Source: Bacteroidales bacterium (GTDB lineage: Bacteria; Bacteroidota; Bacteroidia; Bacteroidales; WCHB1-69). From it: DNA of 64,000 bases. The notes beneath the pieces are model-generated. The model saw nothing but the letters and a program-made list of their open reading frames with translations, searched no databases and was not told the DNA's origin. Position 1 is the stretch's first letter. The number at the start of each line of letters is the position of its first letter. The stretch is taken from the NCBI GenBank assembly GCA_045130235.1, contig JBGUPJ010000021.1, forward strand, positions 256,875 through 320,874, read 5' to 3'. Made by a program: the position numbers and the translations under genes. This document shows positions 1-64,000 of this stretch, in pieces.

Positions 1-117
1 GACGGCGTTGCGAATGTTAGGAAGGTTGTCTATACCATTGTGTATCATATTGTTGATTCGTTGCTCCCCACGCGTTGCGTGAGGTTATTATGGCTTGCCC
101 CTTCGGGGCGGCTTAAT

Positions 118-175
118 GTTCAAAGTTCAGTTTTCAGTTTTCAGTTTTCAATTTTCAATTTTCAATTTTCAATTT
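118..175 (+). repeat. Heptanucleotide tandem array (TTTTCAR)n, locus A
   Basis: Six exact-period units TTTTCAG x3 then TTTTCAA x3 span 131-172, with degenerate units 118-130. The array ends 5 nt before the stop codon (180-182) of the minus-strand permease gene. Confidence 0.9.
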
Positions 176-179
176 CCCC

Positions 180-1292
180 TCACTCTCCCTTCACCCGTAT
201 CGCACTCTGTATAGCATTGCCAATCAGCATAAAAGCGAGCACCAATAGCATGATGGCGATACCTGGCACGATGGCCAGATAGGCGTTGTCGAGTACAATG
301 TAGGCGTAATTCTCTTTCATCATCATGCCCCACGATGGGGTAGGAGGCTGCACGCCGAGCCCCAAGAAACTCAATCCGGCCTCCATCAAAATGGCCGACG
401 AGAAATTCGACGCCGCAATCACGATGACCGTACCCGCCACATTGGGCAGAAGGTGTTTGACGATAATGTGGAAACTGCTGTAACCTAATGCTTTACCTGC
501 CTCCACAAACTCTTTTTCTCGTAAGCTCATCATCTGTCCGCGCACCACCCTCGCCACATCCACCCACATGGTGAGTCCGAGTGCGAGGAAAATCTGCCAG
601 AACCCCTTGCCCAGCGCAAAGCTGATGGCGATGACCAGCAGTAGGGTAGGGATGGACCACACCACGTTGATGAACCACATCAGCACATCGTCCACCCACC
701 CGCGGAAATAGCCGGCGATGGAGCCGATAAGGATACCGATAATCAGTGCGATAGTTACCGAGATGCCTCCCACTGCCAGACTGATGCGGCTGCCGATGAG
801 CAGCTGGCTCAGCACGTCGCGGCCGTACCGGTCGGTGCCCAGCAGGAACCGCTTTGTGATGACCGGCTCGTCATCGCTGAGCTCTGTGCGGGCGTAGGCC
901 ATTTCTGTGCTGCTGCCGCTTTCAAACGGCCGCACATAGACACTGTCGCCAGCCGCGCGGTAACTCTCTCTCTCTATGGGAACGGTTTGATATTCAGCGG
1001 GCTGCCCAAACAACATTCGGTGAAAAAACGAATGCTGCTCCACCTCCGTGGCGGTTTTCAACTGAAGCTCCTGTACGGTGAATCCGGGTTTCTTGAGCGC
1101 AATCTCCAACTGCTGGTGGTTGCAGTAGGGGGTGGAATCTGGCGTGATAAGATACCCCAGCAGTGCGATGATGATCACAAGAAGGATGAAGCCTAACGAC
1201 ACCATCCCCATCTTGTCCTTGCGGAATCGTTTCCATGTCAGCTCCGACAACGAAACCGCACGGTACTCCTTCCTTTTCCACCATTTCACCAT
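180..1292 (-). CDS. ABC transporter permease, OppC/DppC type (peptide/nickel family)
   Basis: ORF 180..1343 is a multi-TM protein with 'LLGTDRYGRDVLSQLLIGSRISL' and 'EAGLSFLGLGVQPP' motifs typical of binding-protein-dependent permeases. I moved the start to Met18 (1292) because the Met1 codon lies in the loop of the hairpin at 1331-1354. Confidence 0.8.
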   Translation of the reverse strand: MVKWWKRKEYRAVSLSELTWKRFRKDKMGMVSLGFILLVIIIALLGYLITPDSTPYCNHQQLEIALKKPGFTVQELQLKTATEVEQHSFFHRMLFGQPAEYQTVPIERESYRAAGDSVYVRPFESGSSTEMAYARTELSDDEPVITKRFLLGTDRYGRDVLSQLLIGSRISLAVGGISVTIALIIGILIGSIAGYFRGWVDDVLMWFINVVWSIPTLLLVIAISFALGKGFWQIFLALGLTMWVDVARVVRGQMMSLREKEFVEAGKALGYSSFHIIVKHLLPNVAGTVIVIAASNFSSAILMEAGLSFLGLGVQPPTPSWGMMMKENYAYIVLDNAYLAIVPGIAIMLLVLAFMLIGNAIQSAIRVKGE

Positions 1293-1330
1293 GGAATATT
1301 TATCAAATTGGCCGTTTTGTACGTTATTAA

Positions 1331-1354
1331 AGAGACGCGGCATGCCACGTCTCT
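1331..1354 (-). terminator. Candidate intrinsic terminator of kamD
   Basis: The hairpin is AGAGACG-(10 nt loop)-CGTCTCT. On the minus strand it lies 47 nt after the kamD stop and is followed by UUUAAUAA. Confidence 0.45.
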
Positions 1355-1358
1355 ACCT

Positions 1359-1400
1359 TATTCAATTTTCAATTTTCCGTTTTCAATTTTCCATTTTCAA
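1359..1400 (+). repeat. Heptanucleotide tandem array (TTTTCAA-like), locus B
   Basis: The units are TTATTCAA TTTTCAA TTTTCCG TTTTCAA TTTTCCA TTTTCAA with period 7. The array abuts the kamD stop codon (1401-1403). Confidence 0.9.
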
Positions 1401-2957
1401 TTATTCCCTCGCCTTCATTCTTTCGATGAACGGGTTGAAATAATTCTCGCCCTTCGCGGTCACGCCAGCGAGACCCTTGCCGCCGGTCTTGCTGCGCTTG
1501 ACATCGCCGAAGATCCCCTTCTCGAGGGCTGTGAAAAGTCCCTCATTAACAATCTCTTGCAGCAGGTCGATGGCGTTGTTGAGCACGGTCTTGGCGCGTT
1601 CGCGGCAGATGCCTCCCTCGCGGAATTCCATCTCATCGCTGATGTCGCGCATGTTGTTGAAAATGTAGCGGGCGTTCTCGATGGAGAGGTAACGGTCGCT
1701 CATGAAGGGGGTGTGGATAGCCTCGGTGGGCATACCGAGCAACTGGATTCCCTGGTGGGTCCAGATGCCGATGATGTTGAAGAGCGCGTCTTGGATATGG
1801 CCGCGGAAGATGTTGCCGGTCATAAACTTAGTGGGCGGCATGTACTTGAGCGTGGCCTTCGGGAAGATCTCGCGGGTCATCTGTGCCTGTGCCAGCTCGA
1901 GGAGGAAGCCGTTTTCCAACATCGGATCCATCTCGAAGGCGTGACCGAGGCCCATCTGCTCTTCGGGCAGACCGGCCAGCAGAGCCAGCTGCTCGTTGAT
2001 GAGGTCAGAGGCGAGCACGGTGTGGGCGGCCTCCACGGCGTCGGCGGTGGTGAGGTAGTTGTCCTCGCCCGTGTTGATGATAACACCAGCGAAGCCGTTG
2101 ATGACGCGGGAGAAATACTGGTCGATGAGGGTGCGCTGCGGGTTGATGTCGCGGAAGAGGATGCCGTAGAGGGCATCGTTGAGCATCACATCCAGTCTTT
2201 CCAAAGCACCCATGGCGGCGATCTCAGGCATGCAAAGTCCTGAACAGTAGTTGCATAAACGAATGTAGCGACCTTGTTCTTCGCCAACTTCGTCAAGCGC
2301 CTTTCGCATGATGCGGAAGTTCTCCTGTGTGGCGAAAGTGCCGCCGAAACCTTCGGTGGTGGCACCATAAGGCACGTAGTCAAGAAGGCTCTGGCCAGTG
2401 GTACGAATCACGGCGATGACATCGGCACCCTGGCGTGCGCCGGCCTGCGCCTGCACCACGTCCTCGTAGATATTACCCGTTGCCACAATGATATACAGAT
2501 ACGGCTTGGGACCTTCGCCGATGGTTTTCAGATACTCGTTTCTCTTCGCCACATTGCCTTTGATTCGCTCCATACAGGTGTCCACGTAGGGGGTGACGGC
2601 CTTCTGGATTTCGGCAAGGGGGTGGAGTTTCAGCTGGGTGATGTCGAGCTGGCCGTTCATCATGGCCTCCGCGATCTCCTGCGGCGATTTGCCCGTCTCC
2701 AAAATGGCGTTACCCATATAGAAAAGCACGCCTTCTTTCAGCACGCCTTTCTCTTGCAAGGCATTCACCACCACATTCGGCAGCGGCACGTCGTTGCTGT
2801 CGATGCCGTCGATGCCGATGAGGCGGCAGAGAGTGCGTTCCACGGCAACGGTGGTGTACCCGTCAACAAATTTTTGCACGTCGGCGGCAATGTCTCCAGC
2901 TAATTTTTTAGCATATTTAACTTTTTGAAAATCAAGTCCTAATTTGCTTTTTTCCAT
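1401..2957 (-). CDS. kamD: Lysine 5,6-aminomutase alpha subunit (KamD)
   Basis: The 518-aa ORF is collinear with clostridial and Porphyromonas KamD as I remember them. Matching stretches include 'TVAVERTLCRLIGIDG', 'YIIVATGNIYEDVVQAQAGARQGADVIAVIRTTGQSLLDYVPYGATTEGFGGTFATQENFR' and 'RLCNYCSGLCMPEIAAMGALERLDVMLNDALYGILFRDIN'. Confidence 0.9.
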   Translation of the reverse strand: MEKSKLGLDFQKVKYAKKLAGDIAADVQKFVDGYTTVAVERTLCRLIGIDGIDSNDVPLPNVVVNALQEKGVLKEGVLFYMGNAILETGKSPQEIAEAMMNGQLDITQLKLHPLAEIQKAVTPYVDTCMERIKGNVAKRNEYLKTIGEGPKPYLYIIVATGNIYEDVVQAQAGARQGADVIAVIRTTGQSLLDYVPYGATTEGFGGTFATQENFRIMRKALDEVGEEQGRYIRLCNYCSGLCMPEIAAMGALERLDVMLNDALYGILFRDINPQRTLIDQYFSRVINGFAGVIINTGEDNYLTTADAVEAAHTVLASDLINEQLALLAGLPEEQMGLGHAFEMDPMLENGFLLELAQAQMTREIFPKATLKYMPPTKFMTGNIFRGHIQDALFNIIGIWTHQGIQLLGMPTEAIHTPFMSDRYLSIENARYIFNNMRDISDEMEFREGGICRERAKTVLNNAIDLLQEIVNEGLFTALEKGIFGDVKRSKTGGKGLAGVTAKGENYFNPFIERMKARE

Positions 2958-3009
2958 TCTTTTTATGTTGATTTTTTATAAAATAATTCTAATTACAGAA
3001 ATTAAGCGG

Positions 3010-3017
3010 CAAAATTA
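3010..3017 (-). promoter_or_regulatory. Bacteroides-type -7 box (TAATTTTG) for kamD
   Basis: Plus-strand CAAAATTA is the reverse complement of TAnnTTTG. It lies 53 nt upstream of the kamD ATG. Confidence 0.4.
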
Positions 3018-3062
3018 CAAAACAATTTCAAAATGACAAATGCTGATATGGAGCTTTTTTTG

Positions 3063-3070
3063 TAACTTTG
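3063..3070 (+). promoter_or_regulatory. Bacteroides-type -7 box (TAACTTTG) for the antiporter gene
   Basis: Exact TAnnTTTG match 19 nt upstream of the ATG at 3089. Confidence 0.45.
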
Positions 3071-3088
3071 CACCCTTAATTTTTAGCT

Positions 3089-4855
3089 ATGTCAGAAGAC
3101 CTCCATTTTGTGAGCGATTTGGCGCTCATTCTCATATCTGCGGGTGTTATAACTGTGATTTTCAAGTTGTTGAAACAACCGCTTGTGCTAGGGTATATCG
3201 TGGCCGGATTCCTTGTTGGACCCCATTTCAAAATTTTTCCCACCGTAATGGAGCAGACTTCTATTCATGAATGGTCGGAAATCGGTATCATCTTTTTGCT
3301 TTTTGCCCTTGGACTTGAATTTAGTTTTAAAAAGCTTTTTAAAGTGGGTGGCACCGCTATCATTGCCTCCATCGCGGAAATTGTGATCATGTTCTGCATA
3401 GGCTTTTTCACGGGCTATCTGATGAAGTGGACCGTGATGGAGAGCATTTTCCTTGGCGGTATGTTGGCGATGTCTTCCACCACTATCATCATCAAGGCTT
3501 TCGATGATTTGTCGTTGAAGAAGGAACGGTTCGCTGACATCACTATGGTCATTCTCATCATTCAAGATATTGTGGCGATTTTAATGATGGTCTTGCTGTC
3601 CACGGCGGCGGTGAGCCGGCAGGTGGACGGTACCGACATGCTCATGTGCATTGTGAAGCTTGTGTTTTTCATGGTGCTATGGTTTGTGGTGGGTATTTCT
3701 ATCATCCCCACCTTTTTCAGGAAGGCAAAAAAATATATTAACGACGAGACGCTGCTCATCATTTCTATTGGGCTCTGTTTCGGGATGGTGGTCTTTGCTA
3801 ATTATGTCGGTTTCTCGTCAGCTTTGGGCGCTTTTGTGATGGGATCTATTTTGTCTGAAACTATTGAGGCAGAGCATATTGAAAAATTATTGAAAAGTGT
3901 GAAGGATCTGTTTGGGGCCATCTTTTTTGTCTCAGTAGGTATGATGGTAGATCCGAAAATTTTAGTGGATTATTGGCCTACAATTTTGACGCTTACTTGT
4001 ATTGTGTTGGTGGTGAAGGCGTTGATATCCTCTTTCAGTGTGTTGATTGCAGGGGAAGATTTGAAAACTTCGTTGCAGGTCGGATTCAGTTTGGCACAGA
4101 TTGGCGAATTTGCATTCATCATCGCCGCACTTGGTGTTTCATTAAAAGTGATGAATCCCGTCATCTATCCGATTATTGTCGCGGTGGCGGTCATCAGTAC
4201 TTTCACAACCCCGTACTGCATACGTTTGTCTGGACCTGTTTTCCGTTTTTTGGATAAGCGTATTCCTGAAAAAGTGAAAAAGGTGTTGGATGCCTATCAG
4301 TTGTTGGGTGGCGCCAACAAGTTTGGCAGCGGATGGCGTAAAGTAATATCCACATCCTTGGTGCGCACCATTGTCTTTGGTGTGTGTAGTATGGCAGTGG
4401 TGCTGGTCGCTGCAAGGTTTTTTTATCCCTTTACTATCAGTAAGTTAAAGGATGTTTTGCGCCATGAATGGATTGTCAATCTGATCAACTGCGTGGTCAC
4501 GCTGTTAGTGCTTGCCCCATTTTTGTTGGGACTGATCCGGCATGGCAGTCGCACCCAGTATGTTTATGCGCAACTATGGCGGCAGAATCGCTCCAATCGC
4601 ATCGCTATTGTGACGTGGACACTGCTGCGCATTTTTGCTGCCTGCATGTTTGTGGTGGCGGTTCTCTCCAAAACCTTCAATGCCAGTTTGTGGGTGCTGC
4701 TCCCCATAGCCATTGTGCTGGTGCTGTTTATCGGATTGTCGCATAGTATGTTGCAGCGTTATGTGCGCTTGGAGGAGAATTTCATGCAGAATTTGAATGC
4801 GAAAGAAAATGAGGCTACGCAGGTGACGACTGCGGAGTCAGGGAGACAAGGGTAG
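3089..4855 (+). CDS. Cation:proton antiporter, CPA2 / KefB-like (Na_H_Exchanger family)
   Basis: The 588-aa product is a polytopic membrane protein. Its N-terminus 'LILISAGVITVIFKLLKQPLVLGYIVAGFLVGP' is the canonical start of this family. I see no C-terminal TrkA-N domain. Confidence 0.8.
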   Translation: MSEDLHFVSDLALILISAGVITVIFKLLKQPLVLGYIVAGFLVGPHFKIFPTVMEQTSIHEWSEIGIIFLLFALGLEFSFKKLFKVGGTAIIASIAEIVIMFCIGFFTGYLMKWTVMESIFLGGMLAMSSTTIIIKAFDDLSLKKERFADITMVILIIQDIVAILMMVLLSTAAVSRQVDGTDMLMCIVKLVFFMVLWFVVGISIIPTFFRKAKKYINDETLLIISIGLCFGMVVFANYVGFSSALGAFVMGSILSETIEAEHIEKLLKSVKDLFGAIFFVSVGMMVDPKILVDYWPTILTLTCIVLVVKALISSFSVLIAGEDLKTSLQVGFSLAQIGEFAFIIAALGVSLKVMNPVIYPIIVAVAVISTFTTPYCIRLSGPVFRFLDKRIPEKVKKVLDAYQLLGGANKFGSGWRKVISTSLVRTIVFGVCSMAVVLVAARFFYPFTISKLKDVLRHEWIVNLINCVVTLLVLAPFLLGLIRHGSRTQYVYAQLWRQNRSNRIAIVTWTLLRIFAACMFVVAVLSKTFNASLWVLLPIAIVLVLFIGLSHSMLQRYVRLEENFMQNLNAKENEATQVTTAESGRQG

Positions 4856-4890
4856 TTCGAGAAGTCGGCACCGTTTGTTTTGTTTGATAT

Positions 4891-4922
4891 AAGGCACTGA
4901 TTGATAATTCAATTGGTGCCTT
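4891..4922 (+). terminator. Candidate terminator of the antiporter gene
   Basis: AAGGCAC-(18 nt)-GTGCCTT is followed by TATTTATTTG, 36 nt after the stop codon. A second AT-rich hairpin TTGCCCTA...TAGGGCAA follows at 4930-4971. Confidence 0.45.
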
Positions 4923-5023
4923 TATTTATTTGCCCTATAATTATTTTAAAATAAATTCATTATTAGGGCAACATTTTTCTGTGAAAATGGTAAAAAAACT
5001 ATGGTAAAATGAATTATTTTTAG

Positions 5024-5031
5024 TAATTTTG
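5024..5031 (+). promoter_or_regulatory. Bacteroides-type -7 box (TAATTTTG) for the giant gene
   Basis: Exact TAnnTTTG match 57 nt upstream of the ATG at 5088, in an AT-rich 230-bp intergenic region. Confidence 0.4.
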
Positions 5032-5087
5032 CTTTTATTGGTTGAAATAAAAAGTTTTGATTAACTTATTGAATAATAGATAGTTAT

Positions 5088-8000
5088 ATGAAGCGATTGG
5101 GATTTAAACTGCTGTTAGCTGCAGCGATGGGCATGCTGTTGGGACATGTGCATGCTCAAAATACCAACAACTTATGCCTCAATGCCAACCCGTTCTGTAC
5201 GGATGAGAACCCTTACGGTGTTTCGTTCCCTGCGGGTACTGATGCTACGGCCACCCCGGACCTTCCGGATGCTCAGCGTGGCTGCTTGTATTATACTCCT
5301 GCACCGGCATGGTATGTGATGCAAATTGACAACCCCGGCGATCTGTTGATTTACATGCAGCACAGCGGTGGTCGTGATATCGACTTCGCTTGCTGGGGGC
5401 CTTTTACGGGCTACAACACATACGGCGAACTCCTCCAGGCTGTCTGTACTTCACGACTCACGGGTAATGGTAGTACCCATCGTCCCAACAATGGCTATCA
5501 CGATCCCAACAATCCCGGCACATGGGGCGGCTATCCCAACGGCAACCTCATCGACTGTAGCTATAGTGCGGCTTCTACAGAATGGTGCTTCATTCCTGAT
5601 GCACAAGTCGGTCAGTGGTATATCTTTTTGATTTGTAACTATTCGCGCGCTTCTGGTACCATCTCTTTCAATGTACAGGATGGTGAGGCTACCACCAACT
5701 GCAACATTTTGGCCAATATCAGTAACAACGGTCCTCTTTGTGAAGGAGAGGATTTGCAACTTTTCTGCAACGCCACCAGTACTATCGGTTATACCTGGAC
5801 CGGTCCCAACGGTTTCACCTCTAACCAGCAGAATCCTATCATTCCCAACGTGACCCCCGCCGCTTCAGGCACTTACACGGTCACTTATCGTCCCAACAAT
5901 GCCAATGAGGTGCAGACAGGTACCACCACCGTGGAGGTCTATGACCGTCCGACCGCTGAAATCACTCCTTCACAGGAAGGTCTGTGTAATGGTGAGGCCG
6001 TCATGCTGTACGGATCCTCCGACTGCGCAACGTGTCAGTATCAGTGGAGCAACGGTTCCAACCAGCATTCCATCAGTGTGCTGCCTACTGTAACGACCAC
6101 CTATACCTTGACGGTAACGAATGGCAATTGTAGTTCGGTGGCATCGCAGACTATCTTGGTGGGCGCAGTGCCTACCGTGGCAGTCGCACCTTCTGTCATC
6201 ACCCTCTGCTCTGCCATCGGTTATGTGGATCTGGAGGCTATCTCCACCCAGTGCGGTACGGGTTGTACATACGAGTGGAGCAATGGCGTCACGGGAGCAG
6301 TGGACCATGTCACAATGGGTGACTGCACTCCTGATGTGGACAACATCTTCACGGTGACCTGTACCAACAGTTACGGTTGTACGGCCGAAGCCTACGCCAT
6401 CGTCCGTATGACGGAGAACGTGAACGTGGCCGACTGTAACGTGTTCTATGCCGATAACCATGGTGATCCGGTATCGCAGGGTCTTACACCATCTTCGCCG
6501 ACAACGGTTCAGCATGCCATCGAGCAGGCTTCGTGTACCAACGCCATTATCCGACTGGATACGGGTGTGTACGTCATTGACCAGCCGATCCATCTGGCCA
6601 GCAACTTGACGATTGAAGGTGGATTTATGGATGATTATAAGGTGAAGACTTCTGAGATCGGAGCCACCACGATCTATCGTTCTAGCCAATACGTGGAAGG
6701 AACCTCAATGGCTCCGCGACTGGTGGCCATAGAGGCGAGCAGCTTGAACGACTTCCGTTTGCAGGACCTCACCATTCAGACCGCTGATGCCCCCAATCTG
6801 CCCGGCATCAACACCACCACCAATGCGGCTGATGATAAAGACTGCTACAATATGGTGGAGCCTGGCGAGCAGATGCCAGCAGCTTATGTCCATTGCGGCA
6901 ATACCGCCATTTCAGCATACCAAATTCTTCCGGGACAGAACCCTTACAGCCGTTTTGTCACGCTGTATAAGTCGGCCGAGCTGGGCGGAGTGCCGGCTAC
7001 ATTCACCGCCCTCGGACTGGATGTGGCAACGGTGACGGATGTGCCAGTGGACGGTAACCTGCGTTATGTGACCATCACCTTCATTGAAGTTCCTTTCGAG
7101 AATTTCAACGACTATTGCCAAGCCAACGGAACAGCTCCGACCGGTAGCGGTGTGGGTTATTATACAGACCTCTTCGGAATGCCGGGCGCTACGGTAGTCT
7201 ATGACGGTTATTTCTGTGTGGATGGAACAGGATTGCTCACCTTCCCCATCAATTATGACTATCAGGGCGGCAACTTGATTGTCATTTTCGACGGTATCGC
7301 TTGTTACACCAGCAACAACAATGGTGGTTGTACCATTACCGTGCAGGGTGGTACTACCAATGCAAGTGACTATATGTCGGGTCGTATGACTGTCCAAAGC
7401 AACACTCCTTTGAGTGGCCAGTGGGATCGTATCCCCAGATATTTTCCGGAGCGTCCCAATATCTCTTTCTTCACATGTACTGACCGAACGGTGGAAGGCA
7501 ATGTGGTGGCAACGGTCAATCCGGGCACTACGCCCCAGAGTTTCCCATTGCCGGGTGATGCGGGTCATCATCGTACTGCCGCTCTTTATACTTCCTCCGA
7601 GATTGGAACGGGTCCGCGTATGCTCTCCGGCATCGCCTTGGATGTGGCCAACATTAGTCCTGTGGCAGGTAGAACGCGCACGGTGCGCATCTATTTGAAA
7701 AATACTACGGATGCCACCTTGACCCCCGGTCAGGTGTGGAACCAATATATATCGAACTCTTCACTGGTATATTCGGGTACCTTCTGTGAGGATGCTACGG
7801 GTTGGACCACCTTCCCTGTCAACTTCGCCTACGAGGGTAACAATCTGATGGTGATGATTGAGGGTGAAGGCTGCGGTTCTACCGGTGGTTGTCCTGTGAT
7901 GGTTAATTGTAGCTCAGTAGCTGACCAATGCGTGTTCACCACCACCAATGATGGCGCCTACTATTCCATAAACTCACTGTCTGCCAGCGCTTATCGTCCT

Positions 8001-11000
8001 AATTTGCAGCTATATTCGACAAGTACAGAAGATGATATCTTCTATGTGAATGAATCCAATTACGGTGTCTCGACCTACGGTGTGCACTTGGCCAATTGTG
8101 GCCGGTACGACATCGTGCGTTGTCGTATCATTGCTGGAAATGCCAGCCAAGGTAAGAATGGTACTCCAGGAAAGAATGGTGGTGATGGTGGTGATGGTGG
8201 AAATGGAAGCCTTGGTTTGACGGGTGTGATTGAGGATGGCACACCTAATGGTGAGATGGGTACGCAGTTCGTGTCGGGTGGCGCTGGTGGTTTAGGAGGT
8301 AGAGCAGGAACCTCGGCAGGTACAGCTACTCCGGCCGGCCAGGGAGGAAATGGCGGTAACGGTGGCCAGTATGGAACCGAGACCCCGTATTCCACGAATG
8401 CTGGTGGTAATGGAACCGATGGCGGTAACAACCCCAATTCGCGTACGATGGGCCATACCAATGATGCGCAGGCCAGCTCGTCGCCGGGTACCGTAACGGC
8501 TACTGCTCAGTGGTCAAATGCTTCTTTAATACAGACGGCAGCCAATGGCTCTTCCGGTGTGAATGGTGTGAATGGTGTAACGGCTAACCCTGTATATAAC
8601 AACTACTTCAACCCCGGTGTTCAGGTGAATGGTGGCGATGGTACCGGCGGTAGCGGTGGTGGTGGCGGTGGCGGCGGTGGTGCCGCTGCGGCCAAGAACA
8701 CTTACGATTCCGATATGCGTCTGGCACTGGCTTCCGGTAGTGGCGGCGGCGGTGGCGGCGGCGGTGGCGGCGGCGGCCAAGGTGGCGGCGGCGGTTACGG
8801 CGGCGGCTCCTCCTTCGGTATCTACTCCTACAACGATGCCGGCAGCCGTACTATTATGGATTGCTACATCACAGCAGGTTCTGCTGGAATTGGCGGTGAT
8901 GGTGCCATTGGCGGTACTGGCGGTGTCGGCGGTGCCGGTGGCGTGTGCAATGATATTGCCAGCACAAGAGCAAGACGTAACAACAATAATGCTTTGACAG
9001 ATTATATGGCTTATGCCTATGCGGGTTATGGCGACAATGGCGGTTCCGGCGGTTCCGGCGGTTCCGGCGGCCGTGGTGCTAATGGCGCGCCCGGTGCCAG
9101 CCATGCCACCGTCGATGTGACGAACCTCGGTGTGCCGACCGCTCCGGCGGCTGGTTTCACCAACTGGCAGAACCTTACAACACAGCCTGTCATCTATGCG
9201 GGTTCCCATGAACATCCCTATACCAGCTGTACCGATGTGGATATGGACATGTGCGATGAAAACAGTTCGCTTTACTACACGACCTTCGGTAGCGAAGCCA
9301 CCCCGGCATCAGGAAATTCATGTACCACTATCCAATACACGGGTACCACCTCCGACCTCCCTGGTCAGGTGACGGCAACCGGTCGTAAGACCCCGCGCGC
9401 TACGGGTGCTAGCTCTTCCGGATACTATTCCGGATTCAATCTTGTGCTTTTCAGCCCCATCGATCCTGGCCATATCACGGGTAACCCCGATGTGTGTCCG
9501 GGTGATTACAGTTACTGTATCACATACGAACCTGGTTATTTCTATTCTTGGGATATTATTCAAGGTAGAGAATACGCGGAATTCATTTCCGATACCACCC
9601 TCAACTGCGTGGCTGTTACCTTCACGAATATTACAACGGAAGTACAGCAGGTGGCTCTCGAAGTCCAGATCAGCCCGCCCTGCTGCCCGAGTTTTGCACG
9701 CGACACGTTCTGGATCGATGTGGAACCCATGGTTCACATCTCTTATTTGACACCCGATATGCGTCTCTGTACGGGTGATGATGCTACACTGACGGTAACG
9801 GCTACCCCGCCGGATGCCACCTACCAGTGGATGCTGAACGGCAACCCCATCAGCGGCGCTAACACGAATACCTATGAAATTACCGATGCCTCACCTGTCA
9901 ATACGGGTGAGTATGTGGTGGTGGTGACCGGTGCGTGTAATGTGGAGATGGATACGGTGGAGGTGACACTCTATACCATGCCGGTAGTGGAGGTCGTGGT
10001 GGATGAGCCTCTGTGCGTGCCCGACTATCCGCTGTTTATCTTCACCTCTAATATGAATGGAGTGGAAATTACCTATACTTTCGAGGGTAATACCTATACA
10101 GAAATACTTGACGAAGGTGAGAATTATGTGGATTGGATTGAAGCCCACGGCACAGGAATTGTCTCTGTGATTTCAGCCATCTCGCCGGATGGATGCGAGA
10201 ATACTGCTATCTCACAAGACCTGTTCCTCGCCATGAACAGCGATGATGTTACTTCCGCAGGTCCTGACCGTACCTATTGTGAGACATACGTTCCCATAGA
10301 AGCTGTTGAGCCCGACAATGAGGGAGACCATGTGAGTTATGGTCACTGGGAATTCGTATCTGCCATGCCTCCAGCTAATACCGTCATCTTCGACGATGTC
10401 AACGCTTATAGTACCCATATCACAGCCAGTGGCCCTGGCACATACGAGATTCGTTGGGTGCTGACTGTGGAAAGCCCTTGCCCCGACGAAGTGGCCGATA
10501 CAGTGGTGATTACCATCACGCAACCGCTTAACTTCAATTTCAGTCCCAATCCCGCTTCCTGCTATGGTGAACCGGTTGACCTTACCGCAATTGGTAGCGG
10601 CGGAACATCTCCGTACACCTACTATTGGATTGATAATAGCGATCCCTCTAATCCAGAAGTCATTTCCGTAGAAGACCATGCCGATGGCTTAGTGCCTGGT
10701 GTGAACTACTTGTTGGTGATGATGGATGAGAATGAATGCGAACTCGACAGTAACTTTGTTATCGAGCTGCTTGCCTCTCAAACGGTTTCCATCCGTGATA
10801 TTGATACCATTTGTCCTAATGAGAATTCATTCCCCATCACAATTGATATCTCACAGGGTACAGCCCCATTCCATATCTCCCTTTCATGTCAAGGCCGTAC
10901 CTATAATTTTGACTCGGATGAGTCTCAAGTGGATTATACAATGCCTTTGTTGAATACAGGGTGTGACCTTCACGACACTATTTTCATGACTGTATCGGAC

Positions 11001-14000
11001 GATAATGGTTGTACCGCATACGATACGGCTGCTTTCGTGGTCGCAGACATTTACGCGCCCGTCATTTCGGGCATCATCCCGAACGACACCTTCGCTTGCC
11101 CGTCGGATATCCCAGTAGCCTTCAACTCGTTGAGCATGCTGACTCAAAACTTGTCGGGTGGCGATAATACCATCACCGACAATTGCAGCATTGGCGTTAT
11201 GTTGAGTATGACCATGTCGGAGACTACGGATATAGAAGGATGTAAGTACACCATTGTGCGTACTTATACGGTGTCGGATGCTTGCAATAATTCCTCTACC
11301 GTCACCCATACCATCATCGTCGAAGATACCATAGCACCTGTGGTGGTCGGCACGTTGAGTGATATGAATGTGACCTGTGTGGATGATGTTACGTCTGAGA
11401 TCTCAGACCTGAATACCTTGATCTCTACTTACAGACTTACAGTTTCTGACAACTGTTCGCCTCTTGGGGATTTGACTTTGGCGGCCACAACGGAAAACTT
11501 TACTGCTTTGTGTGGAGCCTCCTACATACGTACCTATACCATAACAGATACGTGCGGAAATTCTACAGATATTATTCAGAATATTATTTTTAATGATAAT
11601 ACTCCTCCAGTAGTTACTGGCACATTGCGTGATACTACCATCTATGCGGCAGCAGATTGTAGTTTCTCGAATGTGACAGCCTATGCAACTGTTTCAGATT
11701 TGGCTGTTGCTGGAGTGACCGTTACGGATTGTAATCTTGTGGATGAGATTACTTATGTTGATGATAATACCGATCCCATCGATGTGTGTGAGAAGATCAT
11801 CACTAGAACCTATACCATTACAGATAGCTGTAACAACTCCGTTGACATTTCACAGCAAATCCATGTGGTGGATACTATTTCTCCCGCTGTGGTGGATAAT
11901 CTTCGCGATACCAATGTATATTATATAGATGCGCAATGTCATTACAATGAGGTAGCTGTACTTAATATCACTGATTTCGAGGTTACTGATTGTAATGATG
12001 TGAATCTGACTGTGACGCATCGCGATACGGTGGGCGCTCCTGGCGACTGCGAATGGAGTTATGTGAGAGTCTATTCTTTCACCGACATCTGTAATAATGC
12101 TCCCACTATTTTGGAGCAGACCATTACGGTTCGGGATACAACTCGTCCGCAGGTGGTCGATAATTTGGAAGATACTATATTATATTATACAGGTAATGAA
12201 TGCGAATTGGATCCCTTCCCGCATCTGACTTTGTCGGATTTTGATGTGGAAGATTGTCGGTATGAAAATTTGCAATTCTCTGTTGTTGAACGAGATACTA
12301 CGAGTGGGGGAGAGGGTTGTGAATGGACTTACACTCGCGTTTATACCTTTGCAGATGATTGTAACAACACAACTGTTTCCATCGACCAGCTGATTACGGT
12401 GCGCGACACCACCCGTCCGGACATTGCTGGAACGCTGCCGGATACTACCATCTACCGTTTGGCCGACTGCACCTACGAGCTGCCCGCTAATCTGACCATT
12501 GCTGGGTTGGAGGCCGCCGGCCTGACCATCACCGACTGCAATTTGGACAACACTGTTGCCGTGAGCGACGCCAACTTGGTGGGCAACGACTGTAGTGCGA
12601 CAGTGGTAAGAACTTACACCATCTCTGACCTCTGCGGTAATTCCAACACCATCACCCAGAACATCATCATTGAAGATACTACCCGTCCGTATCTGACTGC
12701 CCCGATTGCCGATTCTCTCCTGACGGCTACCAATTGCGACTTTGTGGTGCCTGATTTCGTGACGATTGCCCGCACATTGGCGGTGGACAACTGTACGGCC
12801 ACGGCTAATATCGACATCCAGCAGTCGGAGGCTGCCGGCACGCCCGTCACCGATGCGATGGATGTGACCGTCACCCTCGAGGATGCCTGCGGTAACGACA
12901 CCAGCTACACCATCCATATCTCGCTGCCCGAAGAGCTGACGCTGACGCTTCATCAAGGCGACACCGCCATCTGCGAAGGCCAGAGCGTGACCCTGCCCAC
13001 CACTTTCACCGGTGGCGTGGCTCCCTATACGTACGAGTGGCAACCCACCAGCGGCCTTAATGTCGCTGATGCCGACACAGTTGTCGCCACTCCGGAAGAT
13101 GGTACTTATAACTATCAGGTGACCATCACCGATAACAACGGCTGTACCGCATCGCAAACGGTTACCGTTATTGTCGATACCCTGCCCGCAGAGCCTACGC
13201 TCACCCCCACACCCGATGTGGCTTGCCAAGGTGGCTCCAACGGTACTATCACTATCGAGGATCCTGTGGGAGCTGGCTACAGCTACTCGCTTAACGGTGC
13301 CGCTTTCCAGGATACTACGAATGTCTATTCGGGACTTTCAGCTAATAACTATACAGTTGTAGTACAATCCAATACGGTCAATGGTACCAACTGTCAGGCA
13401 ACCTCCACCATTGAGGTCGAAAGCTCGCCCACCAACCCGCGTGTCGCTATCGACTCTCTGGATGTTGACCTCCTGCTCTGTCCCAACCAGGGAACACAGG
13501 TGATTACCGCCCGTATTCTCAGCGGCACCGAGCCTTACGTGGTGGCTTGGACGGGTGCTACAGTTGACCCGGCCGACAGTCTGACGGCTACCGTCGCGGT
13601 GGATGCTGCCGCCTGCGATTCCGTTTATACGGTTTCCATTATGATTACTGATGGTAACGAGTGCGAGGCCTCCAGCGAGTATGCCTTCCGTATTGTGGAT
13701 ACGCTGGCTCCCGCCATCCATGGCGTGCTGGTGAACGACACCGTCGCTTGCCCCAACGATGTGCCCGCCCCGTATGCCGATCTGACCGCGCTGAATGCAG
13801 CCCTCGTCGGCAACGATGCCGGTATCGAGGATAGCTGTACCGCGTTCGCCAACTTGGTGATGACGATGGAAACTGCTGATTATACGCAGAGCTGTGATTA
13901 TCAAATTGTTAGAACTTATAATGTGGCCGATGAATGCGGTAATTCATCTTCCATTACCCATACCATCATCGTTCATGATACCATCGCACCTGTTATTACG

Positions 14001-17000
14001 GGTACGATTGATGCCGAGATGGTGGTTTGTGTGGCCGACTTCACCGATGCGGTTCAAACCGTGGATGACCTCTTGGCTCTGTTGCAGGGCGGTACCATCA
14101 CCGACAACTGCTGCGATGCCGAGCATCTTACCCTGACTTCTACCACAGATAACTTCACCTCCTACTGTAATGGAGATTATGTTAGAACTTATACTGTAAC
14201 AGATAGTTGTGGTAATTTTACCTCTATTGAACAGCATTTGATTGTCAATGATAATGTGAATCCTGTGATTGAAGGCACTTTGGCCGACATCACCATCTTT
14301 GCAGACTCTTCCTGCAACCATACCCTTCCCACCGCTTTCACCACTGTGACAGAATTGTCGGCCCAAGGTCTGACCATTACCGACTGCAATCTGGTGTCTG
14401 AAATTCAGTTTGCTGATGCAGATATGGTGGATTATGATGCTTGCAACACGTTGGTTGTCAGAACTTACACGGTATCCGACAGCTGCAACAATTCATCTAC
14501 CATCACGCAGAATATTTATATCCAAGATACCATTCATCCTTGGTTGAGCGAAATGATCGCCGACAGCTTGCTGACGGGTGTGAATTGTGAGTTTGTGGTT
14601 CCTGACTTTGTGGCGATTGCTGTTACTTTAGCGCAAGATAATTGTACGGCACAAGCCGACATCAATGTGGAACAGTCGCCTGCGGCTGGAACTTCTGCTG
14701 ACGCTGATGGTGATGTGACGATTACCTTGACCGATGTCTGTGGCTTGCAGACCACCTACACGGTCCATTACACGCTGCCCACGGAGCCCGTTCTGATGCT
14801 CCATCAGGGCGATACTGCTGTGTGCGAGGGACAGAGCGTGACGTTGCCCACTACGCTGGTGGATGGCACGGCTCCGTTTACCTACTCATGGACTCCGACT
14901 GCCGGTCTTAACGTCACCAATGCTGATACGGTGGTGGCCACTCCCGACAGAGGAACTTACACTTATACTGTGACAGTTACCGATGCCAACGGTTGTACTT
15001 CACAGGTTTCCGTAACCGTTGAGGTGGATACCATCCCCGCTACGCCTGTGATGACGCAAGAACCCAATGTGGCTTGCCACGGCGATGCCAATGGTTCAAT
15101 TACCATTACTCATCCTGTTGGAAACGGCTATAGCTACTCGCTGAATGGAGCTGATTTCCAGGATACTACGAATGTGTATAATGGTCTTATTCAAGGTCAA
15201 TATACGGTGGTGGTGATGACGGATGCGCAAGCAGCTTGCAAAGCCACGAATACCATTGAGGTGGAGAACTCACCGGCTATTCCGAGTGTGGCTATCGATA
15301 CGCTGCTGGTGGATCTTTGTCCCAACCAAGGAACACAGGAGGTGACTGCCCAGATTCTGAGTGGTCTTGCCCCGTATGTGGTAACTTGGGAGAATGCTAC
15401 GATGGATGCTACGGATAGTCTGTTGGCAACGGTTACCTTCGATGCTGCGGTTTGCGATTCCAACTACAGCGTCACGGTACGCATTGTAGATGGCAATGAA
15501 TGCGAAACTTATTCCAACTATGTCTTCCGCGTGGCCGACTCACTCGCTCCCGTGATGGCTGACTTTGTGGATACACTCCGTGTGGAGGGATGCGATGACT
15601 CTGCCGCTCCTGCTGTTTTGACTACGGAAGATGAGCTGGCGACCCTGGGCATGAGCTATACGGATGAATGTACGGCTGTCGGCAACTTTGCGGTAAGCTG
15701 CACCTCCGATACCGCTGGCACCTGTCCGATTGTCATCACCCGCTACTACACCGTGACCGACGAGTGCGGCCATGTGAGTAATCCGGCTATCCATAGAATT
15801 TTGATCGATGATGAAACGGCACCCGAGGTGACCGTGGCCGAGGTGATTGACACGCTCAACAGCTGCGGTGCGCAGAACGCTCCTGCCGCTGCCACCACGC
15901 CTGCCGAATTGCAAGCCATTGGCTTTGCTTTCTCAGACCTCTGCACTGCAACCGCAGACCTGACCCTCTCGCTCGTGGCCGACACGACCTCCGACGGCTG
16001 TACGGTTGAGATGAACCGTACCTATACCGTGACGGATGCTTGTGGAAACGAAAGTGCTGTGATGACGCATATCATCCGCATCCACGACAGCATCGCTCCG
16101 GTCATCAACAATGAGATTCCCGAGCTGACGCTTTACGGCTGCGATACCACTACGGTGTTGGCGGCTTACCCGCCGGCTACTACCGTGGCCGAGCTGCTCG
16201 CACTTGGCGGCATCTCCATCACGGAGGCTTGTACCCCGCAAGACGAAATAGTGGTTCATCATCGTGCCGACTCCACAGGTCTCTGCGAGATTGTGGTTAC
16301 CCGCACCTACTGGGTGGAAGACGCCTGCGGCAACCTCAGCAACGAGGTATCCCACGTGATTCGTATTCTGGATACATTCGCTCCTACTGTGAATGTGACA
16401 TTGTCTGATACGACTATCTATTATACCACCACCCATTGCGACTATGATGAAGTGGCAATACTGAGTCAGGATTATTTCAATGCGCAAGACTGCCATCAGG
16501 TGAATATGGAGGTGGTGCATCACGATACCGTTGGTGCGCCTGGCGACTGCGAATGGAGCTACATGCGTGACTACCGCTTCACCGATGAGTGTGGCAATGG
16601 ACCGGTCATCGTTTCACACCAAATCATGGTGAAAGATACGATGCGCCCGCAGGTGGTCGATGATTTGCGTGATACTATATTATATTTTGTGGGTAATGAC
16701 TGCACACTGCCCACTTATCCGAGATTGACGTTGAGCGACTTTAATGTAGAAGATTGTAGATATGACAATTTGCAATTCTCTGTCATTGAAAGAGATACAA
16801 CGAATAATGGCGAGGGCTGTGAATGGAGTTATACCCGAATTTACACTTTTGCTGACGATTGTAATAATACTTCCGTCAGCATTGACCAGCTGATTACCAT
16901 CCAAGACACTACCCGTCCGGCTATCGACGGCACCTTGCTCGACCTGACGGTTTACCGCTTGGAGGATTGCAGCTTTGTGCTGCCCGACACGCTCACCATT

Positions 17001-20000
17001 GCGGGAATGTCTGAGTCATTGGTTATTACGGATTGCAATTTGGATCACAATAATGTGGGCATTGCTCATTCGGATATGGAAGGCGATAATTGTGATGGTA
17101 CAATCATTAGAACTTACACATTGTCAGATCTTTGTGGCAATTCTACCACCATCAACCAAACCATTCACATTGTAGATACCACTCGTCCATATCTTACTGA
17201 AATCATTCCCGATACGGTACTGGTTTCGAATGATTGTCATTTCGTGGTGCCTGATTTTGTGACGATTGCATACGGTCAGTCTCACGACAACTGCACGGCT
17301 GTCGCTGATCTTACCATCACGCAGTCGGTGGCTGCCGGCACGGATGTGACCGCCGATATGGATGTGACCGTGACGTTGGCCGACGCCTGCGGTAACGACA
17401 CTTCTTATACCATCCACCTCACAATGCCTACCGTGCCTCAGATTACTTTGCATCAGGGCGACACTGCGATTTGCGAGGGCGAGAGTGTGCTGCTGCCGAC
17501 CACCTACGAGAATGGCACCGCGCCGTATGAGTTCAGCTGGACTCCCACCGATGGTTTGAGTAGCACCATGGCTGATACCGTCACCGCAACGCCCGCCCAT
17601 GGCGTGTATGTCTATGTGGTGACCATTACGGATGCTAACGGCTGTACGGCTACGGCGACCGCCACCGTAACGGTGGACACGCTGCCCGCTATTCCGGATC
17701 TTACTTCTGAGCCTAACGTGGCCTGCCATGGTGATGCCAACGGTTCTATCCAGGTGATTGCGCCGCTTGGAACGGGCTACAGCTACTCGCTGGATGGGGT
17801 GACCTTCCAAGATGAGACGCTCTTCGAAAACCTGACCGACAGCAACTATGTGGTGACGGTGCTCACCGCTGAGGGTTGCCAGTCAACAGGTAACGTGACC
17901 GTGGGTCGTTCGCCCGCTATACCGGCGGTGACTATCGACTCGCTGGCCGCCGACCTGCTGCTCTGTCCCAACCAGGGTACGCAGACCATCACAGCTCAGA
18001 TTTTGAACGGTCTGGCTCCGTATGAGGTGACTTGGACGGGGGCTACGCAAAGTGCTACCGACAGTCTGACCGCCACGGTTGACGTGGATGCCACCAACTG
18101 CAACGCAATCTATTCTGTTACAGTTACTATTGTGGATGGTAATGAATGTGAGGCCCATAGCACGTATAATTTCTCCATTGTGGATACGATGACTCCGATT
18201 ATCACGGGCATTGTGCCGAATGACACGGTGGCATGCCCCAATGATGTGCCCGCCGTCTTCGCCGACCTGACGGCTTTGGCTGCCGCACTGGTAGGGGATG
18301 AGACCTCCATTATCGACAGTTGTACGACATTCGCCAATTTGGAAATGTCAGTGGAAACAGCTGAATATGTACAAAGTTGCGAATATCAGATTGTTAGAAC
18401 ATATTCTGTGACAGATGAATGCGGCAATACTTCTTCTATTACCCATACCATCTACATCCATGATACCATCGCTCCTGTTATCAGTGGCACTTTGGCCGAT
18501 GTTACGGTGGTTTGTGTGGAAGATATGCCCGCTGCTGTTCAGACGGTGGCCGAATTGCTCGCAATGCTTCAGGGTGATGATGCGGCCATTACTGACAACT
18601 GTAGTGATTTCGCGGGTCTGACATTGACCTCCGCAACACCTGAATTTACTGCTCTTTGTCATGCTTCGTACGTCAGAACTTATACCGTTTCTGACACTTG
18701 CGGCAATACGACGACCATCACACAAAATCTCATCTTTGAAGATAATGTGAATCCTGTGGTGGAGGGTGCGCTGGCCGACATCACCATCTATACAGATTCT
18801 TCTTGCAACCACACTCTGCCTGCTGCTTGGACGACAGTTGCAGATTTGACGGATGCCGGCTTGGATATTTCCGACTGCAATTTGTCTTCCGATGTGACTG
18901 CGTCTGATGCAGATATGACGGTGGTGGATGCGTGTACAAACTTGGTGGTCAGAACTTACACCGTTTCTGACTCCTGTGGTAATAGTACGACTACTTCACA
19001 GAATATCTATATTGAGGACACCATCCATCCGTGGATGCAGCCGATTGCTGACACTCTGTTGGTGTCAACCGATTGTCACTTCCTCGTTCCTAACTTCGAG
19101 GCTGCTGCTGCGTTGCTGGCACACGACAACTGCACAGCGGATGCTGATATTGACATCCAGCAGTCGATTCCTGCTGGCACTGAGCTGAGCGATGCAGCCG
19201 ATGTGGTGCTGACGTTAACCGACCTCTGCGGATTACAGTCCACCTATACGATTCATGTGACTATCCCCGAAGAATTACAAATCGCAATTTTGCAGGATGA
19301 TACTGCATTCTGCGATGGCGGTAATGTGGCATTGGCCACTGAGGTGACGGGGGGTACTCCCGATTTCACCTACAGCTGGACACCGACTACTGGTTTGGAT
19401 GATCCCGCTTCATCTGCTCCGGTTGCCACTCCTACTGAAGGCACTTATAACTACGAAGTGGAGGTGACGGATGCCAATGGCTGTACGTCCCTGGCCGGTG
19501 TGGAGGTCGTGGTTTGGGAAAGCCCCGACACAGCTGTGGTGACGATTACGCCGAACTCCATGTGCGAGGGCGGCTTCAATGGTATCATTGAGGTGACCTC
19601 TCCGCTGGGTACCTATTACCAATATTCTCTTAATGGTGATGAATATCAGGTTAGTCCGATTTTTGATGAACTGCGTGCTGGCACGTATGTCATTACGGTT
19701 CAGACTTTGGACGGCTGTACATCCCAGAGTGTGACCGTGGTGGTGCCTAACTCCGACAATATGCCGAATGCTTCCATTGTGGTGGACAATCCTGTGATTT
19801 GTCCTAATGCGGGTAATCAGACCGTACATGTTACGGTGACGGGTGGAGACACCCCCTACGGCTATGAATGGTTAGGTGAGGCGGTTATTACTTCTCAGGA
19901 TGATGAGGCCGTTGTGCAGATTGACCCGGATGCCTGCGATAGCGTTTATACTTTCTCCATTGAAGTGGTGGATGTGAATAATTGTGTGGCAACGGCTTAC

Positions 20001-23000
20001 GCAACTATTACCGCTCGTGATGTGGACGCTCCTGTGGTAGATGGTCAGCTTGATTCAATAGTGGTGGATGGCTGCTCAGCTGAGGATGCTCCCGCCGCCC
20101 AAACAGCTGCTGAACAGTTGGAGGGAATGGGAGTGACCATCTCTGATAACTGTACAGACAATGAGGATATCGTTGTGACTTATGCGGATGTGGTGACAGG
20201 TAGCTGCCCGATTCAAGTTACCAGAACTTATACCCTGACCGACCATTGCGGTCTGCAGACTTCTATACCGCAGATTATCCAGATACAGGATGTGGAAGCC
20301 CCGGTGGCAGAAAATCCGGATTTCGAGGAAAATGTACAGGGATGCTCTCTGGCTGATGCTCCTGCGGTGGTTGCCTCGGTGCAGGAATTGAGTGATATGG
20401 GATTTGAGATTTCTGATAATTGTACTGATATTGATGATCTGACTTTCACTTACGAGGAAAGCTCCGCCGGCAATTGTCCGATTATGTTGCTGCGTCAATA
20501 TGTGATTTATGATGTATGTCAGAACGCAAGTGACACATTGTGGCATACGATTTACATTATGGATGATGTTGAACCTGTGATTTCCGGCACGGTCGCAACC
20601 CGCCTAATTGAAGGCTGCGATATTACCGCTTTGGGCGATGATACGCTCGTACATACGGTGGCCGGTTTGCAGGCATTGGGCTTGCAGGTAACCGAGGACT
20701 GTTCGTTCGACGAACTGTTGGTTTATGCTGAAGAAGAGGTGAACGGTCACTGCCCGATAGTGGTTACCCGTAGCTATTTCGTAGAAGATCTTTGTGGAAA
20801 TCGTAGTAATACGGTTACACAAATTATCAATATCCAGGATACTACACCTCCTGTCTTTGAAGGTCTGCCGACTGAATTGACCCTCACTTCCGATGAATGT
20901 CTGTTCTTCGTTCCTGACTTTGAAGAAGAGGCGATGAACCATGTCACCGACAACTGTGGCGGTCTGACATTTGAACAGTCTATAGAAGACGGCACAACAC
21001 TGTCGGCCAGCACAGATATTGTACTGACGATGACCGACGAGTGCGGTAATTCTGCTTCCCATACCATCCATCTTATCGTTCCTGAAGAATTGCAAGTGTC
21101 TATCGCACAGCAAGACACTGCTTTCTGCGAAGGCGGTAGTGTGGTGCTGACGGCAACCGTAACGGGTGGCACTGCCGATTATGTGTTCGCTTGGACTCCC
21201 ACCACCGGCTTGGACGCTTCAGACCAGTCGCAGGTGACGGCCACACCCACCACCGGAGATTATCCGTACGAAATTACAGTGACCGATGCCAATCGTTGTG
21301 TCGCTACCGCCAGTGTAAACGTGACCGTTTACGAGACTCCGGCAGCTGCCGTTTTGGATGCTTCCGACAATACCATCTGTAACGGCACGCCCAATGGCAC
21401 CATTACCGTTACATCACCGCTGGGCGCTTATTATGAGTACTCTCTCAACGGTGGGGAATACCAGTCGGATCCGGTCTTCAGTAACCTGGATGCCGGCGAC
21501 TATGTGGTGGTGGTTCGCACCGCCGACGGCTGCCTCTCTGCTGAGGCGACTACCACGATTCAGACGGTTCTCAACTGGCCTGAAGTCACCATCTCGGTGG
21601 AAGGCAACCTCACCATGTTCTGTCCCAGCGTGGGTACCCGTGAGGTGACCGCAGCAACTACTGGCGGTCAGCCCGAATACACTTATACTTGGTCGGGTGT
21701 GACGAATTCCAACGATGAAACTGCCACAGTGGATGTCAATCCCGACGCTTGTGATACCACCTATCAGGTGATGGTTGTTGTGGAAGATGAATATCATTGT
21801 ACCGCCACCGCTTCCGTTACCCTTACGGCACGCGATGTGACCCCGCCTGCCATCTTAGGCCGTTTGGATACCTCTGTATATTATGGCTGCGATGTGTCGG
21901 TGCTGCCCTCACCTGCTACCACAGGTCTTCAGCTGAACGCCCTCGGCCTGATGTTGTCGGAGAACTGTACGAATCCCGACATCTGCGAGGTTTCCAGCTA
22001 CGATGATGTGTCGGGCTACTGTCCCATCACCATCGTTCGTCATTACACTATCATTGACCATTGTGGAAATGTGAGCAACGAGTTGCAGCAGGTGATGTTG
22101 GTCCTCGACAATGTGGCTCCGACCGTTACAGCGGCGAACATTACAACTAATGTGAACGGTTGCACCGTGGCAGCGGCTCCCGCCGTCATCACCGACCCGA
22201 CCGAGCTGGCTGCATTTGGCTTCACCTTCAGCGACAACTGCTCCGACATCACCGACCTGACGGTGAGCTGCGAGGCCGACACCAGCGACACCCACTGCCC
22301 GATTACCATTGTGCGTACCTACACGGTTACCGACCCGTGCGGAAATAGCAGAGCTGGTATGGTGAATACCATCGAGATCTTCGACAGCGTGGCACCTGCC
22401 CTTTCAGGCACGATTGCTACAGTAGCTATCGATGGTTGCGACCTCACCGCACTGGAGGGCTATGCCGCCGTCACGACAGCGGATGCCCTTGCTGCTCTCG
22501 GCATCACCATCAATGAAGAATGCTCTGATGTGGAAGTGTTCAGCGAGGAGACCTCTGAGGGTGAATGCCCCATCGTGGTCACCAGAACGTATTGGGTGGT
22601 GGATGAATGCGGTAATGTGAGCAACACCGTTTCACAAACTATCAATATTCAAGATACCACCAGCCCTTACTTTACGAGCGTGATTCCTGAACAATATCTG
22701 GTGGGTCAGGGTGGACAGTTTTTCATCCCCGACCTCTCTGCAATTGCGTTGGCTTTGTCTGGCGATAACTGCACACCGCAAGGTCAGATGACCATGACAC
22801 AGACTCCTGCTGTCGGTGTTCAGGTGACCCACGACCAGGATGTGACGGTGGTGATTTACGACCTCTGTAACAATACCGACACCATGCTGGTGCCTGTCAT
22901 TCTGCCCGATGTGCTTCAAATTCACATCGTACAAGATGATGCCCGCTTCTGCTTCGGCGACAGCATCCTGCTGACCCCGTCTGTGGGCGGTGGCTCCGCA

Positions 23001-26000
23001 CCGTATGCGTTTGAATGGACACCTAACGATGGCGGTCTCAACGCTTACGACACGCTGAATGTGACGGCTCGTCCTTCTGTGGGCACGCACGTCTATACCG
23101 TGACGGTCACCGACTTCAACGGTAGCACGGCTTCTGATGACATCACCATCATTGTGGATTCCATCCCGGCAGTGCCCACGCTGGTCGCTACTGGCAACAC
23201 TGTATGCGACGGCACGCCGAACGGTACCATTACGATAACCAACCCGCTTGATCCGGATTATACCTACTCGCTGAATGGTGGCACTTACCAGAGCGAGCCT
23301 TCGTTTGGCGAACTCGCCCCTGGCACTTATACCGTTACGGTACAGACTCCGGCAGGCTGTACTTCAGATCCGGCTACAGTGGAAGTTCCGGATGAGACCG
23401 CATCACCTGTCATCACCATCGTCCAGACCCTTGACACGCTCTGCCCGAATGTCGGTACCTATACGCTGACCGCAGAGATCGTTGGCGGTGAAGCTCCGTT
23501 CACCTACACTTGGAGCGGCGACGGTGTGGCCGATGCCAATGCCCTCACCACCACGCTGACCGTGGATGCCAATGCTTGTAATACCTTCTACGTTTCTAAT
23601 ATCAATGTGGTAGATGTCAACAACTGTACGGCTACGGATGCCGACACAGTTTACGTGCGCGACACCGATCTGCCCACCATCACGGGCGACCTTGCCGTGG
23701 TGACCTACAATGGCTGCACCATCGATGTGCTGCCCGCCGGTGCCACTACCGCCACCGAACTCGAAGCCCTCGGCGTGACACTGGCCGACAACTGTACCGC
23801 TGCCGATGCCCTTGTCGTGAACATGCGCGAGGTGGTTGACGGAAGCTGCCCCATCGTGGTAAGCCGTTACTACACCGTTACCGATGCCTGCGGTAATGTG
23901 AGCGAGGAGTTCCTCCACACGTTGCAGGTATTCGACAGTGTGGCTCCGCAAGTTACGGTCAATGAGGTGACCACTCACCTGAATGGCTGCGACGAGACGG
24001 CTGCCGTTGCAGTGGCTACCACGTCTGCGCAGTTGCTGACTTTGGGATTTGTATTTGATGATGGATGTACGGATGTCAATGCACTGGTTGTCAATTCTGA
24101 AGAGACGATCGACGGCACTTGTCCGACAACCATCACCCGTACTTATACGGTGACCGATGAATGCGGTAATGTGAGCGCCACGATGACGCACACCATCACC
24201 GTGTTCGACAGCATCGCACCGGTTATCAATGGTGCCATTGCGGATGTGACCGTGGATGGTTGTAGCGTGAACGACATTGCCGACCGTCCGATGGCTACTA
24301 CCGTGGCTGAATTGCTGGCTCTCGGTGGAATCACCATTGATGAGGCTTGCTCATCTGACGATCTAACTTTGAATAGCAGTGAAGCTATTACTTACGGCTG
24401 TCCGATTGTAGTGATGCGTACCTACTCGGTGACCGACTTCTGTGGCAATATCAGCAGCGAGGTGACCGAGACCATCACCATTCAGGATGTGACAGCTCCG
24501 GTATTCGCCGAACAGGTGGCTGAGCACCTGCTGGCATCTACTGACTGCCAGTTTGTGGTTCCCGACCTCGTAGAAGAGGTGAGAGCGGTCAGCTCCGACA
24601 ACTGCGTGACCGATCCTGCCGAGCTCCTCATCACCCAAGAGCCTGCTGCCGGCTCTCCCGTTACCGCCGACATGACGGTGGCCGTGACGGTGACCGACAC
24701 CTGCGGCAATGCGTCTGTGATGAACATCCAGCTCCGTCTGCCCACCGTGGTAACCCTCTCTATCGAGCCTTCTACCACCCAGTATTGCGAATGGGATACC
24801 GTAGCGCTGACGGCTATGCCGGAAGGCGGCAACGGTAACTATACTTACGAATGGACACCCGCCACGGGTCTGCTTTCCACCACCGACTCCATCGTGCTGG
24901 TGAATACAGAAGAGCAGAACTTCACCTACCATCTGGTGGTGACCGACGGCAACGGCTGTACGGCACAGGCCGACTTCACGCTGCCCGAACCGAGCCACCT
25001 GACGGTGAGCGTGGCACAGCAGCATATCATCAGCTGCTTCGAGGGTAGCGATGGCGCTGTGGTGGCTGCCGCCGAAAATGGTGTGACCGACTACACGTAT
25101 GCTTGGAGCAACGGTACAACGGCCGCCTTGTGCGACAACCTCTCAGAAGGTACCTATACCGTAACGGCTACCGATGCATACGGCTGTACGGCTACCGCCT
25201 CCATCGACATCACCCATCCGACAGAACTGACCGCTACTATCTCCGATGAGACCGCGGTGCTCTGCTTCGGCGATGCCAACGGTAGCGGCACGGTGACTCC
25301 GACTGGCGGCACCGCTCCGTACACGGTAAGCATTAACAACAACGCGACCACTTATCCTGTCGGAGAGGGTGATTCCTACACCTTCACCGGCCTTACCGCT
25401 GACACCTATACCGTATTGGTGACCGACGCCAACGGCTGTACGTTCAACGCCACCCTGATGGTGGGTACGCCCGAGGTGTTGGCAGTGACCGAGATGGCCA
25501 ATACCATGCCGCTCTGCTTCAACGGCGACGATGGTACGGCTACGGTGAACCTCACCGGTGGTACGGTGCCTTACACCGTCTCCGTGAACGGCACGGAAAC
25601 ACTGACCGCCGATGCCGAAGGCGAACAGCTGATACATAACCTTTCCGCTGGCAGCTACACCGTTTCAGTGGTGGATGACCACGGCTGTTCTGCCCAGATC
25701 ACCATCACCATCAACCAGCCCGATGCTTTGCAACTGGCTGAGGTGGGCACGGTGAATGTGAGCTGCTTCGGCTTGAGCGATGCTACCGCTACTGTCTCGA
25801 TGAACGGTGGTACTACTCCTTACACGCTGTGGATCAACAACAATGAGCAGCAGCAGACCGTCAACACCATCCAGAATGTGACCTTTACCAACCTGCCCGC
25901 GGGTACACATACCGTAACGGTTCAGGATGCTAACGGCTGCTTAACCACTATGCCGGTCACCATCACCGAGCCTAACGAGCTGGCACTGACGGCTACGAAT

Positions 26001-28184
26001 GCCGTGGCGGTGCTCTGCTTCGGTGATGCTAACGGTTCTATTTTGGTCACGCCTTCTGAAGGGACGGCACCTTATACGGTGACGGTTGACAACTTCGCCA
26101 CTACCCAGACGATTCCTGCGGGTGCTAACTACAACTTTGCAGGGTTGGCAGCTGGCGACTATACCGCCGCTGTGCGCGATGCCAACGGCTGCGAGGCTAC
26201 GGCCGACTTCACCATCACCACCCCGGATGAGCTGACCCTCGCCGAGGCGTCCACCACCGACCCGCTCTGCTACCAAGGCAGCGACGGACAGGTGGAGGTG
26301 ACGATGGCTGGTGGTGTAGAGCCCTATAGCATGACCGTTGACGGTACTGCCTACGCCAATAACCTGACAGCTGGTAACAGCGCCATCACTGATTTGAATG
26401 CTGGCGACCATGTCATTGTCATTACCGATGCCAACGGCTGTACAGCTACGGTGACTTCCACGCTTGGTGAACCCGACCTGTTGACCCTCACCCAGACTGC
26501 CATCACCCCGATTACTTGTCATGACGGTGACGATGGTACGGTGACGATGAGCGTGGCCGGTGGTACGGCTAACTATTCTGTTTGGATTGATGCTTCGTTG
26601 CAGCAGCAAACGCTTGCTTCTACTGCAGAAACCGCCCTCTTTACCGGTATGAACGGTGGGACCCATACCGTGACGGTGGTCGATGACCACCAGTGTACGG
26701 CCACCTTGCAAGTGTCGTTCGTGAATCCTGATCCGTTCTCAACGGTGGTGGATGCCACTACCGATGTGCTCTGCTTCAGCGAGTCCAACGGTACCGTTAC
26801 CTTCACCGTTTCAGGTGGTACGGTGCCCTATATCGTGACGCTCGATCCGACCATTCCTGACATTACCCTGAATAGCGAAGATCCTTATACCTACAGCCAG
26901 CTGTGGGCCGCCGACTATCAGGTCAGCATCGTGGATGCCCACGGATGTGAGGCTACGATGCAGTTCACCATCAACCAGCCCGATACGCTGGATGTGGAAG
27001 CACGAGTGGTGAACCATGTCAGCTGCTTCAGCTATACCGATGGTAACGTGACCGCCGATGTGACCGGTGGTGTTCAGCCCTACAGCTACAACTGGGACAA
27101 CGACCAGCACGAGCAGAATCTGAACAACGTGGGTTCTGGCTTCTATGTGGTGACAGTCTCCGACTACAACGGTTGTATCGCTACCGACACTACCTTCGTG
27201 AGCGAACCCGAACTGTTGCATGTAGAGCTGGTGACCGTAACGGAGAGCTGTGCGGGTGAAGAGACCGCTGTGATTGATGTGGATGCTATGGGTGGTACCC
27301 CCGACTACACGTTCCTCTGGAGCAATGGTGCCACTACCGACTCCATCTTCAACCTTGCGGTGGGCTTCTACACGGTAACCGTGACGGATGCCAATGGCTG
27401 TCCCGATACGATGACCGTGGAGGTGCCGTACCACGCACTGCCCGATTTTACCGTTAGTGTGACGCCTGCTTACTGCGACCGTCCCGACGGTACGGCTACG
27501 GTGGTGGGCAGCAACACCGAACTTTACACCTACGATTGGCATGCTGATAACAACCCGAACGCACCGTTCAACGATGCGCTGACGGGAGGCAACTATGTGC
27601 TGACCGTCGATGACGGCGTGTGTACCCTCGACCTGCCGTTCACCATCAACAATATTCCTGGACCGACAGCCAGCTTCGATGCCGATCCTACTACCTTCAT
27701 CCAAGGTGCGGTGGTGCGTTACCATGACCTTTCTTCGGGTACTATCGTGTCGTGGAACTACGACTTCGGTGATGGCAACGGTCAGGATGTCCGGAACCCG
27801 TCGCACGAGTTCGGAGAGCCGGGCGAGTTTATCACAGTGCTGACCGTTACAGACGAGCACAACTGCTTCGATACCGCCCAGATTACCATCACGGTGATTC
27901 CCGATGTCATCTACTACGCTCCGAATGCTTTCACCCCGAACGAAGACGGTATCAACGATATGTGGCTGCCGGTGATGAGCAACTATGGCGATGATTTCTA
28001 TGAGTTGTACATCTACAACCGCTGGGGTCAGCTGATCTTCAAGTCCAACGATCCGAATGTGGGCTGGGACGGTACCTTCAATGGTAAGAATTTGGAGGCC
28101 GGAGTGTATGTGTATGCGGTTGGCTATCACAATTTGATGGGTAAACTCATCAAGAGAGAAGGCACGATTACTTTGATTCGTTAA
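5088..28184 (+). CDS. Giant (7,698 aa) T9SS-secreted, SprB-like repeat adhesin with type-B C-terminal sorting domain
   Basis: The ORF is 23,097 nt and uninterrupted. It starts with the signal peptide 'MKRLGFKLLLAAAMGMLLGHVHA-Q'. It contains Ig-like modules and at least 34 HYR-like modules carrying '(T/V)RTYTVxDxCGN'. SprB-type repeats such as 'CFGDANGSxTVTPTGGTAPYTV...YTVxVTDANGC' follow, then a PKD domain ('WNYDFGDGNGQDVRNPSHEFGEPGEFITVLTVTDEHNC'). The C-terminus 'PNAFTPNEDGINDMW...IYNRWGQLIFKS...GWDGTFNGKNLEAGVYVY...GTITLIR' matches the gliding-motility-associated type-B T9SS CTD (TIGR04131-like). Confidence 0.93.
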   Translation: MKRLGFKLLLAAAMGMLLGHVHAQNTNNLCLNANPFCTDENPYGVSFPAGTDATATPDLPDAQRGCLYYTPAPAWYVMQIDNPGDLLIYMQHSGGRDIDFACWGPFTGYNTYGELLQAVCTSRLTGNGSTHRPNNGYHDPNNPGTWGGYPNGNLIDCSYSAASTEWCFIPDAQVGQWYIFLICNYSRASGTISFNVQDGEATTNCNILANISNNGPLCEGEDLQLFCNATSTIGYTWTGPNGFTSNQQNPIIPNVTPAASGTYTVTYRPNNANEVQTGTTTVEVYDRPTAEITPSQEGLCNGEAVMLYGSSDCATCQYQWSNGSNQHSISVLPTVTTTYTLTVTNGNCSSVASQTILVGAVPTVAVAPSVITLCSAIGYVDLEAISTQCGTGCTYEWSNGVTGAVDHVTMGDCTPDVDNIFTVTCTNSYGCTAEAYAIVRMTENVNVADCNVFYADNHGDPVSQGLTPSSPTTVQHAIEQASCTNAIIRLDTGVYVIDQPIHLASNLTIEGGFMDDYKVKTSEIGATTIYRSSQYVEGTSMAPRLVAIEASSLNDFRLQDLTIQTADAPNLPGINTTTNAADDKDCYNMVEPGEQMPAAYVHCGNTAISAYQILPGQNPYSRFVTLYKSAELGGVPATFTALGLDVATVTDVPVDGNLRYVTITFIEVPFENFNDYCQANGTAPTGSGVGYYTDLFGMPGATVVYDGYFCVDGTGLLTFPINYDYQGGNLIVIFDGIACYTSNNNGGCTITVQGGTTNASDYMSGRMTVQSNTPLSGQWDRIPRYFPERPNISFFTCTDRTVEGNVVATVNPGTTPQSFPLPGDAGHHRTAALYTSSEIGTGPRMLSGIALDVANISPVAGRTRTVRIYLKNTTDATLTPGQVWNQYISNSSLVYSGTFCEDATGWTTFPVNFAYEGNNLMVMIEGEGCGSTGGCPVMVNCSSVADQCVFTTTNDGAYYSINSLSASAYRPNLQLYSTSTEDDIFYVNESNYGVSTYGVHLANCGRYDIVRCRIIAGNASQGKNGTPGKNGGDGGDGGNGSLGLTGVIEDGTPNGEMGTQFVSGGAGGLGGRAGTSAGTATPAGQGGNGGNGGQYGTETPYSTNAGGNGTDGGNNPNSRTMGHTNDAQASSSPGTVTATAQWSNASLIQTAANGSSGVNGVNGVTANPVYNNYFNPGVQVNGGDGTGGSGGGGGGGGGAAAAKNTYDSDMRLALASGSGGGGGGGGGGGGQGGGGGYGGGSSFGIYSYNDAGSRTIMDCYITAGSAGIGGDGAIGGTGGVGGAGGVCNDIASTRARRNNNNALTDYMAYAYAGYGDNGGSGGSGGSGGRGANGAPGASHATVDVTNLGVPTAPAAGFTNWQNLTTQPVIYAGSHEHPYTSCTDVDMDMCDENSSLYYTTFGSEATPASGNSCTTIQYTGTTSDLPGQVTATGRKTPRATGASSSGYYSGFNLVLFSPIDPGHITGNPDVCPGDYSYCITYEPGYFYSWDIIQGREYAEFISDTTLNCVAVTFTNITTEVQQVALEVQISPPCCPSFARDTFWIDVEPMVHISYLTPDMRLCTGDDATLTVTATPPDATYQWMLNGNPISGANTNTYEITDASPVNTGEYVVVVTGACNVEMDTVEVTLYTMPVVEVVVDEPLCVPDYPLFIFTSNMNGVEITYTFEGNTYTEILDEGENYVDWIEAHGTGIVSVISAISPDGCENTAISQDLFLAMNSDDVTSAGPDRTYCETYVPIEAVEPDNEGDHVSYGHWEFVSAMPPANTVIFDDVNAYSTHITASGPGTYEIRWVLTVESPCPDEVADTVVITITQPLNFNFSPNPASCYGEPVDLTAIGSGGTSPYTYYWIDNSDPSNPEVISVEDHADGLVPGVNYLLVMMDENECELDSNFVIELLASQTVSIRDIDTICPNENSFPITIDISQGTAPFHISLSCQGRTYNFDSDESQVDYTMPLLNTGCDLHDTIFMTVSDDNGCTAYDTAAFVVADIYAPVISGIIPNDTFACPSDIPVAFNSLSMLTQNLSGGDNTITDNCSIGVMLSMTMSETTDIEGCKYTIVRTYTVSDACNNSSTVTHTIIVEDTIAPVVVGTLSDMNVTCVDDVTSEISDLNTLISTYRLTVSDNCSPLGDLTLAATTENFTALCGASYIRTYTITDTCGNSTDIIQNIIFNDNTPPVVTGTLRDTTIYAAADCSFSNVTAYATVSDLAVAGVTVTDCNLVDEITYVDDNTDPIDVCEKIITRTYTITDSCNNSVDISQQIHVVDTISPAVVDNLRDTNVYYIDAQCHYNEVAVLNITDFEVTDCNDVNLTVTHRDTVGAPGDCEWSYVRVYSFTDICNNAPTILEQTITVRDTTRPQVVDNLEDTILYYTGNECELDPFPHLTLSDFDVEDCRYENLQFSVVERDTTSGGEGCEWTYTRVYTFADDCNNTTVSIDQLITVRDTTRPDIAGTLPDTTIYRLADCTYELPANLTIAGLEAAGLTITDCNLDNTVAVSDANLVGNDCSATVVRTYTISDLCGNSNTITQNIIIEDTTRPYLTAPIADSLLTATNCDFVVPDFVTIARTLAVDNCTATANIDIQQSEAAGTPVTDAMDVTVTLEDACGNDTSYTIHISLPEELTLTLHQGDTAICEGQSVTLPTTFTGGVAPYTYEWQPTSGLNVADADTVVATPEDGTYNYQVTITDNNGCTASQTVTVIVDTLPAEPTLTPTPDVACQGGSNGTITIEDPVGAGYSYSLNGAAFQDTTNVYSGLSANNYTVVVQSNTVNGTNCQATSTIEVESSPTNPRVAIDSLDVDLLLCPNQGTQVITARILSGTEPYVVAWTGATVDPADSLTATVAVDAAACDSVYTVSIMITDGNECEASSEYAFRIVDTLAPAIHGVLVNDTVACPNDVPAPYADLTALNAALVGNDAGIEDSCTAFANLVMTMETADYTQSCDYQIVRTYNVADECGNSSSITHTIIVHDTIAPVITGTIDAEMVVCVADFTDAVQTVDDLLALLQGGTITDNCCDAEHLTLTSTTDNFTSYCNGDYVRTYTVTDSCGNFTSIEQHLIVNDNVNPVIEGTLADITIFADSSCNHTLPTAFTTVTELSAQGLTITDCNLVSEIQFADADMVDYDACNTLVVRTYTVSDSCNNSSTITQNIYIQDTIHPWLSEMIADSLLTGVNCEFVVPDFVAIAVTLAQDNCTAQADINVEQSPAAGTSADADGDVTITLTDVCGLQTTYTVHYTLPTEPVLMLHQGDTAVCEGQSVTLPTTLVDGTAPFTYSWTPTAGLNVTNADTVVATPDRGTYTYTVTVTDANGCTSQVSVTVEVDTIPATPVMTQEPNVACHGDANGSITITHPVGNGYSYSLNGADFQDTTNVYNGLIQGQYTVVVMTDAQAACKATNTIEVENSPAIPSVAIDTLLVDLCPNQGTQEVTAQILSGLAPYVVTWENATMDATDSLLATVTFDAAVCDSNYSVTVRIVDGNECETYSNYVFRVADSLAPVMADFVDTLRVEGCDDSAAPAVLTTEDELATLGMSYTDECTAVGNFAVSCTSDTAGTCPIVITRYYTVTDECGHVSNPAIHRILIDDETAPEVTVAEVIDTLNSCGAQNAPAAATTPAELQAIGFAFSDLCTATADLTLSLVADTTSDGCTVEMNRTYTVTDACGNESAVMTHIIRIHDSIAPVINNEIPELTLYGCDTTTVLAAYPPATTVAELLALGGISITEACTPQDEIVVHHRADSTGLCEIVVTRTYWVEDACGNLSNEVSHVIRILDTFAPTVNVTLSDTTIYYTTTHCDYDEVAILSQDYFNAQDCHQVNMEVVHHDTVGAPGDCEWSYMRDYRFTDECGNGPVIVSHQIMVKDTMRPQVVDDLRDTILYFVGNDCTLPTYPRLTLSDFNVEDCRYDNLQFSVIERDTTNNGEGCEWSYTRIYTFADDCNNTSVSIDQLITIQDTTRPAIDGTLLDLTVYRLEDCSFVLPDTLTIAGMSESLVITDCNLDHNNVGIAHSDMEGDNCDGTIIRTYTLSDLCGNSTTINQTIHIVDTTRPYLTEIIPDTVLVSNDCHFVVPDFVTIAYGQSHDNCTAVADLTITQSVAAGTDVTADMDVTVTLADACGNDTSYTIHLTMPTVPQITLHQGDTAICEGESVLLPTTYENGTAPYEFSWTPTDGLSSTMADTVTATPAHGVYVYVVTITDANGCTATATATVTVDTLPAIPDLTSEPNVACHGDANGSIQVIAPLGTGYSYSLDGVTFQDETLFENLTDSNYVVTVLTAEGCQSTGNVTVGRSPAIPAVTIDSLAADLLLCPNQGTQTITAQILNGLAPYEVTWTGATQSATDSLTATVDVDATNCNAIYSVTVTIVDGNECEAHSTYNFSIVDTMTPIITGIVPNDTVACPNDVPAVFADLTALAAALVGDETSIIDSCTTFANLEMSVETAEYVQSCEYQIVRTYSVTDECGNTSSITHTIYIHDTIAPVISGTLADVTVVCVEDMPAAVQTVAELLAMLQGDDAAITDNCSDFAGLTLTSATPEFTALCHASYVRTYTVSDTCGNTTTITQNLIFEDNVNPVVEGALADITIYTDSSCNHTLPAAWTTVADLTDAGLDISDCNLSSDVTASDADMTVVDACTNLVVRTYTVSDSCGNSTTTSQNIYIEDTIHPWMQPIADTLLVSTDCHFLVPNFEAAAALLAHDNCTADADIDIQQSIPAGTELSDAADVVLTLTDLCGLQSTYTIHVTIPEELQIAILQDDTAFCDGGNVALATEVTGGTPDFTYSWTPTTGLDDPASSAPVATPTEGTYNYEVEVTDANGCTSLAGVEVVVWESPDTAVVTITPNSMCEGGFNGIIEVTSPLGTYYQYSLNGDEYQVSPIFDELRAGTYVITVQTLDGCTSQSVTVVVPNSDNMPNASIVVDNPVICPNAGNQTVHVTVTGGDTPYGYEWLGEAVITSQDDEAVVQIDPDACDSVYTFSIEVVDVNNCVATAYATITARDVDAPVVDGQLDSIVVDGCSAEDAPAAQTAAEQLEGMGVTISDNCTDNEDIVVTYADVVTGSCPIQVTRTYTLTDHCGLQTSIPQIIQIQDVEAPVAENPDFEENVQGCSLADAPAVVASVQELSDMGFEISDNCTDIDDLTFTYEESSAGNCPIMLLRQYVIYDVCQNASDTLWHTIYIMDDVEPVISGTVATRLIEGCDITALGDDTLVHTVAGLQALGLQVTEDCSFDELLVYAEEEVNGHCPIVVTRSYFVEDLCGNRSNTVTQIINIQDTTPPVFEGLPTELTLTSDECLFFVPDFEEEAMNHVTDNCGGLTFEQSIEDGTTLSASTDIVLTMTDECGNSASHTIHLIVPEELQVSIAQQDTAFCEGGSVVLTATVTGGTADYVFAWTPTTGLDASDQSQVTATPTTGDYPYEITVTDANRCVATASVNVTVYETPAAAVLDASDNTICNGTPNGTITVTSPLGAYYEYSLNGGEYQSDPVFSNLDAGDYVVVVRTADGCLSAEATTTIQTVLNWPEVTISVEGNLTMFCPSVGTREVTAATTGGQPEYTYTWSGVTNSNDETATVDVNPDACDTTYQVMVVVEDEYHCTATASVTLTARDVTPPAILGRLDTSVYYGCDVSVLPSPATTGLQLNALGLMLSENCTNPDICEVSSYDDVSGYCPITIVRHYTIIDHCGNVSNELQQVMLVLDNVAPTVTAANITTNVNGCTVAAAPAVITDPTELAAFGFTFSDNCSDITDLTVSCEADTSDTHCPITIVRTYTVTDPCGNSRAGMVNTIEIFDSVAPALSGTIATVAIDGCDLTALEGYAAVTTADALAALGITINEECSDVEVFSEETSEGECPIVVTRTYWVVDECGNVSNTVSQTINIQDTTSPYFTSVIPEQYLVGQGGQFFIPDLSAIALALSGDNCTPQGQMTMTQTPAVGVQVTHDQDVTVVIYDLCNNTDTMLVPVILPDVLQIHIVQDDARFCFGDSILLTPSVGGGSAPYAFEWTPNDGGLNAYDTLNVTARPSVGTHVYTVTVTDFNGSTASDDITIIVDSIPAVPTLVATGNTVCDGTPNGTITITNPLDPDYTYSLNGGTYQSEPSFGELAPGTYTVTVQTPAGCTSDPATVEVPDETASPVITIVQTLDTLCPNVGTYTLTAEIVGGEAPFTYTWSGDGVADANALTTTLTVDANACNTFYVSNINVVDVNNCTATDADTVYVRDTDLPTITGDLAVVTYNGCTIDVLPAGATTATELEALGVTLADNCTAADALVVNMREVVDGSCPIVVSRYYTVTDACGNVSEEFLHTLQVFDSVAPQVTVNEVTTHLNGCDETAAVAVATTSAQLLTLGFVFDDGCTDVNALVVNSEETIDGTCPTTITRTYTVTDECGNVSATMTHTITVFDSIAPVINGAIADVTVDGCSVNDIADRPMATTVAELLALGGITIDEACSSDDLTLNSSEAITYGCPIVVMRTYSVTDFCGNISSEVTETITIQDVTAPVFAEQVAEHLLASTDCQFVVPDLVEEVRAVSSDNCVTDPAELLITQEPAAGSPVTADMTVAVTVTDTCGNASVMNIQLRLPTVVTLSIEPSTTQYCEWDTVALTAMPEGGNGNYTYEWTPATGLLSTTDSIVLVNTEEQNFTYHLVVTDGNGCTAQADFTLPEPSHLTVSVAQQHIISCFEGSDGAVVAAAENGVTDYTYAWSNGTTAALCDNLSEGTYTVTATDAYGCTATASIDITHPTELTATISDETAVLCFGDANGSGTVTPTGGTAPYTVSINNNATTYPVGEGDSYTFTGLTADTYTVLVTDANGCTFNATLMVGTPEVLAVTEMANTMPLCFNGDDGTATVNLTGGTVPYTVSVNGTETLTADAEGEQLIHNLSAGSYTVSVVDDHGCSAQITITINQPDALQLAEVGTVNVSCFGLSDATATVSMNGGTTPYTLWINNNEQQQTVNTIQNVTFTNLPAGTHTVTVQDANGCLTTMPVTITEPNELALTATNAVAVLCFGDANGSILVTPSEGTAPYTVTVDNFATTQTIPAGANYNFAGLAAGDYTAAVRDANGCEATADFTITTPDELTLAEASTTDPLCYQGSDGQVEVTMAGGVEPYSMTVDGTAYANNLTAGNSAITDLNAGDHVIVITDANGCTATVTSTLGEPDLLTLTQTAITPITCHDGDDGTVTMSVAGGTANYSVWIDASLQQQTLASTAETALFTGMNGGTHTVTVVDDHQCTATLQVSFVNPDPFSTVVDATTDVLCFSESNGTVTFTVSGGTVPYIVTLDPTIPDITLNSEDPYTYSQLWAADYQVSIVDAHGCEATMQFTINQPDTLDVEARVVNHVSCFSYTDGNVTADVTGGVQPYSYNWDNDQHEQNLNNVGSGFYVVTVSDYNGCIATDTTFVSEPELLHVELVTVTESCAGEETAVIDVDAMGGTPDYTFLWSNGATTDSIFNLAVGFYTVTVTDANGCPDTMTVEVPYHALPDFTVSVTPAYCDRPDGTATVVGSNTELYTYDWHADNNPNAPFNDALTGGNYVLTVDDGVCTLDLPFTINNIPGPTASFDADPTTFIQGAVVRYHDLSSGTIVSWNYDFGDGNGQDVRNPSHEFGEPGEFITVLTVTDEHNCFDTAQITITVIPDVIYYAPNAFTPNEDGINDMWLPVMSNYGDDFYELYIYNRWGQLIFKSNDPNVGWDGTFNGKNLEAGVYVYAVGYHNLMGKLIKREGTITLIR
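8150..9100 (+). repeat. Glycine-rich low-complexity coding segment of the giant gene
   Basis: The translation contains 'NGTPGKNGGDGGDGGNG', 'GGAGGLGGRAGTSAGT', 'GGDGTGGSGGGGGGGGGAAAAK', 'GSGGGGGGGGGGGGQGGGGGYGGG' and 'GDNGGSGGSGGSGGRGANGAPG'. At DNA level these are long runs of GGY codons. Confidence 0.85.
11040..24900 (+). repeat. Seven diverged tandem super-repeats (~1.8-2.6 kb each) inside the giant gene
   Basis: The anchor motif 'xC(E/D)G(Q/E/G)SVxLxT...PYxYxWTPTxGL' recurs at about 12945, 14800, 17450, 19290, 21105, 22925 and 24775. Each unit is an Ig-like module, a SprB-like module, a second Ig-like module and 3-7 HYR-like modules. Aligned stretches I compared by eye (12175-12540 against 16675-17040) are roughly three-quarters identical. 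Confidence 0.75.
24990..27650 (+). repeat. Block of ~11 consecutive SprB-type repeats (~75-80 aa) in the giant gene
   Basis: Each unit recurs as 'L(T/A)xxxxxxxxxxC(F/Y)xxx(D/N)Gxxxxxxx GGxxPYxxxxxxx...YTVxVxDxxGC'. Confidence 0.8.
27906..28181 (+). other. Type-B T9SS C-terminal sorting domain of the giant protein
   Basis: The last ~92 aa match the hallmark positions of the gliding-motility-associated C-terminal domain: NAFTPN.DG.ND, NRWG, GWDG and G.Y.Y. Confidence 0.85.
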
Positions 28185-28186
28185 AG

Positions 28187-28624
28187 ATGAAGGTAAGAGC
28201 GCTTTTATGGATAATTATGATTGCCCTCCTTGCCTCGTGCGATAAGTACGAGCAGGGAGGCTATCTCTATCAAACTCCGCAAAATATCAGGGGTACTTGG
28301 GAGTATGAGGAGGTGGTGGAAAACCATCTGCCGATGGACGATAGCACCTTCGAAGCCCGTTACCGCCACTCTTCCGTTACCTTCGAACGGGGGAGTAGCG
28401 CCGTTTTTCATTGGAAAATACAGGATTCTATCGAGCAAGAGGAACATGCCTCATACGTCTTCAACTATAATAAAACGAAACTGTGCGTCATTTTCGATGC
28501 CTATCCTTTGGACGAACAAGTCTGGGTGGTGAATAAGTTGACGAAAGATGAATTTTGGTTCTCCTGTGTCCTGAGCGATGATGAGTCAGTGGATATTAAA
28601 TTAAAGAAAATTGCTAAAAAATGA
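28187..28624 (+). CDS. Small lipoprotein, lipocalin-like domain
   Basis: The 145-aa product has a lipobox in 'MIALLASC|D'. 'GTWEYEEV' and 'NKLTKDEFWF' resemble the bacterial lipocalin-like (Lipocalin_4) pattern. The ATG lies 2 nt after the giant gene's TAA. Confidence 0.65.
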   Translation: MKVRALLWIIMIALLASCDKYEQGGYLYQTPQNIRGTWEYEEVVENHLPMDDSTFEARYRHSSVTFERGSSAVFHWKIQDSIEQEEHASYVFNYNKTKLCVIFDAYPLDEQVWVVNKLTKDEFWFSCVLSDDESVDIKLKKIAKK

Positions 28625-29085
28625 TGAAGAAAATCTTACTGGTTTGCCTATTGGCTTTAAGTGGAATAGTCTTTGTATCATGTCGATACAATGAAGGGCC
28701 ATGGATTAGTTTCATTAAGCCTGAAGAACGGCTGGTGGGCTATTGGAAGTTGGCCGATGTGTATTGTAATGGAACGAAAGTCGATTCCGCCACCGTGTTC
28801 GCCAATAAGGCGGGCAATTATTACGCCTTCTTCTTTGAGGGAATGGTGTCGGTTTCGGCATTGGATACCACGATGAACCGTTGGGAAGAGTCGGACTACG
28901 GTGGCTGGCAGTTCGAGAACCATTGCAAAGAAATCTATGTGACTTTCTCCCTCAAACATCGCAAATATGAATATACGGCTACCATCAAGCGCCTCACCCG
29001 CGACGACCTCATATATGAGTATAACGACAACAACGGCGACCTCTGGCGCTTAGAGTTCGAAAGCCGCTCCACCATGTATTATTAA
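28621..29085 (+). CDS. Small lipoprotein, lipocalin-like domain (paralogous architecture)
   Basis: The 154-aa product has a lipobox in 'GIVFVSC|R'. It carries 'VGYWKLADVY' and 'KRLTRDDLIYEY'. A 4-nt ATGA overlap links it to the preceding lipoprotein gene. Confidence 0.65.
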   Translation: MMKKILLVCLLALSGIVFVSCRYNEGPWISFIKPEERLVGYWKLADVYCNGTKVDSATVFANKAGNYYAFFFEGMVSVSALDTTMNRWEESDYGGWQFENHCKEIYVTFSLKHRKYEYTATIKRLTRDDLIYEYNDNNGDLWRLEFESRSTMYY

Positions 29086-29136
29086 CTATTTACTATAAAT
29101 TATTAATTATTAACTATTAACTATTAACTATTAACT
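29081..29136 (+). repeat. Heptanucleotide tandem array (ATTAACT)8 filling the whole intergenic spacer
   Basis: The units are ATTAACT ATTTACT ATAAATT ATTAATT, then four perfect ATTAACT. The first unit contains the upstream stop codon (29083-85). The last unit abuts the ATG at 29137. Confidence 0.9.
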
Positions 29137-31293
29137 ATGAAAAAAGTCCTCCTCCTCACCGCCCTTATGATGGTTCGTTTCTTCGCCATGGCCGACGAAG
29201 GAATGTGGATTCCGCTTTTCTTGGGCTACAATGAAGCCGAAATGCAGCAGATGGGATTTCATCTTACTGCCGATGACGTGTATAGTGTCAATCACCATAG
29301 CATGAAAGATGGTATCGTGCTGTTCGGTGGCGGCTGTACCGGCGAACTGATTTCGCCCGACGGTCTGCTTATCACCAACCACCACTGCGGCTACAGCTAC
29401 GTGCAGGCGCACAGCAGCATGGAACACAATTACTTGCATAATGGATTCTGGTCAAAGAATCGCGATGAGGAGCTGGTAACGAAGGGCTTGACCGTTACGT
29501 TCTTGGTCTATATGGAAGATGTCACCACGAAGGTGCTGGAGGGTGTGACGGACGGTATGAGCGAATCGGAGCGCAATTCCAAAATCAAGAAGAATATTAA
29601 TGCTATTGAGAATGAGGCCGTTGAAGGCACGCATTATACGGCAAAAATCAAACCCTTCTATTATGGCAATCAGTATTTTCTGTTTGTGAATGAGGTATTT
29701 GAGGATGTGCGCCTCGTGGGCGTTCCGCCCGAAAGCATCGGCAAGTTCGGTGGCGATACCGACAACTGGATGTGGCCCCGCCATACCGGCGACTTCTCCC
29801 TCTGGCGTATCTATACCGACAAGGACGGCAATCCCGCTCCCTATTCTCCCGACAATATTCCGCTCAAATCGAAGAAATATTTCCCCATCTCCATCAAAGG
29901 CGTGAATGAGGGCGACTTTACCCTCGTTTTCGGCTATCCGGGAACTACCCAGCAGTTTCTGATCTCCGATGCGGTGGATATCAAGGCCAACGTGCAGAAC
30001 CCCATCGCCATCCATGCCCGCGACCTGCGCCTCGAAGCCATGAAACGCCAGATGGAAAAATCCACCGAAATCCGTTTGATGTACTCCGCCAAATCCAACA
30101 GCATCAGCAATGGATGGAAAAAATGGATAGGGGAGAGCAAAGGTATCAATGAATGTAAAGTGGTGGAAAAGAAAATTGCTGAAGAACAGGAGTTTATGAA
30201 ATGGGTAAATGCCTCTCCTGAACGCCAGAAGCAGTACGGCAGTCTTCTTTCCGACATGAAAAAAGTGTATGTCGATTATAAAAAGCAGGTCAAGTCGTTC
30301 ACCTTCCTCAGCGAGACCTTTATCGGGGTGGAACTCAACCGCTTCCTCTGCACGCAGGTGCATTGGTTCGCCTCCTGCTGTCCGTCTGATGTGTGGACCG
30401 ATGAGCAGTTTGAGAAAGGCAAGACCGAGTTGGCCGAGAAAGCCCGCTCATTCTTTAGCAATTATAATGTAGATATTGATTCAGAGTGTTTTGTGGAACT
30501 GATGTATTATTATTTCTCAGAACAAGATCCCGAACTCATTCCCGAAGGTTTGCGCAAATATATCAACATGCCCAAGAGCGAGTGGCAGGCTTTCTTGGAT
30601 CGTGAAAAGAAGAAGGCTCCCTATCTTTTTGATGGTGAAAAAATGCAGGAGCGCATCCAGAAGGCCAAGCGCAAAGATTGGGTGAAATTTTTGGATGATG
30701 AACTCTATCAGCTCGTTATGATCGCTTATAAGGCGTATGCCCAGAGTTATTATGCGATGGATGATACGGAAAAGCAGCTGGATTTGTACTATCGCACCTA
30801 CGTAAAGGCTTTGATGGAAAAAGATACCGACAAGACCTTCTATCCCGATGCCAACCTCACCATGCGTGTCACTTACGGCAACGTGAAGGGCTTTGAGCCT
30901 AATGATGGCGTGCGTTATACCCATTACACCACCCTTGCCGGCGTGATTGCCAAGGACAACCCTGACATCTTCGACTACAAGGTGGATCCGAAGCTGAAGG
31001 AGTTGTTTGCCAAGCATGATTTCGGCCCGTATGCCAACGAAAAGGGCGAGCTGCCGGTATGTTTTATCGCCAGCAACCACACCACGGGCGGCAATTCCGG
31101 CAGTCCGGTCATCGATGCTGACGGCAACCTCATCGGTATCAATTTCGACCGTGTGTGGCAGGGCACTATGAGCGACATCAACTACGACGTGAACCGCTGC
31201 CGCAACATCTCCTTGGACGTGCGCTATTTCCTCTTCATCGTTGACAAGTTCGCCGGCGCGCAGAACATCATCGATGAGCTGGACATCCGGTAA
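29137..31293 (+). CDS. S46 family dipeptidyl-peptidase, DPP11-like
   Basis: The 718-aa product has a signal peptide followed by 'ADEGMWIP'. The His motif is 'LITNHHCGY' and the Ser motif is 'TTGGNSGSPVIDADGNLIGINFDR'. An Arg lies 18 residues after the catalytic Ser, as in DPP11; DPP7 has Gly there. Confidence 0.88.
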   Translation: MKKVLLLTALMMVRFFAMADEGMWIPLFLGYNEAEMQQMGFHLTADDVYSVNHHSMKDGIVLFGGGCTGELISPDGLLITNHHCGYSYVQAHSSMEHNYLHNGFWSKNRDEELVTKGLTVTFLVYMEDVTTKVLEGVTDGMSESERNSKIKKNINAIENEAVEGTHYTAKIKPFYYGNQYFLFVNEVFEDVRLVGVPPESIGKFGGDTDNWMWPRHTGDFSLWRIYTDKDGNPAPYSPDNIPLKSKKYFPISIKGVNEGDFTLVFGYPGTTQQFLISDAVDIKANVQNPIAIHARDLRLEAMKRQMEKSTEIRLMYSAKSNSISNGWKKWIGESKGINECKVVEKKIAEEQEFMKWVNASPERQKQYGSLLSDMKKVYVDYKKQVKSFTFLSETFIGVELNRFLCTQVHWFASCCPSDVWTDEQFEKGKTELAEKARSFFSNYNVDIDSECFVELMYYYFSEQDPELIPEGLRKYINMPKSEWQAFLDREKKKAPYLFDGEKMQERIQKAKRKDWVKFLDDELYQLVMIAYKAYAQSYYAMDDTEKQLDLYYRTYVKALMEKDTDKTFYPDANLTMRVTYGNVKGFEPNDGVRYTHYTTLAGVIAKDNPDIFDYKVDPKLKELFAKHDFGPYANEKGELPVCFIASNHTTGGNSGSPVIDADGNLIGINFDRVWQGTMSDINYDVNRCRNISLDVRYFLFIVDKFAGAQNIIDELDIR

Positions 31294-31319
31294 TGCCGGC
31301 ATCGAAACCAAAGCCGGCA
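31294..31319 (+). terminator. Candidate terminator hairpin of the S46 peptidase gene
   Basis: TGCCGGC-(12 nt)-GCCGGCA starts immediately after the TAA at 31291-93. Confidence 0.4.
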
Positions 31320-31360
31320 TCTCCGACGTGAAGTTCGTGAAGGGGGAGTGATTTTGCTTC

Positions 31361-31377
31361 GTGTGCCAAAGGCACAC
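31361..31377. terminator. Hairpin between convergent genes (possible bidirectional terminator)
   Basis: GTGTGCC-AAA-GGCACAC lies between the S46 gene stop (31293) and the ATPase gene stop (31434). Confidence 0.35.
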
Positions 31378-31433
31378 ACTCCTAGTAACCCCACTCAAAC
31401 GAAGTGTAATTAGACTCGTTGTTGAGGCCTGTC

Positions 31434-32684
31434 CTATCGGTCTATAACAGTTTCATCCGTAAGAAAATCAAACAGGCTGAGATTGAGAAAACCATTGTCG
31501 TCGTAATACGGAAGAATGGGGTCTTTTTGTACTAAAATTTTTTTGAAGGAGTCGTTGATATGCCGTAAGGACTTTGTCTCCTGTTGGCGCTTTTCCTCGT
31601 CATACAAAGCGTATGCGGATTGTATGTAGTATCGCTGGCTGCCTCTGTTGCACACGAAATCAACTTCAAATTGTTTTCTTTTCGATTTTCCGTCTTCCTT
31701 GCAGTTTACTTCCACCATTCCTACATCCACCGACATTTCCCTCATCCTGAGTTCGTTATAAATAACATTCTCCATAATGTGTCCGTAGTCGTTCTGCCGG
31801 AAGTTCAGTCGGGCATTACGCAGACCTACATCCACAAAATAGTACTTCATGGGCGTGCCGATATAGTGTCTGCCCCTCACATCATACCGTTGGACCTTTT
31901 CTATGAGAAATGCATCCTGCATATATTGCAGGTATGAGGCAACGGTATCGCGTGTTATGTGCATCTTTTTTTCAGAAATAAAGGTGTTGGTCAATGTCAG
32001 TGGATTGGTCAGAGTGCCGATGGTGGAGGCCACCACATTCATCAGTTCCTCCATTTCCTCATTGCCGCGCAGGTTATAGCGTGAAATGATGTCTTGGAAA
32101 TAAGTTTGAGAGAACAGGGCTTGCAGATAGGAGGCTTTTCGATTTTCACTGCTGATGGCCAGCAGTCCTGGCATACCTCCATAAACTTGGTAATTGTTCC
32201 ATGCTTCGGATTCAGTGCCGTCAAACACTGACAAAAATTCAGGAAACGAGAGGGGATACACCCTCACCTCATCGCCTCTGCCACGGAATTCAGTGATAAT
32301 GTCTGAGGAAAGAAATTTTGAATTGGACCCAGTGACGTAAGTGTCTGCATTGGGAATATGGAGGAAACCGTTCAGCAGGTATTCAAAGTTCTGCACAAGT
32401 TGGATTTCATCAAGAAGTATGTAGTACATGTCCTTGTCCACAATTCTGGCTCTGACATATTGGTTCAGATTGTCTGGGTTAAGATATTCTCTGTTTTGGT
32501 AATCGTCCAAAGCAAATGAGATGATATGGTCTTCTTGCACGCCCAGTTCCATCAGTTTGCGTTTGAACAGATTGAAAAGCAGATAGGACTTGCCGCATCT
32601 GCGCACCCCTGTGACAATCTTTATCAAGCCGTTGTTCCTGCGTTCCAGCAGGGATGAAATGTACCGTTCTCTTTTGGCTTCCAT
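31434..32684 (-). CDS. AAA+ ATPase with C-terminal DUF4143-like domain
   Basis: Walker A is 'GVRRCGKSYLL' and Walker B is 'YYILLDEIQ'. The N-terminus 'MEAKRERYISSLLERRNNGLIKIVTG' is typical of this family. I placed the start at Met12 of ORF 31434..32717 so that the -7 box at 32730 sits at a sensible distance. Confidence 0.8.
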   Translation of the reverse strand: MEAKRERYISSLLERRNNGLIKIVTGVRRCGKSYLLFNLFKRKLMELGVQEDHIISFALDDYQNREYLNPDNLNQYVRARIVDKDMYYILLDEIQLVQNFEYLLNGFLHIPNADTYVTGSNSKFLSSDIITEFRGRGDEVRVYPLSFPEFLSVFDGTESEAWNNYQVYGGMPGLLAISSENRKASYLQALFSQTYFQDIISRYNLRGNEEMEELMNVVASTIGTLTNPLTLTNTFISEKKMHITRDTVASYLQYMQDAFLIEKVQRYDVRGRHYIGTPMKYYFVDVGLRNARLNFRQNDYGHIMENVIYNELRMREMSVDVGMVEVNCKEDGKSKRKQFEVDFVCNRGSQRYYIQSAYALYDEEKRQQETKSLRHINDSFKKILVQKDPILPYYDDNGFLNLSLFDFLTDETVIDR

Positions 32685-32729
32685 AATTCTATTCGTTTTT
32701 TTTGCGTAAATACGCATTTTTTACGACTG

Positions 32730-32737
32730 CAAAAATA
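32730..32737 (-). promoter_or_regulatory. Bacteroides-type -7 box (TATTTTTG) for the AAA+ ATPase gene
   Basis: Plus-strand CAAAAATA lies 46 nt upstream of the ATG at 32684. Confidence 0.4.
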
Positions 32738-32765
32738 CATCATTTTCTTGAATTGCAATAAAAGG

Positions 32766-32800
32766 TTTTCAATTTTCATTTTTCAATTCTCAATTCTCAA
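32766..32800 (+). repeat. Heptanucleotide tandem array, locus C
   Basis: The units are TTTTCAA TTTTCAT TTTTCAA TTCTCAA TTCTCAA. The shared module TTTATTCGTATCTTTGCACC follows directly. Confidence 0.9.
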
Positions 32801-32808
32801 TTTATTCG

Positions 32809-32816
32809 TATCTTTG
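32809..32816 (+). promoter_or_regulatory. Bacteroides-type -7 box (TATCTTTG) for the T9SS cargo gene
   Basis: Exact TAnnTTTG match 37 nt upstream of the ATG at 32853, directly downstream of heptamer array C. Confidence 0.5.
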
Positions 32817-32852
32817 CACCCACATCTTCCACCCTATAAAATCCCACCCATT

Positions 32853-34889
32853 ATGAAAAGACCCCTTATCCCCTTCCTTGCATTGACCGTATTGTTCGTT
32901 TCTGCCGCCACCGCCCAGGGCGAGTGGAAATGGGCGCACTACTGGACCGGACAAGACGGAAATTCTCCTGGTGATTACTATAACAAGATCATTAATACTG
33001 CCTTTGATGATGAGGGCAACATCTATGTGTATGGCACAATGGGGGGAAGTGCTGCCTTTGACGGCAATACTTTTGCTTTTTCATCAGATGCAGAAGTCCT
33101 TAATGGACACATGCGCCCTTCACTTTTAGCGAAATTTGATACGACAGGAAATATGCAGTGGTATAAGGTTGTAAAGTGCAGTCATAGTGAAGCTATTCCA
33201 CTATGGATGGAAGTAGTGGATGATAAAGTGTTTGTTTCGGGTGATTGTTCAATTTATGGGAGTGATGTCAATGCGTGGTTATATTATATGGATACCTTGA
33301 TTACGAAGTATCAAATTAGTTCGATTCCACAGAATATACAGAAACCGCCTTTCGCATTCGGTCATTGGACATGGTTCGCACAATTTGATTTGAATGGAAA
33401 TCTTTTGGACAATCATTTTGTACAGACTTTTTCAAGAGAATCATTATATGGCAATAGATTAGTTGGGTCTTTGACCAATAGCGTTTTACCAACGCCATGC
33501 CATACTGACAATGACGGAAATTATTACATATTCACTCCTATCCAATACTATGGCGTTGAGAGTGCCCCCTATACCATAGTGGTGGATGGTGATTCTGACA
33601 AGACGTATGATATATATTTGCCGGGCAATGCGGATCCGTCGTGTACCCAATCGTGTTTGAATAATGCAATGTTGTACAAATTCTCACCTGATGGGGACTT
33701 GCTGTTTGCCAAAACTCTTGTGGACAGCACTGATGGAATTGCACCGTCATACAATATATGTGATACCATAAACCGGTATTTTTATACCTATTTCAAAGGT
33801 ATGTCATTTGATGAGGATGACAATATGTATGTATCGGGTTATGTGCGCTTGGCACAGCATTTGAATGGTCACGGGGGAGAATTACACGAATACCCCGTGC
33901 ATATATGGTGGGACAGCACGCATTGTCTGACCATAAACGACATCTCTTCTGCAGCATTTTGCAACTTCATCATCAAATACGACACGAGTGGCAATGTCGT
34001 CTGGTGCAACCAAGCATACACTCGAGTCGCATCTTCGGATATTTTTGCTCAGACTCACTTCTATGGTAGTTCTGTACACGATAATTCAGTATTTGTTTGT
34101 GGGGATGCAGAAGACCTTTTCAATGCAGGTTCCGTGATCTATTTCAATAACGATACTGACGATTTCATAGACCGATTTGCGCCAGAGCAACAGACACGGG
34201 GTTTTTATGTTGAATTTGACAGAAATAATGGTTCATATGTACGTCATTCAATTATTCCAAACAACACATTGTCTGTATTAGGACAAAACTCATTTGCGAA
34301 GCCTGCCGTCAGTAACAACCAAATAGTCATTTCTGCAAGTGTAGATTTCTCCGACAAAAAATTTGGATTGGCAAGATGGTGTACCAGTGGGGATTTTATA
34401 GACTATACACCGATAACTTCGTTTCCGGATCAAATGATAGGTACAGGACCTACCATTTTGAATGACAATGGTTTTGTTATAGTCTCTCCTCAAATAAAAG
34501 GAAGTATTGCATTCAGTGAAGATGTTGTTGTTAATGGAGATGCGGAGCACTCCAATGCTGTCTTTGCCCTGTACCACGATCCGAGATTTGCGGAGCCCTT
34601 CGTGCCGGATGATACCGTGGGCATTGACGACTATTACCGGAACCGCGAAAGCGACATCTATCTCTACCCCAACCCCACCCACGGCACCACCACCGTGTGC
34701 GGCTACATGTACGGGTACCAGAACATCGAACTGTACGATCTGCAGGGACGGAAATTGGGGAATCTGGTGGAGAATGGTTCACAAATACCCACATTGGATT
34801 TGTCGCCCTATCCCGCCGGTACCTACCTCGTGAGAATCAATTTCGCCCGCGGCGTCAGCGTGACGCGGAAGGTGGTGAAGGGGGACTAA
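32853..34889 (+). CDS. T9SS type-A CTD protein, beta-propeller-like repeats, function unknown
   Basis: The signal peptide is 'MKRPLIPFLALTVLFVSAATAQ'. Strands of the type '(N)xYVxG' recur (NIYVYGTMGG, KVFVSGDCS, NMYVSGYVR, SVFVCGDAE). The C-terminus 'IYLYPNPTHGTTTV...IELYDLQGRKL...LDLSPYPAGTYLVRINF...RKVVKGD' matches the Por secretion tail (TIGR04183-like). The listed ORF begins at a TTG at 32748, inside the repeat array, so I trimmed it to 32853. Confidence 0.8.
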   Translation: MKRPLIPFLALTVLFVSAATAQGEWKWAHYWTGQDGNSPGDYYNKIINTAFDDEGNIYVYGTMGGSAAFDGNTFAFSSDAEVLNGHMRPSLLAKFDTTGNMQWYKVVKCSHSEAIPLWMEVVDDKVFVSGDCSIYGSDVNAWLYYMDTLITKYQISSIPQNIQKPPFAFGHWTWFAQFDLNGNLLDNHFVQTFSRESLYGNRLVGSLTNSVLPTPCHTDNDGNYYIFTPIQYYGVESAPYTIVVDGDSDKTYDIYLPGNADPSCTQSCLNNAMLYKFSPDGDLLFAKTLVDSTDGIAPSYNICDTINRYFYTYFKGMSFDEDDNMYVSGYVRLAQHLNGHGGELHEYPVHIWWDSTHCLTINDISSAAFCNFIIKYDTSGNVVWCNQAYTRVASSDIFAQTHFYGSSVHDNSVFVCGDAEDLFNAGSVIYFNNDTDDFIDRFAPEQQTRGFYVEFDRNNGSYVRHSIIPNNTLSVLGQNSFAKPAVSNNQIVISASVDFSDKKFGLARWCTSGDFIDYTPITSFPDQMIGTGPTILNDNGFVIVSPQIKGSIAFSEDVVVNGDAEHSNAVFALYHDPRFAEPFVPDDTVGIDDYYRNRESDIYLYPNPTHGTTTVCGYMYGYQNIELYDLQGRKLGNLVENGSQIPTLDLSPYPAGTYLVRINFARGVSVTRKVVKGD

Positions 34890-35290
34890 TTTTGCTATTT
34901 TAAGAAAAATTATACTTTTGCAACCTCATTACAAGCGAAACAGCTTCTACCGTTATTTAACTTCAAAATACTATGAAAGAGATGGATAAGAAACGAATTA
35001 CATCCCAAGATGAGTCGATTGTGCAACAAAATAAATTTTATTACCTTTTATATTAAAATAATACGTACTTTTGCCGTGTTATTTATAAACAAAAGGTAAA
35101 GCTGTGAGTCATTCGAAAATTATGCTTACACCAAGCGATCAAAGTCAGCAAGGCATGGAAGAACAGTATTGGCGGACATCTTCCGGCGGAACAGTTGCCG
35201 CAGTTTGATGACGTCATCCGTGATCTGAAACAATTCTGTGCTGATAGGGAATGGTAGGTTATAATGTAAATGACAATTGAAGTATCGCAA

Positions 35291-35318
35291 TTTTCAATTC
35301 TCAATTTTCATTTTTCAA
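35291..35318 (+). repeat. Heptanucleotide tandem array, locus D
   Basis: The units are TTTTCAA TTCTCAA TTTTCAT TTTTCAA. The shared module TTTATTCGTATTTTTGCACC follows directly. Confidence 0.9.
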
Positions 35319-35326
35319 TTTATTCG

Positions 35327-35334
35327 TATTTTTG
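35327..35334 (+). promoter_or_regulatory. Bacteroides-type -7 box (TATTTTTG) for the acyltransferase gene
   Basis: Exact TAnnTTTG match 47 nt upstream of the GTG at 35381. Confidence 0.5.
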
Positions 35335-35380
35335 CACCACCAAAAACCATCCCTTTTGTGGATGATAAATTACGACAGCT

Positions 35381-36775
35381 GTGATAAGTTTTGATAAAAT
35401 CAACCAATTCGACCCCGTCTATCAATTTTTTAATTGGTTTTTTAGAATTGACCATAACTATATCTATTACAAAAAGATACAGGTAATCGGGTATGAGAAT
35501 GTACCGCCGAAAGGTTATCCTATTTTTGCCATCTCGAACCACACCAATGCCGTGATGGATCCGCTGGCCATGCTCTACCTTTACAAGGATCACCGCCAGC
35601 CGGTTTTCATCGCTCGTGGCGACGTTTTCAAAAAAGGCAATTTCATCGCCCGACTGCTGCGCTTTCTGAAGATTTTGCCCACTTTCCGCTCTCGTGACGG
35701 CGGCCGCAGCGATATCCGCAGCAATCTCGACACCTTCGACCTCGCCGCCCGCATCCTCGGCGAAGGCGGCACCCTCACCATGTTTCCTGAGGCAGGGCAC
35801 CAGGCCGGCAAGTTCTTTAACACCTTCAAGAAAGGATTCCCCCGTGTGGCCTTCCTCGCTGCCGAAAAGTCTGACTATCAGTTGGATTTCAAAATCCTGC
35901 CCATGTATGTCTATTATACCGACTATTTCAATATGCGGGGAACTCAGGTGATGGTGATCGGTGAGCCGTTTTCCATTGATGAATTTTATGAACTTTATAA
36001 AACGGAACCCAACAAGGCTTTTCTCCTGATGAACGAGAAAGCTCGCGAGGCGGTGCGTTCCCTCGGCATTGATGTGACCGACCATGAGGCGCATTATCCG
36101 CAGTATGAGACTCTTTTCAAGGTGTGCCGCTCCACCATTCTCTCCGACCCGCACGCCTTCGACGGCATGGAGCTGCGTGGCACCGAGCGCGACCGAAAGG
36201 CGGGGATGCCTTATCGGCAACTGCTGTCGGACAAGAAGTTAGTGGCCGTGCTGGAGCGTATGCGCGACGAGCATCCCGACCGTTACGAGCAGCTGATGGC
36301 CGACACCGCCGAGTATGCCGCCGGACTGAAGCAGCTGCGCCTCCGCGACTGGGAGCTGGAACGCCCCATCACCGGCGGCAACGTAGCAGGGAAAGGGTTG
36401 CTGCTTCTGCTCACCGCTCCCTTCGCGCTTGTGGGTTTCTTGGGCAATATCATTCCGTTCCAGGCGGTTCAGTTCCTGAAGCGCAACCTCGAGGACCCGA
36501 TGTTCCGTTCCACCTTGAATTTCGTGCCCGGCCTTATCTTCTTCCGCTTGTGGTACCTGATCTTGTTCATCCTCGTCATGATTTTCACCCAATGGTGGAT
36601 CGGCCTCATCGCGGTCGTAGTGGCCTTTTTGACCTTTATTCCTTTCTATGAATGGAAAAAAGCCGCCATCAAGTGGTTGAGTATGTGTCGTTTCCGCCGT
36701 TATGAGCGCAAGGGAAATGCCTTACTCGCCAAGCTGAAAGATTTGCGGAAAAAGCTGATAGAGACGATTTTCTAA
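35381..36775 (+). CDS. Lysophospholipid / 1-acyl-sn-glycerol-3-phosphate acyltransferase family protein with C-terminal membrane domain
   Basis: The H(X)4D motif is 'SNHTNAVMD', and 'MFPEAGH' is also present. There are C-terminal TM helices ('LLLLLTAPFALVGFLGNIIPF', 'LILFILVMIFTQWWIGLIAVVVAFLTFIPF'). The start is uncertain: it is a GTG, and there is no in-frame ATG near the 5' end. Confidence 0.7.
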   Translation: MISFDKINQFDPVYQFFNWFFRIDHNYIYYKKIQVIGYENVPPKGYPIFAISNHTNAVMDPLAMLYLYKDHRQPVFIARGDVFKKGNFIARLLRFLKILPTFRSRDGGRSDIRSNLDTFDLAARILGEGGTLTMFPEAGHQAGKFFNTFKKGFPRVAFLAAEKSDYQLDFKILPMYVYYTDYFNMRGTQVMVIGEPFSIDEFYELYKTEPNKAFLLMNEKAREAVRSLGIDVTDHEAHYPQYETLFKVCRSTILSDPHAFDGMELRGTERDRKAGMPYRQLLSDKKLVAVLERMRDEHPDRYEQLMADTAEYAAGLKQLRLRDWELERPITGGNVAGKGLLLLLTAPFALVGFLGNIIPFQAVQFLKRNLEDPMFRSTLNFVPGLIFFRLWYLILFILVMIFTQWWIGLIAVVVAFLTFIPFYEWKKAAIKWLSMCRFRRYERKGNALLAKLKDLRKKLIETIF

Positions 36776-36782
36776 TCGGGGG

Positions 36783-37046
36783 TTATAATACAGTAATCAC
36801 ATCTTCCCCTAACGCCAAAGAAATGTGTGCCAGAGTTTTGGTCGTAAAATTATGACGTCCTGTAAGCCATTTTGAGACCTCCGATTCTTTTTTGCCGAGT
36901 TTTTCTGCCAATGCTCGTTGTGTCATGCCATTTTTTTTCAGCAGACTATCTATTTTCTCTGCGATGGCAAAAGACAAATCAAACTCAGCTTTTGTTTCTG
37001 GTGTTACTTGAGCCAAACATTCTCTGAATAAAGGATTTGTAATCAT
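36783..37046 (-). CDS. XRE-family helix-turn-helix protein (antitoxin-like)
   Basis: The 87-aa product carries the HTH 'MTQRALAEKLGKKESEVSKWLTGRHNFTTKTLAHISLALG'. Confidence 0.8.
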   Translation of the reverse strand: MITNPLFRECLAQVTPETKAEFDLSFAIAEKIDSLLKKNGMTQRALAEKLGKKESEVSKWLTGRHNFTTKTLAHISLALGEDVITVL

Positions 37047-37095
37047 AATTCAAAAGTTGCTCCTTCCAATCCAATTATATAATTTTTGTCAATAC

Positions 37096-37206
37096 TTACA
37101 GTCCCTTTTTCTGTGCTGCTTTCAAAAGTTTATCAAATTTTTGAAGTTCCATGACATAGCCACACAATTCTGCATCTTCCTGATATGTCCGTGTTTTTTT
37201 TCTCAT
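37096..37206 (-). pseudogene. 36-codon ORF upstream of the XRE gene, possibly a frameshifted ~57-codon partner gene
   Basis: I translated it by hand as MRKKTRTYQEDAELCGYVMELQKFDKLLKAAQKKGL*. The sequence after the stop continues in frame +2 as TVSIDKNYIIGLEGATFEL*, and that TGA overlaps the XRE ATG (ATGA). I recognise no family. Confidence 0.25.
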
Positions 37207-37234
37207 AGTTGTGATAGTTTAAGATTAGACGCTG

Positions 37235-37242
37235 CAAAAATA
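37235..37242 (-). promoter_or_regulatory. Bacteroides-type -7 box (TATTTTTG) for the small-ORF/XRE operon
   Basis: Plus-strand CAAAAATA lies 29 nt upstream of the ATG at 37206. Confidence 0.4.
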
Positions 37243-37367
37243 CAAAAAAATATAAACTTAATTTATAAGTAAAGTTTTTTTTGAAAAATATTTTTTGATT
37301 GTCCGCTTCTCCCTTTCTTCAAAAAGAAACATCGGGACGAATCCGCACCTGCAGATTTACCCCTGTA

Positions 37368-37403
37368 TTTTTCAATTTTCAATTTTCAGTTTTCAATTTT
37401 CAA
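37368..37403 (+). repeat. Heptanucleotide tandem array, locus E
   Basis: The units are TTTTTCAA TTTTCAA TTTTCAG TTTTCAA TTTTCAA. The array ends 17 nt from the murC stop codon (37421-23). Confidence 0.9.
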
Positions 37404-37420
37404 CTCTGCTGCCTCCCCCT

Positions 37421-38749
37421 CTAAATCCCTTCTTCAATCGGTTTCACCAGCCGGTCGATGTCGCCGGCCCCTACGGTGAGCAGCACCTGCGGGCGGTGTT
37501 GTTGCAGATAGGACACCACTTCCTCCTTGGCAATCAGTACCTTGTGGTCGCAGGGGATCATATCCAACAGCCACTGCGAGGTGATGCCCGGGATGGGCTT
37601 TTCACGGGCCGGGTAGATGTCGAGCAGGATGACATGGTCGGCAATGGCGAGCACCTCGGCAAACTGCGGCCCGAAGTCGCGGGTGCGGGTGTAGAGGTGC
37701 GGCTGGAAGATGACCGTCAGCTCCTTGTCGGCATAGAGCTTCTTTACCGCATTCAGGATGGCACGGATCTCCTCAGGATGGTGGGCATAGTCGTCGATGT
37801 AGATGAGGTCGTCGCGGCGGATGCGGTAGTCGAAACGGCGCTTAACCCCGCAGAAAGCGGCCATGCGCTCCTGTATCTGAGCGGGTGTCAGACCGATAAG
37901 ATGTCCGGCGGCCACGGCAGCGGCGGCATTCAGCACGTTGTGAGTGCCCGACACTCCGATAGTTACGGGTAACTGCTGTCCGTCGGGCGTGTGCAGGGTG
38001 AAATGTGCCTGACAGTCGCCCAGCACAATGTCGGCGATGCGGAAGTCGCAGTGCTCGCCGGTACCGTAGATAAGTTTATGGGGATGACTGATCTGGTCGG
38101 CCACCTTCTCGTGGATAAGCAGGTGCCCGTCGCGGTCGGTCTGGTCGGCGAAGAGCTGGAACGACTCCACGAGGTGCTGGCGGTCGCCATAGATGTCGAG
38201 GTGGTCGGCATCGAGCGAGGTGATGATGGCGAGGGTAGGGAAGAGGGTGAGGAAGGAGCGGTCGAACTCGTCGGCTTCGGCCACCACGGTGTCGTAGTCG
38301 GGCGTGAGGATGACGTTGCTGTCGAAGTTCTTGGCCACGCCGCCGATGAAGGCGAGGAGGTGGCGGTAGGGAGCGAGCAGCTGGGCGAGCATGGCGGTAG
38401 TGGTGGTCTTGCCGTGGGTGCCGGCCACCGCAAGGGTGGGATGCCCTTGTGCCAGATGCCCCAACACCTGCGAACGCTTATAGACGGGCGTGCCATGTTG
38501 CTGGAAATAAACCAGTTCGGCATGGGTGGAGGGTACAGCTGGGGTATAAACCACAAAGTCCACCTGCGGTGGAATTGCGCTGACATCTTCCGTATAGTGG
38601 ATGTGCGCGCCTTCCTCTTCCAGCTTTTGGGTGATGGGAGAAGGGGTGAGGTCGTAGCCATAAACCGTGTCGCCGCGCTGCATGAAAAAGCGGGCCAACG
38701 CGCTCATTCCAATTCCTCCAATACCAAGAAAATAAAGAGTTTTCGCCAT
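37421..38749 (-). CDS. murC: UDP-N-acetylmuramate--L-alanine ligase
   Basis: The 442-aa product has 'FLGIGGIGMSALARFF', 'AVAGTHGKTTTTAML', 'AEADEFDRSF', 'DADHLD', 'IFQPHLYTRTRD' and 'DIYPAREKPIPG'. This pattern matches MurC rather than Mpl. Confidence 0.88.
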   Translation of the reverse strand: MAKTLYFLGIGGIGMSALARFFMQRGDTVYGYDLTPSPITQKLEEEGAHIHYTEDVSAIPPQVDFVVYTPAVPSTHAELVYFQQHGTPVYKRSQVLGHLAQGHPTLAVAGTHGKTTTTAMLAQLLAPYRHLLAFIGGVAKNFDSNVILTPDYDTVVAEADEFDRSFLTLFPTLAIITSLDADHLDIYGDRQHLVESFQLFADQTDRDGHLLIHEKVADQISHPHKLIYGTGEHCDFRIADIVLGDCQAHFTLHTPDGQQLPVTIGVSGTHNVLNAAAAVAAGHLIGLTPAQIQERMAAFCGVKRRFDYRIRRDDLIYIDDYAHHPEEIRAILNAVKKLYADKELTVIFQPHLYTRTRDFGPQFAEVLAIADHVILLDIYPAREKPIPGITSQWLLDMIPCDHKVLIAKEEVVSYLQQHRPQVLLTVGAGDIDRLVKPIEEGI

Positions 38750-38774
38750 AGTTCTGTCGTTTCTTATCAGGGTG

Positions 38775-38782
38775 CAAATTTA
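38775..38782 (-). promoter_or_regulatory. Bacteroides-type -7 box (TAAATTTG) for murC
   Basis: Plus-strand CAAATTTA lies 26 nt upstream of the ATG at 38749. Confidence 0.45.
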
Positions 38783-38863
38783 CGATGAAATTTTCAATAA
38801 TGGAGGGATTGGAGAGATTTGAAGGCTTTGAAAGATTTGTGGGCTCAAAATCCAAAAATATTG

Positions 38864-38871
38864 TATCTTTG
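38864..38871 (+). promoter_or_regulatory. Bacteroides-type -7 box (TATCTTTG) with upstream TTTG for the FGE-family gene
   Basis: A TAnnTTTG match lies 25 nt upstream of the ATG at 38896. A TTTG at 38836-39 could serve as the -33 element. Confidence 0.5.
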
Positions 38872-38895
38872 CATCGTATTTTATTGGCTATTAAA

Positions 38896-39765
38896 ATGAA
38901 AAAGTTTTTTACACTCGTATGCTTTCTGCTGGCAATGACAGTTGTGGTGGCACAGAGCAATAAAACCTTCACGGTGGAAGGCTTTTCCTTCAAAATGATA
39001 TACGTGGAAGGCGGCACTTTTACGATGGGTTGCACTTCGGAACAGACTGGCTGCGAGAATGATGAGAAACCTGCCCATGAGGTGACGGTCAGCAATTTTT
39101 ATATCGGTGAAACTGAGGTGACGCAGCTGCTGTGGCGCCTTGTAATGGGGGGTGAACCTACTGCTTTTGGTGGCTGGACAGATGAGTTTGGAGTAGGTTC
39201 CATGAATCCGGCCTACAGAGTGAGTTGGGACGACTGCCAGCAGTTCTGTGATAAACTCAACCAATTGTGCCGTAGACAGTTGCCAGCTGGTTATCATTTC
39301 GCTCTCCCCACTGAAGCGCAGTGGGAATACGCCGCCCGAGGTGGAAACAAAAGCAAGGGTTATCTGTACAGCGGCAGCAACAATCTCGATGCTGTGGCTT
39401 GGTACTGGCAGAACAGTGGCGACAATACCTTGAGCGGTACTGATTCGGATTGGAATTGGGATAAGATTAAAGAGAATAACGGCAAAACCCATCCCGTGAA
39501 ACGGAAAGCGCCCAACGAACTGGGCTTATACGATATGAGTGGTAATGTGTGGGAATGGTGTGCAGACATCTATGACGCTCAGTATTACGAATTTACCACC
39601 GACAACGACCCGCTGTGGAATCCCTCTTTTGGTGGAACCAATCGTGTAAACCGTGGCGGCAGCTGGATTAACTATGCAAGCCGAAGCCGAGTGTCGGATC
39701 GAGAAAGCGACTCTGCTGAAACCCAGGATGGTAACCTCGGACTTCGCTTGGTATTAGTGAAATAG
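38896..39765 (+). CDS. Formylglycine-generating enzyme (SUMF1/FGE-sulfatase) family protein, secreted
   Basis: The signal peptide is 'MKKFFTLVCFLLAMTVVVAQ'. Family motifs present are 'VSWDDCQQFCDKLN', 'LPTEAQWEYAARGG', 'YDMSGNVWEWCAD' and 'RVNRGGSW'. I trimmed the start from 38785. Confidence 0.8.
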   Translation: MKKFFTLVCFLLAMTVVVAQSNKTFTVEGFSFKMIYVEGGTFTMGCTSEQTGCENDEKPAHEVTVSNFYIGETEVTQLLWRLVMGGEPTAFGGWTDEFGVGSMNPAYRVSWDDCQQFCDKLNQLCRRQLPAGYHFALPTEAQWEYAARGGNKSKGYLYSGSNNLDAVAWYWQNSGDNTLSGTDSDWNWDKIKENNGKTHPVKRKAPNELGLYDMSGNVWEWCADIYDAQYYEFTTDNDPLWNPSFGGTNRVNRGGSWINYASRSRVSDRESDSAETQDGNLGLRLVLVK

Positions 39766-39843
39766 TTTTATTCCACAGCTAAACTTCAAAATCAGGTAGC
39801 TCCCACCTTGAAGGTGTGTCGGTAATCTGTCCACCCTATCCGT

Positions 39844-41487
39844 TTATCTCCCGCGCGATTGCGCTAACTCGAAAAAGGCCTCGGGACTATCGGCCGTCTG
39901 CTCTTTCGATATCTGACAGAGGGTGATGCGTCCATTGGTGGCAATGGGATCGAGATAACAGAGCACATATCGGTTGCCGTCAAATTCATTCCGATAGATG
40001 TCGTTTTCAATGACAATATAGTCATAATCTGCGGCCAGGGCCTTACGCACCATCTTCTCATCCGTGTTCAACACAATGTAGCCGCGCCGCTTCATCTGGA
40101 TAAAGGCCGAACTCTTCGGGTAGGCGAATAACGCGACAATCTTGGCATCACGCGATACCCCCATGCTGTCCAACCATTTGTCTGACTGGTGAAAATTGTT
40201 ATAGCAGCGCAATGCTCCGTCGTTGGGATCGCGGCGTAACTGTTGCATATTCAACGCTTCTTGCGTCATGGGGATGGTCAGTCCTATCAACAGCAATAGG
40301 CCCACCACACTGGCGATGTGGCCCTGAATGCGGGGCAGCGTCGCCAAAGCCAAGATGAATAGGAAAATGATAGAAAAGAACAGACTGTCCAAAAAATAGT
40401 AGTCGTGATCGCAATATTGCAACAGCATACTGCCACAATAAGCCAATTCTCCTAAGATATAGATGCCCAGTAACCACCACAGCGATAGTGATTTGCGTAA
40501 AGGCTCCGCTTCGTTAGTGGCAGAGGTTGTTGTATGGTTTTTGCGTTTTCGTATTTGGATAATGAGGGAATAAATGACCGTTACTGCCAAAATAACCGCT
40601 ACCATCCAATGCTGGATTCTTTGAAAATAATGGAACATCCAGCGCTCTTGAATATTCTGGTAAACGAATTGCACATCTTCCATGTTCTCCGGTGGCCGCA
40701 ACTTTCCTAAAAACATGGAGTCGTACAGGTTCTTCAGATGGATATTCCACAGAAAAACGCCCAGATAACACGCAAAAGCGATGGCGATAATGAGAATGTT
40801 GCCTCGCAACTGTGTCTCTTTACGGATAATGCGGAGCAGCTCGAAGCCGCAGACAGCCATCAGCAAGACAATTTGTGGCATCCGAATCATCGCAGCTAAG
40901 GTCAGAAAGGCAAATCCGACAGCGAAATAGACGCGTTTTTTCTTCTTAACGTAGGAGAGGTATCCCCATAAGCCGACAAAGGCACACGACAGGGCAGGAA
41001 TGGTGGGGATGAAGCCACTGGCGTAGTAGGTGTACGAGGGGACAGTGGCCACCATGATGGTCACAAGCAGAGATTTGATAGGGTCGTCGGTGAGAAGATG
41101 GGTGAGTTTGTATAGAAAGAGCAGTCCTATCATGCTGATTAGTAATGTATAACATCGAAATACCCATGGCGATGTGTTGCCGAGAATCTTCATCAGCAAG
41201 GCGACGATATACTCATGGATGGGAAAGTCGGCGGAGGTGATGGGCGAACCCCACAGTCCGTCATCTTGCTTGTTGTACAGCATGGTGAGGGGATGGGCAA
41301 AATCCATGCCGTTGTCCACGTAGCCAATTGACAATGAGTACCAGTCGGCTTGTGCCCAAGCGTGAATATATAGCGGAAACTCCCTCAGGTAGCGAAACTG
41401 CAACACAAAACTCAGAGCTACAATGACGGCTGCCGCCAAAAGCAGATGGTTGTTTCTTTTGATGAAGTTGATAAAAGCGGATTTCAT
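39844..41487 (-). CDS. Polytopic membrane protein, ArnT/PMT-like (GT-C fold, GT39/83-like) glycosyltransferase candidate
   Basis: The 547-aa product has about a dozen hydrophobic helices over the first ~400 aa and a soluble C-terminal domain. The overall organisation resembles family-39 glycosyltransferases. I could not verify a catalytic motif by eye. Confidence 0.5.
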   Translation of the reverse strand: MKSAFINFIKRNNHLLLAAAVIVALSFVLQFRYLREFPLYIHAWAQADWYSLSIGYVDNGMDFAHPLTMLYNKQDDGLWGSPITSADFPIHEYIVALLMKILGNTSPWVFRCYTLLISMIGLLFLYKLTHLLTDDPIKSLLVTIMVATVPSYTYYASGFIPTIPALSCAFVGLWGYLSYVKKKKRVYFAVGFAFLTLAAMIRMPQIVLLMAVCGFELLRIIRKETQLRGNILIIAIAFACYLGVFLWNIHLKNLYDSMFLGKLRPPENMEDVQFVYQNIQERWMFHYFQRIQHWMVAVILAVTVIYSLIIQIRKRKNHTTTSATNEAEPLRKSLSLWWLLGIYILGELAYCGSMLLQYCDHDYYFLDSLFFSIIFLFILALATLPRIQGHIASVVGLLLLIGLTIPMTQEALNMQQLRRDPNDGALRCYNNFHQSDKWLDSMGVSRDAKIVALFAYPKSSAFIQMKRRGYIVLNTDEKMVRKALAADYDYIVIENDIYRNEFDGNRYVLCYLDPIATNGRITLCQISKEQTADSPEAFFELAQSRGR

Positions 41488-41508
41488 ATTAGTCTTAAAA
41501 AGAAGAAG

Positions 41509-42144
41509 TTACAGGATCAAGTCAGCGAGCCGCACCTTGGGCACGTAGTGTACGCCGTCATTGCGGTAGTAGGCGTGGCTCTCGCTTTCGGAAATCTCCA
41601 CCCGCCGTATCACTTCGGCCCCGCGCCCGATGGCAAGTACCAGCAGCGGTTCAAGCGGCAGCTCGAGTTCCTGCTTCAACGCGCTGCGGTTGAAGGCTCC
41701 GATAATCAGTCCGTTGTATCCCAACTCGGTGGCTTTCAGCAGCATGCTCTGCGCGGAGATGCCAAGGTCGATGTCCACCAGCTTGGTCTCCGGCGCTGTG
41801 CTGCAGATCACGATAAACGCCTGCGGCTCGGTGCCGGGAAAAGGCAAGTGCAGCTCCGGCAGCGCGGCCCCCATCTTGATGTGGCGCAATACCACATCCG
41901 CTCCGCTCTCCTTGGTGATGAGCTTGAAGCGCAGCACCTGCTGGTTGCAGGCGGACGGCAGTAGCGGATTTACCGCCACAATTTTCTCTAATGTCTCTCG
42001 GGTCACCACCGTCTCGGGATGAAAACCGCGGTAACTCCGGTTGCGCTCCATCAGCTGCTCCACCGGCACCCGTTTCACCACCGTGCGCGTAGCATTCTTT
42101 CCAAACACCTCGTCATATCGTTTCTCTAAATATCCGTCGGCCAT
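41509..42144 (-). CDS. Nitroreductase family protein
   Basis: 'MADGYLEKRYDEVFG...RSYRGF...' and 'ATELGYNGLIIGAFN' resemble the NAD(P)H nitroreductase fold. The start is probably Met11 of ORF 41509..42174. Confidence 0.7.
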   Translation of the reverse strand: MADGYLEKRYDEVFGKNATRTVVKRVPVEQLMERNRSYRGFHPETVVTRETLEKIVAVNPLLPSACNQQVLRFKLITKESGADVVLRHIKMGAALPELHLPFPGTEPQAFIVICSTAPETKLVDIDLGISAQSMLLKATELGYNGLIIGAFNRSALKQELELPLEPLLVLAIGRGAEVIRRVEISESESHAYYRNDGVHYVPKVRLADLIL

Positions 42145-42223
42145 AGTATAGATTTGCAAATTATTAATATTCAATATATTATTAAAATATAAACACTATT
42201 GAAGATGCCTATGATTCTCTTTG

Positions 42224-42231
42224 CAAAAATA
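42224..42231 (-). promoter_or_regulatory. Bacteroides-type -7 box (TATTTTTG) for the nitroreductase gene
   Basis: Plus-strand CAAAAATA lies 80 nt upstream of the ATG at 42144. Confidence 0.35.
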
Positions 42232-42302
42232 GTAGTTTTTTCGTAGTGATGCAAAATGATAATTTTTTTGTGAAAAGAAAAGGGGGATAACGCTTTTGTT
42301 TG

Positions 42303-42310
42303 TATCTTTG
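42303..42310 (+). promoter_or_regulatory. Bacteroides-type -7 box (TATCTTTG) for the ABC ATPase/pepE operon
   Basis: Exact TAnnTTTG match 20 nt upstream of the ATG at 42330. Confidence 0.5.
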
Positions 42311-42329
42311 CAAACTTCAAAACAAGGCT

Positions 42330-43100
42330 ATGATCGACGTTCAAGAGCTGCAATTTGCCTACTCGCAGAAACAGGTGCTGCAAGATGTCTCCCTCCATTT
42401 GGAGGAAGGGAATTTTTGTGCGATTGTGGGTCCTAATGGTTCGGGAAAGACCACGCTGCTGAAGCTGATGACGGGTCTTTTGCAGCCGCAGGGTGGCTCG
42501 GTGCGGGTGGGCGGACAACCGCTCAACTCGCTGACGGCGATGGAGAAAGCGCGGCTGATGGCCTACGTGGCGCAACGGCAGGATGTGGTTTTCGACTTCT
42601 CGGTGTTCGACACCGTGCTGATGGGTCGTAACCCGCACCAGAGCCGTTGGGAAACCGCCTCATCGCACGATGTTGAGGTGGTGGAGGAAGTTCTACAACT
42701 TACCGCTCTTGCCGACTACCGCAACCGGTTGCTCACCGAGCTGAGCGGCGGCGAGGTGCAGCGCGTGATGATTGCCCGCGCCATGGCCCAACAAACGCCC
42801 GTCATTCTGCTCGATGAACCGCTCTCCAACTTGGACATCACTTATCAGTTTGAAGTGATGGATATTCTTCAACATCTTAATAAACAGAATAATACAACTA
42901 TCGTCATCATCCTCCATGACCTCTCTTTCGTAAAGAAATATGCCCACAAAGTACTGATGCTGCAAAACGGCGCACTTAAACATTTCGGTCCTGTTGATGA
43001 CGTGCTGACCGAGCAAAACGTCCGCGAAGTCTTCCACCTCTCCTCCCACTATGGCTTAGATGCCAACGGCCACGTCTATCGCACCTCCCCCCAATCCTAA
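42330..43100 (+). CDS. ABC transporter ATP-binding protein, FepC/HmuV/BtuD-like
   Basis: Walker A is 'GPNGSGKTTLLK', the signature is 'LSGGEVQRV', Walker B is 'VILLDEP' and the H-loop is 'IILHDL'. The start is 'MIDVQELQFAY'. Confidence 0.85.
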   Translation: MIDVQELQFAYSQKQVLQDVSLHLEEGNFCAIVGPNGSGKTTLLKLMTGLLQPQGGSVRVGGQPLNSLTAMEKARLMAYVAQRQDVVFDFSVFDTVLMGRNPHQSRWETASSHDVEVVEEVLQLTALADYRNRLLTELSGGEVQRVMIARAMAQQTPVILLDEPLSNLDITYQFEVMDILQHLNKQNNTTIVIILHDLSFVKKYAHKVLMLQNGALKHFGPVDDVLTEQNVREVFHLSSHYGLDANGHVYRTSPQS

Positions 43101-43160
43101 TCTCTCAAATCTGCAAATCTTTTCGAATCTTCAAATTTTCAAATCATCAAAATACCTATC

Positions 43161-43961
43161 ATGAAACTTTTATTAATCAGCAATTCAACCAATTACAAAG
43201 AGTCTTATCTGGGCTGGTGTATGCCTTTGATTCAGGAATTTTTAGGTACAAAGGGCAAAAAGAAAATAGCCTTTTTCCCGTATGCTGTCGTGCGCAACGG
43301 AGCCACCTTGGAGGAGAGCTACAATGCCGCCACCGAGAAGGTGAAAAACTGCTTCAAGACTTTCGGTCTGAAGGCCGACATCGTCTCTACGCATTCGGTG
43401 GCCGACCCTGTGGCGCTGGTCAACGAGAGTGACGCCATCATGGTGAGTGGTGGCAACACCTTCCATCTGGTGTATGAGCTGCACCGCAACAAGCTCATCG
43501 AGCCGGTGCGCCGCAAGGTGCTCGAGGGTGCGCCCTACATGGGCTGGAGTGCGGGTTCCAACGTGGCCTGTCCCACCCTGCGTACCACCAACGACATGCC
43601 CATCATCATGCCCGAGAGTTTCAACTGCTTCGACTTCGTGCCGTTCCAGATCAACCCCCACTACATCGATCCCTATCCGACCGAGGTGGAGGATGCGCTG
43701 ACACATGCCGGCGAGTCGCGCCAGGACCGTATCGAGGAGTTCCTCTGCATTCATCCCGAAGTTACGGTGGTGGGCTTGCGTGAAGCCACTGCCCTTTGGG
43801 TGGAGAACGATGTCATCACGCTGCGTGAGTACGAGAAGAATCCGTACAAGAAAAAACGCGAGATGATTGTGCTGAAACAGGGTTGCCCTGTGCGTGAAAT
43901 CAAGCCCGGCAGCATGTTCGACTTCTCGATGAATCTGCTGAAGAAGGGTTGCAAGAAATAA
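43161..43961 (+). CDS. pepE: Dipeptidase E (alpha-aspartyl dipeptidase, peptidase S51)
   Basis: The product is collinear with E. coli PepE as I remember it. Matching motifs are 'LLLISNST', 'GGNTFHL', 'GWSAGSNVACPTLRTTNDMPI' and 'FQINPHY'. Confidence 0.88.
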   Translation: MKLLLISNSTNYKESYLGWCMPLIQEFLGTKGKKKIAFFPYAVVRNGATLEESYNAATEKVKNCFKTFGLKADIVSTHSVADPVALVNESDAIMVSGGNTFHLVYELHRNKLIEPVRRKVLEGAPYMGWSAGSNVACPTLRTTNDMPIIMPESFNCFDFVPFQINPHYIDPYPTEVEDALTHAGESRQDRIEEFLCIHPEVTVVGLREATALWVENDVITLREYEKNPYKKKREMIVLKQGCPVREIKPGSMFDFSMNLLKKGCKK

Positions 43962-46246
43962 TGTCTCTGCACCGGAACTGGAAACAGGTGCTGCTGTACA
44001 GTCTGCTCTCCGCTTCCCTGGCGGTGGCGGGGGTGGCTGGATTGTGTCTGATCGGCAATTCTGTGGAGGGCAAAAAGTGGGAAGCGGCCACGGAAGATGT
44101 AGAGCTGATTCCCGACCAGAATGTGGACCTCGCCACAACGCAGGCCTACCTCCAGAAAGACACCCTCTATGCCGATTTCCGCAGCCATTTCCGGTTCCAT
44201 TACCAGACCATCGGCGAGGCGGCCTTCGACGACGGCAGCTGTTTGCTGCTCATCTCGGAGCCGCCTCCCTATTTCAATGCCGACACGATTGCGCAGATTT
44301 TCAGTCAGTTTACGCACTCCGTGGAGACTCGCAAGCATCCTGTCGGTTACGACGGCAAAATCACCGACCTGCTGATTGTGCTGGGCAACACCACCGAGCG
44401 CAACCGCACCCGTCTTACGAAAGAGCTTTCACAGGCTATTTATCTTTCTGATTATAAGCCGAATGTAACGCCGTTGCCGGTCGAACATGGCCGTTCTTAC
44501 TTCGTGGAGGACACCATCGACTACCAGATTACGTTGTACGAGTTCAACGACTGGTTCATGGAGAAAGGGGAGGAGTTTTTCCAGCTTTCCGACACGGCCC
44601 ACAAGGTGACCATTTCCGACATGTTTGAGCAGCAGCTTACTGGCGTGTATTTCAGCCGTGTGCCGGGTTTTGTGGCGTGGGCCATCTCCAAAAACCACGA
44701 CCTTTCGGAGCAGCTCAACCATATCCGGCAGTTCACCCTCGATGCCGACTTGGTGCTGGGTGGCTTGGCCGATTCTGCCACCTTGGTGGTGATAGGCCGC
44801 GAGAGGGTGGCGGCCCTCTACGAGCTGCCGCCGCTCAACGTGGAGTCGATCCTGCTGCTGGCTTCGGTCACCGAGAAGGAGCTGTCGCAGAGTCTGGATG
44901 TGAACGACCTGATGGCTGGCAAGATGAAAAACGGTCACGACTGGTGCCCCACTTTTTTGAGTAAAGAGCTGGAAAACACCGAGTTCGGCCATCTGCTTAC
45001 TATCACCGATGTGCTTTTGAAAGACTGGTCGGAGAACGGCACTATACAGGAGGCCTACTACCGCTACCCGTCGCCGCCCCGTTTTCCATTCGATAGACCG
45101 CTGTTCAAGAAGCTGGGACTGAACGAGTTGGTGTACAATTGGAACACCTGGAATGCCATGTATGCCATCGACATGGACGAGGGTTTTACCATCTATACGT
45201 TGAATAGAACCGGCTCATTACCAGTATCTTATTTCAATTCGCCTGAAAGAAGTGTTTCCATTGGTTACCGATATGAAAATCAGGCATACCAGTATTTCGC
45301 TACTTTAGGGAATACGGATTTGGCGCGGGTGGTGCAATATACCGCTTTGTATCAGTTGTTTATGGATAATGGTGTGACTTATTCGGGGGATGTGGGCAAT
45401 GCCTTTCCCGAACAGAAACCCTATCTTTTGTACCAGCCTACCCGAAACCTGTTGGATTTTTTTAAGAATCTGAACGACCAGCAGATGGACTGGCTGGCCG
45501 ACACAATCTCTGCCATCAATTATTCTTCTTATCAGAAAGGACAGGTTACCAATGCTTTAGCTAAAAATGAAAGAACCTACCGCTTCACTTATTCCGATCA
45601 GCAGCGTAAAGAGATTTATGAGCGTGTGGCTAAAGATGAACGCAATGCGTTGCGGTCGGAAATCAGTGGGGTGCGTTCTATGCTGAAAGCGCTGAGTGAT
45701 GAGGAGTATACGAAGTTGGCGCGGTATTTGGCCTATCCCCGTGGCATGCGGAAGTCGGGCAGTGTCGCCTACCAGTTGGTGCAGCGGGCCCAGAAGGTCA
45801 ACCACCTGGTGCGCCGCATTGGCAAGAATCATCTCTCGGTGGTGGGACTTGACCTCAGCACGGTGCGCAACTTCTATGTCGGCAGTTTGGCCAACGCCTC
45901 CGCGCGGTATCTGAAAACACCTTCTGTCATAGTGACTTACAACGATATGTTGACCACCGGCGGGCACAACCTGTCGTCGGGCATCACGCGGGTGAACTCC
46001 TTGACGGGTTACAAGCGCAGCGGTGGACGGGGCTATTATGCGCCACAGCCGTCATCGCCTTCAGCGCCGGCCAAACCGTCGGCTCCCAAGGCGCAGTCGC
46101 CCTCTGGAGGCGGGAAGAGTTCCGCTTCATCGTCCTCATCCTCATCGGCGAAAAAGCCATCGTCCTCGGCGGCCAAGTCCCCGCAGAACATCCGTCCCCG
46201 CGGGGAGGTGATCTCCACCGCCGCCCGCAGCCAGCGAGGTTTTTAA
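43961..46246 (+). CDS. Hypothetical membrane-anchored protein (761 aa) with Ser/Pro/Lys-rich disordered tail
   Basis: The ATG at 43961 overlaps the pepE TAA by one nt (TAATG). There is one N-terminal TM helix, 'VLLYSLLSASLAVAGVAGLCLIG'. A ~650-aa domain follows in which I recognise no motif. The tail is 'PQPSSPSAPAKPSAPKAQSPSGGGKSSASSSSSSSAKKPSSSAAKSP'. Confidence 0.7.
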   Translation: MSLHRNWKQVLLYSLLSASLAVAGVAGLCLIGNSVEGKKWEAATEDVELIPDQNVDLATTQAYLQKDTLYADFRSHFRFHYQTIGEAAFDDGSCLLLISEPPPYFNADTIAQIFSQFTHSVETRKHPVGYDGKITDLLIVLGNTTERNRTRLTKELSQAIYLSDYKPNVTPLPVEHGRSYFVEDTIDYQITLYEFNDWFMEKGEEFFQLSDTAHKVTISDMFEQQLTGVYFSRVPGFVAWAISKNHDLSEQLNHIRQFTLDADLVLGGLADSATLVVIGRERVAALYELPPLNVESILLLASVTEKELSQSLDVNDLMAGKMKNGHDWCPTFLSKELENTEFGHLLTITDVLLKDWSENGTIQEAYYRYPSPPRFPFDRPLFKKLGLNELVYNWNTWNAMYAIDMDEGFTIYTLNRTGSLPVSYFNSPERSVSIGYRYENQAYQYFATLGNTDLARVVQYTALYQLFMDNGVTYSGDVGNAFPEQKPYLLYQPTRNLLDFFKNLNDQQMDWLADTISAINYSSYQKGQVTNALAKNERTYRFTYSDQQRKEIYERVAKDERNALRSEISGVRSMLKALSDEEYTKLARYLAYPRGMRKSGSVAYQLVQRAQKVNHLVRRIGKNHLSVVGLDLSTVRNFYVGSLANASARYLKTPSVIVTYNDMLTTGGHNLSSGITRVNSLTGYKRSGGRGYYAPQPSSPSAPAKPSAPKAQSPSGGGKSSASSSSSSSAKKPSSSAAKSPQNIRPRGEVISTAARSQRGF

Positions 46247-46328
46247 TTGTGGTTATACATTTTTTGGGGGGGGAGGTGTTGAGTATAGCTGTGGTGTGTT
46301 GGCGATCGTTGTCGTAACTATTTTCTTT

Positions 46329-46478
46329 GTCCCCGTCCCGAAGGGACGATATCTTATTAACCCCAGATAAGGCCGTTAGGCCGCAATCTGGGGTAGGGAT
46401 GCACTCGTGCATCCCACCGCGGCACGCTGACAGGAGCATAGTACCTGACGGCGGGTATGCCGCGGAAGAACGGGGCAG
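46329..46478 (+). repeat. GC-rich multi-hairpin repeat element, copy L
   Basis: Four consecutive hairpins are present. These are CGTCCC-GAA-GGGACG (46334-48), CCCCAGAT...ATCTGGGG (46361-93, with inner GGCC-GTTA-GGCC), GGGATGCAC-TC-GTGCATCCC (46396-415) and CCGCGGCA...TGCCGCGG (46417-65). Both flanks are homologous to copy R in inverted orientation. Confidence 0.8.
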
Positions 46479-46491
46479 CGATGTGAATTTG

Positions 46492-47364
46492 TCAGACGCA
46501 AACCTCAATGAGTTCCGCCAACGTGTTGTATATTTTCTCGTTCTTTGACCAAAAGTATTCACTTAGCTTTTCAAGAACCTTTCTCTCAGGGAAAATAATT
46601 GGAAAGATTTTTTGACGAATTTCCAAGTTATTCAATAATTTTCGATAGATACATGGTGACAGATCCTTGATTTCATCAAAAACAGCTTCTGCATTAGCGT
46701 CAAAGTTTACTTCTGGCATATCAGGCAAAGTTGTTTTCCATTTTTCTAAATAGTGCAAAGTCTCTTTCCAAATTTCATCATTAAAATCTGCTATACCATT
46801 GATATCACCAAACATTTGCCCACCATAATATAACCTCGGTTCACACCCATAGTCCTTTGACATACTTTTCATCCTTTCTAAGTAGTATCTTTTGTTCTTT
46901 TCAAGAGAATCATCGATGAACCACATTATTGGTATGATGTTGAAGTCATGGAAACGCCTAGTCAAAGCATAGTATTTATTCTCGAAATTATCAAACTGCC
47001 CAGCTTTTTTCGTGCTATCATGATCATCCCTGACCTTTTGTTCTATCATATACAAAGTGTTGTCTTTGCTGAAAAGTTGGTCAATGCTTAATTCTGTATT
47101 GTCATCAGTCCGAAATCTTTTTATATGTAATTGAAATCCAGTTTCTTCAAAATATCGCTCAAAAAGAAATTCGAGGGCATCACCAAAACGGATTTCATGG
47201 GATTGTGTGATATTTTGGATGAGTTTAGTCTTGGGTTTGGTGGGACGAAACAAACCGATGTATCTTTCTGGATAATCGGCTATTTTTTTAATAAGATCAC
47301 TGTAACTATCTTCAAAAAGCTTTGTATTAAGTGTATTTTTGAAGTATTCATATTCCAATATCAT
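46492..47364 (-). CDS. Putative type II restriction endonuclease (partner of the CcrM/HinfI-like methyltransferase)
   Basis: The 290-aa ORF has a 4-nt ATGA overlap with the upstream methyltransferase gene and shares its AT-rich composition. A candidate PD-(D/E)xK core is 'SIDQLFSKDNTLYMIEQKV'. I cannot assign a family by eye. Confidence 0.55.
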   Translation of the reverse strand: MILEYEYFKNTLNTKLFEDSYSDLIKKIADYPERYIGLFRPTKPKTKLIQNITQSHEIRFGDALEFLFERYFEETGFQLHIKRFRTDDNTELSIDQLFSKDNTLYMIEQKVRDDHDSTKKAGQFDNFENKYYALTRRFHDFNIIPIMWFIDDSLEKNKRYYLERMKSMSKDYGCEPRLYYGGQMFGDINGIADFNDEIWKETLHYLEKWKTTLPDMPEVNFDANAEAVFDEIKDLSPCIYRKLLNNLEIRQKIFPIIFPERKVLEKLSEYFWSKNEKIYNTLAELIEVCV

Positions 47365-48446
47365 TTTGTGCCTCCTTTCTCGTTAGCCAAGTATCTAAGC
47401 GAGTCTATTGCCACAAATTCATTATTATAGTCGCACCAAAAATAATCCCACCCATTGTTGTTGCTCCGATTCAACAATTTTGCCGATGCTTTGTGTATGG
47501 ATGTTTCAACACCATCTATTATCACATTTCCGCTTTCACACACTATAACATAATGCTTTTTGTCTTTGCTGAAAAGTCGTTGACCTATTTGTAAATATCC
47601 TAATTCCAACAGTTTTTTTATGGATATTCGTGGTGGTTTTACATCATATGCATTGTTAATCAAATCTGGAGTTAAATCCAGTTGGATGCTATTAATGCGT
47701 TCTTTTGCAGCTTTGATATATAGAACCTCCCGTTCAATCCCTATAAAATGTCTGTCTAAGCGTTTAGCGACAGCACCAGTTGTGCCTGTTCCGAAGAAGG
47801 GGTCTAATATCAAATCTCCCCTTTGTGTAGATGATAAGATAACATTATATAGCAGTTGCTCTGGTTTTTGTGTTGAATGGATTTTTTTGCCATTCTTGTC
47901 TTTTAACCGCTCGTTCCCTATGCAAATTCCTAAATCCCAAACACTTTTCATTTGTTTGTTCCCATTCAGGAATTTCATGGTTTTATAATTAAAGTGGTAT
48001 TTTGCTCCTTTGTTTTTGGAACACCAAATCAAAGTTTCGTGAGAATTTTGAAATCTTGTTCCACCAAAATTCGGCACAGCGTTAGGTTTCGACCATATCA
48101 CATCATTCAAGATCCAAAAGCCGATATCCTGCATGATATAGCCCAGTCTAAAGATATTTTGAAAGGAACCGATAACCCATATTGAAGCATCAGGCTTCAT
48201 TACTCTATGACATTCAGTTAACCACTGTTTTGTAAAAAAGTCGTATTCTTGGAGACTTGAAAATTTATCCCATACATCATCCACCCCATTGAATGAAGAA
48301 CCATCAGTGCGTAATAATTCGCCTTCAGTTTGCATATTGTATGGTGGGTCGGCGAATATTAAATCTACAGAGTTAGATGGGATTTTTTTCAAAACCTCAA
48401 GGCAATCACCTTGCAAGATAGTGTCTTTCTTTATTTCTTTTGGCAT
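47361..48446 (-). CDS. Beta-class N6-adenine DNA methyltransferase, CcrM / M.HinfI-like (predicted GANTC)
   Basis: The 361-aa product has motif IV 'IFADPPYN' ahead of motif I 'ILDPFFGTGTTGAVA'. It also carries 'WVIGSFQNIFRLGYIMQDIGFWILNDVIWSKPNAVPNFGGTRFQNSHETLIWCSK'. It is collinear with Caulobacter CcrM as I remember it, including the C-terminal ~90-aa extension. Confidence 0.85.
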   Translation of the reverse strand: MPKEIKKDTILQGDCLEVLKKIPSNSVDLIFADPPYNMQTEGELLRTDGSSFNGVDDVWDKFSSLQEYDFFTKQWLTECHRVMKPDASIWVIGSFQNIFRLGYIMQDIGFWILNDVIWSKPNAVPNFGGTRFQNSHETLIWCSKNKGAKYHFNYKTMKFLNGNKQMKSVWDLGICIGNERLKDKNGKKIHSTQKPEQLLYNVILSSTQRGDLILDPFFGTGTTGAVAKRLDRHFIGIEREVLYIKAAKERINSIQLDLTPDLINNAYDVKPPRISIKKLLELGYLQIGQRLFSKDKKHYVIVCESGNVIIDGVETSIHKASAKLLNRSNNNGWDYFWCDYNNEFVAIDSLRYLANEKGGTK

Positions 48447-48787
48447 AACTACTTGTTTTTAAGCGCTATGCCATCTTTCCAATTCAACTACTACGACCAA
48501 ATAAAAACTGCGGGCAAACTTGCTCGCAGTGTGGCCGTAGGAAATGCCAAAAGAAAGACAAGCCGCCCGCATACACGGGGCGCTGCTTTTGCATCTTTCT
48601 TTGCATATTCATGAAATTTCCTACGTTTCACTGCGAATAGACAAATAGCAAACGCTATGTTATATGATGTTGATTTATTTTATCTTTCTGTGATTTAGTG
48701 TTTTAGTTGTAAAAATATAAATTATTAATTCAATGCAAAAGTACATAAAAAATCTAATATATAGAAATAATTCACCATCTTCTATCC

Positions 48788-48985
48788 CTCCGCCGGTTCT
48801 TCCGCGGCACATTTCCCGACAGATACTATCTTCCTGCCAGTGTGCCGCGGTGGGCGCCTTCGACAAGCTCGGGCGCCGCGGTGGTTGAGCTTGTCGCGGT
48901 GGTTGAGCTTGTCGCGGTGGTTGAGCTTGTCGAAACCACCGCATGGTCTGGGGTTACGATAATGTCGTCCCTCTGGGCCGAGCAC
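48788..48985 (-). repeat. GC-rich multi-hairpin repeat element, copy R (inverted relative to L)
   Basis: The reverse complement of 48790-48853 aligns with 46413-46475 at about 52 of 62 identical positions by hand. It includes a 10-bp stem, CCGCGGCACA...TGTGCCGCGG (48802-50). The reverse complement of 48943-48973 aligns with 46337-46367 (agggacga...aaccccaga). The central core differs and carries an 18-bp x3 tandem repeat. Confidence 0.8.
48877..48930. repeat. 18-bp perfect tandem repeat x3 (CGCGGTGGTTGAGCTTGT)
   Basis: There are three identical units with no spacers. They are self-complementary with flanking GACAAGCTC (48862-70) and AACCACCGC (48934-42), which allows alternative hairpins. 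Confidence 0.9.
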
Positions 48986-49090
48986 AATATTCCATCACTA
49001 CATGAAAAAGAGAATCTTCCATGATTTTTTTTGAAAAAAAATAGAGAATGTGGAATTTTGGATGCTATTCTCCATTTCATAAAATATGCG

Positions 49091-49098
49091 TACCTTTG
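49091..49098 (+). promoter_or_regulatory. Bacteroides-type -7 box (TACCTTTG) for the TPR gene
   Basis: Exact TAnnTTTG match 19 nt upstream of the ATG at 49117. Confidence 0.5.
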
Positions 49099-49116
49099 CA
49101 GCCTAATTTGTTCATC

Positions 49117-50454
49117 ATGAAAAAACTCTCCATATTCCTGCTGCTGTTGGTTCTGTGCGTGGTCGCATATCCGCAAAAAACGAAGAAAAATGCGGAACCT
49201 ACTGCCACCGACCGTATGGTCTCCACTTTTTATGCCAATGCATTAAGAAGTTATTATACTGGAAATTACGAAGCGGCAGAACGCACTTTCAGAAGTGTGT
49301 TGTCCACCAATCCTTCGCACGATGCCACCTATTATATGCTGGGCAAAATGAAGGCGGAATTGGAAAAATATGTCGAGGCAGAAGAGAATCTGCGCAAAGC
49401 ATGCCAGCTCAACAAGTCGAACATTTGGTACTGGCAGACGTTGGCTCAGGTGCTGGATGATCAAGGGAAATATGCCGAGTCGTCCAAAGTTTGGAAGCAG
49501 GTGTGCCAGATGAGTCCCACCGATGAGCAGTTTTTGCTGTCGTATGCCAATGCGTTGTGGAATACGGGCAACGCCAAGGAATTGTTCAAAGTGCTGGATC
49601 AGGTCGAAGTGTTAGTCGGTGTGACAGAGCAGATTACGCAGGCAAAAGTGGAGATTCTTTTGTTTAAGAATGATGTAAAAGGTGCAGTGGGCGTTTATGA
49701 TAAGCTTATAAAAAAATATCCCAATACGGCTGATTATTATGTGAATGCGGCTGAATTGTACATGAACAATTCTATGACAGAGAAGGCCATCCCTTATCTG
49801 GAGGAGGCTGCCCGCATTGATGCCACCAACGGCAATGTGCAGTCGATGCTGGCCGTATATTATATGCGGATTGGCAATGAGCAGGCCGCTTTCGAGGCCT
49901 CCAAGGCCGCTATGCTTTCACCCGATGTGGAGTTGGACAAAAAGTTGTCTATCCTGCGCATCTATCTCGCCCCCCTCTCCACCTCCGACCCTACCGACCA
50001 GCAGATGCAGCTTGCCACTGCCCTTATCACCGCCAACCCGGAAGCAGTGGAGGGATGGGCCTCCCGCGCCTCCATCCTCCTGCGACAGAAAAAGTATCAG
50101 GAGGCCGTGCCCGATTTTGAGACCGCCCTCTCCATTGATCCATCGCAATATGCTCTGTGGAAGGATTTTATGTACTGCCTCGCCCGCGCCAAGAACTATA
50201 CCCGCATCATTGAACTGGAGAAAGATATTGTGGAGATTTTCCCCACCAACGGCATGATGAACTACACTTTGGGCAGCGCCTATATGAACACGGGCAAACC
50301 TGAAAAGGCCGTTCCTTATTTCGAAAAGGCGTTGAAATACACCTACGATAAAGAGGAACAGCGTCACATTTATAACTCATTAGAAGAGGCATACGAGGTG
50401 TTGGGCAATAGCGAGAAGGCCGCCGAGTATCGTCAGAAAGGTGGCAAGAATTAG
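49117..50454 (+). CDS. Tetratricopeptide-repeat protein, secreted
   Basis: The signal peptide is 'MKKLSIFLLLLVLCVVAYPQ'. Repeated 34-aa TPR-like units follow (for example 'YYTGNYEAAERTFRSVLSTNPSHDATYYMLGKMK'). I trimmed the start from 49048. Confidence 0.8.
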   Translation: MKKLSIFLLLLVLCVVAYPQKTKKNAEPTATDRMVSTFYANALRSYYTGNYEAAERTFRSVLSTNPSHDATYYMLGKMKAELEKYVEAEENLRKACQLNKSNIWYWQTLAQVLDDQGKYAESSKVWKQVCQMSPTDEQFLLSYANALWNTGNAKELFKVLDQVEVLVGVTEQITQAKVEILLFKNDVKGAVGVYDKLIKKYPNTADYYVNAAELYMNNSMTEKAIPYLEEAARIDATNGNVQSMLAVYYMRIGNEQAAFEASKAAMLSPDVELDKKLSILRIYLAPLSTSDPTDQQMQLATALITANPEAVEGWASRASILLRQKKYQEAVPDFETALSIDPSQYALWKDFMYCLARAKNYTRIIELEKDIVEIFPTNGMMNYTLGSAYMNTGKPEKAVPYFEKALKYTYDKEEQRHIYNSLEEAYEVLGNSEKAAEYRQKGGKN

Positions 50455-51131
50455 CCTATTGCACTCGCTTCCACCACGGTTAGCGTTCGCCCGTCAACTT
50501 TGAATTTGATTTCCCAATGCCCGAATTCGAATCCGTAGATTCGTTCGGGGTCGTTGTGGTACGCCGGTCGCGGATCCTGCGCAAGCACCTCCTGCAAGGC
50601 GGGAAGCAACTTGCTGGGTATCTGTCGGATAATGGCTTCCGGGATGATGACCTCGGCCTTTTCGTGCTGGTGGGTGGCCACGAACCCGTCGATGGCGTCG
50701 GGGTGACAGTCGGTGGTGGTGAGGTAGGGCTTGATGTCGTAGATGGGTGTGCCGTCCATGAGGTCGGCACCGAGCACGTGCAGCAGCGGGCGGCCATGGG
50801 CATCCATCTCCACACGCTCTAATTTTACCGAAGAGAGTCCTAACGCATTGGGTCTGAAGGTGGAACGGGTGGCGAACACGCCCATCCGCTGGTTGCCGCC
50901 GAGACGGGGCGGCCGTACCGTGGGCGTCCAGCCCTTCTCCATATTTTCAGAAAAACTCCATATCAGCCACAGGTGCGAAAACTCAGACAGACCACGCACC
51001 GCCTCCATCGAATCAAACGGCTCCACAAATTCGATGGTGCTGTGCAACGACGGCGCCAACCCGCTCTGCCGGGGAATGCCGAACTTGGTTGGAAAGTCGC
51101 TGTGGATGTAGGCGATAGGGACAATCTCCAT
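50451..51131 (-). CDS. trmO: tRNA (N6-threonylcarbamoyladenosine(37)-N6)-methyltransferase TrmO (YaeB/TsaA-like)
   Basis: The product has 'IAYIHSDFPTKFGIPRQSG', 'FSHLWLIWSF', 'RPPRLGGN' and 'RPNALGLSSVKL'. Its 3' end overlaps the convergent TPR gene by 4 nt. Confidence 0.8.
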   Translation of the reverse strand: MEIVPIAYIHSDFPTKFGIPRQSGLAPSLHSTIEFVEPFDSMEAVRGLSEFSHLWLIWSFSENMEKGWTPTVRPPRLGGNQRMGVFATRSTFRPNALGLSSVKLERVEMDAHGRPLLHVLGADLMDGTPIYDIKPYLTTTDCHPDAIDGFVATHQHEKAEVIIPEAIIRQIPSKLLPALQEVLAQDPRPAYHNDPERIYGFEFGHWEIKFKVDGRTLTVVEASAIG

Positions 51132-51132
51132 A

Positions 51133-52074
51133 CTACTCGGATGCTTTCTCCTGCAACGATGAGAACCCTTCGCCCAGCACTTCTGATGCCTCTAAGATAG
51201 AGAGAAATGCCTTCGGATCCACCTCGTGAACATGGTGGATGAGTGCGGGCAACTGCTTGCGGGAAACATTCGTATAGATGATGTTCTTCTCCTCATTATA
51301 GTACATTCCCATACCTCTCAGATAGGTTCCACCACGTTGCAAATCGTTAAGGATGAACTGTTTAATAGGTTCTGGATTTTGCGAAATGATGAAAACGGCC
51401 TTGCTGGAACGTCCGCCCGAAATCACCATGTCAATCACAACACCTTCCACGTAAATCACCAACCACGAGTAGAGCGGGATGGTCCACTCGAAATCGGGGA
51501 TGCAGAGTGACAAAAGCACTACGGTAGAGTCAACAGCGATGATGAGCTTGCCGATAGGAATGTGTTTCAGGTACTTGCCGAGGATCATGGCGATGATGTC
51601 GGTACCGCCGGAGGTGGCTCTCGACTTGAAGATCAGTCCCAGACCAATGCCGATGATAACGGCGCCGAAGAGGGTGAGGATGAAGGTGGCCGACGGGTCG
51701 CTCACCAGCGGCGTGCCGTCGTGGAGGAACTCAAGAAGCGAGATGCTTCCCGACAGTCCGAACACGCCAGCTACCGTTTTGAGTCCGAATTTGGGACCCA
51801 GCCACAGGGTGCCGATAAGCAGCAGCGGCAGGTCAAGGCACAGACCGGCCAGACCGATGGGGAATCCGACGGTATGGTGCAATACGATAGCGATACCATA
51901 AACGCCGCCAGGCACCAGTTTCAGCGGGTCGATGAAAAACACGTACCCGATGGCCATCACAAAGCATCCGGCCAAAATGAAAACATAGTCTTTTGCCAAA
52001 GTTTTGGCACTCTCTTTGGTGATTTTCTCGGGTTTGAATTTGGAGAAAAATTTGTTAGCCATTTTTGTATCCAT
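51133..52074 (-). CDS. YitT-family membrane protein (DUF2179-containing)
   Basis: The 313-aa product has five or six TM helices, with 'ILAGCFVMAIGYVFFIDPLKLVPGGVYGIAIVLHH' and 'SGGTDIIAMIL'. A soluble C-terminal domain follows. Confidence 0.75.
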   Translation of the reverse strand: MDTKMANKFFSKFKPEKITKESAKTLAKDYVFILAGCFVMAIGYVFFIDPLKLVPGGVYGIAIVLHHTVGFPIGLAGLCLDLPLLLIGTLWLGPKFGLKTVAGVFGLSGSISLLEFLHDGTPLVSDPSATFILTLFGAVIIGIGLGLIFKSRATSGGTDIIAMILGKYLKHIPIGKLIIAVDSTVVLLSLCIPDFEWTIPLYSWLVIYVEGVVIDMVISGGRSSKAVFIISQNPEPIKQFILNDLQRGGTYLRGMGMYYNEEKNIIYTNVSRKQLPALIHHVHEVDPKAFLSILEASEVLGEGFSSLQEKASE

Positions 52075-52080
52075 TTAGAG

Positions 52081-52114
52081 AAAAAAAAGAGGCATCTTTT
52101 CAACGCCTCTTTTT
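52081..52114 (-). terminator. Intrinsic terminator downstream of the OmpA-like/TPR lipoprotein gene (bidirectional shape)
   Basis: The structure is an A8 run, AGAGGC-(11 nt)-GCCTCT, then a T5 run. On the minus strand the hairpin is followed by a U8 run, 22 nt after the stop at 52136. Confidence 0.6.
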
Positions 52115-52135
52115 ATGTTATAAGGGAAAGGTCAA

Positions 52136-53947
52136 TTATTTTACGATGGCTTGGAACTGGCTGAGTTTTCTGTATCTCTTGAACTCGGCATCCTTCTGGG
52201 CTTTAGCCTTGTAGGATGCGTCCAGTTTCACGCATTCGGTCAGGTTGCTGAGCACCTTGCTTTCCTCTTTCATTCTGGCGGCGAGAACGGCGCGCAGGTA
52301 GTAGGTCTTAGCATCGTTCTGGGTGACGCAGTCGAGGGTCTTCTGTGCGGCAGCATAATCTTTGTTCAGCATCTGAACGAGGGCCGTGTTGTAGTCGCAG
52401 CTCTTGTTGTTCATATCTTTGAGTGCTCCGCTGTAGTCACCTGATTTGATTTTGTTCATAGCCAGGTTGTAATCCTGCTGTACAGGGTTGACAGATGCTT
52501 TTTCGGAAGCGGCGAAATCGCGCATGGCGGCATCAACATTGCCTTGCAGAAATTCACCGATAGCCTTGTTGTTCAGGATGATACCGTTGCTCGGGGAGAT
52601 GGCCTCGGCTTTTTCAAGGTTCTTCATACCGTTCGTCAGAGAAGCCTCGTTGCCATTCTGGATATAGTCGTTGATCTGGAGGATAGCGAGGTTGTTGTAG
52701 GCGCGCCAGTCGTTCTGATCTTTAGCGATGATGGAGTTGTAGAGAGAGGCCTTTTTCTCAAGGTCTTGTTCCATAGAGGCGGCATACAGTTTTTCGTTCA
52801 GGGAGAGTGTGTCGGGATTGGTGTTCATCATCTCCTTGATTTGCTCATCGTTGAAGTTGTTCTTGTTGCAAACCATGGAAACTTCCACGCGGCGGAGGGG
52901 AGGAAGAATGATGTCGGCGATCTCATTGTAGATGTCGGTCATCTCACGAATCTTCTGTTCGCGCATGGTGGGGTTGGGCTGGGAACGCACCACATTGAGA
53001 ATCTGGTTCTTCTCGTTGATGTTGGATTGTTGCAGAGCTGCCTCGAAACCGCTCCAGTCTTCACCCGGAGATTTCACATCATATACGATTTCCGGCTTCG
53101 GAAGATCTTTGTATTTGATCTTGTTGTCTTTGGCATACTGACGGAGGTATTTGTCGAATTCTTTCTCAAACCAGCTCTTGCCCTGCTCGGCACGCTTGTC
53201 GGAAAGACCCTGGTTCAGCGACTCTTCGCCTTCGGGGGATGCCCATCCGGTGATGACCATCTTGTCAATCTTGCGACCCTCTTTCATGAAAGCGCCAAAG
53301 TCAGCAACAGCCTTCTTGGCGGCCGCCTCTTTGTTGTACTTTTGGTTCATGTTGAGGTTGGAGCTGTTGACATCGAAATAGAGGGTGGCGGTGCTGGTCA
53401 CGAATTCGGGTTTGTAGCCGTGTTCAGCATAGATGAGGGTGGTGCCGTTGCCAGCCTTCTCGCCCAACTCAGGGTTGATGTCGGCCAGAGCGGCGGAGTT
53501 GCCAATGCCTTCGCACAACGGAACGGGATCGAAGGTGTGTGATTTTTTCTTCTTCTGGGCAGTGGAAATAGCCACTAAGTTGGCCTCCTCATAACCTTCT
53601 TTGAACTCGAAGCTGCCAGAGCCGGAGAAAGCACCGCCATTTTTGTAGGAAATTTTGGCGCCATTACCTTTGGCCTTTTCTCCCTGGATTTCAATAGGAG
53701 CTAAGGCAATCTGCTGTCCCTGATACTCAATCGTGGGAACAATGGTCATCGTGGCTTTCTTCTTCATGTACTTGGGAGGGATGTTGCCTTTGATTTGATA
53801 AGCAACTTGGCCGCCCTTGTTTTCGAGGTCTTGGTCATCCAATTTAATGGAGACTTCCGGGTAACGGGAAACCATTTTACCCAAACCGCAGCTCAGCAGC
53901 GTGACAGCTGCAATGCAAGCTAACAAAATGATTCTCAAATTTTTCAT
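52136..53947 (-). CDS. Lipoprotein with OmpA-like segment and C-terminal TPR repeats
   Basis: The lipobox is in 'AVTLLSC|G'. 'ITGWASPEGEESLNQGLSDKRAEQG' resembles the OmpA-like peptidoglycan-binding motif. The C-terminus is TPR-like ('WRAYNNLAILQINDY', 'AKTYYLRAVLAARMKEE'). Confidence 0.6.
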   Translation of the reverse strand: MKNLRIILLACIAAVTLLSCGLGKMVSRYPEVSIKLDDQDLENKGGQVAYQIKGNIPPKYMKKKATMTIVPTIEYQGQQIALAPIEIQGEKAKGNGAKISYKNGGAFSGSGSFEFKEGYEEANLVAISTAQKKKKSHTFDPVPLCEGIGNSAALADINPELGEKAGNGTTLIYAEHGYKPEFVTSTATLYFDVNSSNLNMNQKYNKEAAAKKAVADFGAFMKEGRKIDKMVITGWASPEGEESLNQGLSDKRAEQGKSWFEKEFDKYLRQYAKDNKIKYKDLPKPEIVYDVKSPGEDWSGFEAALQQSNINEKNQILNVVRSQPNPTMREQKIREMTDIYNEIADIILPPLRRVEVSMVCNKNNFNDEQIKEMMNTNPDTLSLNEKLYAASMEQDLEKKASLYNSIIAKDQNDWRAYNNLAILQINDYIQNGNEASLTNGMKNLEKAEAISPSNGIILNNKAIGEFLQGNVDAAMRDFAASEKASVNPVQQDYNLAMNKIKSGDYSGALKDMNNKSCDYNTALVQMLNKDYAAAQKTLDCVTQNDAKTYYLRAVLAARMKEESKVLSNLTECVKLDASYKAKAQKDAEFKRYRKLSQFQAIVK

Positions 53948-54122
53948 AGTTCTACTTTGTATTTTTAACTTTGTTTTTAACTATTTTGATTGGCTTTGCA
54001 AAATTACAATTTTTTTTCAAAGAAAAAACTATTTTTATCAAAAACTTATCATCATATTTTTTATTAAAGAAATTGCAACAAAATGTCTTGTTTTGCGTTA
54101 ATATGGACTACTATTTTTGAAA

Positions 54123-55142
54123 ATGAGAAATTGTCTGTTGTTGATGTCATGTTTGCTCTTCATCCTGACGGGATGCAAGGGGAAAAAAGAGAGCCGCTCC
54201 CTTCAAGCCATTCCTGTGGAGGTGATGGTGGTAGGGGAGGAGGCTGAAGCGGGTGCGCAAAATTATGTCGGCACCATTGAAGCCTCATCCGCCAGCGTGT
54301 TGAGCTTTCCTGTGGCGGGAAATGTTACGAAGGTTTATGTGCGAGAGGGCCAAAAAGTATATGAAGGTCAGTTGCTTGCGGAGGTCAATGATGCCAGCTT
54401 CCAACAGGCTTATTCCGCCGCACAGGCCACACTGCGCCAGGCACAGGATGGCTACGACCGCCTCAAACTCCTGCACGACAAAGGCTCTATCACCGAGGTG
54501 CAGTGGGTGGAGATGGAGACTAAACTCGCGCAGGCCGTCTCCTCCGAGGCCATCGCCAAACGCAACCTTGAGAACTGCAAGCTGACAGCCCCTTATTCGG
54601 GCGTGGTCGGTAAATTGAGTGCGGAAGAGGGAATGAATGTGCTGCCGGGCAATGCCGTACTCACCCTCCTGCAAACCCGTGCCATGCAGGTCAATATGCC
54701 AATACCCGAAAATGTGATTTCAGAAATTTCTGTGGGGCAGCCGGTTAGAATTTCCGTTTCGGCACTCAACCATAGGATATATGATGGAAAAATTAGTTCT
54801 AAAGGGGTGGTGGCCAACGCACTTTCCCACAACTACGAGGTGCTGGTGCCGCTCCAAAACTCCGACGGCGCCTTGATGCCCGGCATGGTCTGCAACGTAT
54901 GGCTCCCCTCTACCGACACTTCCCAGCTGATTGTGGTTCCGAACCGTGTGGTGAAAATCGACCATACGGGAGACCGGTACGTGTGGCTCGCTTCCGGCGG
55001 CAAGGCCGTGCGTCGCTCCGTTACCACTGGCGGCCTCGCCCAGCGCGGCATCATCATCGCCGAAGGTCTCGAACCTGGCGATTCCGTCATCGTGAACGGA
55101 GAACAAAAAGTGAGTACGGGTTCCGCTGTAATTGTCCGTTAA
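54123..55142 (+). CDS. Efflux RND transporter periplasmic adaptor subunit (MFP)
   Basis: The lipobox is in 'LLFILTGC'. There is a coiled-coil hairpin segment, then 'CKLTAPYSGVVGK' and a beta-barrel/MP domain. The ORF begins at a TTG at 54117, and I prefer the ATG at 54123. Confidence 0.85.
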   Translation: MRNCLLLMSCLLFILTGCKGKKESRSLQAIPVEVMVVGEEAEAGAQNYVGTIEASSASVLSFPVAGNVTKVYVREGQKVYEGQLLAEVNDASFQQAYSAAQATLRQAQDGYDRLKLLHDKGSITEVQWVEMETKLAQAVSSEAIAKRNLENCKLTAPYSGVVGKLSAEEGMNVLPGNAVLTLLQTRAMQVNMPIPENVISEISVGQPVRISVSALNHRIYDGKISSKGVVANALSHNYEVLVPLQNSDGALMPGMVCNVWLPSTDTSQLIVVPNRVVKIDHTGDRYVWLASGGKAVRRSVTTGGLAQRGIIIAEGLEPGDSVIVNGEQKVSTGSAVIVR

Positions 55143-55145
55143 GCC

Positions 55146-58100
55146 ATGTCGAAGTCCATAGTCAGAAGCGCAGTCGAGTTCTCAGTCAAGAATAAGTCCA
55201 TTATTATTCTGATTGTCACCTTCATGGCTTTGTTCGGTGTGTACGCTCTGACGAAGATGCCCAAGCAGGAATTTCCTCAATTTTCTATACGTCAAGGACT
55301 TGTGGTTGCGGTCTATCCGGGTGCCAGCTCCGACCAGGTGGAAGAACAACTCACCCAGCCGCTCGAAGAATTTCTTTTCAGCTATAAGGAAATCAATAAG
55401 GCGATGACCTATTCCGTCACCTCCGACGGCATGGTGGTGATGTATGTGCAGCTTTCTGATAAGGTGAAGTCCGACGATGAGTTCTGGTCGAAATTCCGCC
55501 TCGATGCGGCCAACTTCAAAAGCTCGCTGCCCAGCGGTGTCGCAGGCATTTTCACCAGCAACGATTTTGGTAGTACATCCGCGCTACTCATCTCTATCGA
55601 ATCCAAAGAAAAAACTTACCGTGAGCTGGAAGGCTACCTCGCCGAACTGGAATCGCGCCTCCGCACCATCCCATCAGTATCCAATCTTCGTAGATATGGT
55701 CTTCAGAATGAGCAAATTACCATCTATATTGACAAAAACAAACTGGTGAAGTATGGCATTGATGCCTCCACGCTCACCAGCACACTTTTCGCCCAGAATT
55801 TTACTACCATCAGCGGCACTTTTGAGGATGATGAGCATCTGGCTCCTATCCATGTGTCGGAAACGTATGCCTCTGAAAACGATGTGGCGGAGCAGATTGT
55901 ATATGTGGATCCTACGGGGAGTATCGTGCGGTTGAAAGACATCGCCCGCATCGAGCGTGAGTATCCGAGGCGTACCAGCTATATCCAAAACGGCGACAAG
56001 AAATGCGTGATGCTCTCCATCGAGATGCAGGACGGCAACAACATTGTGGAGTACGGCAAGGCGGTCCGCGAAGTGCTTGACGAGTTCGAGTCCACCCTGC
56101 CGCCGGAGGTCACCGTGTTCCGTGTCGCAGACCAAGCTGAAGTGGTCTCCCACTCGGTCAACATGTTCATGCGTGAGATGCTTATCGCCATCATCACGGT
56201 CATCCTCGTCATTATGCTGATGCAGCCGATGCGTGTGGCCGGTATCTCCGCTATGACTATTCCGATTACGATGTTCATCTCGTTGGGTATCATGTACTTA
56301 ATGGGATTTGAAATCAACACCGTCACGCTGGGTGCATTGCTCGTGATGCTGGGAATTATTGTAGATGACTCGGTGGTGGTGATCGACAATTATGTGGAGA
56401 AATTGGACCATGGGGTGCCACGTCTGGAAGCCACACTTTCCAGCGGTACCGAGCTTTTCAAGTCTGTGGTCTCTGCCACACTCGCTATCACCATTACCTT
56501 CTACCCGCTGCTGTTCACTTGCACGGGACTTTTCGGCGAGTTCCTCAGCAGTTTTCCGGGTACGGTCACCATCACGCTCTTTACCTCTCTCCTGATTGCC
56601 ATGCTTTTCATACCCTTTGTTCAGTATGGCTTTATCAAAAAAGGATTTCATGGGCCTAACTCGAAACCGCGTAAGTTTAACATCCCTGACCTTATCCAGA
56701 AGATTTTCGACAAGATTATTATGTTCGCGTTCCGGTGGCCCAAGCTCACCATCCTCACTGCCGTGCTGGCCGTGGTGGTGGGGGTGCTGATATTCCTCCA
56801 TATTCCGCAGAGAATGATGCCGAGTACAGAGCGAAATCAGTTTGTCGTGGAGATCTATCTGCCTAATAGTTCTCCACTTACACGTACTGAGAAAGTGTGC
56901 GACTCGCTCGCCAACATTTTGCGGCATGATAAGCGAATTACCAATGTCACCTCTTTTGTGGGCTGTTCCGCACCGCGTTTCCACATGTGCTATGCCCCGA
57001 AATTCCCGTCCAAGCATTACGCCCAGCTGATTGTCACTACTACCACGGAAAAGATGACCAACAAGTTGTTGGATGAGTATGAGGACAAATTCGTCAACTA
57101 CTTCCCCGATGCGTACGTGCGCTTCAAACAGCTCGATTATGTGATGACCGCCTTCCCGGTTGAGATTGATGTTTCGGGGGACGACCGCGATGCGGTGCGT
57201 GTGGCTGCCGGTAAAATTGCAGATAACTTGAAGCAGAGGGATGACCTCCTCTTTGTGACCACCACAGAGGATGAGCTGATGACCGGTATTAATGTGGATG
57301 TCAATAATTTGGAGGCAAATCGCATAGGAGTAGGGAAACCCACCATCATGACCAACCTTGCCTTCGATTATGGTGCTGGAATTCCGATTACTACAATCTG
57401 GGAGGGCGACTATCCCGTCAAGGTGGTGCTGAAATCCGACAAGGATTCGCTCGGTACTTTTGAAGGCATTTCGGATGAGTACATAGCGTCTCTCAGTGGA
57501 AGTTCCGTCCCGTTGCGGCAGATTGCCACGGTGCATGAGGATTTCTCTACTGGACAGATTTATCATAAGAACGGCATCTATACCATTACAGTGCAGGCAG
57601 ATGTAAAACGCAATGTGAACGTCACCAGCACCACGAAATCTATCGACAAGAGTCTGAAAAATGTGGATATTCCTGATGGGGTGAAGATCAAGTGGGGCGG
57701 TGCCCGTATGCAGGATGACATTCTGATGCCTCAGATTTTCAAGGGGTTGGCTTTCGCTGTGCTAATTATTTTTGTGATTTTGGTCTTCCATTTCCGCAGC
57801 ATCAAGCTGGCCTCGCTGATTCTGGCCGCCACGTTGCTCTCCATCTTCGGTGCCACATTGGGCATCCAGATCATGGGGATGTCGTTCACCCTCACATCGG
57901 TGCTGGGTTTGGTGGCTCTGATGGGCATTATTGTGCGAAACGGTATCATCATGTACGATTATGCCGAAACTTTGCGCATCAAGGGCGGACTGTCGGCACG
58001 TGAGGCAGCGTTGGAGGCCGGCAAACGGCGTACCCGTCCGATCTTCCTCACCAGTGCCGCCGCCTCAATGGGTGTGGTCCCGATGATTATCAGCAACAGC

Positions 58101-58244
58101 GCATTATGGTCACCGATGGGGGTGGTGATCTGCTTCGGCACGTGGATTTCAATGGTGCTGGTGGTGTCGGTGCTGCCGGTGTTGTACTGGCTTTTCAATT
58201 CCAAGACGAAGCAGCCTGTTCAGGAGGGAACTTCTGAAGCGTGA
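55146..58244 (+). CDS. Efflux RND transporter permease subunit (AcrB/CzcA superfamily)
   Basis: The 1,032-aa product has two large periplasmic loops separated by TM bundles. It carries 'LGALLVMLGIIVDDSVVVIDN' and 'LGLVALMGIIVRNGIIMYD'. It starts 3 nt after the MFP gene. Confidence 0.9.
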   Translation: MSKSIVRSAVEFSVKNKSIIILIVTFMALFGVYALTKMPKQEFPQFSIRQGLVVAVYPGASSDQVEEQLTQPLEEFLFSYKEINKAMTYSVTSDGMVVMYVQLSDKVKSDDEFWSKFRLDAANFKSSLPSGVAGIFTSNDFGSTSALLISIESKEKTYRELEGYLAELESRLRTIPSVSNLRRYGLQNEQITIYIDKNKLVKYGIDASTLTSTLFAQNFTTISGTFEDDEHLAPIHVSETYASENDVAEQIVYVDPTGSIVRLKDIARIEREYPRRTSYIQNGDKKCVMLSIEMQDGNNIVEYGKAVREVLDEFESTLPPEVTVFRVADQAEVVSHSVNMFMREMLIAIITVILVIMLMQPMRVAGISAMTIPITMFISLGIMYLMGFEINTVTLGALLVMLGIIVDDSVVVIDNYVEKLDHGVPRLEATLSSGTELFKSVVSATLAITITFYPLLFTCTGLFGEFLSSFPGTVTITLFTSLLIAMLFIPFVQYGFIKKGFHGPNSKPRKFNIPDLIQKIFDKIIMFAFRWPKLTILTAVLAVVVGVLIFLHIPQRMMPSTERNQFVVEIYLPNSSPLTRTEKVCDSLANILRHDKRITNVTSFVGCSAPRFHMCYAPKFPSKHYAQLIVTTTTEKMTNKLLDEYEDKFVNYFPDAYVRFKQLDYVMTAFPVEIDVSGDDRDAVRVAAGKIADNLKQRDDLLFVTTTEDELMTGINVDVNNLEANRIGVGKPTIMTNLAFDYGAGIPITTIWEGDYPVKVVLKSDKDSLGTFEGISDEYIASLSGSSVPLRQIATVHEDFSTGQIYHKNGIYTITVQADVKRNVNVTSTTKSIDKSLKNVDIPDGVKIKWGGARMQDDILMPQIFKGLAFAVLIIFVILVFHFRSIKLASLILAATLLSIFGATLGIQIMGMSFTLTSVLGLVALMGIIVRNGIIMYDYAETLRIKGGLSAREAALEAGKRRTRPIFLTSAAASMGVVPMIISNSALWSPMGVVICFGTWISMVLVVSVLPVLYWLFNSKTKQPVQEGTSEA

Positions 58245-58254
58245 TGGGGAGTGG

Positions 58255-58656
58255 CTACGCCTGCGGTGTTTCGGGATACAGCAAGGCGCATCGGTCGATG
58301 ATGCTGTTGGCATATTCGAAGCCTGCATCGCACAACTTTTTCCCTCGGGTGCCATCATACCCCATATACAAGTGTAAGGTGTTATAGCCATTATTTACAT
58401 ACTGTAGTAATTTGCGGTCGCGTTTGCCTGCGGCCTCTTGGTATTTATCAATTGAGGGCCGTCCTTTGCCTTTTCGTACGTGTAATACCGCATCTAAAGC
58501 AATCAGACATCCTTTCCAAAGGATATCACCAGCGGTTTTGACATACTTGCTGTCTGTATATGACTTGACTTCAGGGTCATAGCCTGCTTTTTGAATAATC
58601 TCTTCTGCGTTTGTCACATAGCGTCTGGCTTCTTCAATAGGATTTTCAAGTTCCAT
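58255..58656 (-). CDS. Small helical protein, DUF5618-like (function unknown)
   Basis: The 133-aa product has 'NPIEEARRYVTNAEEIIQKAG...SKYVKTAGDILWKGCLIALDAVLHVRKGKGRP...NNGYNTLHLYMGYDG'. This resembles a Bacteroidales-restricted DUF as I recall it. Confidence 0.55.
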   Translation of the reverse strand: MELENPIEEARRYVTNAEEIIQKAGYDPEVKSYTDSKYVKTAGDILWKGCLIALDAVLHVRKGKGRPSIDKYQEAAGKRDRKLLQYVNNGYNTLHLYMGYDGTRGKKLCDAGFEYANSIIDRCALLYPETPQA

Positions 58657-58684
58657 AGTAATTCTTTGTATTAAGTTTAGGCTG

Positions 58685-58692
58685 CAAAGATA
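58685..58692 (-). promoter_or_regulatory. Bacteroides-type -7 box (TATCTTTG) for the DUF5618-like gene
   Basis: Plus-strand CAAAGATA lies 29 nt upstream of the ATG at 58656. Confidence 0.45.
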
Positions 58693-58833
58693 CGATAGAT
58701 AAATGACATTCCTTCACTTTTAGAAAATTTTTTTCTAATTGAAATTGAATAATTTATAGAAATATTCTGAAAAATATTGTTATTGAAATATAAAAATTTG
58801 GGGTAATTGCTGGATTTTTTTATAAAAATGTTG

Positions 58834-58841
58834 TAATTTTG
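58834..58841 (+). promoter_or_regulatory. Bacteroides-type -7 box (TAATTTTG) for the DUF2851 gene
   Basis: Exact TAnnTTTG match 34 nt upstream of the ATG at 58875. Confidence 0.45.
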
Positions 58842-58874
58842 CAGCGAATTAACTAAGACATAACTTATATTAAG

Positions 58875-60146
58875 ATGAACGAGATGTTGCTGCACTATTT
58901 TTGGCGTAATCAGTTGTTTTCTGCTTTGGATTTGCACACCACCGACCACCGGTCGTTGCGACTTGTCCGAAGCGGCATCGCCCACCAGGATGCCGGTCCG
59001 GACTTCAAGCAGGCGGTCATCAAAATCGACGGCATCACATGGGTCGGGGATGTCGAGATTCATGTCCGCACGTCCGACTGGCTCCGCCATGGGCATCAGC
59101 ATGATGCTAAGTATCAAAGTGTTATTCTTCATGTGGTATATCAGCATGATATGGAGTTGGAGGAAAACTTTCCAACATTGGAATTGAAGGAGTACATTCC
59201 ACCCTCTATGATAGAGGAGTACGAGCAGATGTCGTGCAGCCGCGACCTGCTGCCGTGCCGCCACTCGCTGCCGGAGGTCACTTCGCTGCAGTTTGCCAGC
59301 TGGCTGTCGCGGTTGGCGGTGGAGCGGATGCAGCGTAAGCAGGCTGAGGTGGTGCAGACCGTCTGCGAGTGCCATCACAACTGGCAGGAGGCCGTATTCC
59401 GATACTTCGTCGCCAATTTCGGATTCAACAAAAATGCCAGCGCCTTTGAACTACTGTCGAAAAGTCTGCCATACCGCTACATCTTGAAACACAAGGATTC
59501 ACGATTGCAGATTTATGCCTTGGTATTCGGACAGGCTGGACTTTTGGAGCAGCCTCCCGACGAGCCTGACCGCTATTTTGAGACCCTCCAGTCGGAATAC
59601 GACTATCTGAAATATAAGTACAATCTGGTGCCTATTCCTTTGAAGGTGTGGAATTTGCTGCGGCTGCGTCCGCAGAACTTCCCCTGCGTGCGCCTCGCCC
59701 AACTGAGCGAGTGCATCTATCGTATGCCCGAACTCATTGAGCTGCTGCTCCACGACGCTGATGTGTCGCTGCTGCGAGGTATCTCCCTTTTTGAACCTAA
59801 CGACTATTGGAAGTCGCATCTCCATTTCGGCCGTGCCAGCCCCACCCGTCCTCGTAAAATCGGGCAGCAGGCTTTTAACCTGCTGGTGGTTAATGTGGTA
59901 GTGCCGGTGCGGCTGGCGTGTGCGGCCTTCATGGGCGATGATACCTCCCGCGAACAGGCCCTGTCGTTGCTCGAAAACTGTGATTTCGAGAACAATAGTA
60001 TCACGCGACAGTACGTCGAGGCTGGCTTCCCATCTGGACATGCCCTATACTCTCAAGCTATCCTTGAGCTGTACAAACAATACTGTTCTGTGAAACGGTG
60101 CGCCAACTGCGACATCGGCTGCCTCATTCTGCGGAGGTTGGCGTGA
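58875..60146 (+). CDS. DUF2851 family protein
   Basis: The N-terminus 'MNEMLLHYFWRNQLF' and 'GDVEIHVRTSDWLRHGH' are hallmarks of this family as I recall it. The C-terminal Cys cluster is 'CSVKRCANCDIGC'. Confidence 0.7.
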   Translation: MNEMLLHYFWRNQLFSALDLHTTDHRSLRLVRSGIAHQDAGPDFKQAVIKIDGITWVGDVEIHVRTSDWLRHGHQHDAKYQSVILHVVYQHDMELEENFPTLELKEYIPPSMIEEYEQMSCSRDLLPCRHSLPEVTSLQFASWLSRLAVERMQRKQAEVVQTVCECHHNWQEAVFRYFVANFGFNKNASAFELLSKSLPYRYILKHKDSRLQIYALVFGQAGLLEQPPDEPDRYFETLQSEYDYLKYKYNLVPIPLKVWNLLRLRPQNFPCVRLAQLSECIYRMPELIELLLHDADVSLLRGISLFEPNDYWKSHLHFGRASPTRPRKIGQQAFNLLVVNVVVPVRLACAAFMGDDTSREQALSLLENCDFENNSITRQYVEAGFPSGHALYSQAILELYKQYCSVKRCANCDIGCLILRRLA

Positions 60147-61638
60147 TGTTATTGTCAGAATGGCTACCTTCCTTGTCAGTAATCCCTTTGGGTGTGCTGA
60201 CATCAAGGCTGCGAGTTACCTTACTCTCGGTTTCGGCGCTCAGCACCACGATCAGGGCGAAAAGTCCCCAGTAGGGGAGCGACAGCTTGTCGGTATCGAG
60301 GAAGTTGTTCATCACTCCGTGGATGAAGTAGGTGATGAGCGAGAGGGTGGCCGCCAGGCAGAGTCGTCGCACGCTCTTGTCGCAGTTCCGTTGGTAGGTG
60401 CGGAATCCGTAATAGAGTAGCAGCACGACCATCGCCAGCACGGTGAGTAGTCCTACAAAGCCGGTCTCTGCCGTCGGACCGATGTACTCGCTGTGCGCAT
60501 TGCCGCCGTCGCCAAAGTCGGTAGTGATGATAGTGTGGTAGCGAGAGTCTTGGTAAGGTGCGTAACAGAACTGGTAACATCCGGGTCCCCAGCCCATGAC
60601 AGGCCGCTCTTCAATCATGGCGAAGGCTGCGTGCCAGCGGTTCAATCGCTCCACATTCGAGGCGTCGGTCGAGATGTTGGAGATGGACTGCAGGTGCTCG
60701 GCAAGGTTGGTAGAGGAATCCTGGCTGTTGCGCGACATCCGGTAGAGAATGTCATCGGAAAAGGCAAACAGCAGCGCTCCTATGATGGTGGCGCCGGTGA
60801 TGAACCACGAGAACTTGATGCGCAGCTTTACCACGCACCAGATGCCGAGTGCGCCCATCAGGCTCAACCATGCCGCACGGCAGAACGACAGGTAGGTGCC
60901 CGTAAGGAAGATGGCGATGAGAATGCCGTACAGCACCCGCATACCCCGTTTCGTTTCAGGCAAAAACAGCAGTCCGATGGTCATTGGGAGAAACAGCGCC
61001 AGCACGGCCCCGTAGGCGGTGTGGTCGTTGTAGAAGGGATTCATAATCCAATGGGCGATGTGTTCGCCGAAGCCAACCTGCGCATTTTTGATGGTGGTGA
61101 TGACCACCACACACCCTAACGCGATGGCATAGCAGTTGAAGTAAGTGATCCAACGGCTGCGGTCTTTGTCCATCAGGTGGATGACCATGAAGAAGGAGGA
61201 GCAGACAAACCAGATTTTGGCTGCCCAGAACTTGAATGAAACCAATGGTATCTCGCTGGTAATGCAGCAGATAAACATCCATGTGAGGTAGCACAGGATG
61301 GCTATCGTAATGGGATGTTTAAGAACATTTTTCTTGAACCTCAGGTCGTAGCAGATACGGGCAAGGAACAGGAAGGTGAGCGAAATCATCAGCACTTCTG
61401 CTGGGAGTGAGATGTCGAACTGTACCTTATCGCTTTCTAGTGGAATGGAGAAAGGAGTACAGAACGCCATGAGGTACATGGCCAAATCCACACGGAAGAT
61501 GAGCAAATATGCTAAAATGGCTGCTAACGAGGCGAAAGGAACAATCAGGTACTCGCGGTAGATGGCCCATGAGTTGAGCAGGATGACCGCTGCGGCCACC
61601 CCAATCACCCACCATTTGCTGTACTTCTTCCAGTCCAT
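60124..61638 (-). CDS. O-antigen ligase (Wzy_C) family membrane protein
   Basis: The product is polytopic with at least 10 TM helices, and 'FLTGTYLSFCRAAWLSLMGALGIW' is typical of the Wzy_C loop region. The start is at 'MDWKKYSKWW' (61638), downstream of the Wzz stop at 61652. Its 3' end overlaps the DUF2851 gene by 23 nt. Confidence 0.7.
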   Translation of the reverse strand: MDWKKYSKWWVIGVAAAVILLNSWAIYREYLIVPFASLAAILAYLLIFRVDLAMYLMAFCTPFSIPLESDKVQFDISLPAEVLMISLTFLFLARICYDLRFKKNVLKHPITIAILCYLTWMFICCITSEIPLVSFKFWAAKIWFVCSSFFMVIHLMDKDRSRWITYFNCYAIALGCVVVITTIKNAQVGFGEHIAHWIMNPFYNDHTAYGAVLALFLPMTIGLLFLPETKRGMRVLYGILIAIFLTGTYLSFCRAAWLSLMGALGIWCVVKLRIKFSWFITGATIIGALLFAFSDDILYRMSRNSQDSSTNLAEHLQSISNISTDASNVERLNRWHAAFAMIEERPVMGWGPGCYQFCYAPYQDSRYHTIITTDFGDGGNAHSEYIGPTAETGFVGLLTVLAMVVLLLYYGFRTYQRNCDKSVRRLCLAATLSLITYFIHGVMNNFLDTDKLSLPYWGLFALIVVLSAETESKVTRSLDVSTPKGITDKEGSHSDNNITPTSAE

Positions 61639-61651
61639 GCAAAAAAGAAGG

Positions 61652-62713
61652 TTATTCGGCGGTAGAACTCTCTGGTGTGTCAGCCTTTTCTTCCTTGCGG
61701 CGCAGGCTCGGCGTGCCTTTGATGTTCTCAATCACTAATAGAATGACGATAGTGACGATTAACGCGCTCAAAGCTGCTACAAGGGTGATGATGGATTTTT
61801 TAGGATAGCATTTCTTGTCGGATACGATGGCTCGCTGCACCACAAATTTTGTGGGGATGTTGTTGTCCATATCCACCTTTGCATCCATCATTTTCTGTTT
61901 CACTAATGACTGATATTCGCGGAAACTGAACTGTAGGTCATGGAGGGCTTCAGCTCTCGGTCCCCAGATGGCCATGGTGTCCAACAGAGCCTGAAGGCGT
62001 TGCTGGGCCGCTGTGTTGCCCTGTGCCACTGCGATGGCCCACTGCTGCATGATTCTTTCCGACTGGCTCTCGAAGTCGAAAACGCCATGCTCCATGATGA
62101 CGCGGATGGAGTCATCGACGCGGTTGATTTCAGCAGTTACGTCTTCTAACTGCTTTTGCATCACTGCGTAAGCAGCACACGCACGCTCATTCTCAATCTC
62201 CCGCTTGATGGTGTCGAGCAGATCCACCACATCGTTGGCGATGGTACAAGCCATCACAGGATCAGTGTCCTCAAAAGAGATGGAAATGGCACCGTATTTA
62301 GTGCGTTTGACGTCCATGCTCTCCTCGATGTTCTTGTAAAGTTTGGTCTGCCAGTATTTCTTAGTGGTGTCCAAATCGTAATGCGCAATCAGGTTGTGGC
62401 GGCGGATGAGTTTGTCTTTCAACTCTCTGGAATTCAGGATTTCCATCATCTGCTCGGTCTCCGCCTCAATAGCGTAAGCCTTCATGTCCATACGCTCGTT
62501 GTTGGTCTCATCAGCCAATAAAATCTTGGAAACCGAGTTGGTGCGCGGCGCATATACGATAGCCGTGGACTTAAAATGAGGTTTGATGAAGCAGGCGCAG
62601 ACAAAAGCCGCGACGGCAGCCACTACGGTGACAATGGTTAATAATTTCCATTTGCTGACGATGAATCGCAGCAGACTGAAAGAACTATACTCGCTGTTCT
62701 CTTTTTTCATCAT
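61652..62713 (-). CDS. Polysaccharide chain-length determinant (Wzz-like) protein
   Basis: The 353-aa product has an N-terminal TM helix ('WKLLTIVTVVAAVAAFVCACF'), a coiled-coil periplasmic region and a C-terminal TM helix ('IITLVAALSALIVTIVILLVI'). Confidence 0.65.
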   Translation of the reverse strand: MMKKENSEYSSFSLLRFIVSKWKLLTIVTVVAAVAAFVCACFIKPHFKSTAIVYAPRTNSVSKILLADETNNERMDMKAYAIEAETEQMMEILNSRELKDKLIRRHNLIAHYDLDTTKKYWQTKLYKNIEESMDVKRTKYGAISISFEDTDPVMACTIANDVVDLLDTIKREIENERACAAYAVMQKQLEDVTAEINRVDDSIRVIMEHGVFDFESQSERIMQQWAIAVAQGNTAAQQRLQALLDTMAIWGPRAEALHDLQFSFREYQSLVKQKMMDAKVDMDNNIPTKFVVQRAIVSDKKCYPKKSIITLVAALSALIVTIVILLVIENIKGTPSLRRKEEKADTPESSTAE

Positions 62714-62794
62714 GATTTTTGTAGTTCGGATGTTCGGCAGTCAAACGATAAAATGCGTTTTTTATTGTATTCAACTGCGCAATGTTTTTCGGTT

Positions 62795-63409
62795 TTACTC
62801 TTCTCCTAATGTCTGTCTGATTTTGCTTGTCAGAATGTCGATACCTTTCTCGTTCTGCCCACCCACTGGGATGATGATGTCGGCCAGCCGTTTCGTGGGC
62901 TCGATGAACGATTCGTGCATCGGTTTGACATATTTCTGATAATGGACAATGGACTTGTCGAGGCCGCGTCCGCGCTCGTTCACATCGCGTTGGATGATGC
63001 GGATAAGTCTTTCATCGGCATTGGTGTCCACAAATACTTTTAGATCAAGGATTTCTGCCAATTCTGGGTCGGTGAAGATGAGGATGCCTTCCACAATCAG
63101 CACTTTGGCCGGCGACACGGGGATCGTCTCCTTGCCACGACGGCAGGTGACATACGAGTAGGTGGGCATCTCCACACTTCTTCCCGCCTTCAACTCATTG
63201 ATATGCTGCACCAAAAGCGGCCATTCGATGGAGCGGGGATGGTCGAAGTTGATGGATTCGCGCTCCTCTTGCGTCAGTTCTCCGTTGTCGCGGTAGTAGG
63301 CGTCCTGCGACAGCACGCTCACCTTGTCCTGCGGCAGCGATTCGATGATTTTCTTCACAACGGAGGTTTTCCCTGAACCCGAACCTCCTGCTATACCGAT
63401 TACTAACAT
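62795..63409 (-). CDS. udk: Uridine kinase
   Basis: The 204-aa product has the P-loop 'IGIAGGSGSGKTS', plus 'NFDHPRSIEW', 'VEMPTYSY' and 'ILIVEGILIF'. Confidence 0.88.
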   Translation of the reverse strand: MLVIGIAGGSGSGKTSVVKKIIESLPQDKVSVLSQDAYYRDNGELTQEERESINFDHPRSIEWPLLVQHINELKAGRSVEMPTYSYVTCRRGKETIPVSPAKVLIVEGILIFTDPELAEILDLKVFVDTNADERLIRIIQRDVNERGRGLDKSIVHYQKYVKPMHESFIEPTKRLADIIIPVGGQNEKGIDILTSKIRQTLGEE

Positions 63410-63475
63410 GGTTTGATATGAATCTTATTGATAATTAAATTGTTGCAATAATTTTCAAATTCTTATTTGAATTTG

Positions 63476-63483
63476 CAAAAATA
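63476..63483 (-). promoter_or_regulatory. Bacteroides-type -7 box (TATTTTTG) for udk
   Basis: Plus-strand CAAAAATA lies 67 nt upstream of the ATG at 63409. Confidence 0.35.
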
Positions 63484-63586
63484 GTGAAAATATTTGTAAC
63501 TGATGAAATTTGAAAATGGAATCACCTTGGTGTCTATTTTTGCGGACAGCGACAGTGATGTAAATAACCTCTCCCTCAGGACCGGC

Positions 63587-63751
63587 AAGAAGGCCACCGT
63601 CATCACCACCAACCTCCCCTTCACAAGATGGGAGGAGGTCCTCAAGGACAAGGTCCTCTGCTCCGCCCTCGTGGACAGGCTATGCCACAAGTCCTACCTG
63701 GTCAACATGACCGGGACTTCCTACCGTATCAAAGAAACGAAAAATTTTTAG
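63587..63751 (+). pseudogene. IS21-family istB (helper ATPase) 3' relic
   Basis: 'KKATVITTNLPFTRWEEVLKDKVLCSALVDRLCHKSYLVNMTGTSYRIKETKNF*' matches only the last ~55 aa of IstB proteins. There is no Walker region and no istA. The first 28 codons of ORF 63503..63751 look unrelated. Confidence 0.7.
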
Positions 63752-63780
63752 AACAGAAATGATTTATAACACGCTTTTTG

Positions 63781-63788
63781 TATTTTTG
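63781..63788 (+). promoter_or_regulatory. Bacteroides-type -7 box (TATTTTTG) upstream of the last, partial gene
   Basis: Exact TAnnTTTG match 69 nt upstream of the ATG at 63857. It lies within or next to the IS21 relic end. Confidence 0.35.
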
Positions 63789-63856
63789 CAGTCCCAAAGT
63801 GGTATACTTTTGAATGGCACTTTGGTATATTTTAACGTGGTTATTTACATAACACT

Positions 63857-64000
63857 ATGAGAGGCCTTCTTTTTCCTATAAGAATTATATGTTTTCTGTG
63901 CGTTTTGAACGCTTTTGTTGGAGTTTCCGCTCAAGATACTACAAAATGTTTCAATACAGTCTTTTATGACACAATTTATTTCAGTAAAAATGGACAAGCC
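63857..64000 (+). CDS. 5' end of a secreted protein gene (partial, runs off the window)
   Basis: I translated it by hand as MRGLLFPIRIICFLCVLNAFVGVSAQDTTKCFNTVFYDTIYFSKNGQA. It has a signal-peptide-like N-terminus and stays open to the window end. Confidence 0.45.
   Translation, partial: MRGLLFPIRIICFLCVLNAFVGVSAQDTTKCFNTVFYDTIYFSKNGQA

Follow-up and report, generated by a model that had tools for sequence, protein, structure and literature searches.

A single reading frame in the 64-kb stretch of DNA that we analysed (the window) probably encodes a giant filamentous adhesin of an uncultured herbivore-gut Bacteroidales, which would be exported by the T9SS, anchored in the outer membrane and equipped with a distal ligand-binding head; we put the probability of this reading at roughly 70%. 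The sequence supports an assignment as type-B T9SS cargo with a repetitive stalk of Ig, HYR and SprB modules. Giant secreted T9SS adhesins as such are known; what marks this one is its uncharacterised head and the two small partner genes, here called lipoA and lipoB (Table 1). As an earlier note on this DNA had claimed, the frame is fully open and fills 36% of the window, its coordinates being exact and its sole stop terminal. The mature protein has a calculated mass of ~811 kDa and a pI of 4.05. The Bacteroidota -7 promoter has the consensus TAnnTTTG, and by its match to it the element TAATTTTG, found when the 232-nt intergenic region was scanned with a regex, is a candidate promoter of the giant gene. 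The GC content of the gene is 0.50–0.57 versus ~0.47 in the flanks; horizontal transfer was considered as its cause and rejected, because the Gly-, Ala- and Thr-rich composition of the protein would be the simpler explanation.

Table 1: Features of the giant gene and its surroundings (positions in nt of the window; residues of the encoded protein).
Feature	Position	Strand	Residues (aa)	Basis or remark
Candidate -7 promoter element TAATTTTG	5024..5031	+		64 nt upstream of ATG
Giant adhesin gene	5088..28184	+	7,698 aa	ATG start, one terminal stop
Predicted Sec signal peptide, MKRLGFKLLLAAAMGMLLGHVHA followed by QN	5088..5156	+	1–23	read from sequence
Cys-containing N-terminal domain, unnamed family	5157..5717	+	24–210	homology to other N-termini
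Three Ig-like domains	5718..6419	+	217–282, 299–358, 373–439	Ig_2, own HMM
β-Helix-like domain, part 1	6420..6839	+	445–584	CNVFY...NLTIEGGF...LQDLTIQTADA
Jelly-roll module 1	6840..7472	+	585–795	own HMM, 96.6 bits
Jelly-roll module 2	7473..8039	+	796–984	own HMM, 212 bits
β-Helix-like domain, part 2, and Gly-rich tract	8040..9122	+	985–1345	G-x-x runs
Middle region	9123..11057	+	1346–1990	Ig_3, Ig_7, own HMM
Stalk, seven super-repeats with 34 HYR_4C-type modules	11058..24740	+		Pfam, HMM tiling
C-terminal array, 12 SprB-type repeats	24741..27647	+	6566–7520	period ~84 aa
PKD domain	27648..27917	+	~7537–7603	PKD_4, 44.5 bits (aa 7546–7603)
Type-B T9SS C-terminal sorting domain	27918..28181	+	7611–7698	TIGR04131, CHU_C
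lipoA, predicted lipoprotein	28187..28624	+	145 aa	lipobox LLASC; 2 nt after stop of giant gene
lipoB, predicted lipoprotein, lipocalin-like	28621..29085	+	154 aa	lipobox FVSC; overlaps lipoA by 4 nt

The N-terminal head

The first 23 residues show, by eye, a basic n-region, a hydrophobic core and the motif VHA followed by Q, a pattern that is kept in 12 orthologues. Beyond them the head is poorly covered by curated families: besides one Ig_2 match (aa 216–276, 33.3 bits) no Pfam or NCBIfam model was found in aa 1–1345, the NCBIfam scan returned nothing in aa 1–3000, and the PDB sequence matches of aa 1–1345 run through the Ig domains only. This Ig_2 match and our own HMM confirm the Ig-like modules that had been noticed near the N-terminus. 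The Cys-containing domain gave no Pfam, NCBIfam or PDB match (PDB sequence search with aa 25–215), and homologous regions with 40–55% identity start many T9SS type-B proteins; its dN/dS is 0.06–0.09, and its similarity to the N-terminus of the Chitinophagales-type relative P0137 is not significant.

Hundreds of Bacteroidota proteins match part 1 of the β-helix-like domain, and in Chitinophagales and other relatives both parts are directly joined; in this clade the two jelly-roll modules interrupt the β-helix-like/Gly-rich domain. That the segment begins as a right-handed β-helix is plausible from the sequence, but the AlphaFold pLDDT is below 50 there. For the whole of aa 445–1023 AlphaFold2 with a 7-sequence alignment gave a pLDDT of 53, and a PDB profile search gave no significant match; with a TM of at most 0.17, the Foldseek hits of this model to PHM, neuropilin b1b2 and meprin served as no more than a hint of tandem jelly rolls. 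In the second part the Gly-rich tract, previously put at ~300 aa, is borne out by 110 Gly counted in aa 1001–1360. A collagen-like triple helix was rejected for it, as the G-x-x runs comprise just 4–9 triplets. Across the second part and the tract 355 codons align without gaps to the orthologues, with a dN/dS of 0.09–0.19.

The two jelly-roll modules share 32–35% identity, which agrees with the duplication proposed before but not with the proposed unit of ~270 aa; the modules are ~190–210 aa long and the motifs quoted for the two copies lie 207 aa apart. Module 2 was predicted by AlphaFold2 with a pLDDT of 89.3 and a pTM of 0.88. While a PDB sequence search with the module profile found nothing significant, Foldseek against the predicted structures of BFVD yielded 46 hits with E ≤1e-3, headed by a phage protein (TM 0.70, 22% identity) and with other phage matches named as collagen-repeat, pectate-lyase-superfamily or minor-tail proteins. 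Against solved structures the Cwp84 lectin-like domain, CBM35 and MAM were matched with a TM of at most 0.48, and since jelly-roll folds are common, the model indicates a lectin-like character only weakly. Other very large proteins also contain the module, in tandem arrays that reach 14 copies, and at least one of these proteins has HYR and CHU_C-associated Ig domains as well. Pfam scans of relatives carrying the N-domain, the β-helix-like domain or the jelly-roll module found no covering model. The earlier view that this N-terminal combination cannot be assigned to a described protein thus holds for curated families; its component families, however, are widespread, unnamed and not unique, and what is particular to this clade is how the head modules are combined and that a pair of jelly rolls is inserted.

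Could the protein instead form a rigid multimeric appendage, comparable to the GhpA hook or a phage fibre, that catches other cells or particles, with the Gly-x-x runs and the β-helix-like domain serving in oligomerisation? Jelly rolls do occur in the head together with a β-helix-like segment and short G-x-x runs, collagen repeats or a pectate-lyase-superfamily domain appear in the annotation of the module's structural matches among phages, and phage fibres of this kind are typically trimers. GhpA also has an Ig domain type in common with the giant protein and the same layout of head, stalk and CTD. Nevertheless we consider such an appendage unlikely, as the GhpA matches are confined to aa 217–439, the giant gene has no neighbouring PorP/PorE homologues corresponding to ghpB and ghpC, and G-x-x runs of this length do not suffice for a stable collagen helix.

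Stalk and C-terminal region

Between head and stalk lies a middle region with Ig-type domains at aa 1560–1626, 1824–1892 and 1908–1982 and with segments that have no assignment. Module counts were obtained with our own iterated HMMs tiled along the protein. They gave exactly 34 HYR modules, where at least 34 had been suggested, distributed as 7, 4, 7, 4, 4, 4 and 4 over the super-repeats; three Ig/SprB-type modules come after each of super-repeats 1–6, and the seventh runs into the C-terminal array. The blocks have diverged from each other and their identity is at most 67%. HYR_4C (PF23237) was matched in seven of ten overlapping pieces, in five of them above the 27-bit cutoff and with up to 66 bits, and the HYR modules have four Cys each and a D[ST]x-P linker. 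D[ST][AILVMT] sequons occur 89 times versus 56.6 ± 6.9 in shuffles, many of them within the inter-module linkers.

The C-terminal array of SprB-type repeats was borne out by PF13573 in the last two overlapping pieces (111 bits over 4 stretches and 176 bits over 8 stretches), although tiling gives 12 repeats instead of the ~11 read before. Apart from those of the array there are 18 interspersed Ig/SprB-type modules and six N-terminal to the stalk. The PKD domain is recovered as well, and the corresponding region matches the PKD domains of ColH in the PDB (E 3e-10). At the very C-terminus, TIGR04131 covers model positions 3–85 of 85 with 62.9 bits (cutoff 35) and CHU_C (PF13585) reaches 59.6 bits (cutoff 27), as expected from the type-B CTD that had been read from the translation, and the type-A CTD model scores 23 bits on the same stretch, which equals its 23-bit cutoff. 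All the profile-HMM scans that the earlier note had recommended, namely HYR, SprB repeat, PKD and TIGR04131, therefore returned matches.

Downstream genes and the gliding question

The two genes directly 3' of the giant gene encode predicted lipoproteins without detectable similarity to each other. Homologues of lipoA, for which no Pfam hit was found, lie directly 3' of the orthologous giant genes in three relatives (L048, L049 and L050), and three others (L119, L120 and L121) have a gene for 139–146 aa at this place, matched by position and size. lipoB scores 24.1 bits with Lipocalin_4 (cutoff 22.4) and has no meaningful PDB match; among 5.8 billion proteins it falls into just 7 clusters, and in all five contexts examined it is found 3' of a giant gene. 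The trio of giant gene, lipoA and lipoB is conserved while the flanking neighbourhoods differ.

No PorP/SprF, PorE or T9SS core gene is present in the 64-kb window, and PF11751 (PorP/SprF) had no hit in 39 window ORFs (36 of at least 150 aa and three shorter ones downstream). With no adjacent PorP/SprF gene, the giant protein counts among the type-B substrates that PMC12618676 calls 'orphan'. A gene for a T9SS type-A CTD protein is located nearby (32748–34889), from which we conclude that the host probably uses T9SS, and two more such genes lie near the L119 orthologue.

A bolder interpretation takes the giant adhesin, lipoA and lipoB as one cassette, a herbivore-gut-specific T9SS appendage system in which the lipoproteins take the place of an adjacent PorP/SprF and a phage-fibre-like head oligomerises into a capture organelle; we regard this as speculative and rather improbable. 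In such a cassette the lipoproteins would assist in assembly or anchoring, and the organelle would capture particles or other microbes.

A true SprB-type mobile adhesin, propelled along the surface of a gliding host by the gliding machinery, is the other function to be weighed. Its size close to the 6,497 aa of SprB, the 12 PF13573 repeats of the C-terminal array and the type-B CTD would fit, and according to PMC12618676 even orphan type-B substrates of F. johnsoniae can join the gliding track. Yet the window contains no sprF, sprC, sprD or gld; none of the gliding-gene models scored above its cutoff among the 39 ORFs, the only GldK/GldJ-like hit being a 326-aa FGE-sulfatase protein far below it (118.8 versus 350 bits). 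PorP_SprF is found directly downstream in all five distant type-B relatives tested but is absent in this clade, and the stalk consists mostly of HYR_4C rather than SprB repeats. The term 'SprB-like' used in the earlier note hence fits the PF13573 repeats as well as the type-B CTD but neither the bulk of the stalk nor the gene neighbourhood. The Prevotella-like host suggested there lacks support too; the close relatives all come from MAGs labelled no further than Bacteroidales, with rumen, sheep caecum and horse faeces as sources. SprB orthology, a gliding role and a Prevotella host are all unsupported, and we consider a gliding adhesin unlikely.

Conservation of the giant gene

Colinear orthologues of 7,699, 7,695 and 6,803 aa are present in independent rumen and hindgut Bacteroidales assemblies, among them a 454-kb contig and MEGAHIT contigs, and this comparison of lengths, which the earlier note had proposed, shows that the stalk differs among lineages by whole super-repeat blocks (7,698 versus 6,803 aa). 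The dN/dS of the giant gene is 0.10–0.12 (~4,350 codons, compared to four MAGs) and stays below 0.2 in each region with an estimate, with synonymous sites near saturation. The gene is real, conserved and under strong purifying selection. A collapse of repeats, which had been feared, is unlikely since the DNA repeats inside the gene are at most 72.5% identical, with the poly-Gly tract as a possible exception; there the longest exact repeat (25 nt) lies within the poly-Gly codons, which are located near window positions 8700–8800. An assembly artefact or a decaying pseudogene with a fortuitously long ORF, to which the breaks of short-read contigs within the Gly-rich tract, the switch of an 85%-identical relative at aa 1059 to a PBP2-like gene in reverse complement and the frameshift at aa 3692 in the orthologue of a horse-faeces MAG might point, is effectively refuted by the full-length orthologues, the dN/dS and the low repeat identity, and the 5' and 3' halves of the ORF are each open in at least four other assemblies.

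Proposed function and significance

For the T9SS-exported adhesin that we favour, the giant gene would be transcribed from its own promoter, probably together with lipoA and lipoB with which it is tightly packed. The protein would pass through Sec by means of its predicted N-terminal signal peptide, and the T9SS would recognise the type-B CTD, the function of which we infer from work on F. johnsoniae and P. gingivalis. A shuttle of the PorP/SprF family encoded elsewhere would presumably collect it and anchor it in the outer membrane. The ~71 β-sandwich modules (34 HYR_4C, 36 Ig/SprB-type and one PKD) would form a stalk with a length of ~0.25–0.3 µm, as extrapolated by scaling from GhpA. Disulfides within the modules and O-glycans attached to the D(S/T)x linkers would probably stiffen this stalk, although in a strictly anaerobic and reducing environment the contribution of disulfides is doubtful. 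The distal head that binds a ligand would be formed by the N-terminal 1,345 aa with the Cys domain, the three Ig domains and the β-helix-like/Gly-rich domain with its jelly rolls; to judge from fold similarity alone, the likeliest ligand would be a glycan carried by feed particles, by other microbes or by host material. LipoA and LipoB may act as clade-specific accessory factors.

Bacteroidota genomes encode giant T9SS adhesins in abundance, but to our knowledge SprB and GhpA alone have been examined in depth, both from aerobic gliding or predatory bacteria. Here an uncultured lineage of anaerobes living in rumen and hindgut maintains, under strong purifying selection, a type-B cargo of 811 kDa. 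Its conserved pairing with two clade-specific lipoproteins would offer a practicable way into the handling of orphan type-B substrates, and three widespread but unnamed families (the N-terminal Cys domain, the β-helix-like/Gly-rich domain and the 190-aa jelly roll) can be put forward for curation. Binding of plant or microbial glycans by the head would, if it occurs, bear on the attachment of these bacteria in the rumen.

Comparison with known systems

GhpA from Aureispira sp. CCB-QB1 is a 5,898-aa T9SS substrate with an N-terminal distal head, an Ig stem and a C-terminal anchor, and its heptameric hook of 240 nm contains 52 Ig-like repeats (bioRxiv 10.1101/2024.01.29.577165). The giant protein resembles it in the predicted Sec signal, the proposed distal adhesin head, the Ig-like stalk and the C-terminal T9SS signal, and its Ig domains at aa 217–439 match the GhpA stem (PDB 9flp_A, E 2.5e-165, 24 stretches). 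PDB searches with aa 25–215, 445–1023 and 1341–7698, including the C-terminal 298 aa with the CTD, gave no GhpA match. Furthermore, ghpA is flanked by homologues of PorP (ghpB) and PorE (ghpC) (bioRxiv 10.1101/2024.01.29.577165), whereas the giant gene has no such neighbours.

SprB from F. johnsoniae (6,497 aa, shuttle SprF) is likewise a giant repetitive T9SS cargo and predicted filamentous surface adhesin, and its PF13573 repeats and TIGR04131 type-B CTD are both found here. SprB was not among the PDB matches of the stalk and the C-terminal region. Unlike SprB, the giant protein has a stalk made mainly of the 34 HYR_4C modules, a head from unnamed domain families, no sprF downstream and no sprC, sprD or gld in the window, and its host is an uncultured gut anaerobe.

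With phage tail, collagen-repeat and pectate-lyase-superfamily proteins the giant protein shares the jelly-roll fold, a resemblance at the level of structure only, and in phage fibre-type proteins, as in the head, a jelly roll is found together with a β-helix-like segment and Gly-x-x runs. Here, unlike in the phage proteins, the modules are inserted in a cellular surface protein.

The closest parallels for the genetic arrangement are type-B proteins without an adjacent porP/sprF-like gene. [quoted passage not shown] The giant protein is several-fold larger than these orphans and PG1035 of P. gingivalis, and the lipoprotein gene pair abutting its stop finds no mention for either in the accessible text of the literature examined. 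PG1035, which is bound by PorP, nevertheless shares with it a type-B CTD without an adjacent porP/sprF-like gene. According to PMC9143113, PorP anchors a type-B protein in the non-motile P. gingivalis, and PG1035 provides a precedent for type-B cargo in a non-gliding member of the Bacteroidales.

Domain architecture of the giant protein

By analogy with known systems, the giant protein is best explained as a static, T9SS-anchored adhesin, a reading to which we give a probability of about 0.7. The earlier note had described its gene as a single open ORF of 23.1 kb, which the ORF listing of the window and direct translation confirmed, the sole stop codon being the terminal one. The intergenic region 5' of the gene contains TAATTTTG, located 64 nt before the ATG and fitting TAnnTTTG, the Bacteroidota -7 consensus. 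The mature protein has ~811 kDa and a pI of 4.05. Its composition is extreme, with 13.8% Thr, many Cys (258) and Lys nearly absent (just 19 in 7,698 aa, 0.25%), in a host that is a strict anaerobe.

Features of the giant gene, its product (aa) and its neighbourhood (window positions)
Feature	Position	Description
Upstream genes		OppC-type permease, D-lysine 5,6-aminomutase α subunit, Na+/H+ exchanger
Giant gene	5088..28184 (+)	ATG start, 7,698 aa
Ig_2	aa 216-276	33.3 bits (Pfam)
HYR_4C	stalk	up to 66 bits (Pfam)
K319L-like PKD, PKD_4, Ig_7	stalk, interspersed	profile scans
SprB repeat	last two overlapping pieces	111 and 176 bits
PKD_4	aa 7546-7603	44.5 bits
CHU_C	C-terminus	59.6 bits
TIGR04131 (type-B CTD)	aa 7611-7698	62.9 bits, cutoff 35, full model
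lipoA	28187-28624	145-aa predicted lipoprotein, 2-nt gap after the giant-gene stop
lipoB	28621-29085	154-aa predicted lipoprotein, 4-nt overlap with lipoA, above the Lipocalin_4 cutoff
Next downstream		S46 dipeptidyl-peptidase, AAA_14/DUF4143 protein
Type-A CTD protein	32748-34889 (+)	713 aa, TIGR04183 40.8 bits
Further downstream		acyltransferase, MurC-like ligase
FGE-sulfatase protein	38785-39765 (+)	326 aa
ORF	43949-46246 (+)	765 aa, no Pfam/NCBIfam match
Restriction-modification pair	46492-48446 (-)	type II, low-GC region (0.41)

Pfam and NCBIfam scans, run on ten overlapping pieces of the protein, bore out the HYR-like modules, SprB-type repeats, PKD domain and type-B C-terminal sorting domain (CTD) that had been read from the sequence, and by TIGR04131 the giant protein is a T9SS type-B cargo. 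Iterated HMMs derived from its own sequence tiled 34 HYR-type modules (at least 34 had been claimed) in blocks of 7, 4, 7, 4, 4, 4 and 4. After each of blocks 1-6 come three Ig/SprB-type modules of ~84 aa apiece, and the seventh leads into a terminal array of 12 (~11 in the earlier count). Most HYR modules possess four Cys, the block-final ones two or three and a few five, and the linkers between modules read D-[ST]-x-x-P. The motif D[ST][AILVMT], the Bacteroidota O-glycosylation sequon, occurs 89 times versus 56.6 ± 6.9 in shuffled sequences. As aa 2200-3400 match aa 3700-4900 at a constant offset of ~1,500 aa with 57-67% identity, the [7+3][4+3] unit of the stalk has been duplicated, and since the duplication is common to the giant protein and its relative P0121 it is old. 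An orthologue of 6,803 aa (L120/L121; ENA ERZ27256977, ERZ28653806) lacks ~875 aa, the alignment offset changing from 20 to 895 (roughly giant aa 3790-4810, window ~16450-19500); this gap equals one super-repeat block, so stalk length varies between lineages by whole blocks.

The composite head

In the head (aa 24-1345) no Pfam or NCBIfam model except Ig_2 gave a match. The earlier note could not assign its combination of modules to a described protein, which agrees with these scans, but the constituent regions recur in many Bacteroidota proteins. Thus hundreds of T9SS type-B proteins, many of them from Bacteroidales and Paludibacteraceae MAGs, share aa 24-444 (a Cys-containing domain with three Ig domains) at 40-55% identity, and in a Pfam scan of these relatives the Cys-containing domain again matched no model. 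The regions aa 445-584 and aa 985-1345 are two parts of one domain family, with a β-helix-like start and rungs alternating with Gly-rich runs, whose counterparts are contiguous in proteins from Chitinophagales, Sphingobacteriales and Flavobacteriales. In the giant-protein clade two modules of ~200 aa sit between them. This module is present in 126 copies across 53 of the retrieved proteins, one of which has as many as 14 in tandem, and matched no Pfam model in a scan of the relatives carrying it. AlphaFold2 (32-sequence alignment) predicted a confident β-sandwich (pLDDT 89.3, pTM 0.88), which establishes the fold at the level of the model. Its PDB likenesses (cyanophage capsid-associated protein, Cwp84 lectin-like domain, CBM35, MAM) reach TM ≤0.48, and phage proteins in BFVD match better (46 matches with E ≤1e-3; best TM 0.70, 22% identity). 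Many of these are annotated as collagen-repeat, pectate-lyase-superfamily or minor-tail proteins, the same three ingredients as in the giant-protein head. For the Gly tract itself we rejected the collagen label, as its G-x-x runs comprise just 4-9 triplets.

A multimeric capture organelle resembling GhpA or a phage fibre would be an alternative to the static adhesin. The Ig domains at aa 217-439 indeed match the GhpA stem repeats (PDB 9flp_A, E 2.5e-165, 24 stretches), but the likeness is confined to them, PDB sequence searches gave no GhpA match for the rest of the protein, and orthology is not supported; we consider this alternative unlikely.

Neighbourhood and the lipoprotein pair

The giant gene is followed by two small predicted lipoprotein genes, lipoA and lipoB, and this trio is conserved beside orthologues irrespective of the surrounding genes: in MAG_467 the flanking genes are those of the window, and the 6,803-aa gene lies with its pair in an unrelated neighbourhood (MetRS, WYL, RtcB). 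A lipoB homologue also stands directly 3' of an orthologue with a 58% identical C-terminal region, and a collection of 5.8 billion proteins contains no more than 7 clusters of the lipoB family. In all five distant type-B relatives tested, taken from the same scan, PorP_SprF lies immediately 3' (116-221 bits), whereas the giant-gene clade has the lipoprotein pair there instead.

The 'SprB-like' description is justified by the SprB repeats and the type-B CTD, but orthology to SprB is not supported, and Pfam/NCBIfam model scans of the window ORFs found no PorP/SprF, PorE or gld gene. A mobile gliding adhesin of the SprB type therefore appears quite improbable. The FGE-sulfatase protein was rejected as a T9SS or gliding component, its partial matches to GldK/PorK (118.8, cutoff 350) and GldJ (55.7, cutoff 458) being far below the cutoffs. 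The type-A CTD protein has no other recognisable domain; because of this CTD the host probably uses the type-A route too. In the restriction-modification pair, the endonuclease belongs to the HpyAIV family (254 bits, cutoff 160) and its partner is an N6/N4 DNA methylase carrying a RAMA domain; the 765-aa ORF is called as 761 aa on a Logan contig (SRR25030085, L047).

Integrity and conservation of the gene

The earlier note had feared repeat collapse or expansion. The repeats of the giant gene are old and have diverged, with no more than 67% identity between protein blocks, DNA self-matches of ≤72.5% identity and ≤504 nt, and a longest exact DNA repeat of 25 nt, in poly-Gly codons. Collapse is therefore no concern outside the Gly tract, in which short-read contigs do break; Logan contig L001, identical to the window in the upstream gene and the translated Gly-rich stretch, ends at aa 1228. 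Four MAG contigs (ruminal_MAG_467, ruminal_MAG_106, RGIG6737 from sheep rumen, Tb.RUG.202) keep at least 4,356 codons of an orthologue open, as far as the retrieved DNA reaches. P0121, a 50%-cluster representative of 7,695 aa, aligns colinearly at 66% identity with indels at only 65 positions, and further orthologues are called at 7,699 aa on a 454-kb contig of GCA_045222555.1 and at 6,803 aa on the two ENA contigs, one with a MEGAHIT-style name (k141_). The 3' portion of the gene occurs on four metagenome contigs, three of them open across the entire 10-kb flank. Against four orthologues dN/dS (Nei-Gojobori) is 0.10-0.12 overall, with synonymous sites near saturation, and <0.2 for every estimable region, Gly tract included. 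The gene is conserved and under purifying selection, and an artefact or pseudogene is effectively excluded because of the diverged repeats, the independent orthologues and the low dN/dS.

Two relatives are irregular. The orthologue from horse-faeces MAG117 (L010 13890-13960) has a frameshift at aa 3692 with homology resuming in the next frame, to be explained by an assembly error or by a pseudogene. An 85%-identical relative (P0001; L002, L003 and L004, three contigs possibly from one sample) continues after aa 1059 (window ~8260) as a PBP2-like gene in reverse complement, all three contigs stopping ~180-480 nt beyond; either the assembly is chimeric at the Gly-rich tract or the gene is truly truncated in that strain.

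Proposed mode of action

In F. johnsoniae, T9SS secretion has been shown to require a type-B CTD, which also suffices for it; a shuttle of the PorP/SprF family collects each such CTD and usually has its gene directly 3' of the substrate gene, with one orphan shuttle serving three 'orphan' substrates (PMC12618676). A P. gingivalis type-B protein is anchored via PorP (PMC9143113). In GhpA the adhesive head lies distally at the N-terminus, the C-terminus serves as the anchor, and 52 repeats form a 240-nm hook (bioRxiv 10.1101/2024.01.29.577165). By analogy, the static adhesin would leave the cell through Sec followed by the T9SS. A PorP/SprF paralogue whose gene lies elsewhere would anchor it in the outer membrane, and it would project a stalk of ~71 β-sandwich modules, probably glycosylated, with a ligand-binding head at the tip. 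From the GhpA dimensions the stalk might measure 0.25-0.3 µm.

Conclusion

The host lineage is an uncultured 'Bacteroidales bacterium' with relatives from rumen, caecum and horse faeces; nothing ties the giant gene to Prevotella, and the Prevotella-like host suggested earlier is unsupported, the close relatives coming from MAGs labelled only 'Bacteroidales bacterium'. Proteins >5,000 aa are uncommon yet well documented (PMC11573180; bioRxiv 10.1101/2023.11.21.568195), and the interest of this one lies in a composite head specific to its clade, the blockwise change of stalk length between lineages and the conserved lipoprotein pair where an adjacent PorP/SprF gene would stand. In its way of working the giant protein would be the same as other giant T9SS type-B adhesins.

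Follow-up and report, generated by a model that had tools for sequence, protein, structure and literature searches.

In the window, which is the whole 64-kb stretch of Bacteroidales DNA analyzed here, a restriction-modification (RM) cassette lies between two GC-rich, multi-hairpin elements that are inverted relative to each other. This raises the question of whether the bracket belongs to the cassette, as the ends of a mobile unit or as RNAs that control its genes, or to the site in which the cassette resides. The inverted similarity between the two copies, first noticed by hand, is borne out and is far above chance in a repeat search of the 64-kb window. Arm 1 relates 46327–46376 to 48938–48987 (50 nt, 72%). 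Arm 2 relates 46413–46474 to 48793–48854 over 62 nt, and the manual count of about 52 identical positions becomes 50 of 62 (81% complementary) when computed. Strings common to both copies are confined to two places in 64 kb, against a chance expectation of 0–0.4. The GC profile also agrees with the proposal that the copies mark the compositional boundaries of the RM block, falling from ~0.60 to 0.34 at 46480 and going up again at 48785.

The limits of the copies are refined to 46327–46490 on the plus strand (copy L) and 48772–48987 on the minus strand (copy R) because both tails run on to ...GATG(G)TGAATT. Copy L consists of hairpin P1 (46334–46348, CGTCCC-GAA-GGGACG), a linker (46349–46359), P2 (46360–46393), which encloses GGCC-GTTA-GGCC, P3 (46396–46415), P4 (46417–46468, CCGCGGCA...TGCCGCGG), and a tail (46469–46490, AAGAACGGGGCAGCGATGTGAATTTG), all on the plus strand. 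All four helices are recovered in its computed fold, including the nested hairpins claimed earlier (MFE −86.6 kcal/mol, z = −7.5); the fold of copy R has z = −3.3. Copy R is chimeric. On the minus strand it has a P1-like hairpin (48980–48966), TAACCCCAGA (48956–48947) without a 3' partner, P4 (48853–48802), and a tail (48801–48772). The cores of the two copies differ, as the first-pass annotation held: copy R lacks the 3' half of P2 and has instead a replacement module that includes an exact 18-nt repeat (48877–48932, 3.1 copies, 100% by TRF). The module is found in one other family member, at locus L111, with one 18-nt unit rather than three.

Copies L and R are members of a multi-copy, structured, intergenic repeat family and are not a private pair. 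A genome scan for P4 with its spacer fixed at 32 nt gave at least 56 exact matches, the family being present in at least 11 rumen Bacteroidales MAGs, and the exact P4 pattern of copy L is common to at least 55 copies in other genomes. A covariance-model search yields 62 matches in 51 loci; two MAGs have at least 14 and at least 12 copies. Covariance model R1, built from 36 copies in other genomes and copy L, matches copy L with 150.9 bits (E = 1.6e-33; L is in the training set) and copy R, which is outside the training set, with 78 bits (E = 1.7e-16). The core of ~155 nt is made up of P1, a conserved linker (AATCTCAGTAAC), P2, P3, P4, and the tail. About half of the copies have an additional 330-nt 5' extension, for a total of up to ~500 nt. 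In variant-2 copies, and only there, a Bacteroidetes −7 box (TAT[GA]TTTG) is immediately upstream of the first module.

The family exhibits structural covariation. In P1 and P2, 98.1% of cells are paired versus 82.6% after shuffling (0/500) and 32–59% with partners slid; double changes amount to 217 cells and affect 17 of 25 pairs. RNAalifold reports compensatory changes in 14 of 25 pairs, and the hairpins of the 5' extension covary as well. This pair-preserving covariation fits structured RNA and single-stranded DNA hairpins equally. A strand test on a CM-fitted alignment gives 22 GT/TG versus 12 AC/CA (p = 0.12). Loops of P1 are mostly C-GNA-G triloops, which form very stable DNA mini-hairpins. 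Mutual information detects no clean Watson–Crick covariation in the interior of P4, which is therefore sequence-conserved; also conserved in the family are three single-stranded stretches, AAUCUCAGUAAC, GAUAG, and GGAAGAAC. A J1/2-to-P4 pseudoknot (UCAGU with GCUGA), considered by eye, was set aside; its apparent co-variation tracked subfamilies, not base pairing. Modules are freely swapped, duplicated, and truncated, and orthologous copies at L001/L083 and at L050/L085 keep P4 and the tail and differ in P1–P3. Single copies are without terminal inverted repeats (5' 55 nt compared with the reverse complement of the 3' 55 nt, n = 34; local alignment score 5.76 vs shuffled mean 5.75).

The first-pass annotation allowed that the element could be an abundant genome-wide REP with neither structural covariation nor a link to accessory genes. 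It is an abundant dispersed repeat, but one with strong structural covariation and a suggestive accessory-gene link. In kind, the family resembles REP/BIME, ERIC, BOX, and Neisseria NIME/Correia elements. As in REP/BIME (REPIN), copies are extragenic, palindromic, and many, some are inverted doublets, and stems are kept by compensatory change. However, the element is 5–10 times longer with several hairpins, whereas a REP is a single imperfect palindrome of ~20–40 nt; in addition, it has no GTAG head, doublets are a minority, and no Y1/RAYT gene occurs in the flanks. Pneumococcal elements of the BOX type (boxA-(boxB)n-boxC) are also modular, intergenic, predicted to fold strongly, and variable in the count of a short internal unit, but they are unrelated in sequence and host, and the core of the family is much larger with its optional 330-nt 5' extension. 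At the gathering threshold, Rfam yielded nothing for the window or for 17 related loci, and matches at E ≤ 10 were at chance level, including a weak naRNA4/REP-like one at 19.6 bits against a 59.5-bit cutoff. A tRNA/tmRNA scan found none, a distant blastn search of copy L against a plasmid collection found no match, and two viral-contig scans found nothing but one off-spacing chance match. Full-text searches of the literature, both by six characteristic strings and by topic (REP-like elements of Bacteroidales), found nothing. The earlier statement that no element of this architecture has been described stands within the scope of Rfam 15, the phage and plasmid collections, and the full-text search.

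Comparisons among copies separate L from R. At non-ascertained positions the two are 56% identical. The interior of P4 in copy L is 89% identical to copies in other MAGs, and over the non-ascertained P4 interior, R ranks 40 of 56 as a relative of L among the matches listed. On these comparisons, L and R are members of different subfamilies and are not each other's closest relatives.

The RM cassette (46490–48711, minus strand, ~35% GC) is self-contained. Its R gene (46492–47364) is of the HpyAIV family (GANTC; NCBIfam restrict_HpyAIV, 254 bits vs cutoff of 160) and its M gene (47361–48446) encodes a CcrM/M.HinfI-like N6-adenine methylase with a RAMA domain (Pfam N6_N4_Mtase and RAMA; match to a CcrM-type model). 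The leader and promoter region (48447–48711) includes a long conserved hairpin (48500–48660, TCGCAGTG-AAA-CGTAGGAAAT ... ATTTCCTACG-GCCA-CACTGCGA), located downstream of a −7 box (TACTTTTG, 48743–48736) and without a match in Rfam; all of these features are on the minus strand. The leader hairpin (~150 nt) is nearly invariant in L142, L144, and L145, though the cassettes overall are just 79% identical in nucleotides, over exactly 48711/48687–46490, and a variant with a compensatory inner stem is present in L018. Cassette homology ends at the stop codon of the R gene on one side and ~75 nt before copy R on the other. At least six further contexts contain the same cassette, in most cases without the repeat element: covariance-model searches found no family element at L144 and L145 even though the cassette is present, and none was found at 11 further loci with RM homologues (L148–L158; at least five contexts). 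The cassette is independent of the repeat element. An antisense copy downstream of the related cassette in L142 could be more than chance.

The interval that holds the cassette is strain-variable. The core gene on the head side of L encodes P761 (43961–46246, plus strand; 761 aa; no Pfam or NCBIfam family) and ends 88 nt ahead of P1 of copy L; the core gene on the head side of R encodes a TPR lipoprotein (49117–50454, plus strand; no match on record in an exact-protein look-up) and has its own −7 box (TACCTTTG, 49091–49098). Homology to sister strains L115 and L116, whose P761 is 97% identical in amino acids, stops at 46239 and restarts at 49068. The strain-specific segment (46240–49067, 2.83 kb) is composed of 80 nt, copy L, the RM cassette, copy R, and another 80 nt. 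Strains L115 and L116 have the same core genes with a different 6.7-kb cargo in between, which in L115 includes a Schlafen/AlbA_2 ATPase, a T9SS protein, other hairpin modules, and an ORF6N gene. In L119, a more distant relative, the P761 orthologue is followed downstream by a cargo-free convergent doublet. A clean empty site was not encountered, the sister strains having a replaced segment instead, and no direct repeat is evident at 46240–46330 or 48985–49067. An inverted RM segment is not seen in L114, the one other assembly of the same strain, which has the same orientation. Inversion switching of the RM genes via L and R was considered and set aside; the genes have a promoter of their own, and L and R are only 72–81% alike in their arms.

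Locations of copies across genomes bear on how such a bracket arises. All copies are intergenic, with no bias in the orientation of flanking genes (++ 11, +− 13, −+ 10, −− 12). Approximately 50 of 62 copies are solo and pairs are convergent, divergent, or tandem, with inverted doublets at L030, L119, and L026, that of L030 being overlapping and tail-to-tail. When all ORFs lying ±3.5 kb around 57 copies were clustered, no neighbor protein recurred. Neither that clustering nor 98 flanking ORFs include a Y1/RAYT gene or recombinase, no 8-kb flank has a transposase, and no integrase is in the flanks of copies. Copies are located at synteny breakpoints, and they are kept at orthologous positions across species and are therefore old. 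Defense or accessory neighbors are found on the tail side in 14 of 55 cases versus 4 of 49 on the head side (Fisher p = 0.036, uncorrected for orthology and inflated by orthologous loci; ~11 vs 4 when counted as roughly independent events), a modest pattern suggestive of a tendency for these genes to sit tail-side. In ~10 copies, a convergent gene ends 10–30 nt from the tail. GC content is 0.47 upstream and 0.43 downstream of copies (p = 0.018), a small difference confounded by the conserved 5' modules. The head-to-tail layout recurs around other accessory genes. Locus L018 has, in order, a sense copy, a −7 box, a related leader hairpin, an AT-rich ORF, and an antisense copy, and L087 is arranged E-RhuM-E, where E is a family element. 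Only two convergent pairs bracket cargo, those of the window and L018, and the prior for convergent orientation is one in four.

The window has a third, truncated member of the family (31355–31420, plus strand; E = 4e-4 against the covariance model), which retains P1 (GTGTGCC-AAA-GGCACAC) and AGTAACCCCAC, half of P2. It ends where a convergent AAA_14/DUF4143 accessory gene (31434–32717, minus strand; Pfam) ends, and a Peptidase S46 gene is on its head side. The accessory gene was predicted first and then verified. Matches to its protein by tblastn are distant only and none adjoins a copy.

We suggest, as the probable though by no means secure explanation, that the RM cassette came in as a self-contained unit at a strain-variable hotspot, between resident mosaic hairpin repeats. 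Among the possibilities raised at first, insertion into a hotspot of REP/MITE-like elements is the one that the dispersed multi-copy family and the variable P761/TPR interval favor. Copies L and R would each be an independent resident, belonging to a lineage-specific family of mosaic multi-hairpin repeats, and the horizontally moving cassette, separate from them, would comprise the promoter, the 150-nt leader hairpin, M, and R. The cassette would have landed between two core genes, in the gap bordered by the tails of two repeats in convergent orientation, so that the bracket would belong to the landing site and not to the cassette. The repeats may make their sites prone to recombination, through portable homology, mosaic exchange, and cruciform-prone tail-to-tail doublets, and foreign DNA would therefore tend to settle tail-side; their hairpins may also insulate or terminate transcription between core genes and cargo. 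The order, with repeats first and cassette second, is one that we infer rather than see because a clean empty site was not found. Neisseria NIME and Correia elements are dispersed, intergenic, mosaic repeats that vary among strains, occur at synteny breaks and accessory genes, and are thought to promote recombination with incoming DNA. The family is like NIME/dRS3 and Correia elements in being dispersed, intergenic, mosaic, and variable among strains, at synteny breaks and beside accessory genes, but there is no sequence relation and the phylum is different. Moreover, its core is a four-helix, 155-nt covarying unit without terminal inverted repeats or visible TA target duplication, in contrast to repeat units that have 20-bp dRS3 or 26-bp terminal inverted repeats at their borders.

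Several observations weigh against this explanation. Stems that are perfect in nearly all copies, with compensatory differences between paralogues, exceed the needs of a passive recombination substrate and point to a sequence-specific function at the level of RNA or single-stranded DNA. The modest size of the tail-side enrichment, the small number of cargo-bracketing convergent pairs, and the antisense copy beside the cassette in L142 also count against it. A more ambitious reading, which we regard as unlikely, is that the family represents an undescribed class of selected structured element, its four-helix core conserved in numerous species of rumen Bacteroidales. Its tail would be a docking or recombination site for defense and accessory cassettes (HpyAIV RM, RhuM, GmrSD, NERD, AAA_14/DUF4143), forming a dispersed system without arrays that is integron-attC-like or targeted by a single-strand recombinase; otherwise, the family would be a new multi-copy large noncoding RNA. 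Like attC sites, the element is conserved in fold, variable in sequence, and located right after the 3' end of accessory ORFs, with defense genes often the cargo. Unlike attC sites, it has no co-oriented arrays, integrase, R''/L''-L'/R' architecture, or GTTRRRY core, its cargo has its own promoter, and elements are mostly solo beside core genes.

It is rather unlikely that the elements came after the cassette, as an active nonautonomous mobile family (for example, one in which an HUH or tyrosine enzyme moves the hairpins as single-stranded DNA) that prefers gene 3' ends or the borders of new AT-rich DNA, with L and R added independently. Consistent with this, in many copies a convergent gene has its stop codon 10–30 nt from the tail, L and R are of different subfamilies, C-GNA-G triloops predominate in P1, and copies in one genome are diverse, as expected of several master lineages. 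However, neither a transposase nor a RAYT or recombinase gene occurs in the flanks, terminal repeats are absent from the copies, and their orthologous positions across species make them old. Truncated copies (31355, L119, L030-) look cut by cargo and not inserted beside it, and no single copy was observed in both a filled and an empty state.

Quite doubtful, too, is a reading of the family as a multi-copy gene for a structured noncoding RNA of up to ~500 nt, with L and R as RNA genes or pseudogenes that merely neighbor the cassette. The very strong covariation, the conserved single-stranded AAUCUCAGUAAC, GAUAG, and GGAAGAAC, the covarying hairpins of the 5' extension, and the −7 box directly upstream of variant-2 copies would all suit an RNA. 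The excess of GU over AC pairs (22 vs 12) is in the same direction but falls short of significance (p = 0.12), and the alignment behind it was CM-fitted. Against an RNA gene, copies in the window have neither the extension nor an evident promoter, free swapping, duplication, and truncation of modules are unusual for an RNA of defined fold, orientation is unbiased relative to neighboring genes, and Rfam has no matching family. Among ORFs near copies there was no recurrent partner and no linked transposase, TnpB, or IscB, and the ideas of an omega-RNA, a bridge-RNA, a group II intron, or a retron were therefore dropped.

We consider it improbable that L and R are long terminal inverted repeats of a composite or nonautonomous transposon that carries the RM genes and was moved in trans. 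The arrangement invites this interpretation: L and R are convergent with both tails toward the cargo, the cassette exactly fills the gap between the tails, the entire 2.83-kb segment is strain-specific, and L018 has the same architecture with a different cargo. There is also a published precedent in "transposon-like" RM units with long inverted repeats (Furuta, Abe and Kobayashi 2010, PMC2853133), some of which have 8-bp target duplications and empty sites. As in those units, imperfect long inverted repeats enclose a type II RM pair whose GC is low for the host. But those units were defined with high-copy repeats excluded, whereas the repeats of the window belong to a dispersed family (at least 62 copies, at least 11 MAGs), are not mutual closest relatives, and flank a cassette that moves without them; the present case fits the other class in the same study, insertion between repeated sequences. 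The mobile cassette bounded by inverted repeats that was originally proposed is not supported. At non-ascertained positions L and R are just 56% identical and each is nearer to copies in other genomes, copy R is chimeric, and the cassette is found in many contexts without repeats, its homology ending at a stop codon and stopping short of copy R. Furthermore, most copies (~50 of 62) occur alone, individual copies are without terminal inverted repeats, and none of the 8-kb flanks contains a transposase. The site shows no visible target duplication, and the variable segment runs 80 nt past each repeat.

Least well supported is the proposal of structured RNAs that control the cassette in cis, with R as the RM leader and L as a 3' UTR of RM or P761 that regulates expression or the establishment of restriction, a reading that is very improbable and for R largely refuted: copy L is 10 nt past the stop codon of the R gene and 88 nt past that of P761, and on the plus strand P1 together with the AUAUCUUAUU after it has a terminator-like score, but copy R is upstream of the RM −7 box and therefore outside the RM transcript, the promoter and the true conserved leader, the hairpin at 48500–48660, lie between copy R and the M gene, RM homologues mostly do without the element, and the family adjoins many unrelated genes in every orientation.

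For the window, the RM genes would thus not be carried by a transposon bounded by inverted repeats, and the flanking hairpins would not be regulators of RM. What is new is a modular repeat family with strong covariation, not described before, in uncultured rumen Bacteroidales. The repeats break short-read assemblies, as in L114, a contig that ends within the 18-nt repeat of copy R, and this matters for MAG quality. If the docking-site or RNA reading were true, the RM bracket of the window would be one visible product of such a system. If the tail-side asymmetry holds genome-wide, the family would mark integration hotspots for defense genes in a major gut and rumen lineage and provide a handle on how such hotspots are built.

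The AT-rich block between the two inverted hairpin repeats, copies L and R, is a type II restriction–modification (RM) operon on the minus strand. It lies between the gene for P761, a 761-aa conserved protein of unknown family (43961-46246, plus strand), and a TPR lipoprotein gene with its own -7 box (49117-50454, plus strand). The restriction gene (46492-47364, minus strand) is of the HpyAIV family (NCBIfam equivalog, 254 bits vs. a cutoff of 160), and its GANTC specificity is assigned by family. Its partner (47361-48446, minus strand) encodes a CcrM/M.HinfI-type N6-adenine methylase with a RAMA domain and is preceded by a Bacteroidetes-type -7 box, TACTTTTG (48743-48736, minus strand), and by a long hairpin of the 5' leader (~48500-48660, minus strand; ~150 nt).

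Refined limits place copy L at 46327-46490 (plus strand) and copy R at 48772-48987 (minus strand). The first-pass annotation described them as inverted relatives sharing two arms around differing cores, and this stands. A repeat search pairs 46413-46474 with 48793-48854 (62 nt, 81% complementary) and 46327-46376 with 48938-48987 (50 nt, 72% complementary), pairwise alignment shows two conserved blocks with dissimilar cores between them, and the diagnostic strings are confined to these two sites in the 64-kb window (0-0.4 expected). The structures and boundaries it reported are likewise borne out: L folds into four consecutive hairpins (MFE -86.6 kcal/mol, z = -7.5), R (fold z = -3.3) carries an exact 18-nt tandem repeat (×3.1; 48877-48932), and GC content drops from ~0.60 to ~0.34 at 46480 and climbs back at ~48785. 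The strain has just one other assembly (Logan SRR25030085), whose contig L114 (10825-10946) terminates within the 18-nt repeat, so these repeats break short-read assemblies. Elsewhere in the window, tandem 7-nt repeats (AATTTTC, TTTTCAA or TATTAAC; 5-9 copies) occupy several apparently intergenic places (115-175, 1361-1407, 29080-29138, 32766-32803, 35288-35321 and 37369-37403), and tandem repeats rich in GGC/GGT, with units of 9 nt and 3 nt, at 8176-9070 are probably a Gly-rich coding repeat.

L and R belong to a dispersed family. The pattern CCGCGGCAC-N29-35-TGCCGCGGAAG, scanned over 185,579 species-representative genomes, occurs at no fewer than 113 loci. With the exact 32-nt spacer there are at least 56 matches besides the window's own strain, and every one listed is in a "Bacteroidales bacterium" MAG from the rumen (cattle, yak, sheep, buffalo and Tibetan ruminants), several per MAG. 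Hits in Actinobacteria or further phyla were rejected as members and attributed to chance because their spacings differ and they show no additional similarity. Copies also share an architecture upstream of the pattern, though it was not used to find them. From the head, its parts are P1, a 6-7-bp hairpin whose stem takes at least seven different sequences and whose loop is mostly C-GNA-G; the linker AATCTCAGTAAC, which is conserved; P2 (CCCCAGAC/GTCTGGGG), with a variable hairpin inside it; P3, which also varies; P4, whose sequence-conserved interior contains GATAG; and the tail, AAGAAC-GGGCGGG-N-GGATAGA-NGGTGAA. P1 followed by AUAUCUUAUU is terminator-like.

Covariation within the family, which the first-pass annotation had proposed to check together with a genome search, is strong. 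Compensatory changes occur in 14 of 25 pairs (RNAalifold), and 98.1% of the cells in a 63-sequence alignment form pairs vs. 82.6% in 500 shuffles (0/500), falling to 32-59% when partners are slid. The 217 double-change cells of this alignment are confined to P1 and P2. The outer stem of P4 is part of the search pattern and is invariant in the ascertained set; two divergent copies at L142, a locus with a related RM cassette, have compensatory variants of it (CCGCGGTG...CACCGCGG and CGCGGCG...CGCCGCG). A search with R1, the covariance model of the family, returned at least 62 matches in 51 Bacteroidales loci, including at least 14 and at least 12 in two MAGs, and recovered R at E = 1.7e-16 though R was absent from model building.

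The family is mosaic and swaps parts, because P4 and the tail are retained between orthologous loci (L001/L083 and L050/L085) whose P1-P3 segments differ. In a second variant the P4 interior is unlike that of the first, and copies of this variant have a TAT[GA]TTTG -7 box directly 5' of the first module. About half of the listed copies have a conserved ~330-nt 5' extension of further, likewise covarying hairpin modules (e.g., L015 1400-1700, L054 2430-2640, L083 3060-3300 and ~20 other loci), which the window copies lack. Its modules are a TTCATTTTCTTTGC..GCAAAGAAAATGAA hairpin, AAAAGAAATGCGCTTTGCCGCTGTGCAAATT, a covarying GATGAGC..GCTCATC hairpin and CGATTTCTTCACGCCTCCATTTGCAAGGCGGC; within module B, CCGTTCTTC is complementary to GAAGAACGG of the tail. 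Tandem core-extension-core arrangements occur, and copies are found at synteny breakpoints. Within the window, L and R are 56% identical at positions free of the search pattern. The P4 interior of L matches copies in other MAGs at 89% identity, with R ranking 40th of 56 listed copies. The pair is thus not the product of a recent duplication. The core of R is a replacement module with one further occurrence among listed copies, in L111.

RM cassettes at loci L142, L144 and L145 (79% nucleotide identity) align solely over 48711/48687-46490, from promoter and leader through the stop codon of the restriction gene. L starts 2 nt past one end of this span and R about 60-75 nt past the other. L144 and L145 lack any family element; in L142, an antisense copy is 169 nt downstream of the restriction gene, and there is a second copy. 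None of 11 further loci with RM homologues, in at least five contexts, has a family element, and these are mostly defense islands with HEPN/NTase, Bro-N, RhuM, AAA_14/DUF4143 or Thoeris genes. The cassette is an independent unit. In several other Bacteroidales (L154, L155 and L157), a homologous HpyAIV-type cassette is directly 3' of a pyruvate:ferredoxin oxidoreductase gene and adjoins Thoeris-like ThsB-TIR or Fic/HATPase genes, a separate and apparently conserved defense hotspot. The leader hairpin (TCGCAGTG-AAA-CGTAGGAAAT...ATTTCCTACG-GCCA-CACTGCGA) has no Rfam match and is nearly invariant across cassettes only 79% identical overall. Counterparts are at L142 3715-3880, L144 1105-1270 and L018 6950-7065, the last with a compensatory inner stem and preceding an unrelated small lipoprotein ORF. 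This hairpin may regulate RM establishment at the RNA level.

Comparison of strains marks the interval between P761 and the TPR gene as a strain-variable hotspot. In contigs of two sister strains (P761 97% identical in amino acids), homology to the window ends at 46239 and restarts at 49068, and 2.83 kb is swapped for 6.7 kb. The sister cargo (L115 8436-15130) encodes a Schlafen/AlbA_2-HATPase_c_4-HTH protein (an ATPase), a 1157-aa T9SS-sorted protein and an ORF6N protein, and includes a hairpin cluster (13930-14130) of four other GC-rich modules that several family copies also have 5' of P1. In L119, a more distant relative, two convergent P4-less copies lie 35 nt apart, cargo-free, downstream of the P761 orthologue. 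Direct copies of a ~30-nt module, TTTTTTTGACGTTTTTTTCATCAAGG, flank this doublet (4350-4400 and 4728-4757) and may represent either a long target duplication or a further repeat module; the module is also 5' of P1 in L013 and L042.

The layout recurs at other loci. On the cargo strand, L018 has a sense copy, ~100 nt with a -7 box, the related leader hairpin, an AT-rich ORF and, shortly 3' of its stop codon, an antisense copy, the same order as in the window. L087 is arranged copy-RhuM-copy, and in L036, L110 and L020 the RhuM gene ends 13 nt from the tail. The RhuM segment by the tail is 98.7% identical between L020 (19-474) and L036 (1381-1836) compared with 88% for the MAG backbone, which suggests recent exchange. 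In ruminal_MAG_106, a truncated RhuM gene lies between two direct copies. Defense or accessory genes are nearest neighbors on the tail side in 14 of 55 cases (RhuM four times, AAA_14/DUF4143 three times, NERD, ORF6N, GmrSD-HNH, HsdR and the window cases) vs. 4 of 49 on the head side (Fisher p = 0.036, orthologous loci included), where genes are mostly housekeeping (LeuRS, TruB, nfo, PhoH, S1 and dUTPase). Because counts are small and partly non-independent, this asymmetry is suggestive, not established. A truncated fragment in the window (P1 and half of P2; 31355-31420), with a Peptidase S46 gene on its head side, was predicted to be cut off by an accessory gene; it ends at the 3' end of a convergent AAA_14/DUF4143 ATPase gene (31434-32717).

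Among rival readings, one has the repeats inserted later, in a targeted manner, beside the cassette. Another holds that the family is a multi-copy ncRNA. No Rfam family matches any module, and tRNA and tmRNA genes are absent. The transcribed-strand test is not significant (GU 22 vs. AC 12, p = 0.12), so selection at the level of RNA and of single-stranded DNA is indistinguishable here. A trans-mobilized unit bounded by inverted repeats and carrying the RM genes, one of several readings offered at first pass, is contradicted by the divergence of L and R and by cassettes that lack the family, and the claim of a novel element of this type does not hold; single copies lack terminal inverted repeats, no recurrent transposase, integrase, TnpB/IscB or reverse transcriptase is near the listed copies, and plasmid and phage collections lack the family. 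The suggestion that L and R are RNAs controlling the cassette is contradicted too; listed copies are intergenic throughout with four equally frequent orientation classes relative to flanking genes, which argues against a 5' leader or dedicated 3' UTR role.

The repeats work like REP/BIME and BOX elements and are likest the Neisseria NIME/Correia repeats, but lack the defining features of REP, MITE, attC and every testable Rfam family; their characteristic strings are absent from searchable literature. We rate these as undescribed intergenic repeats of a known general kind that covary strongly and are unusually elaborate. Repeats commonly border RM genes, and the RM context here belongs to the class of "insertion between repeated sequences", not to the transposon-like class (Furuta et al. 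2010; PMC2853133). On the best-supported reading, L and R are residents belonging to a lineage-specific family of mosaic hairpin repeats, and a self-contained, horizontally moving RM cassette would have landed at a variable hotspot, between the tails of a convergent pair of copies. The repeats may favor such landings, through portable homology, exchange between copies or cruciform-prone tail-to-tail doublets like those of L030 and L119, and their hairpins may also act as insulators or terminators.
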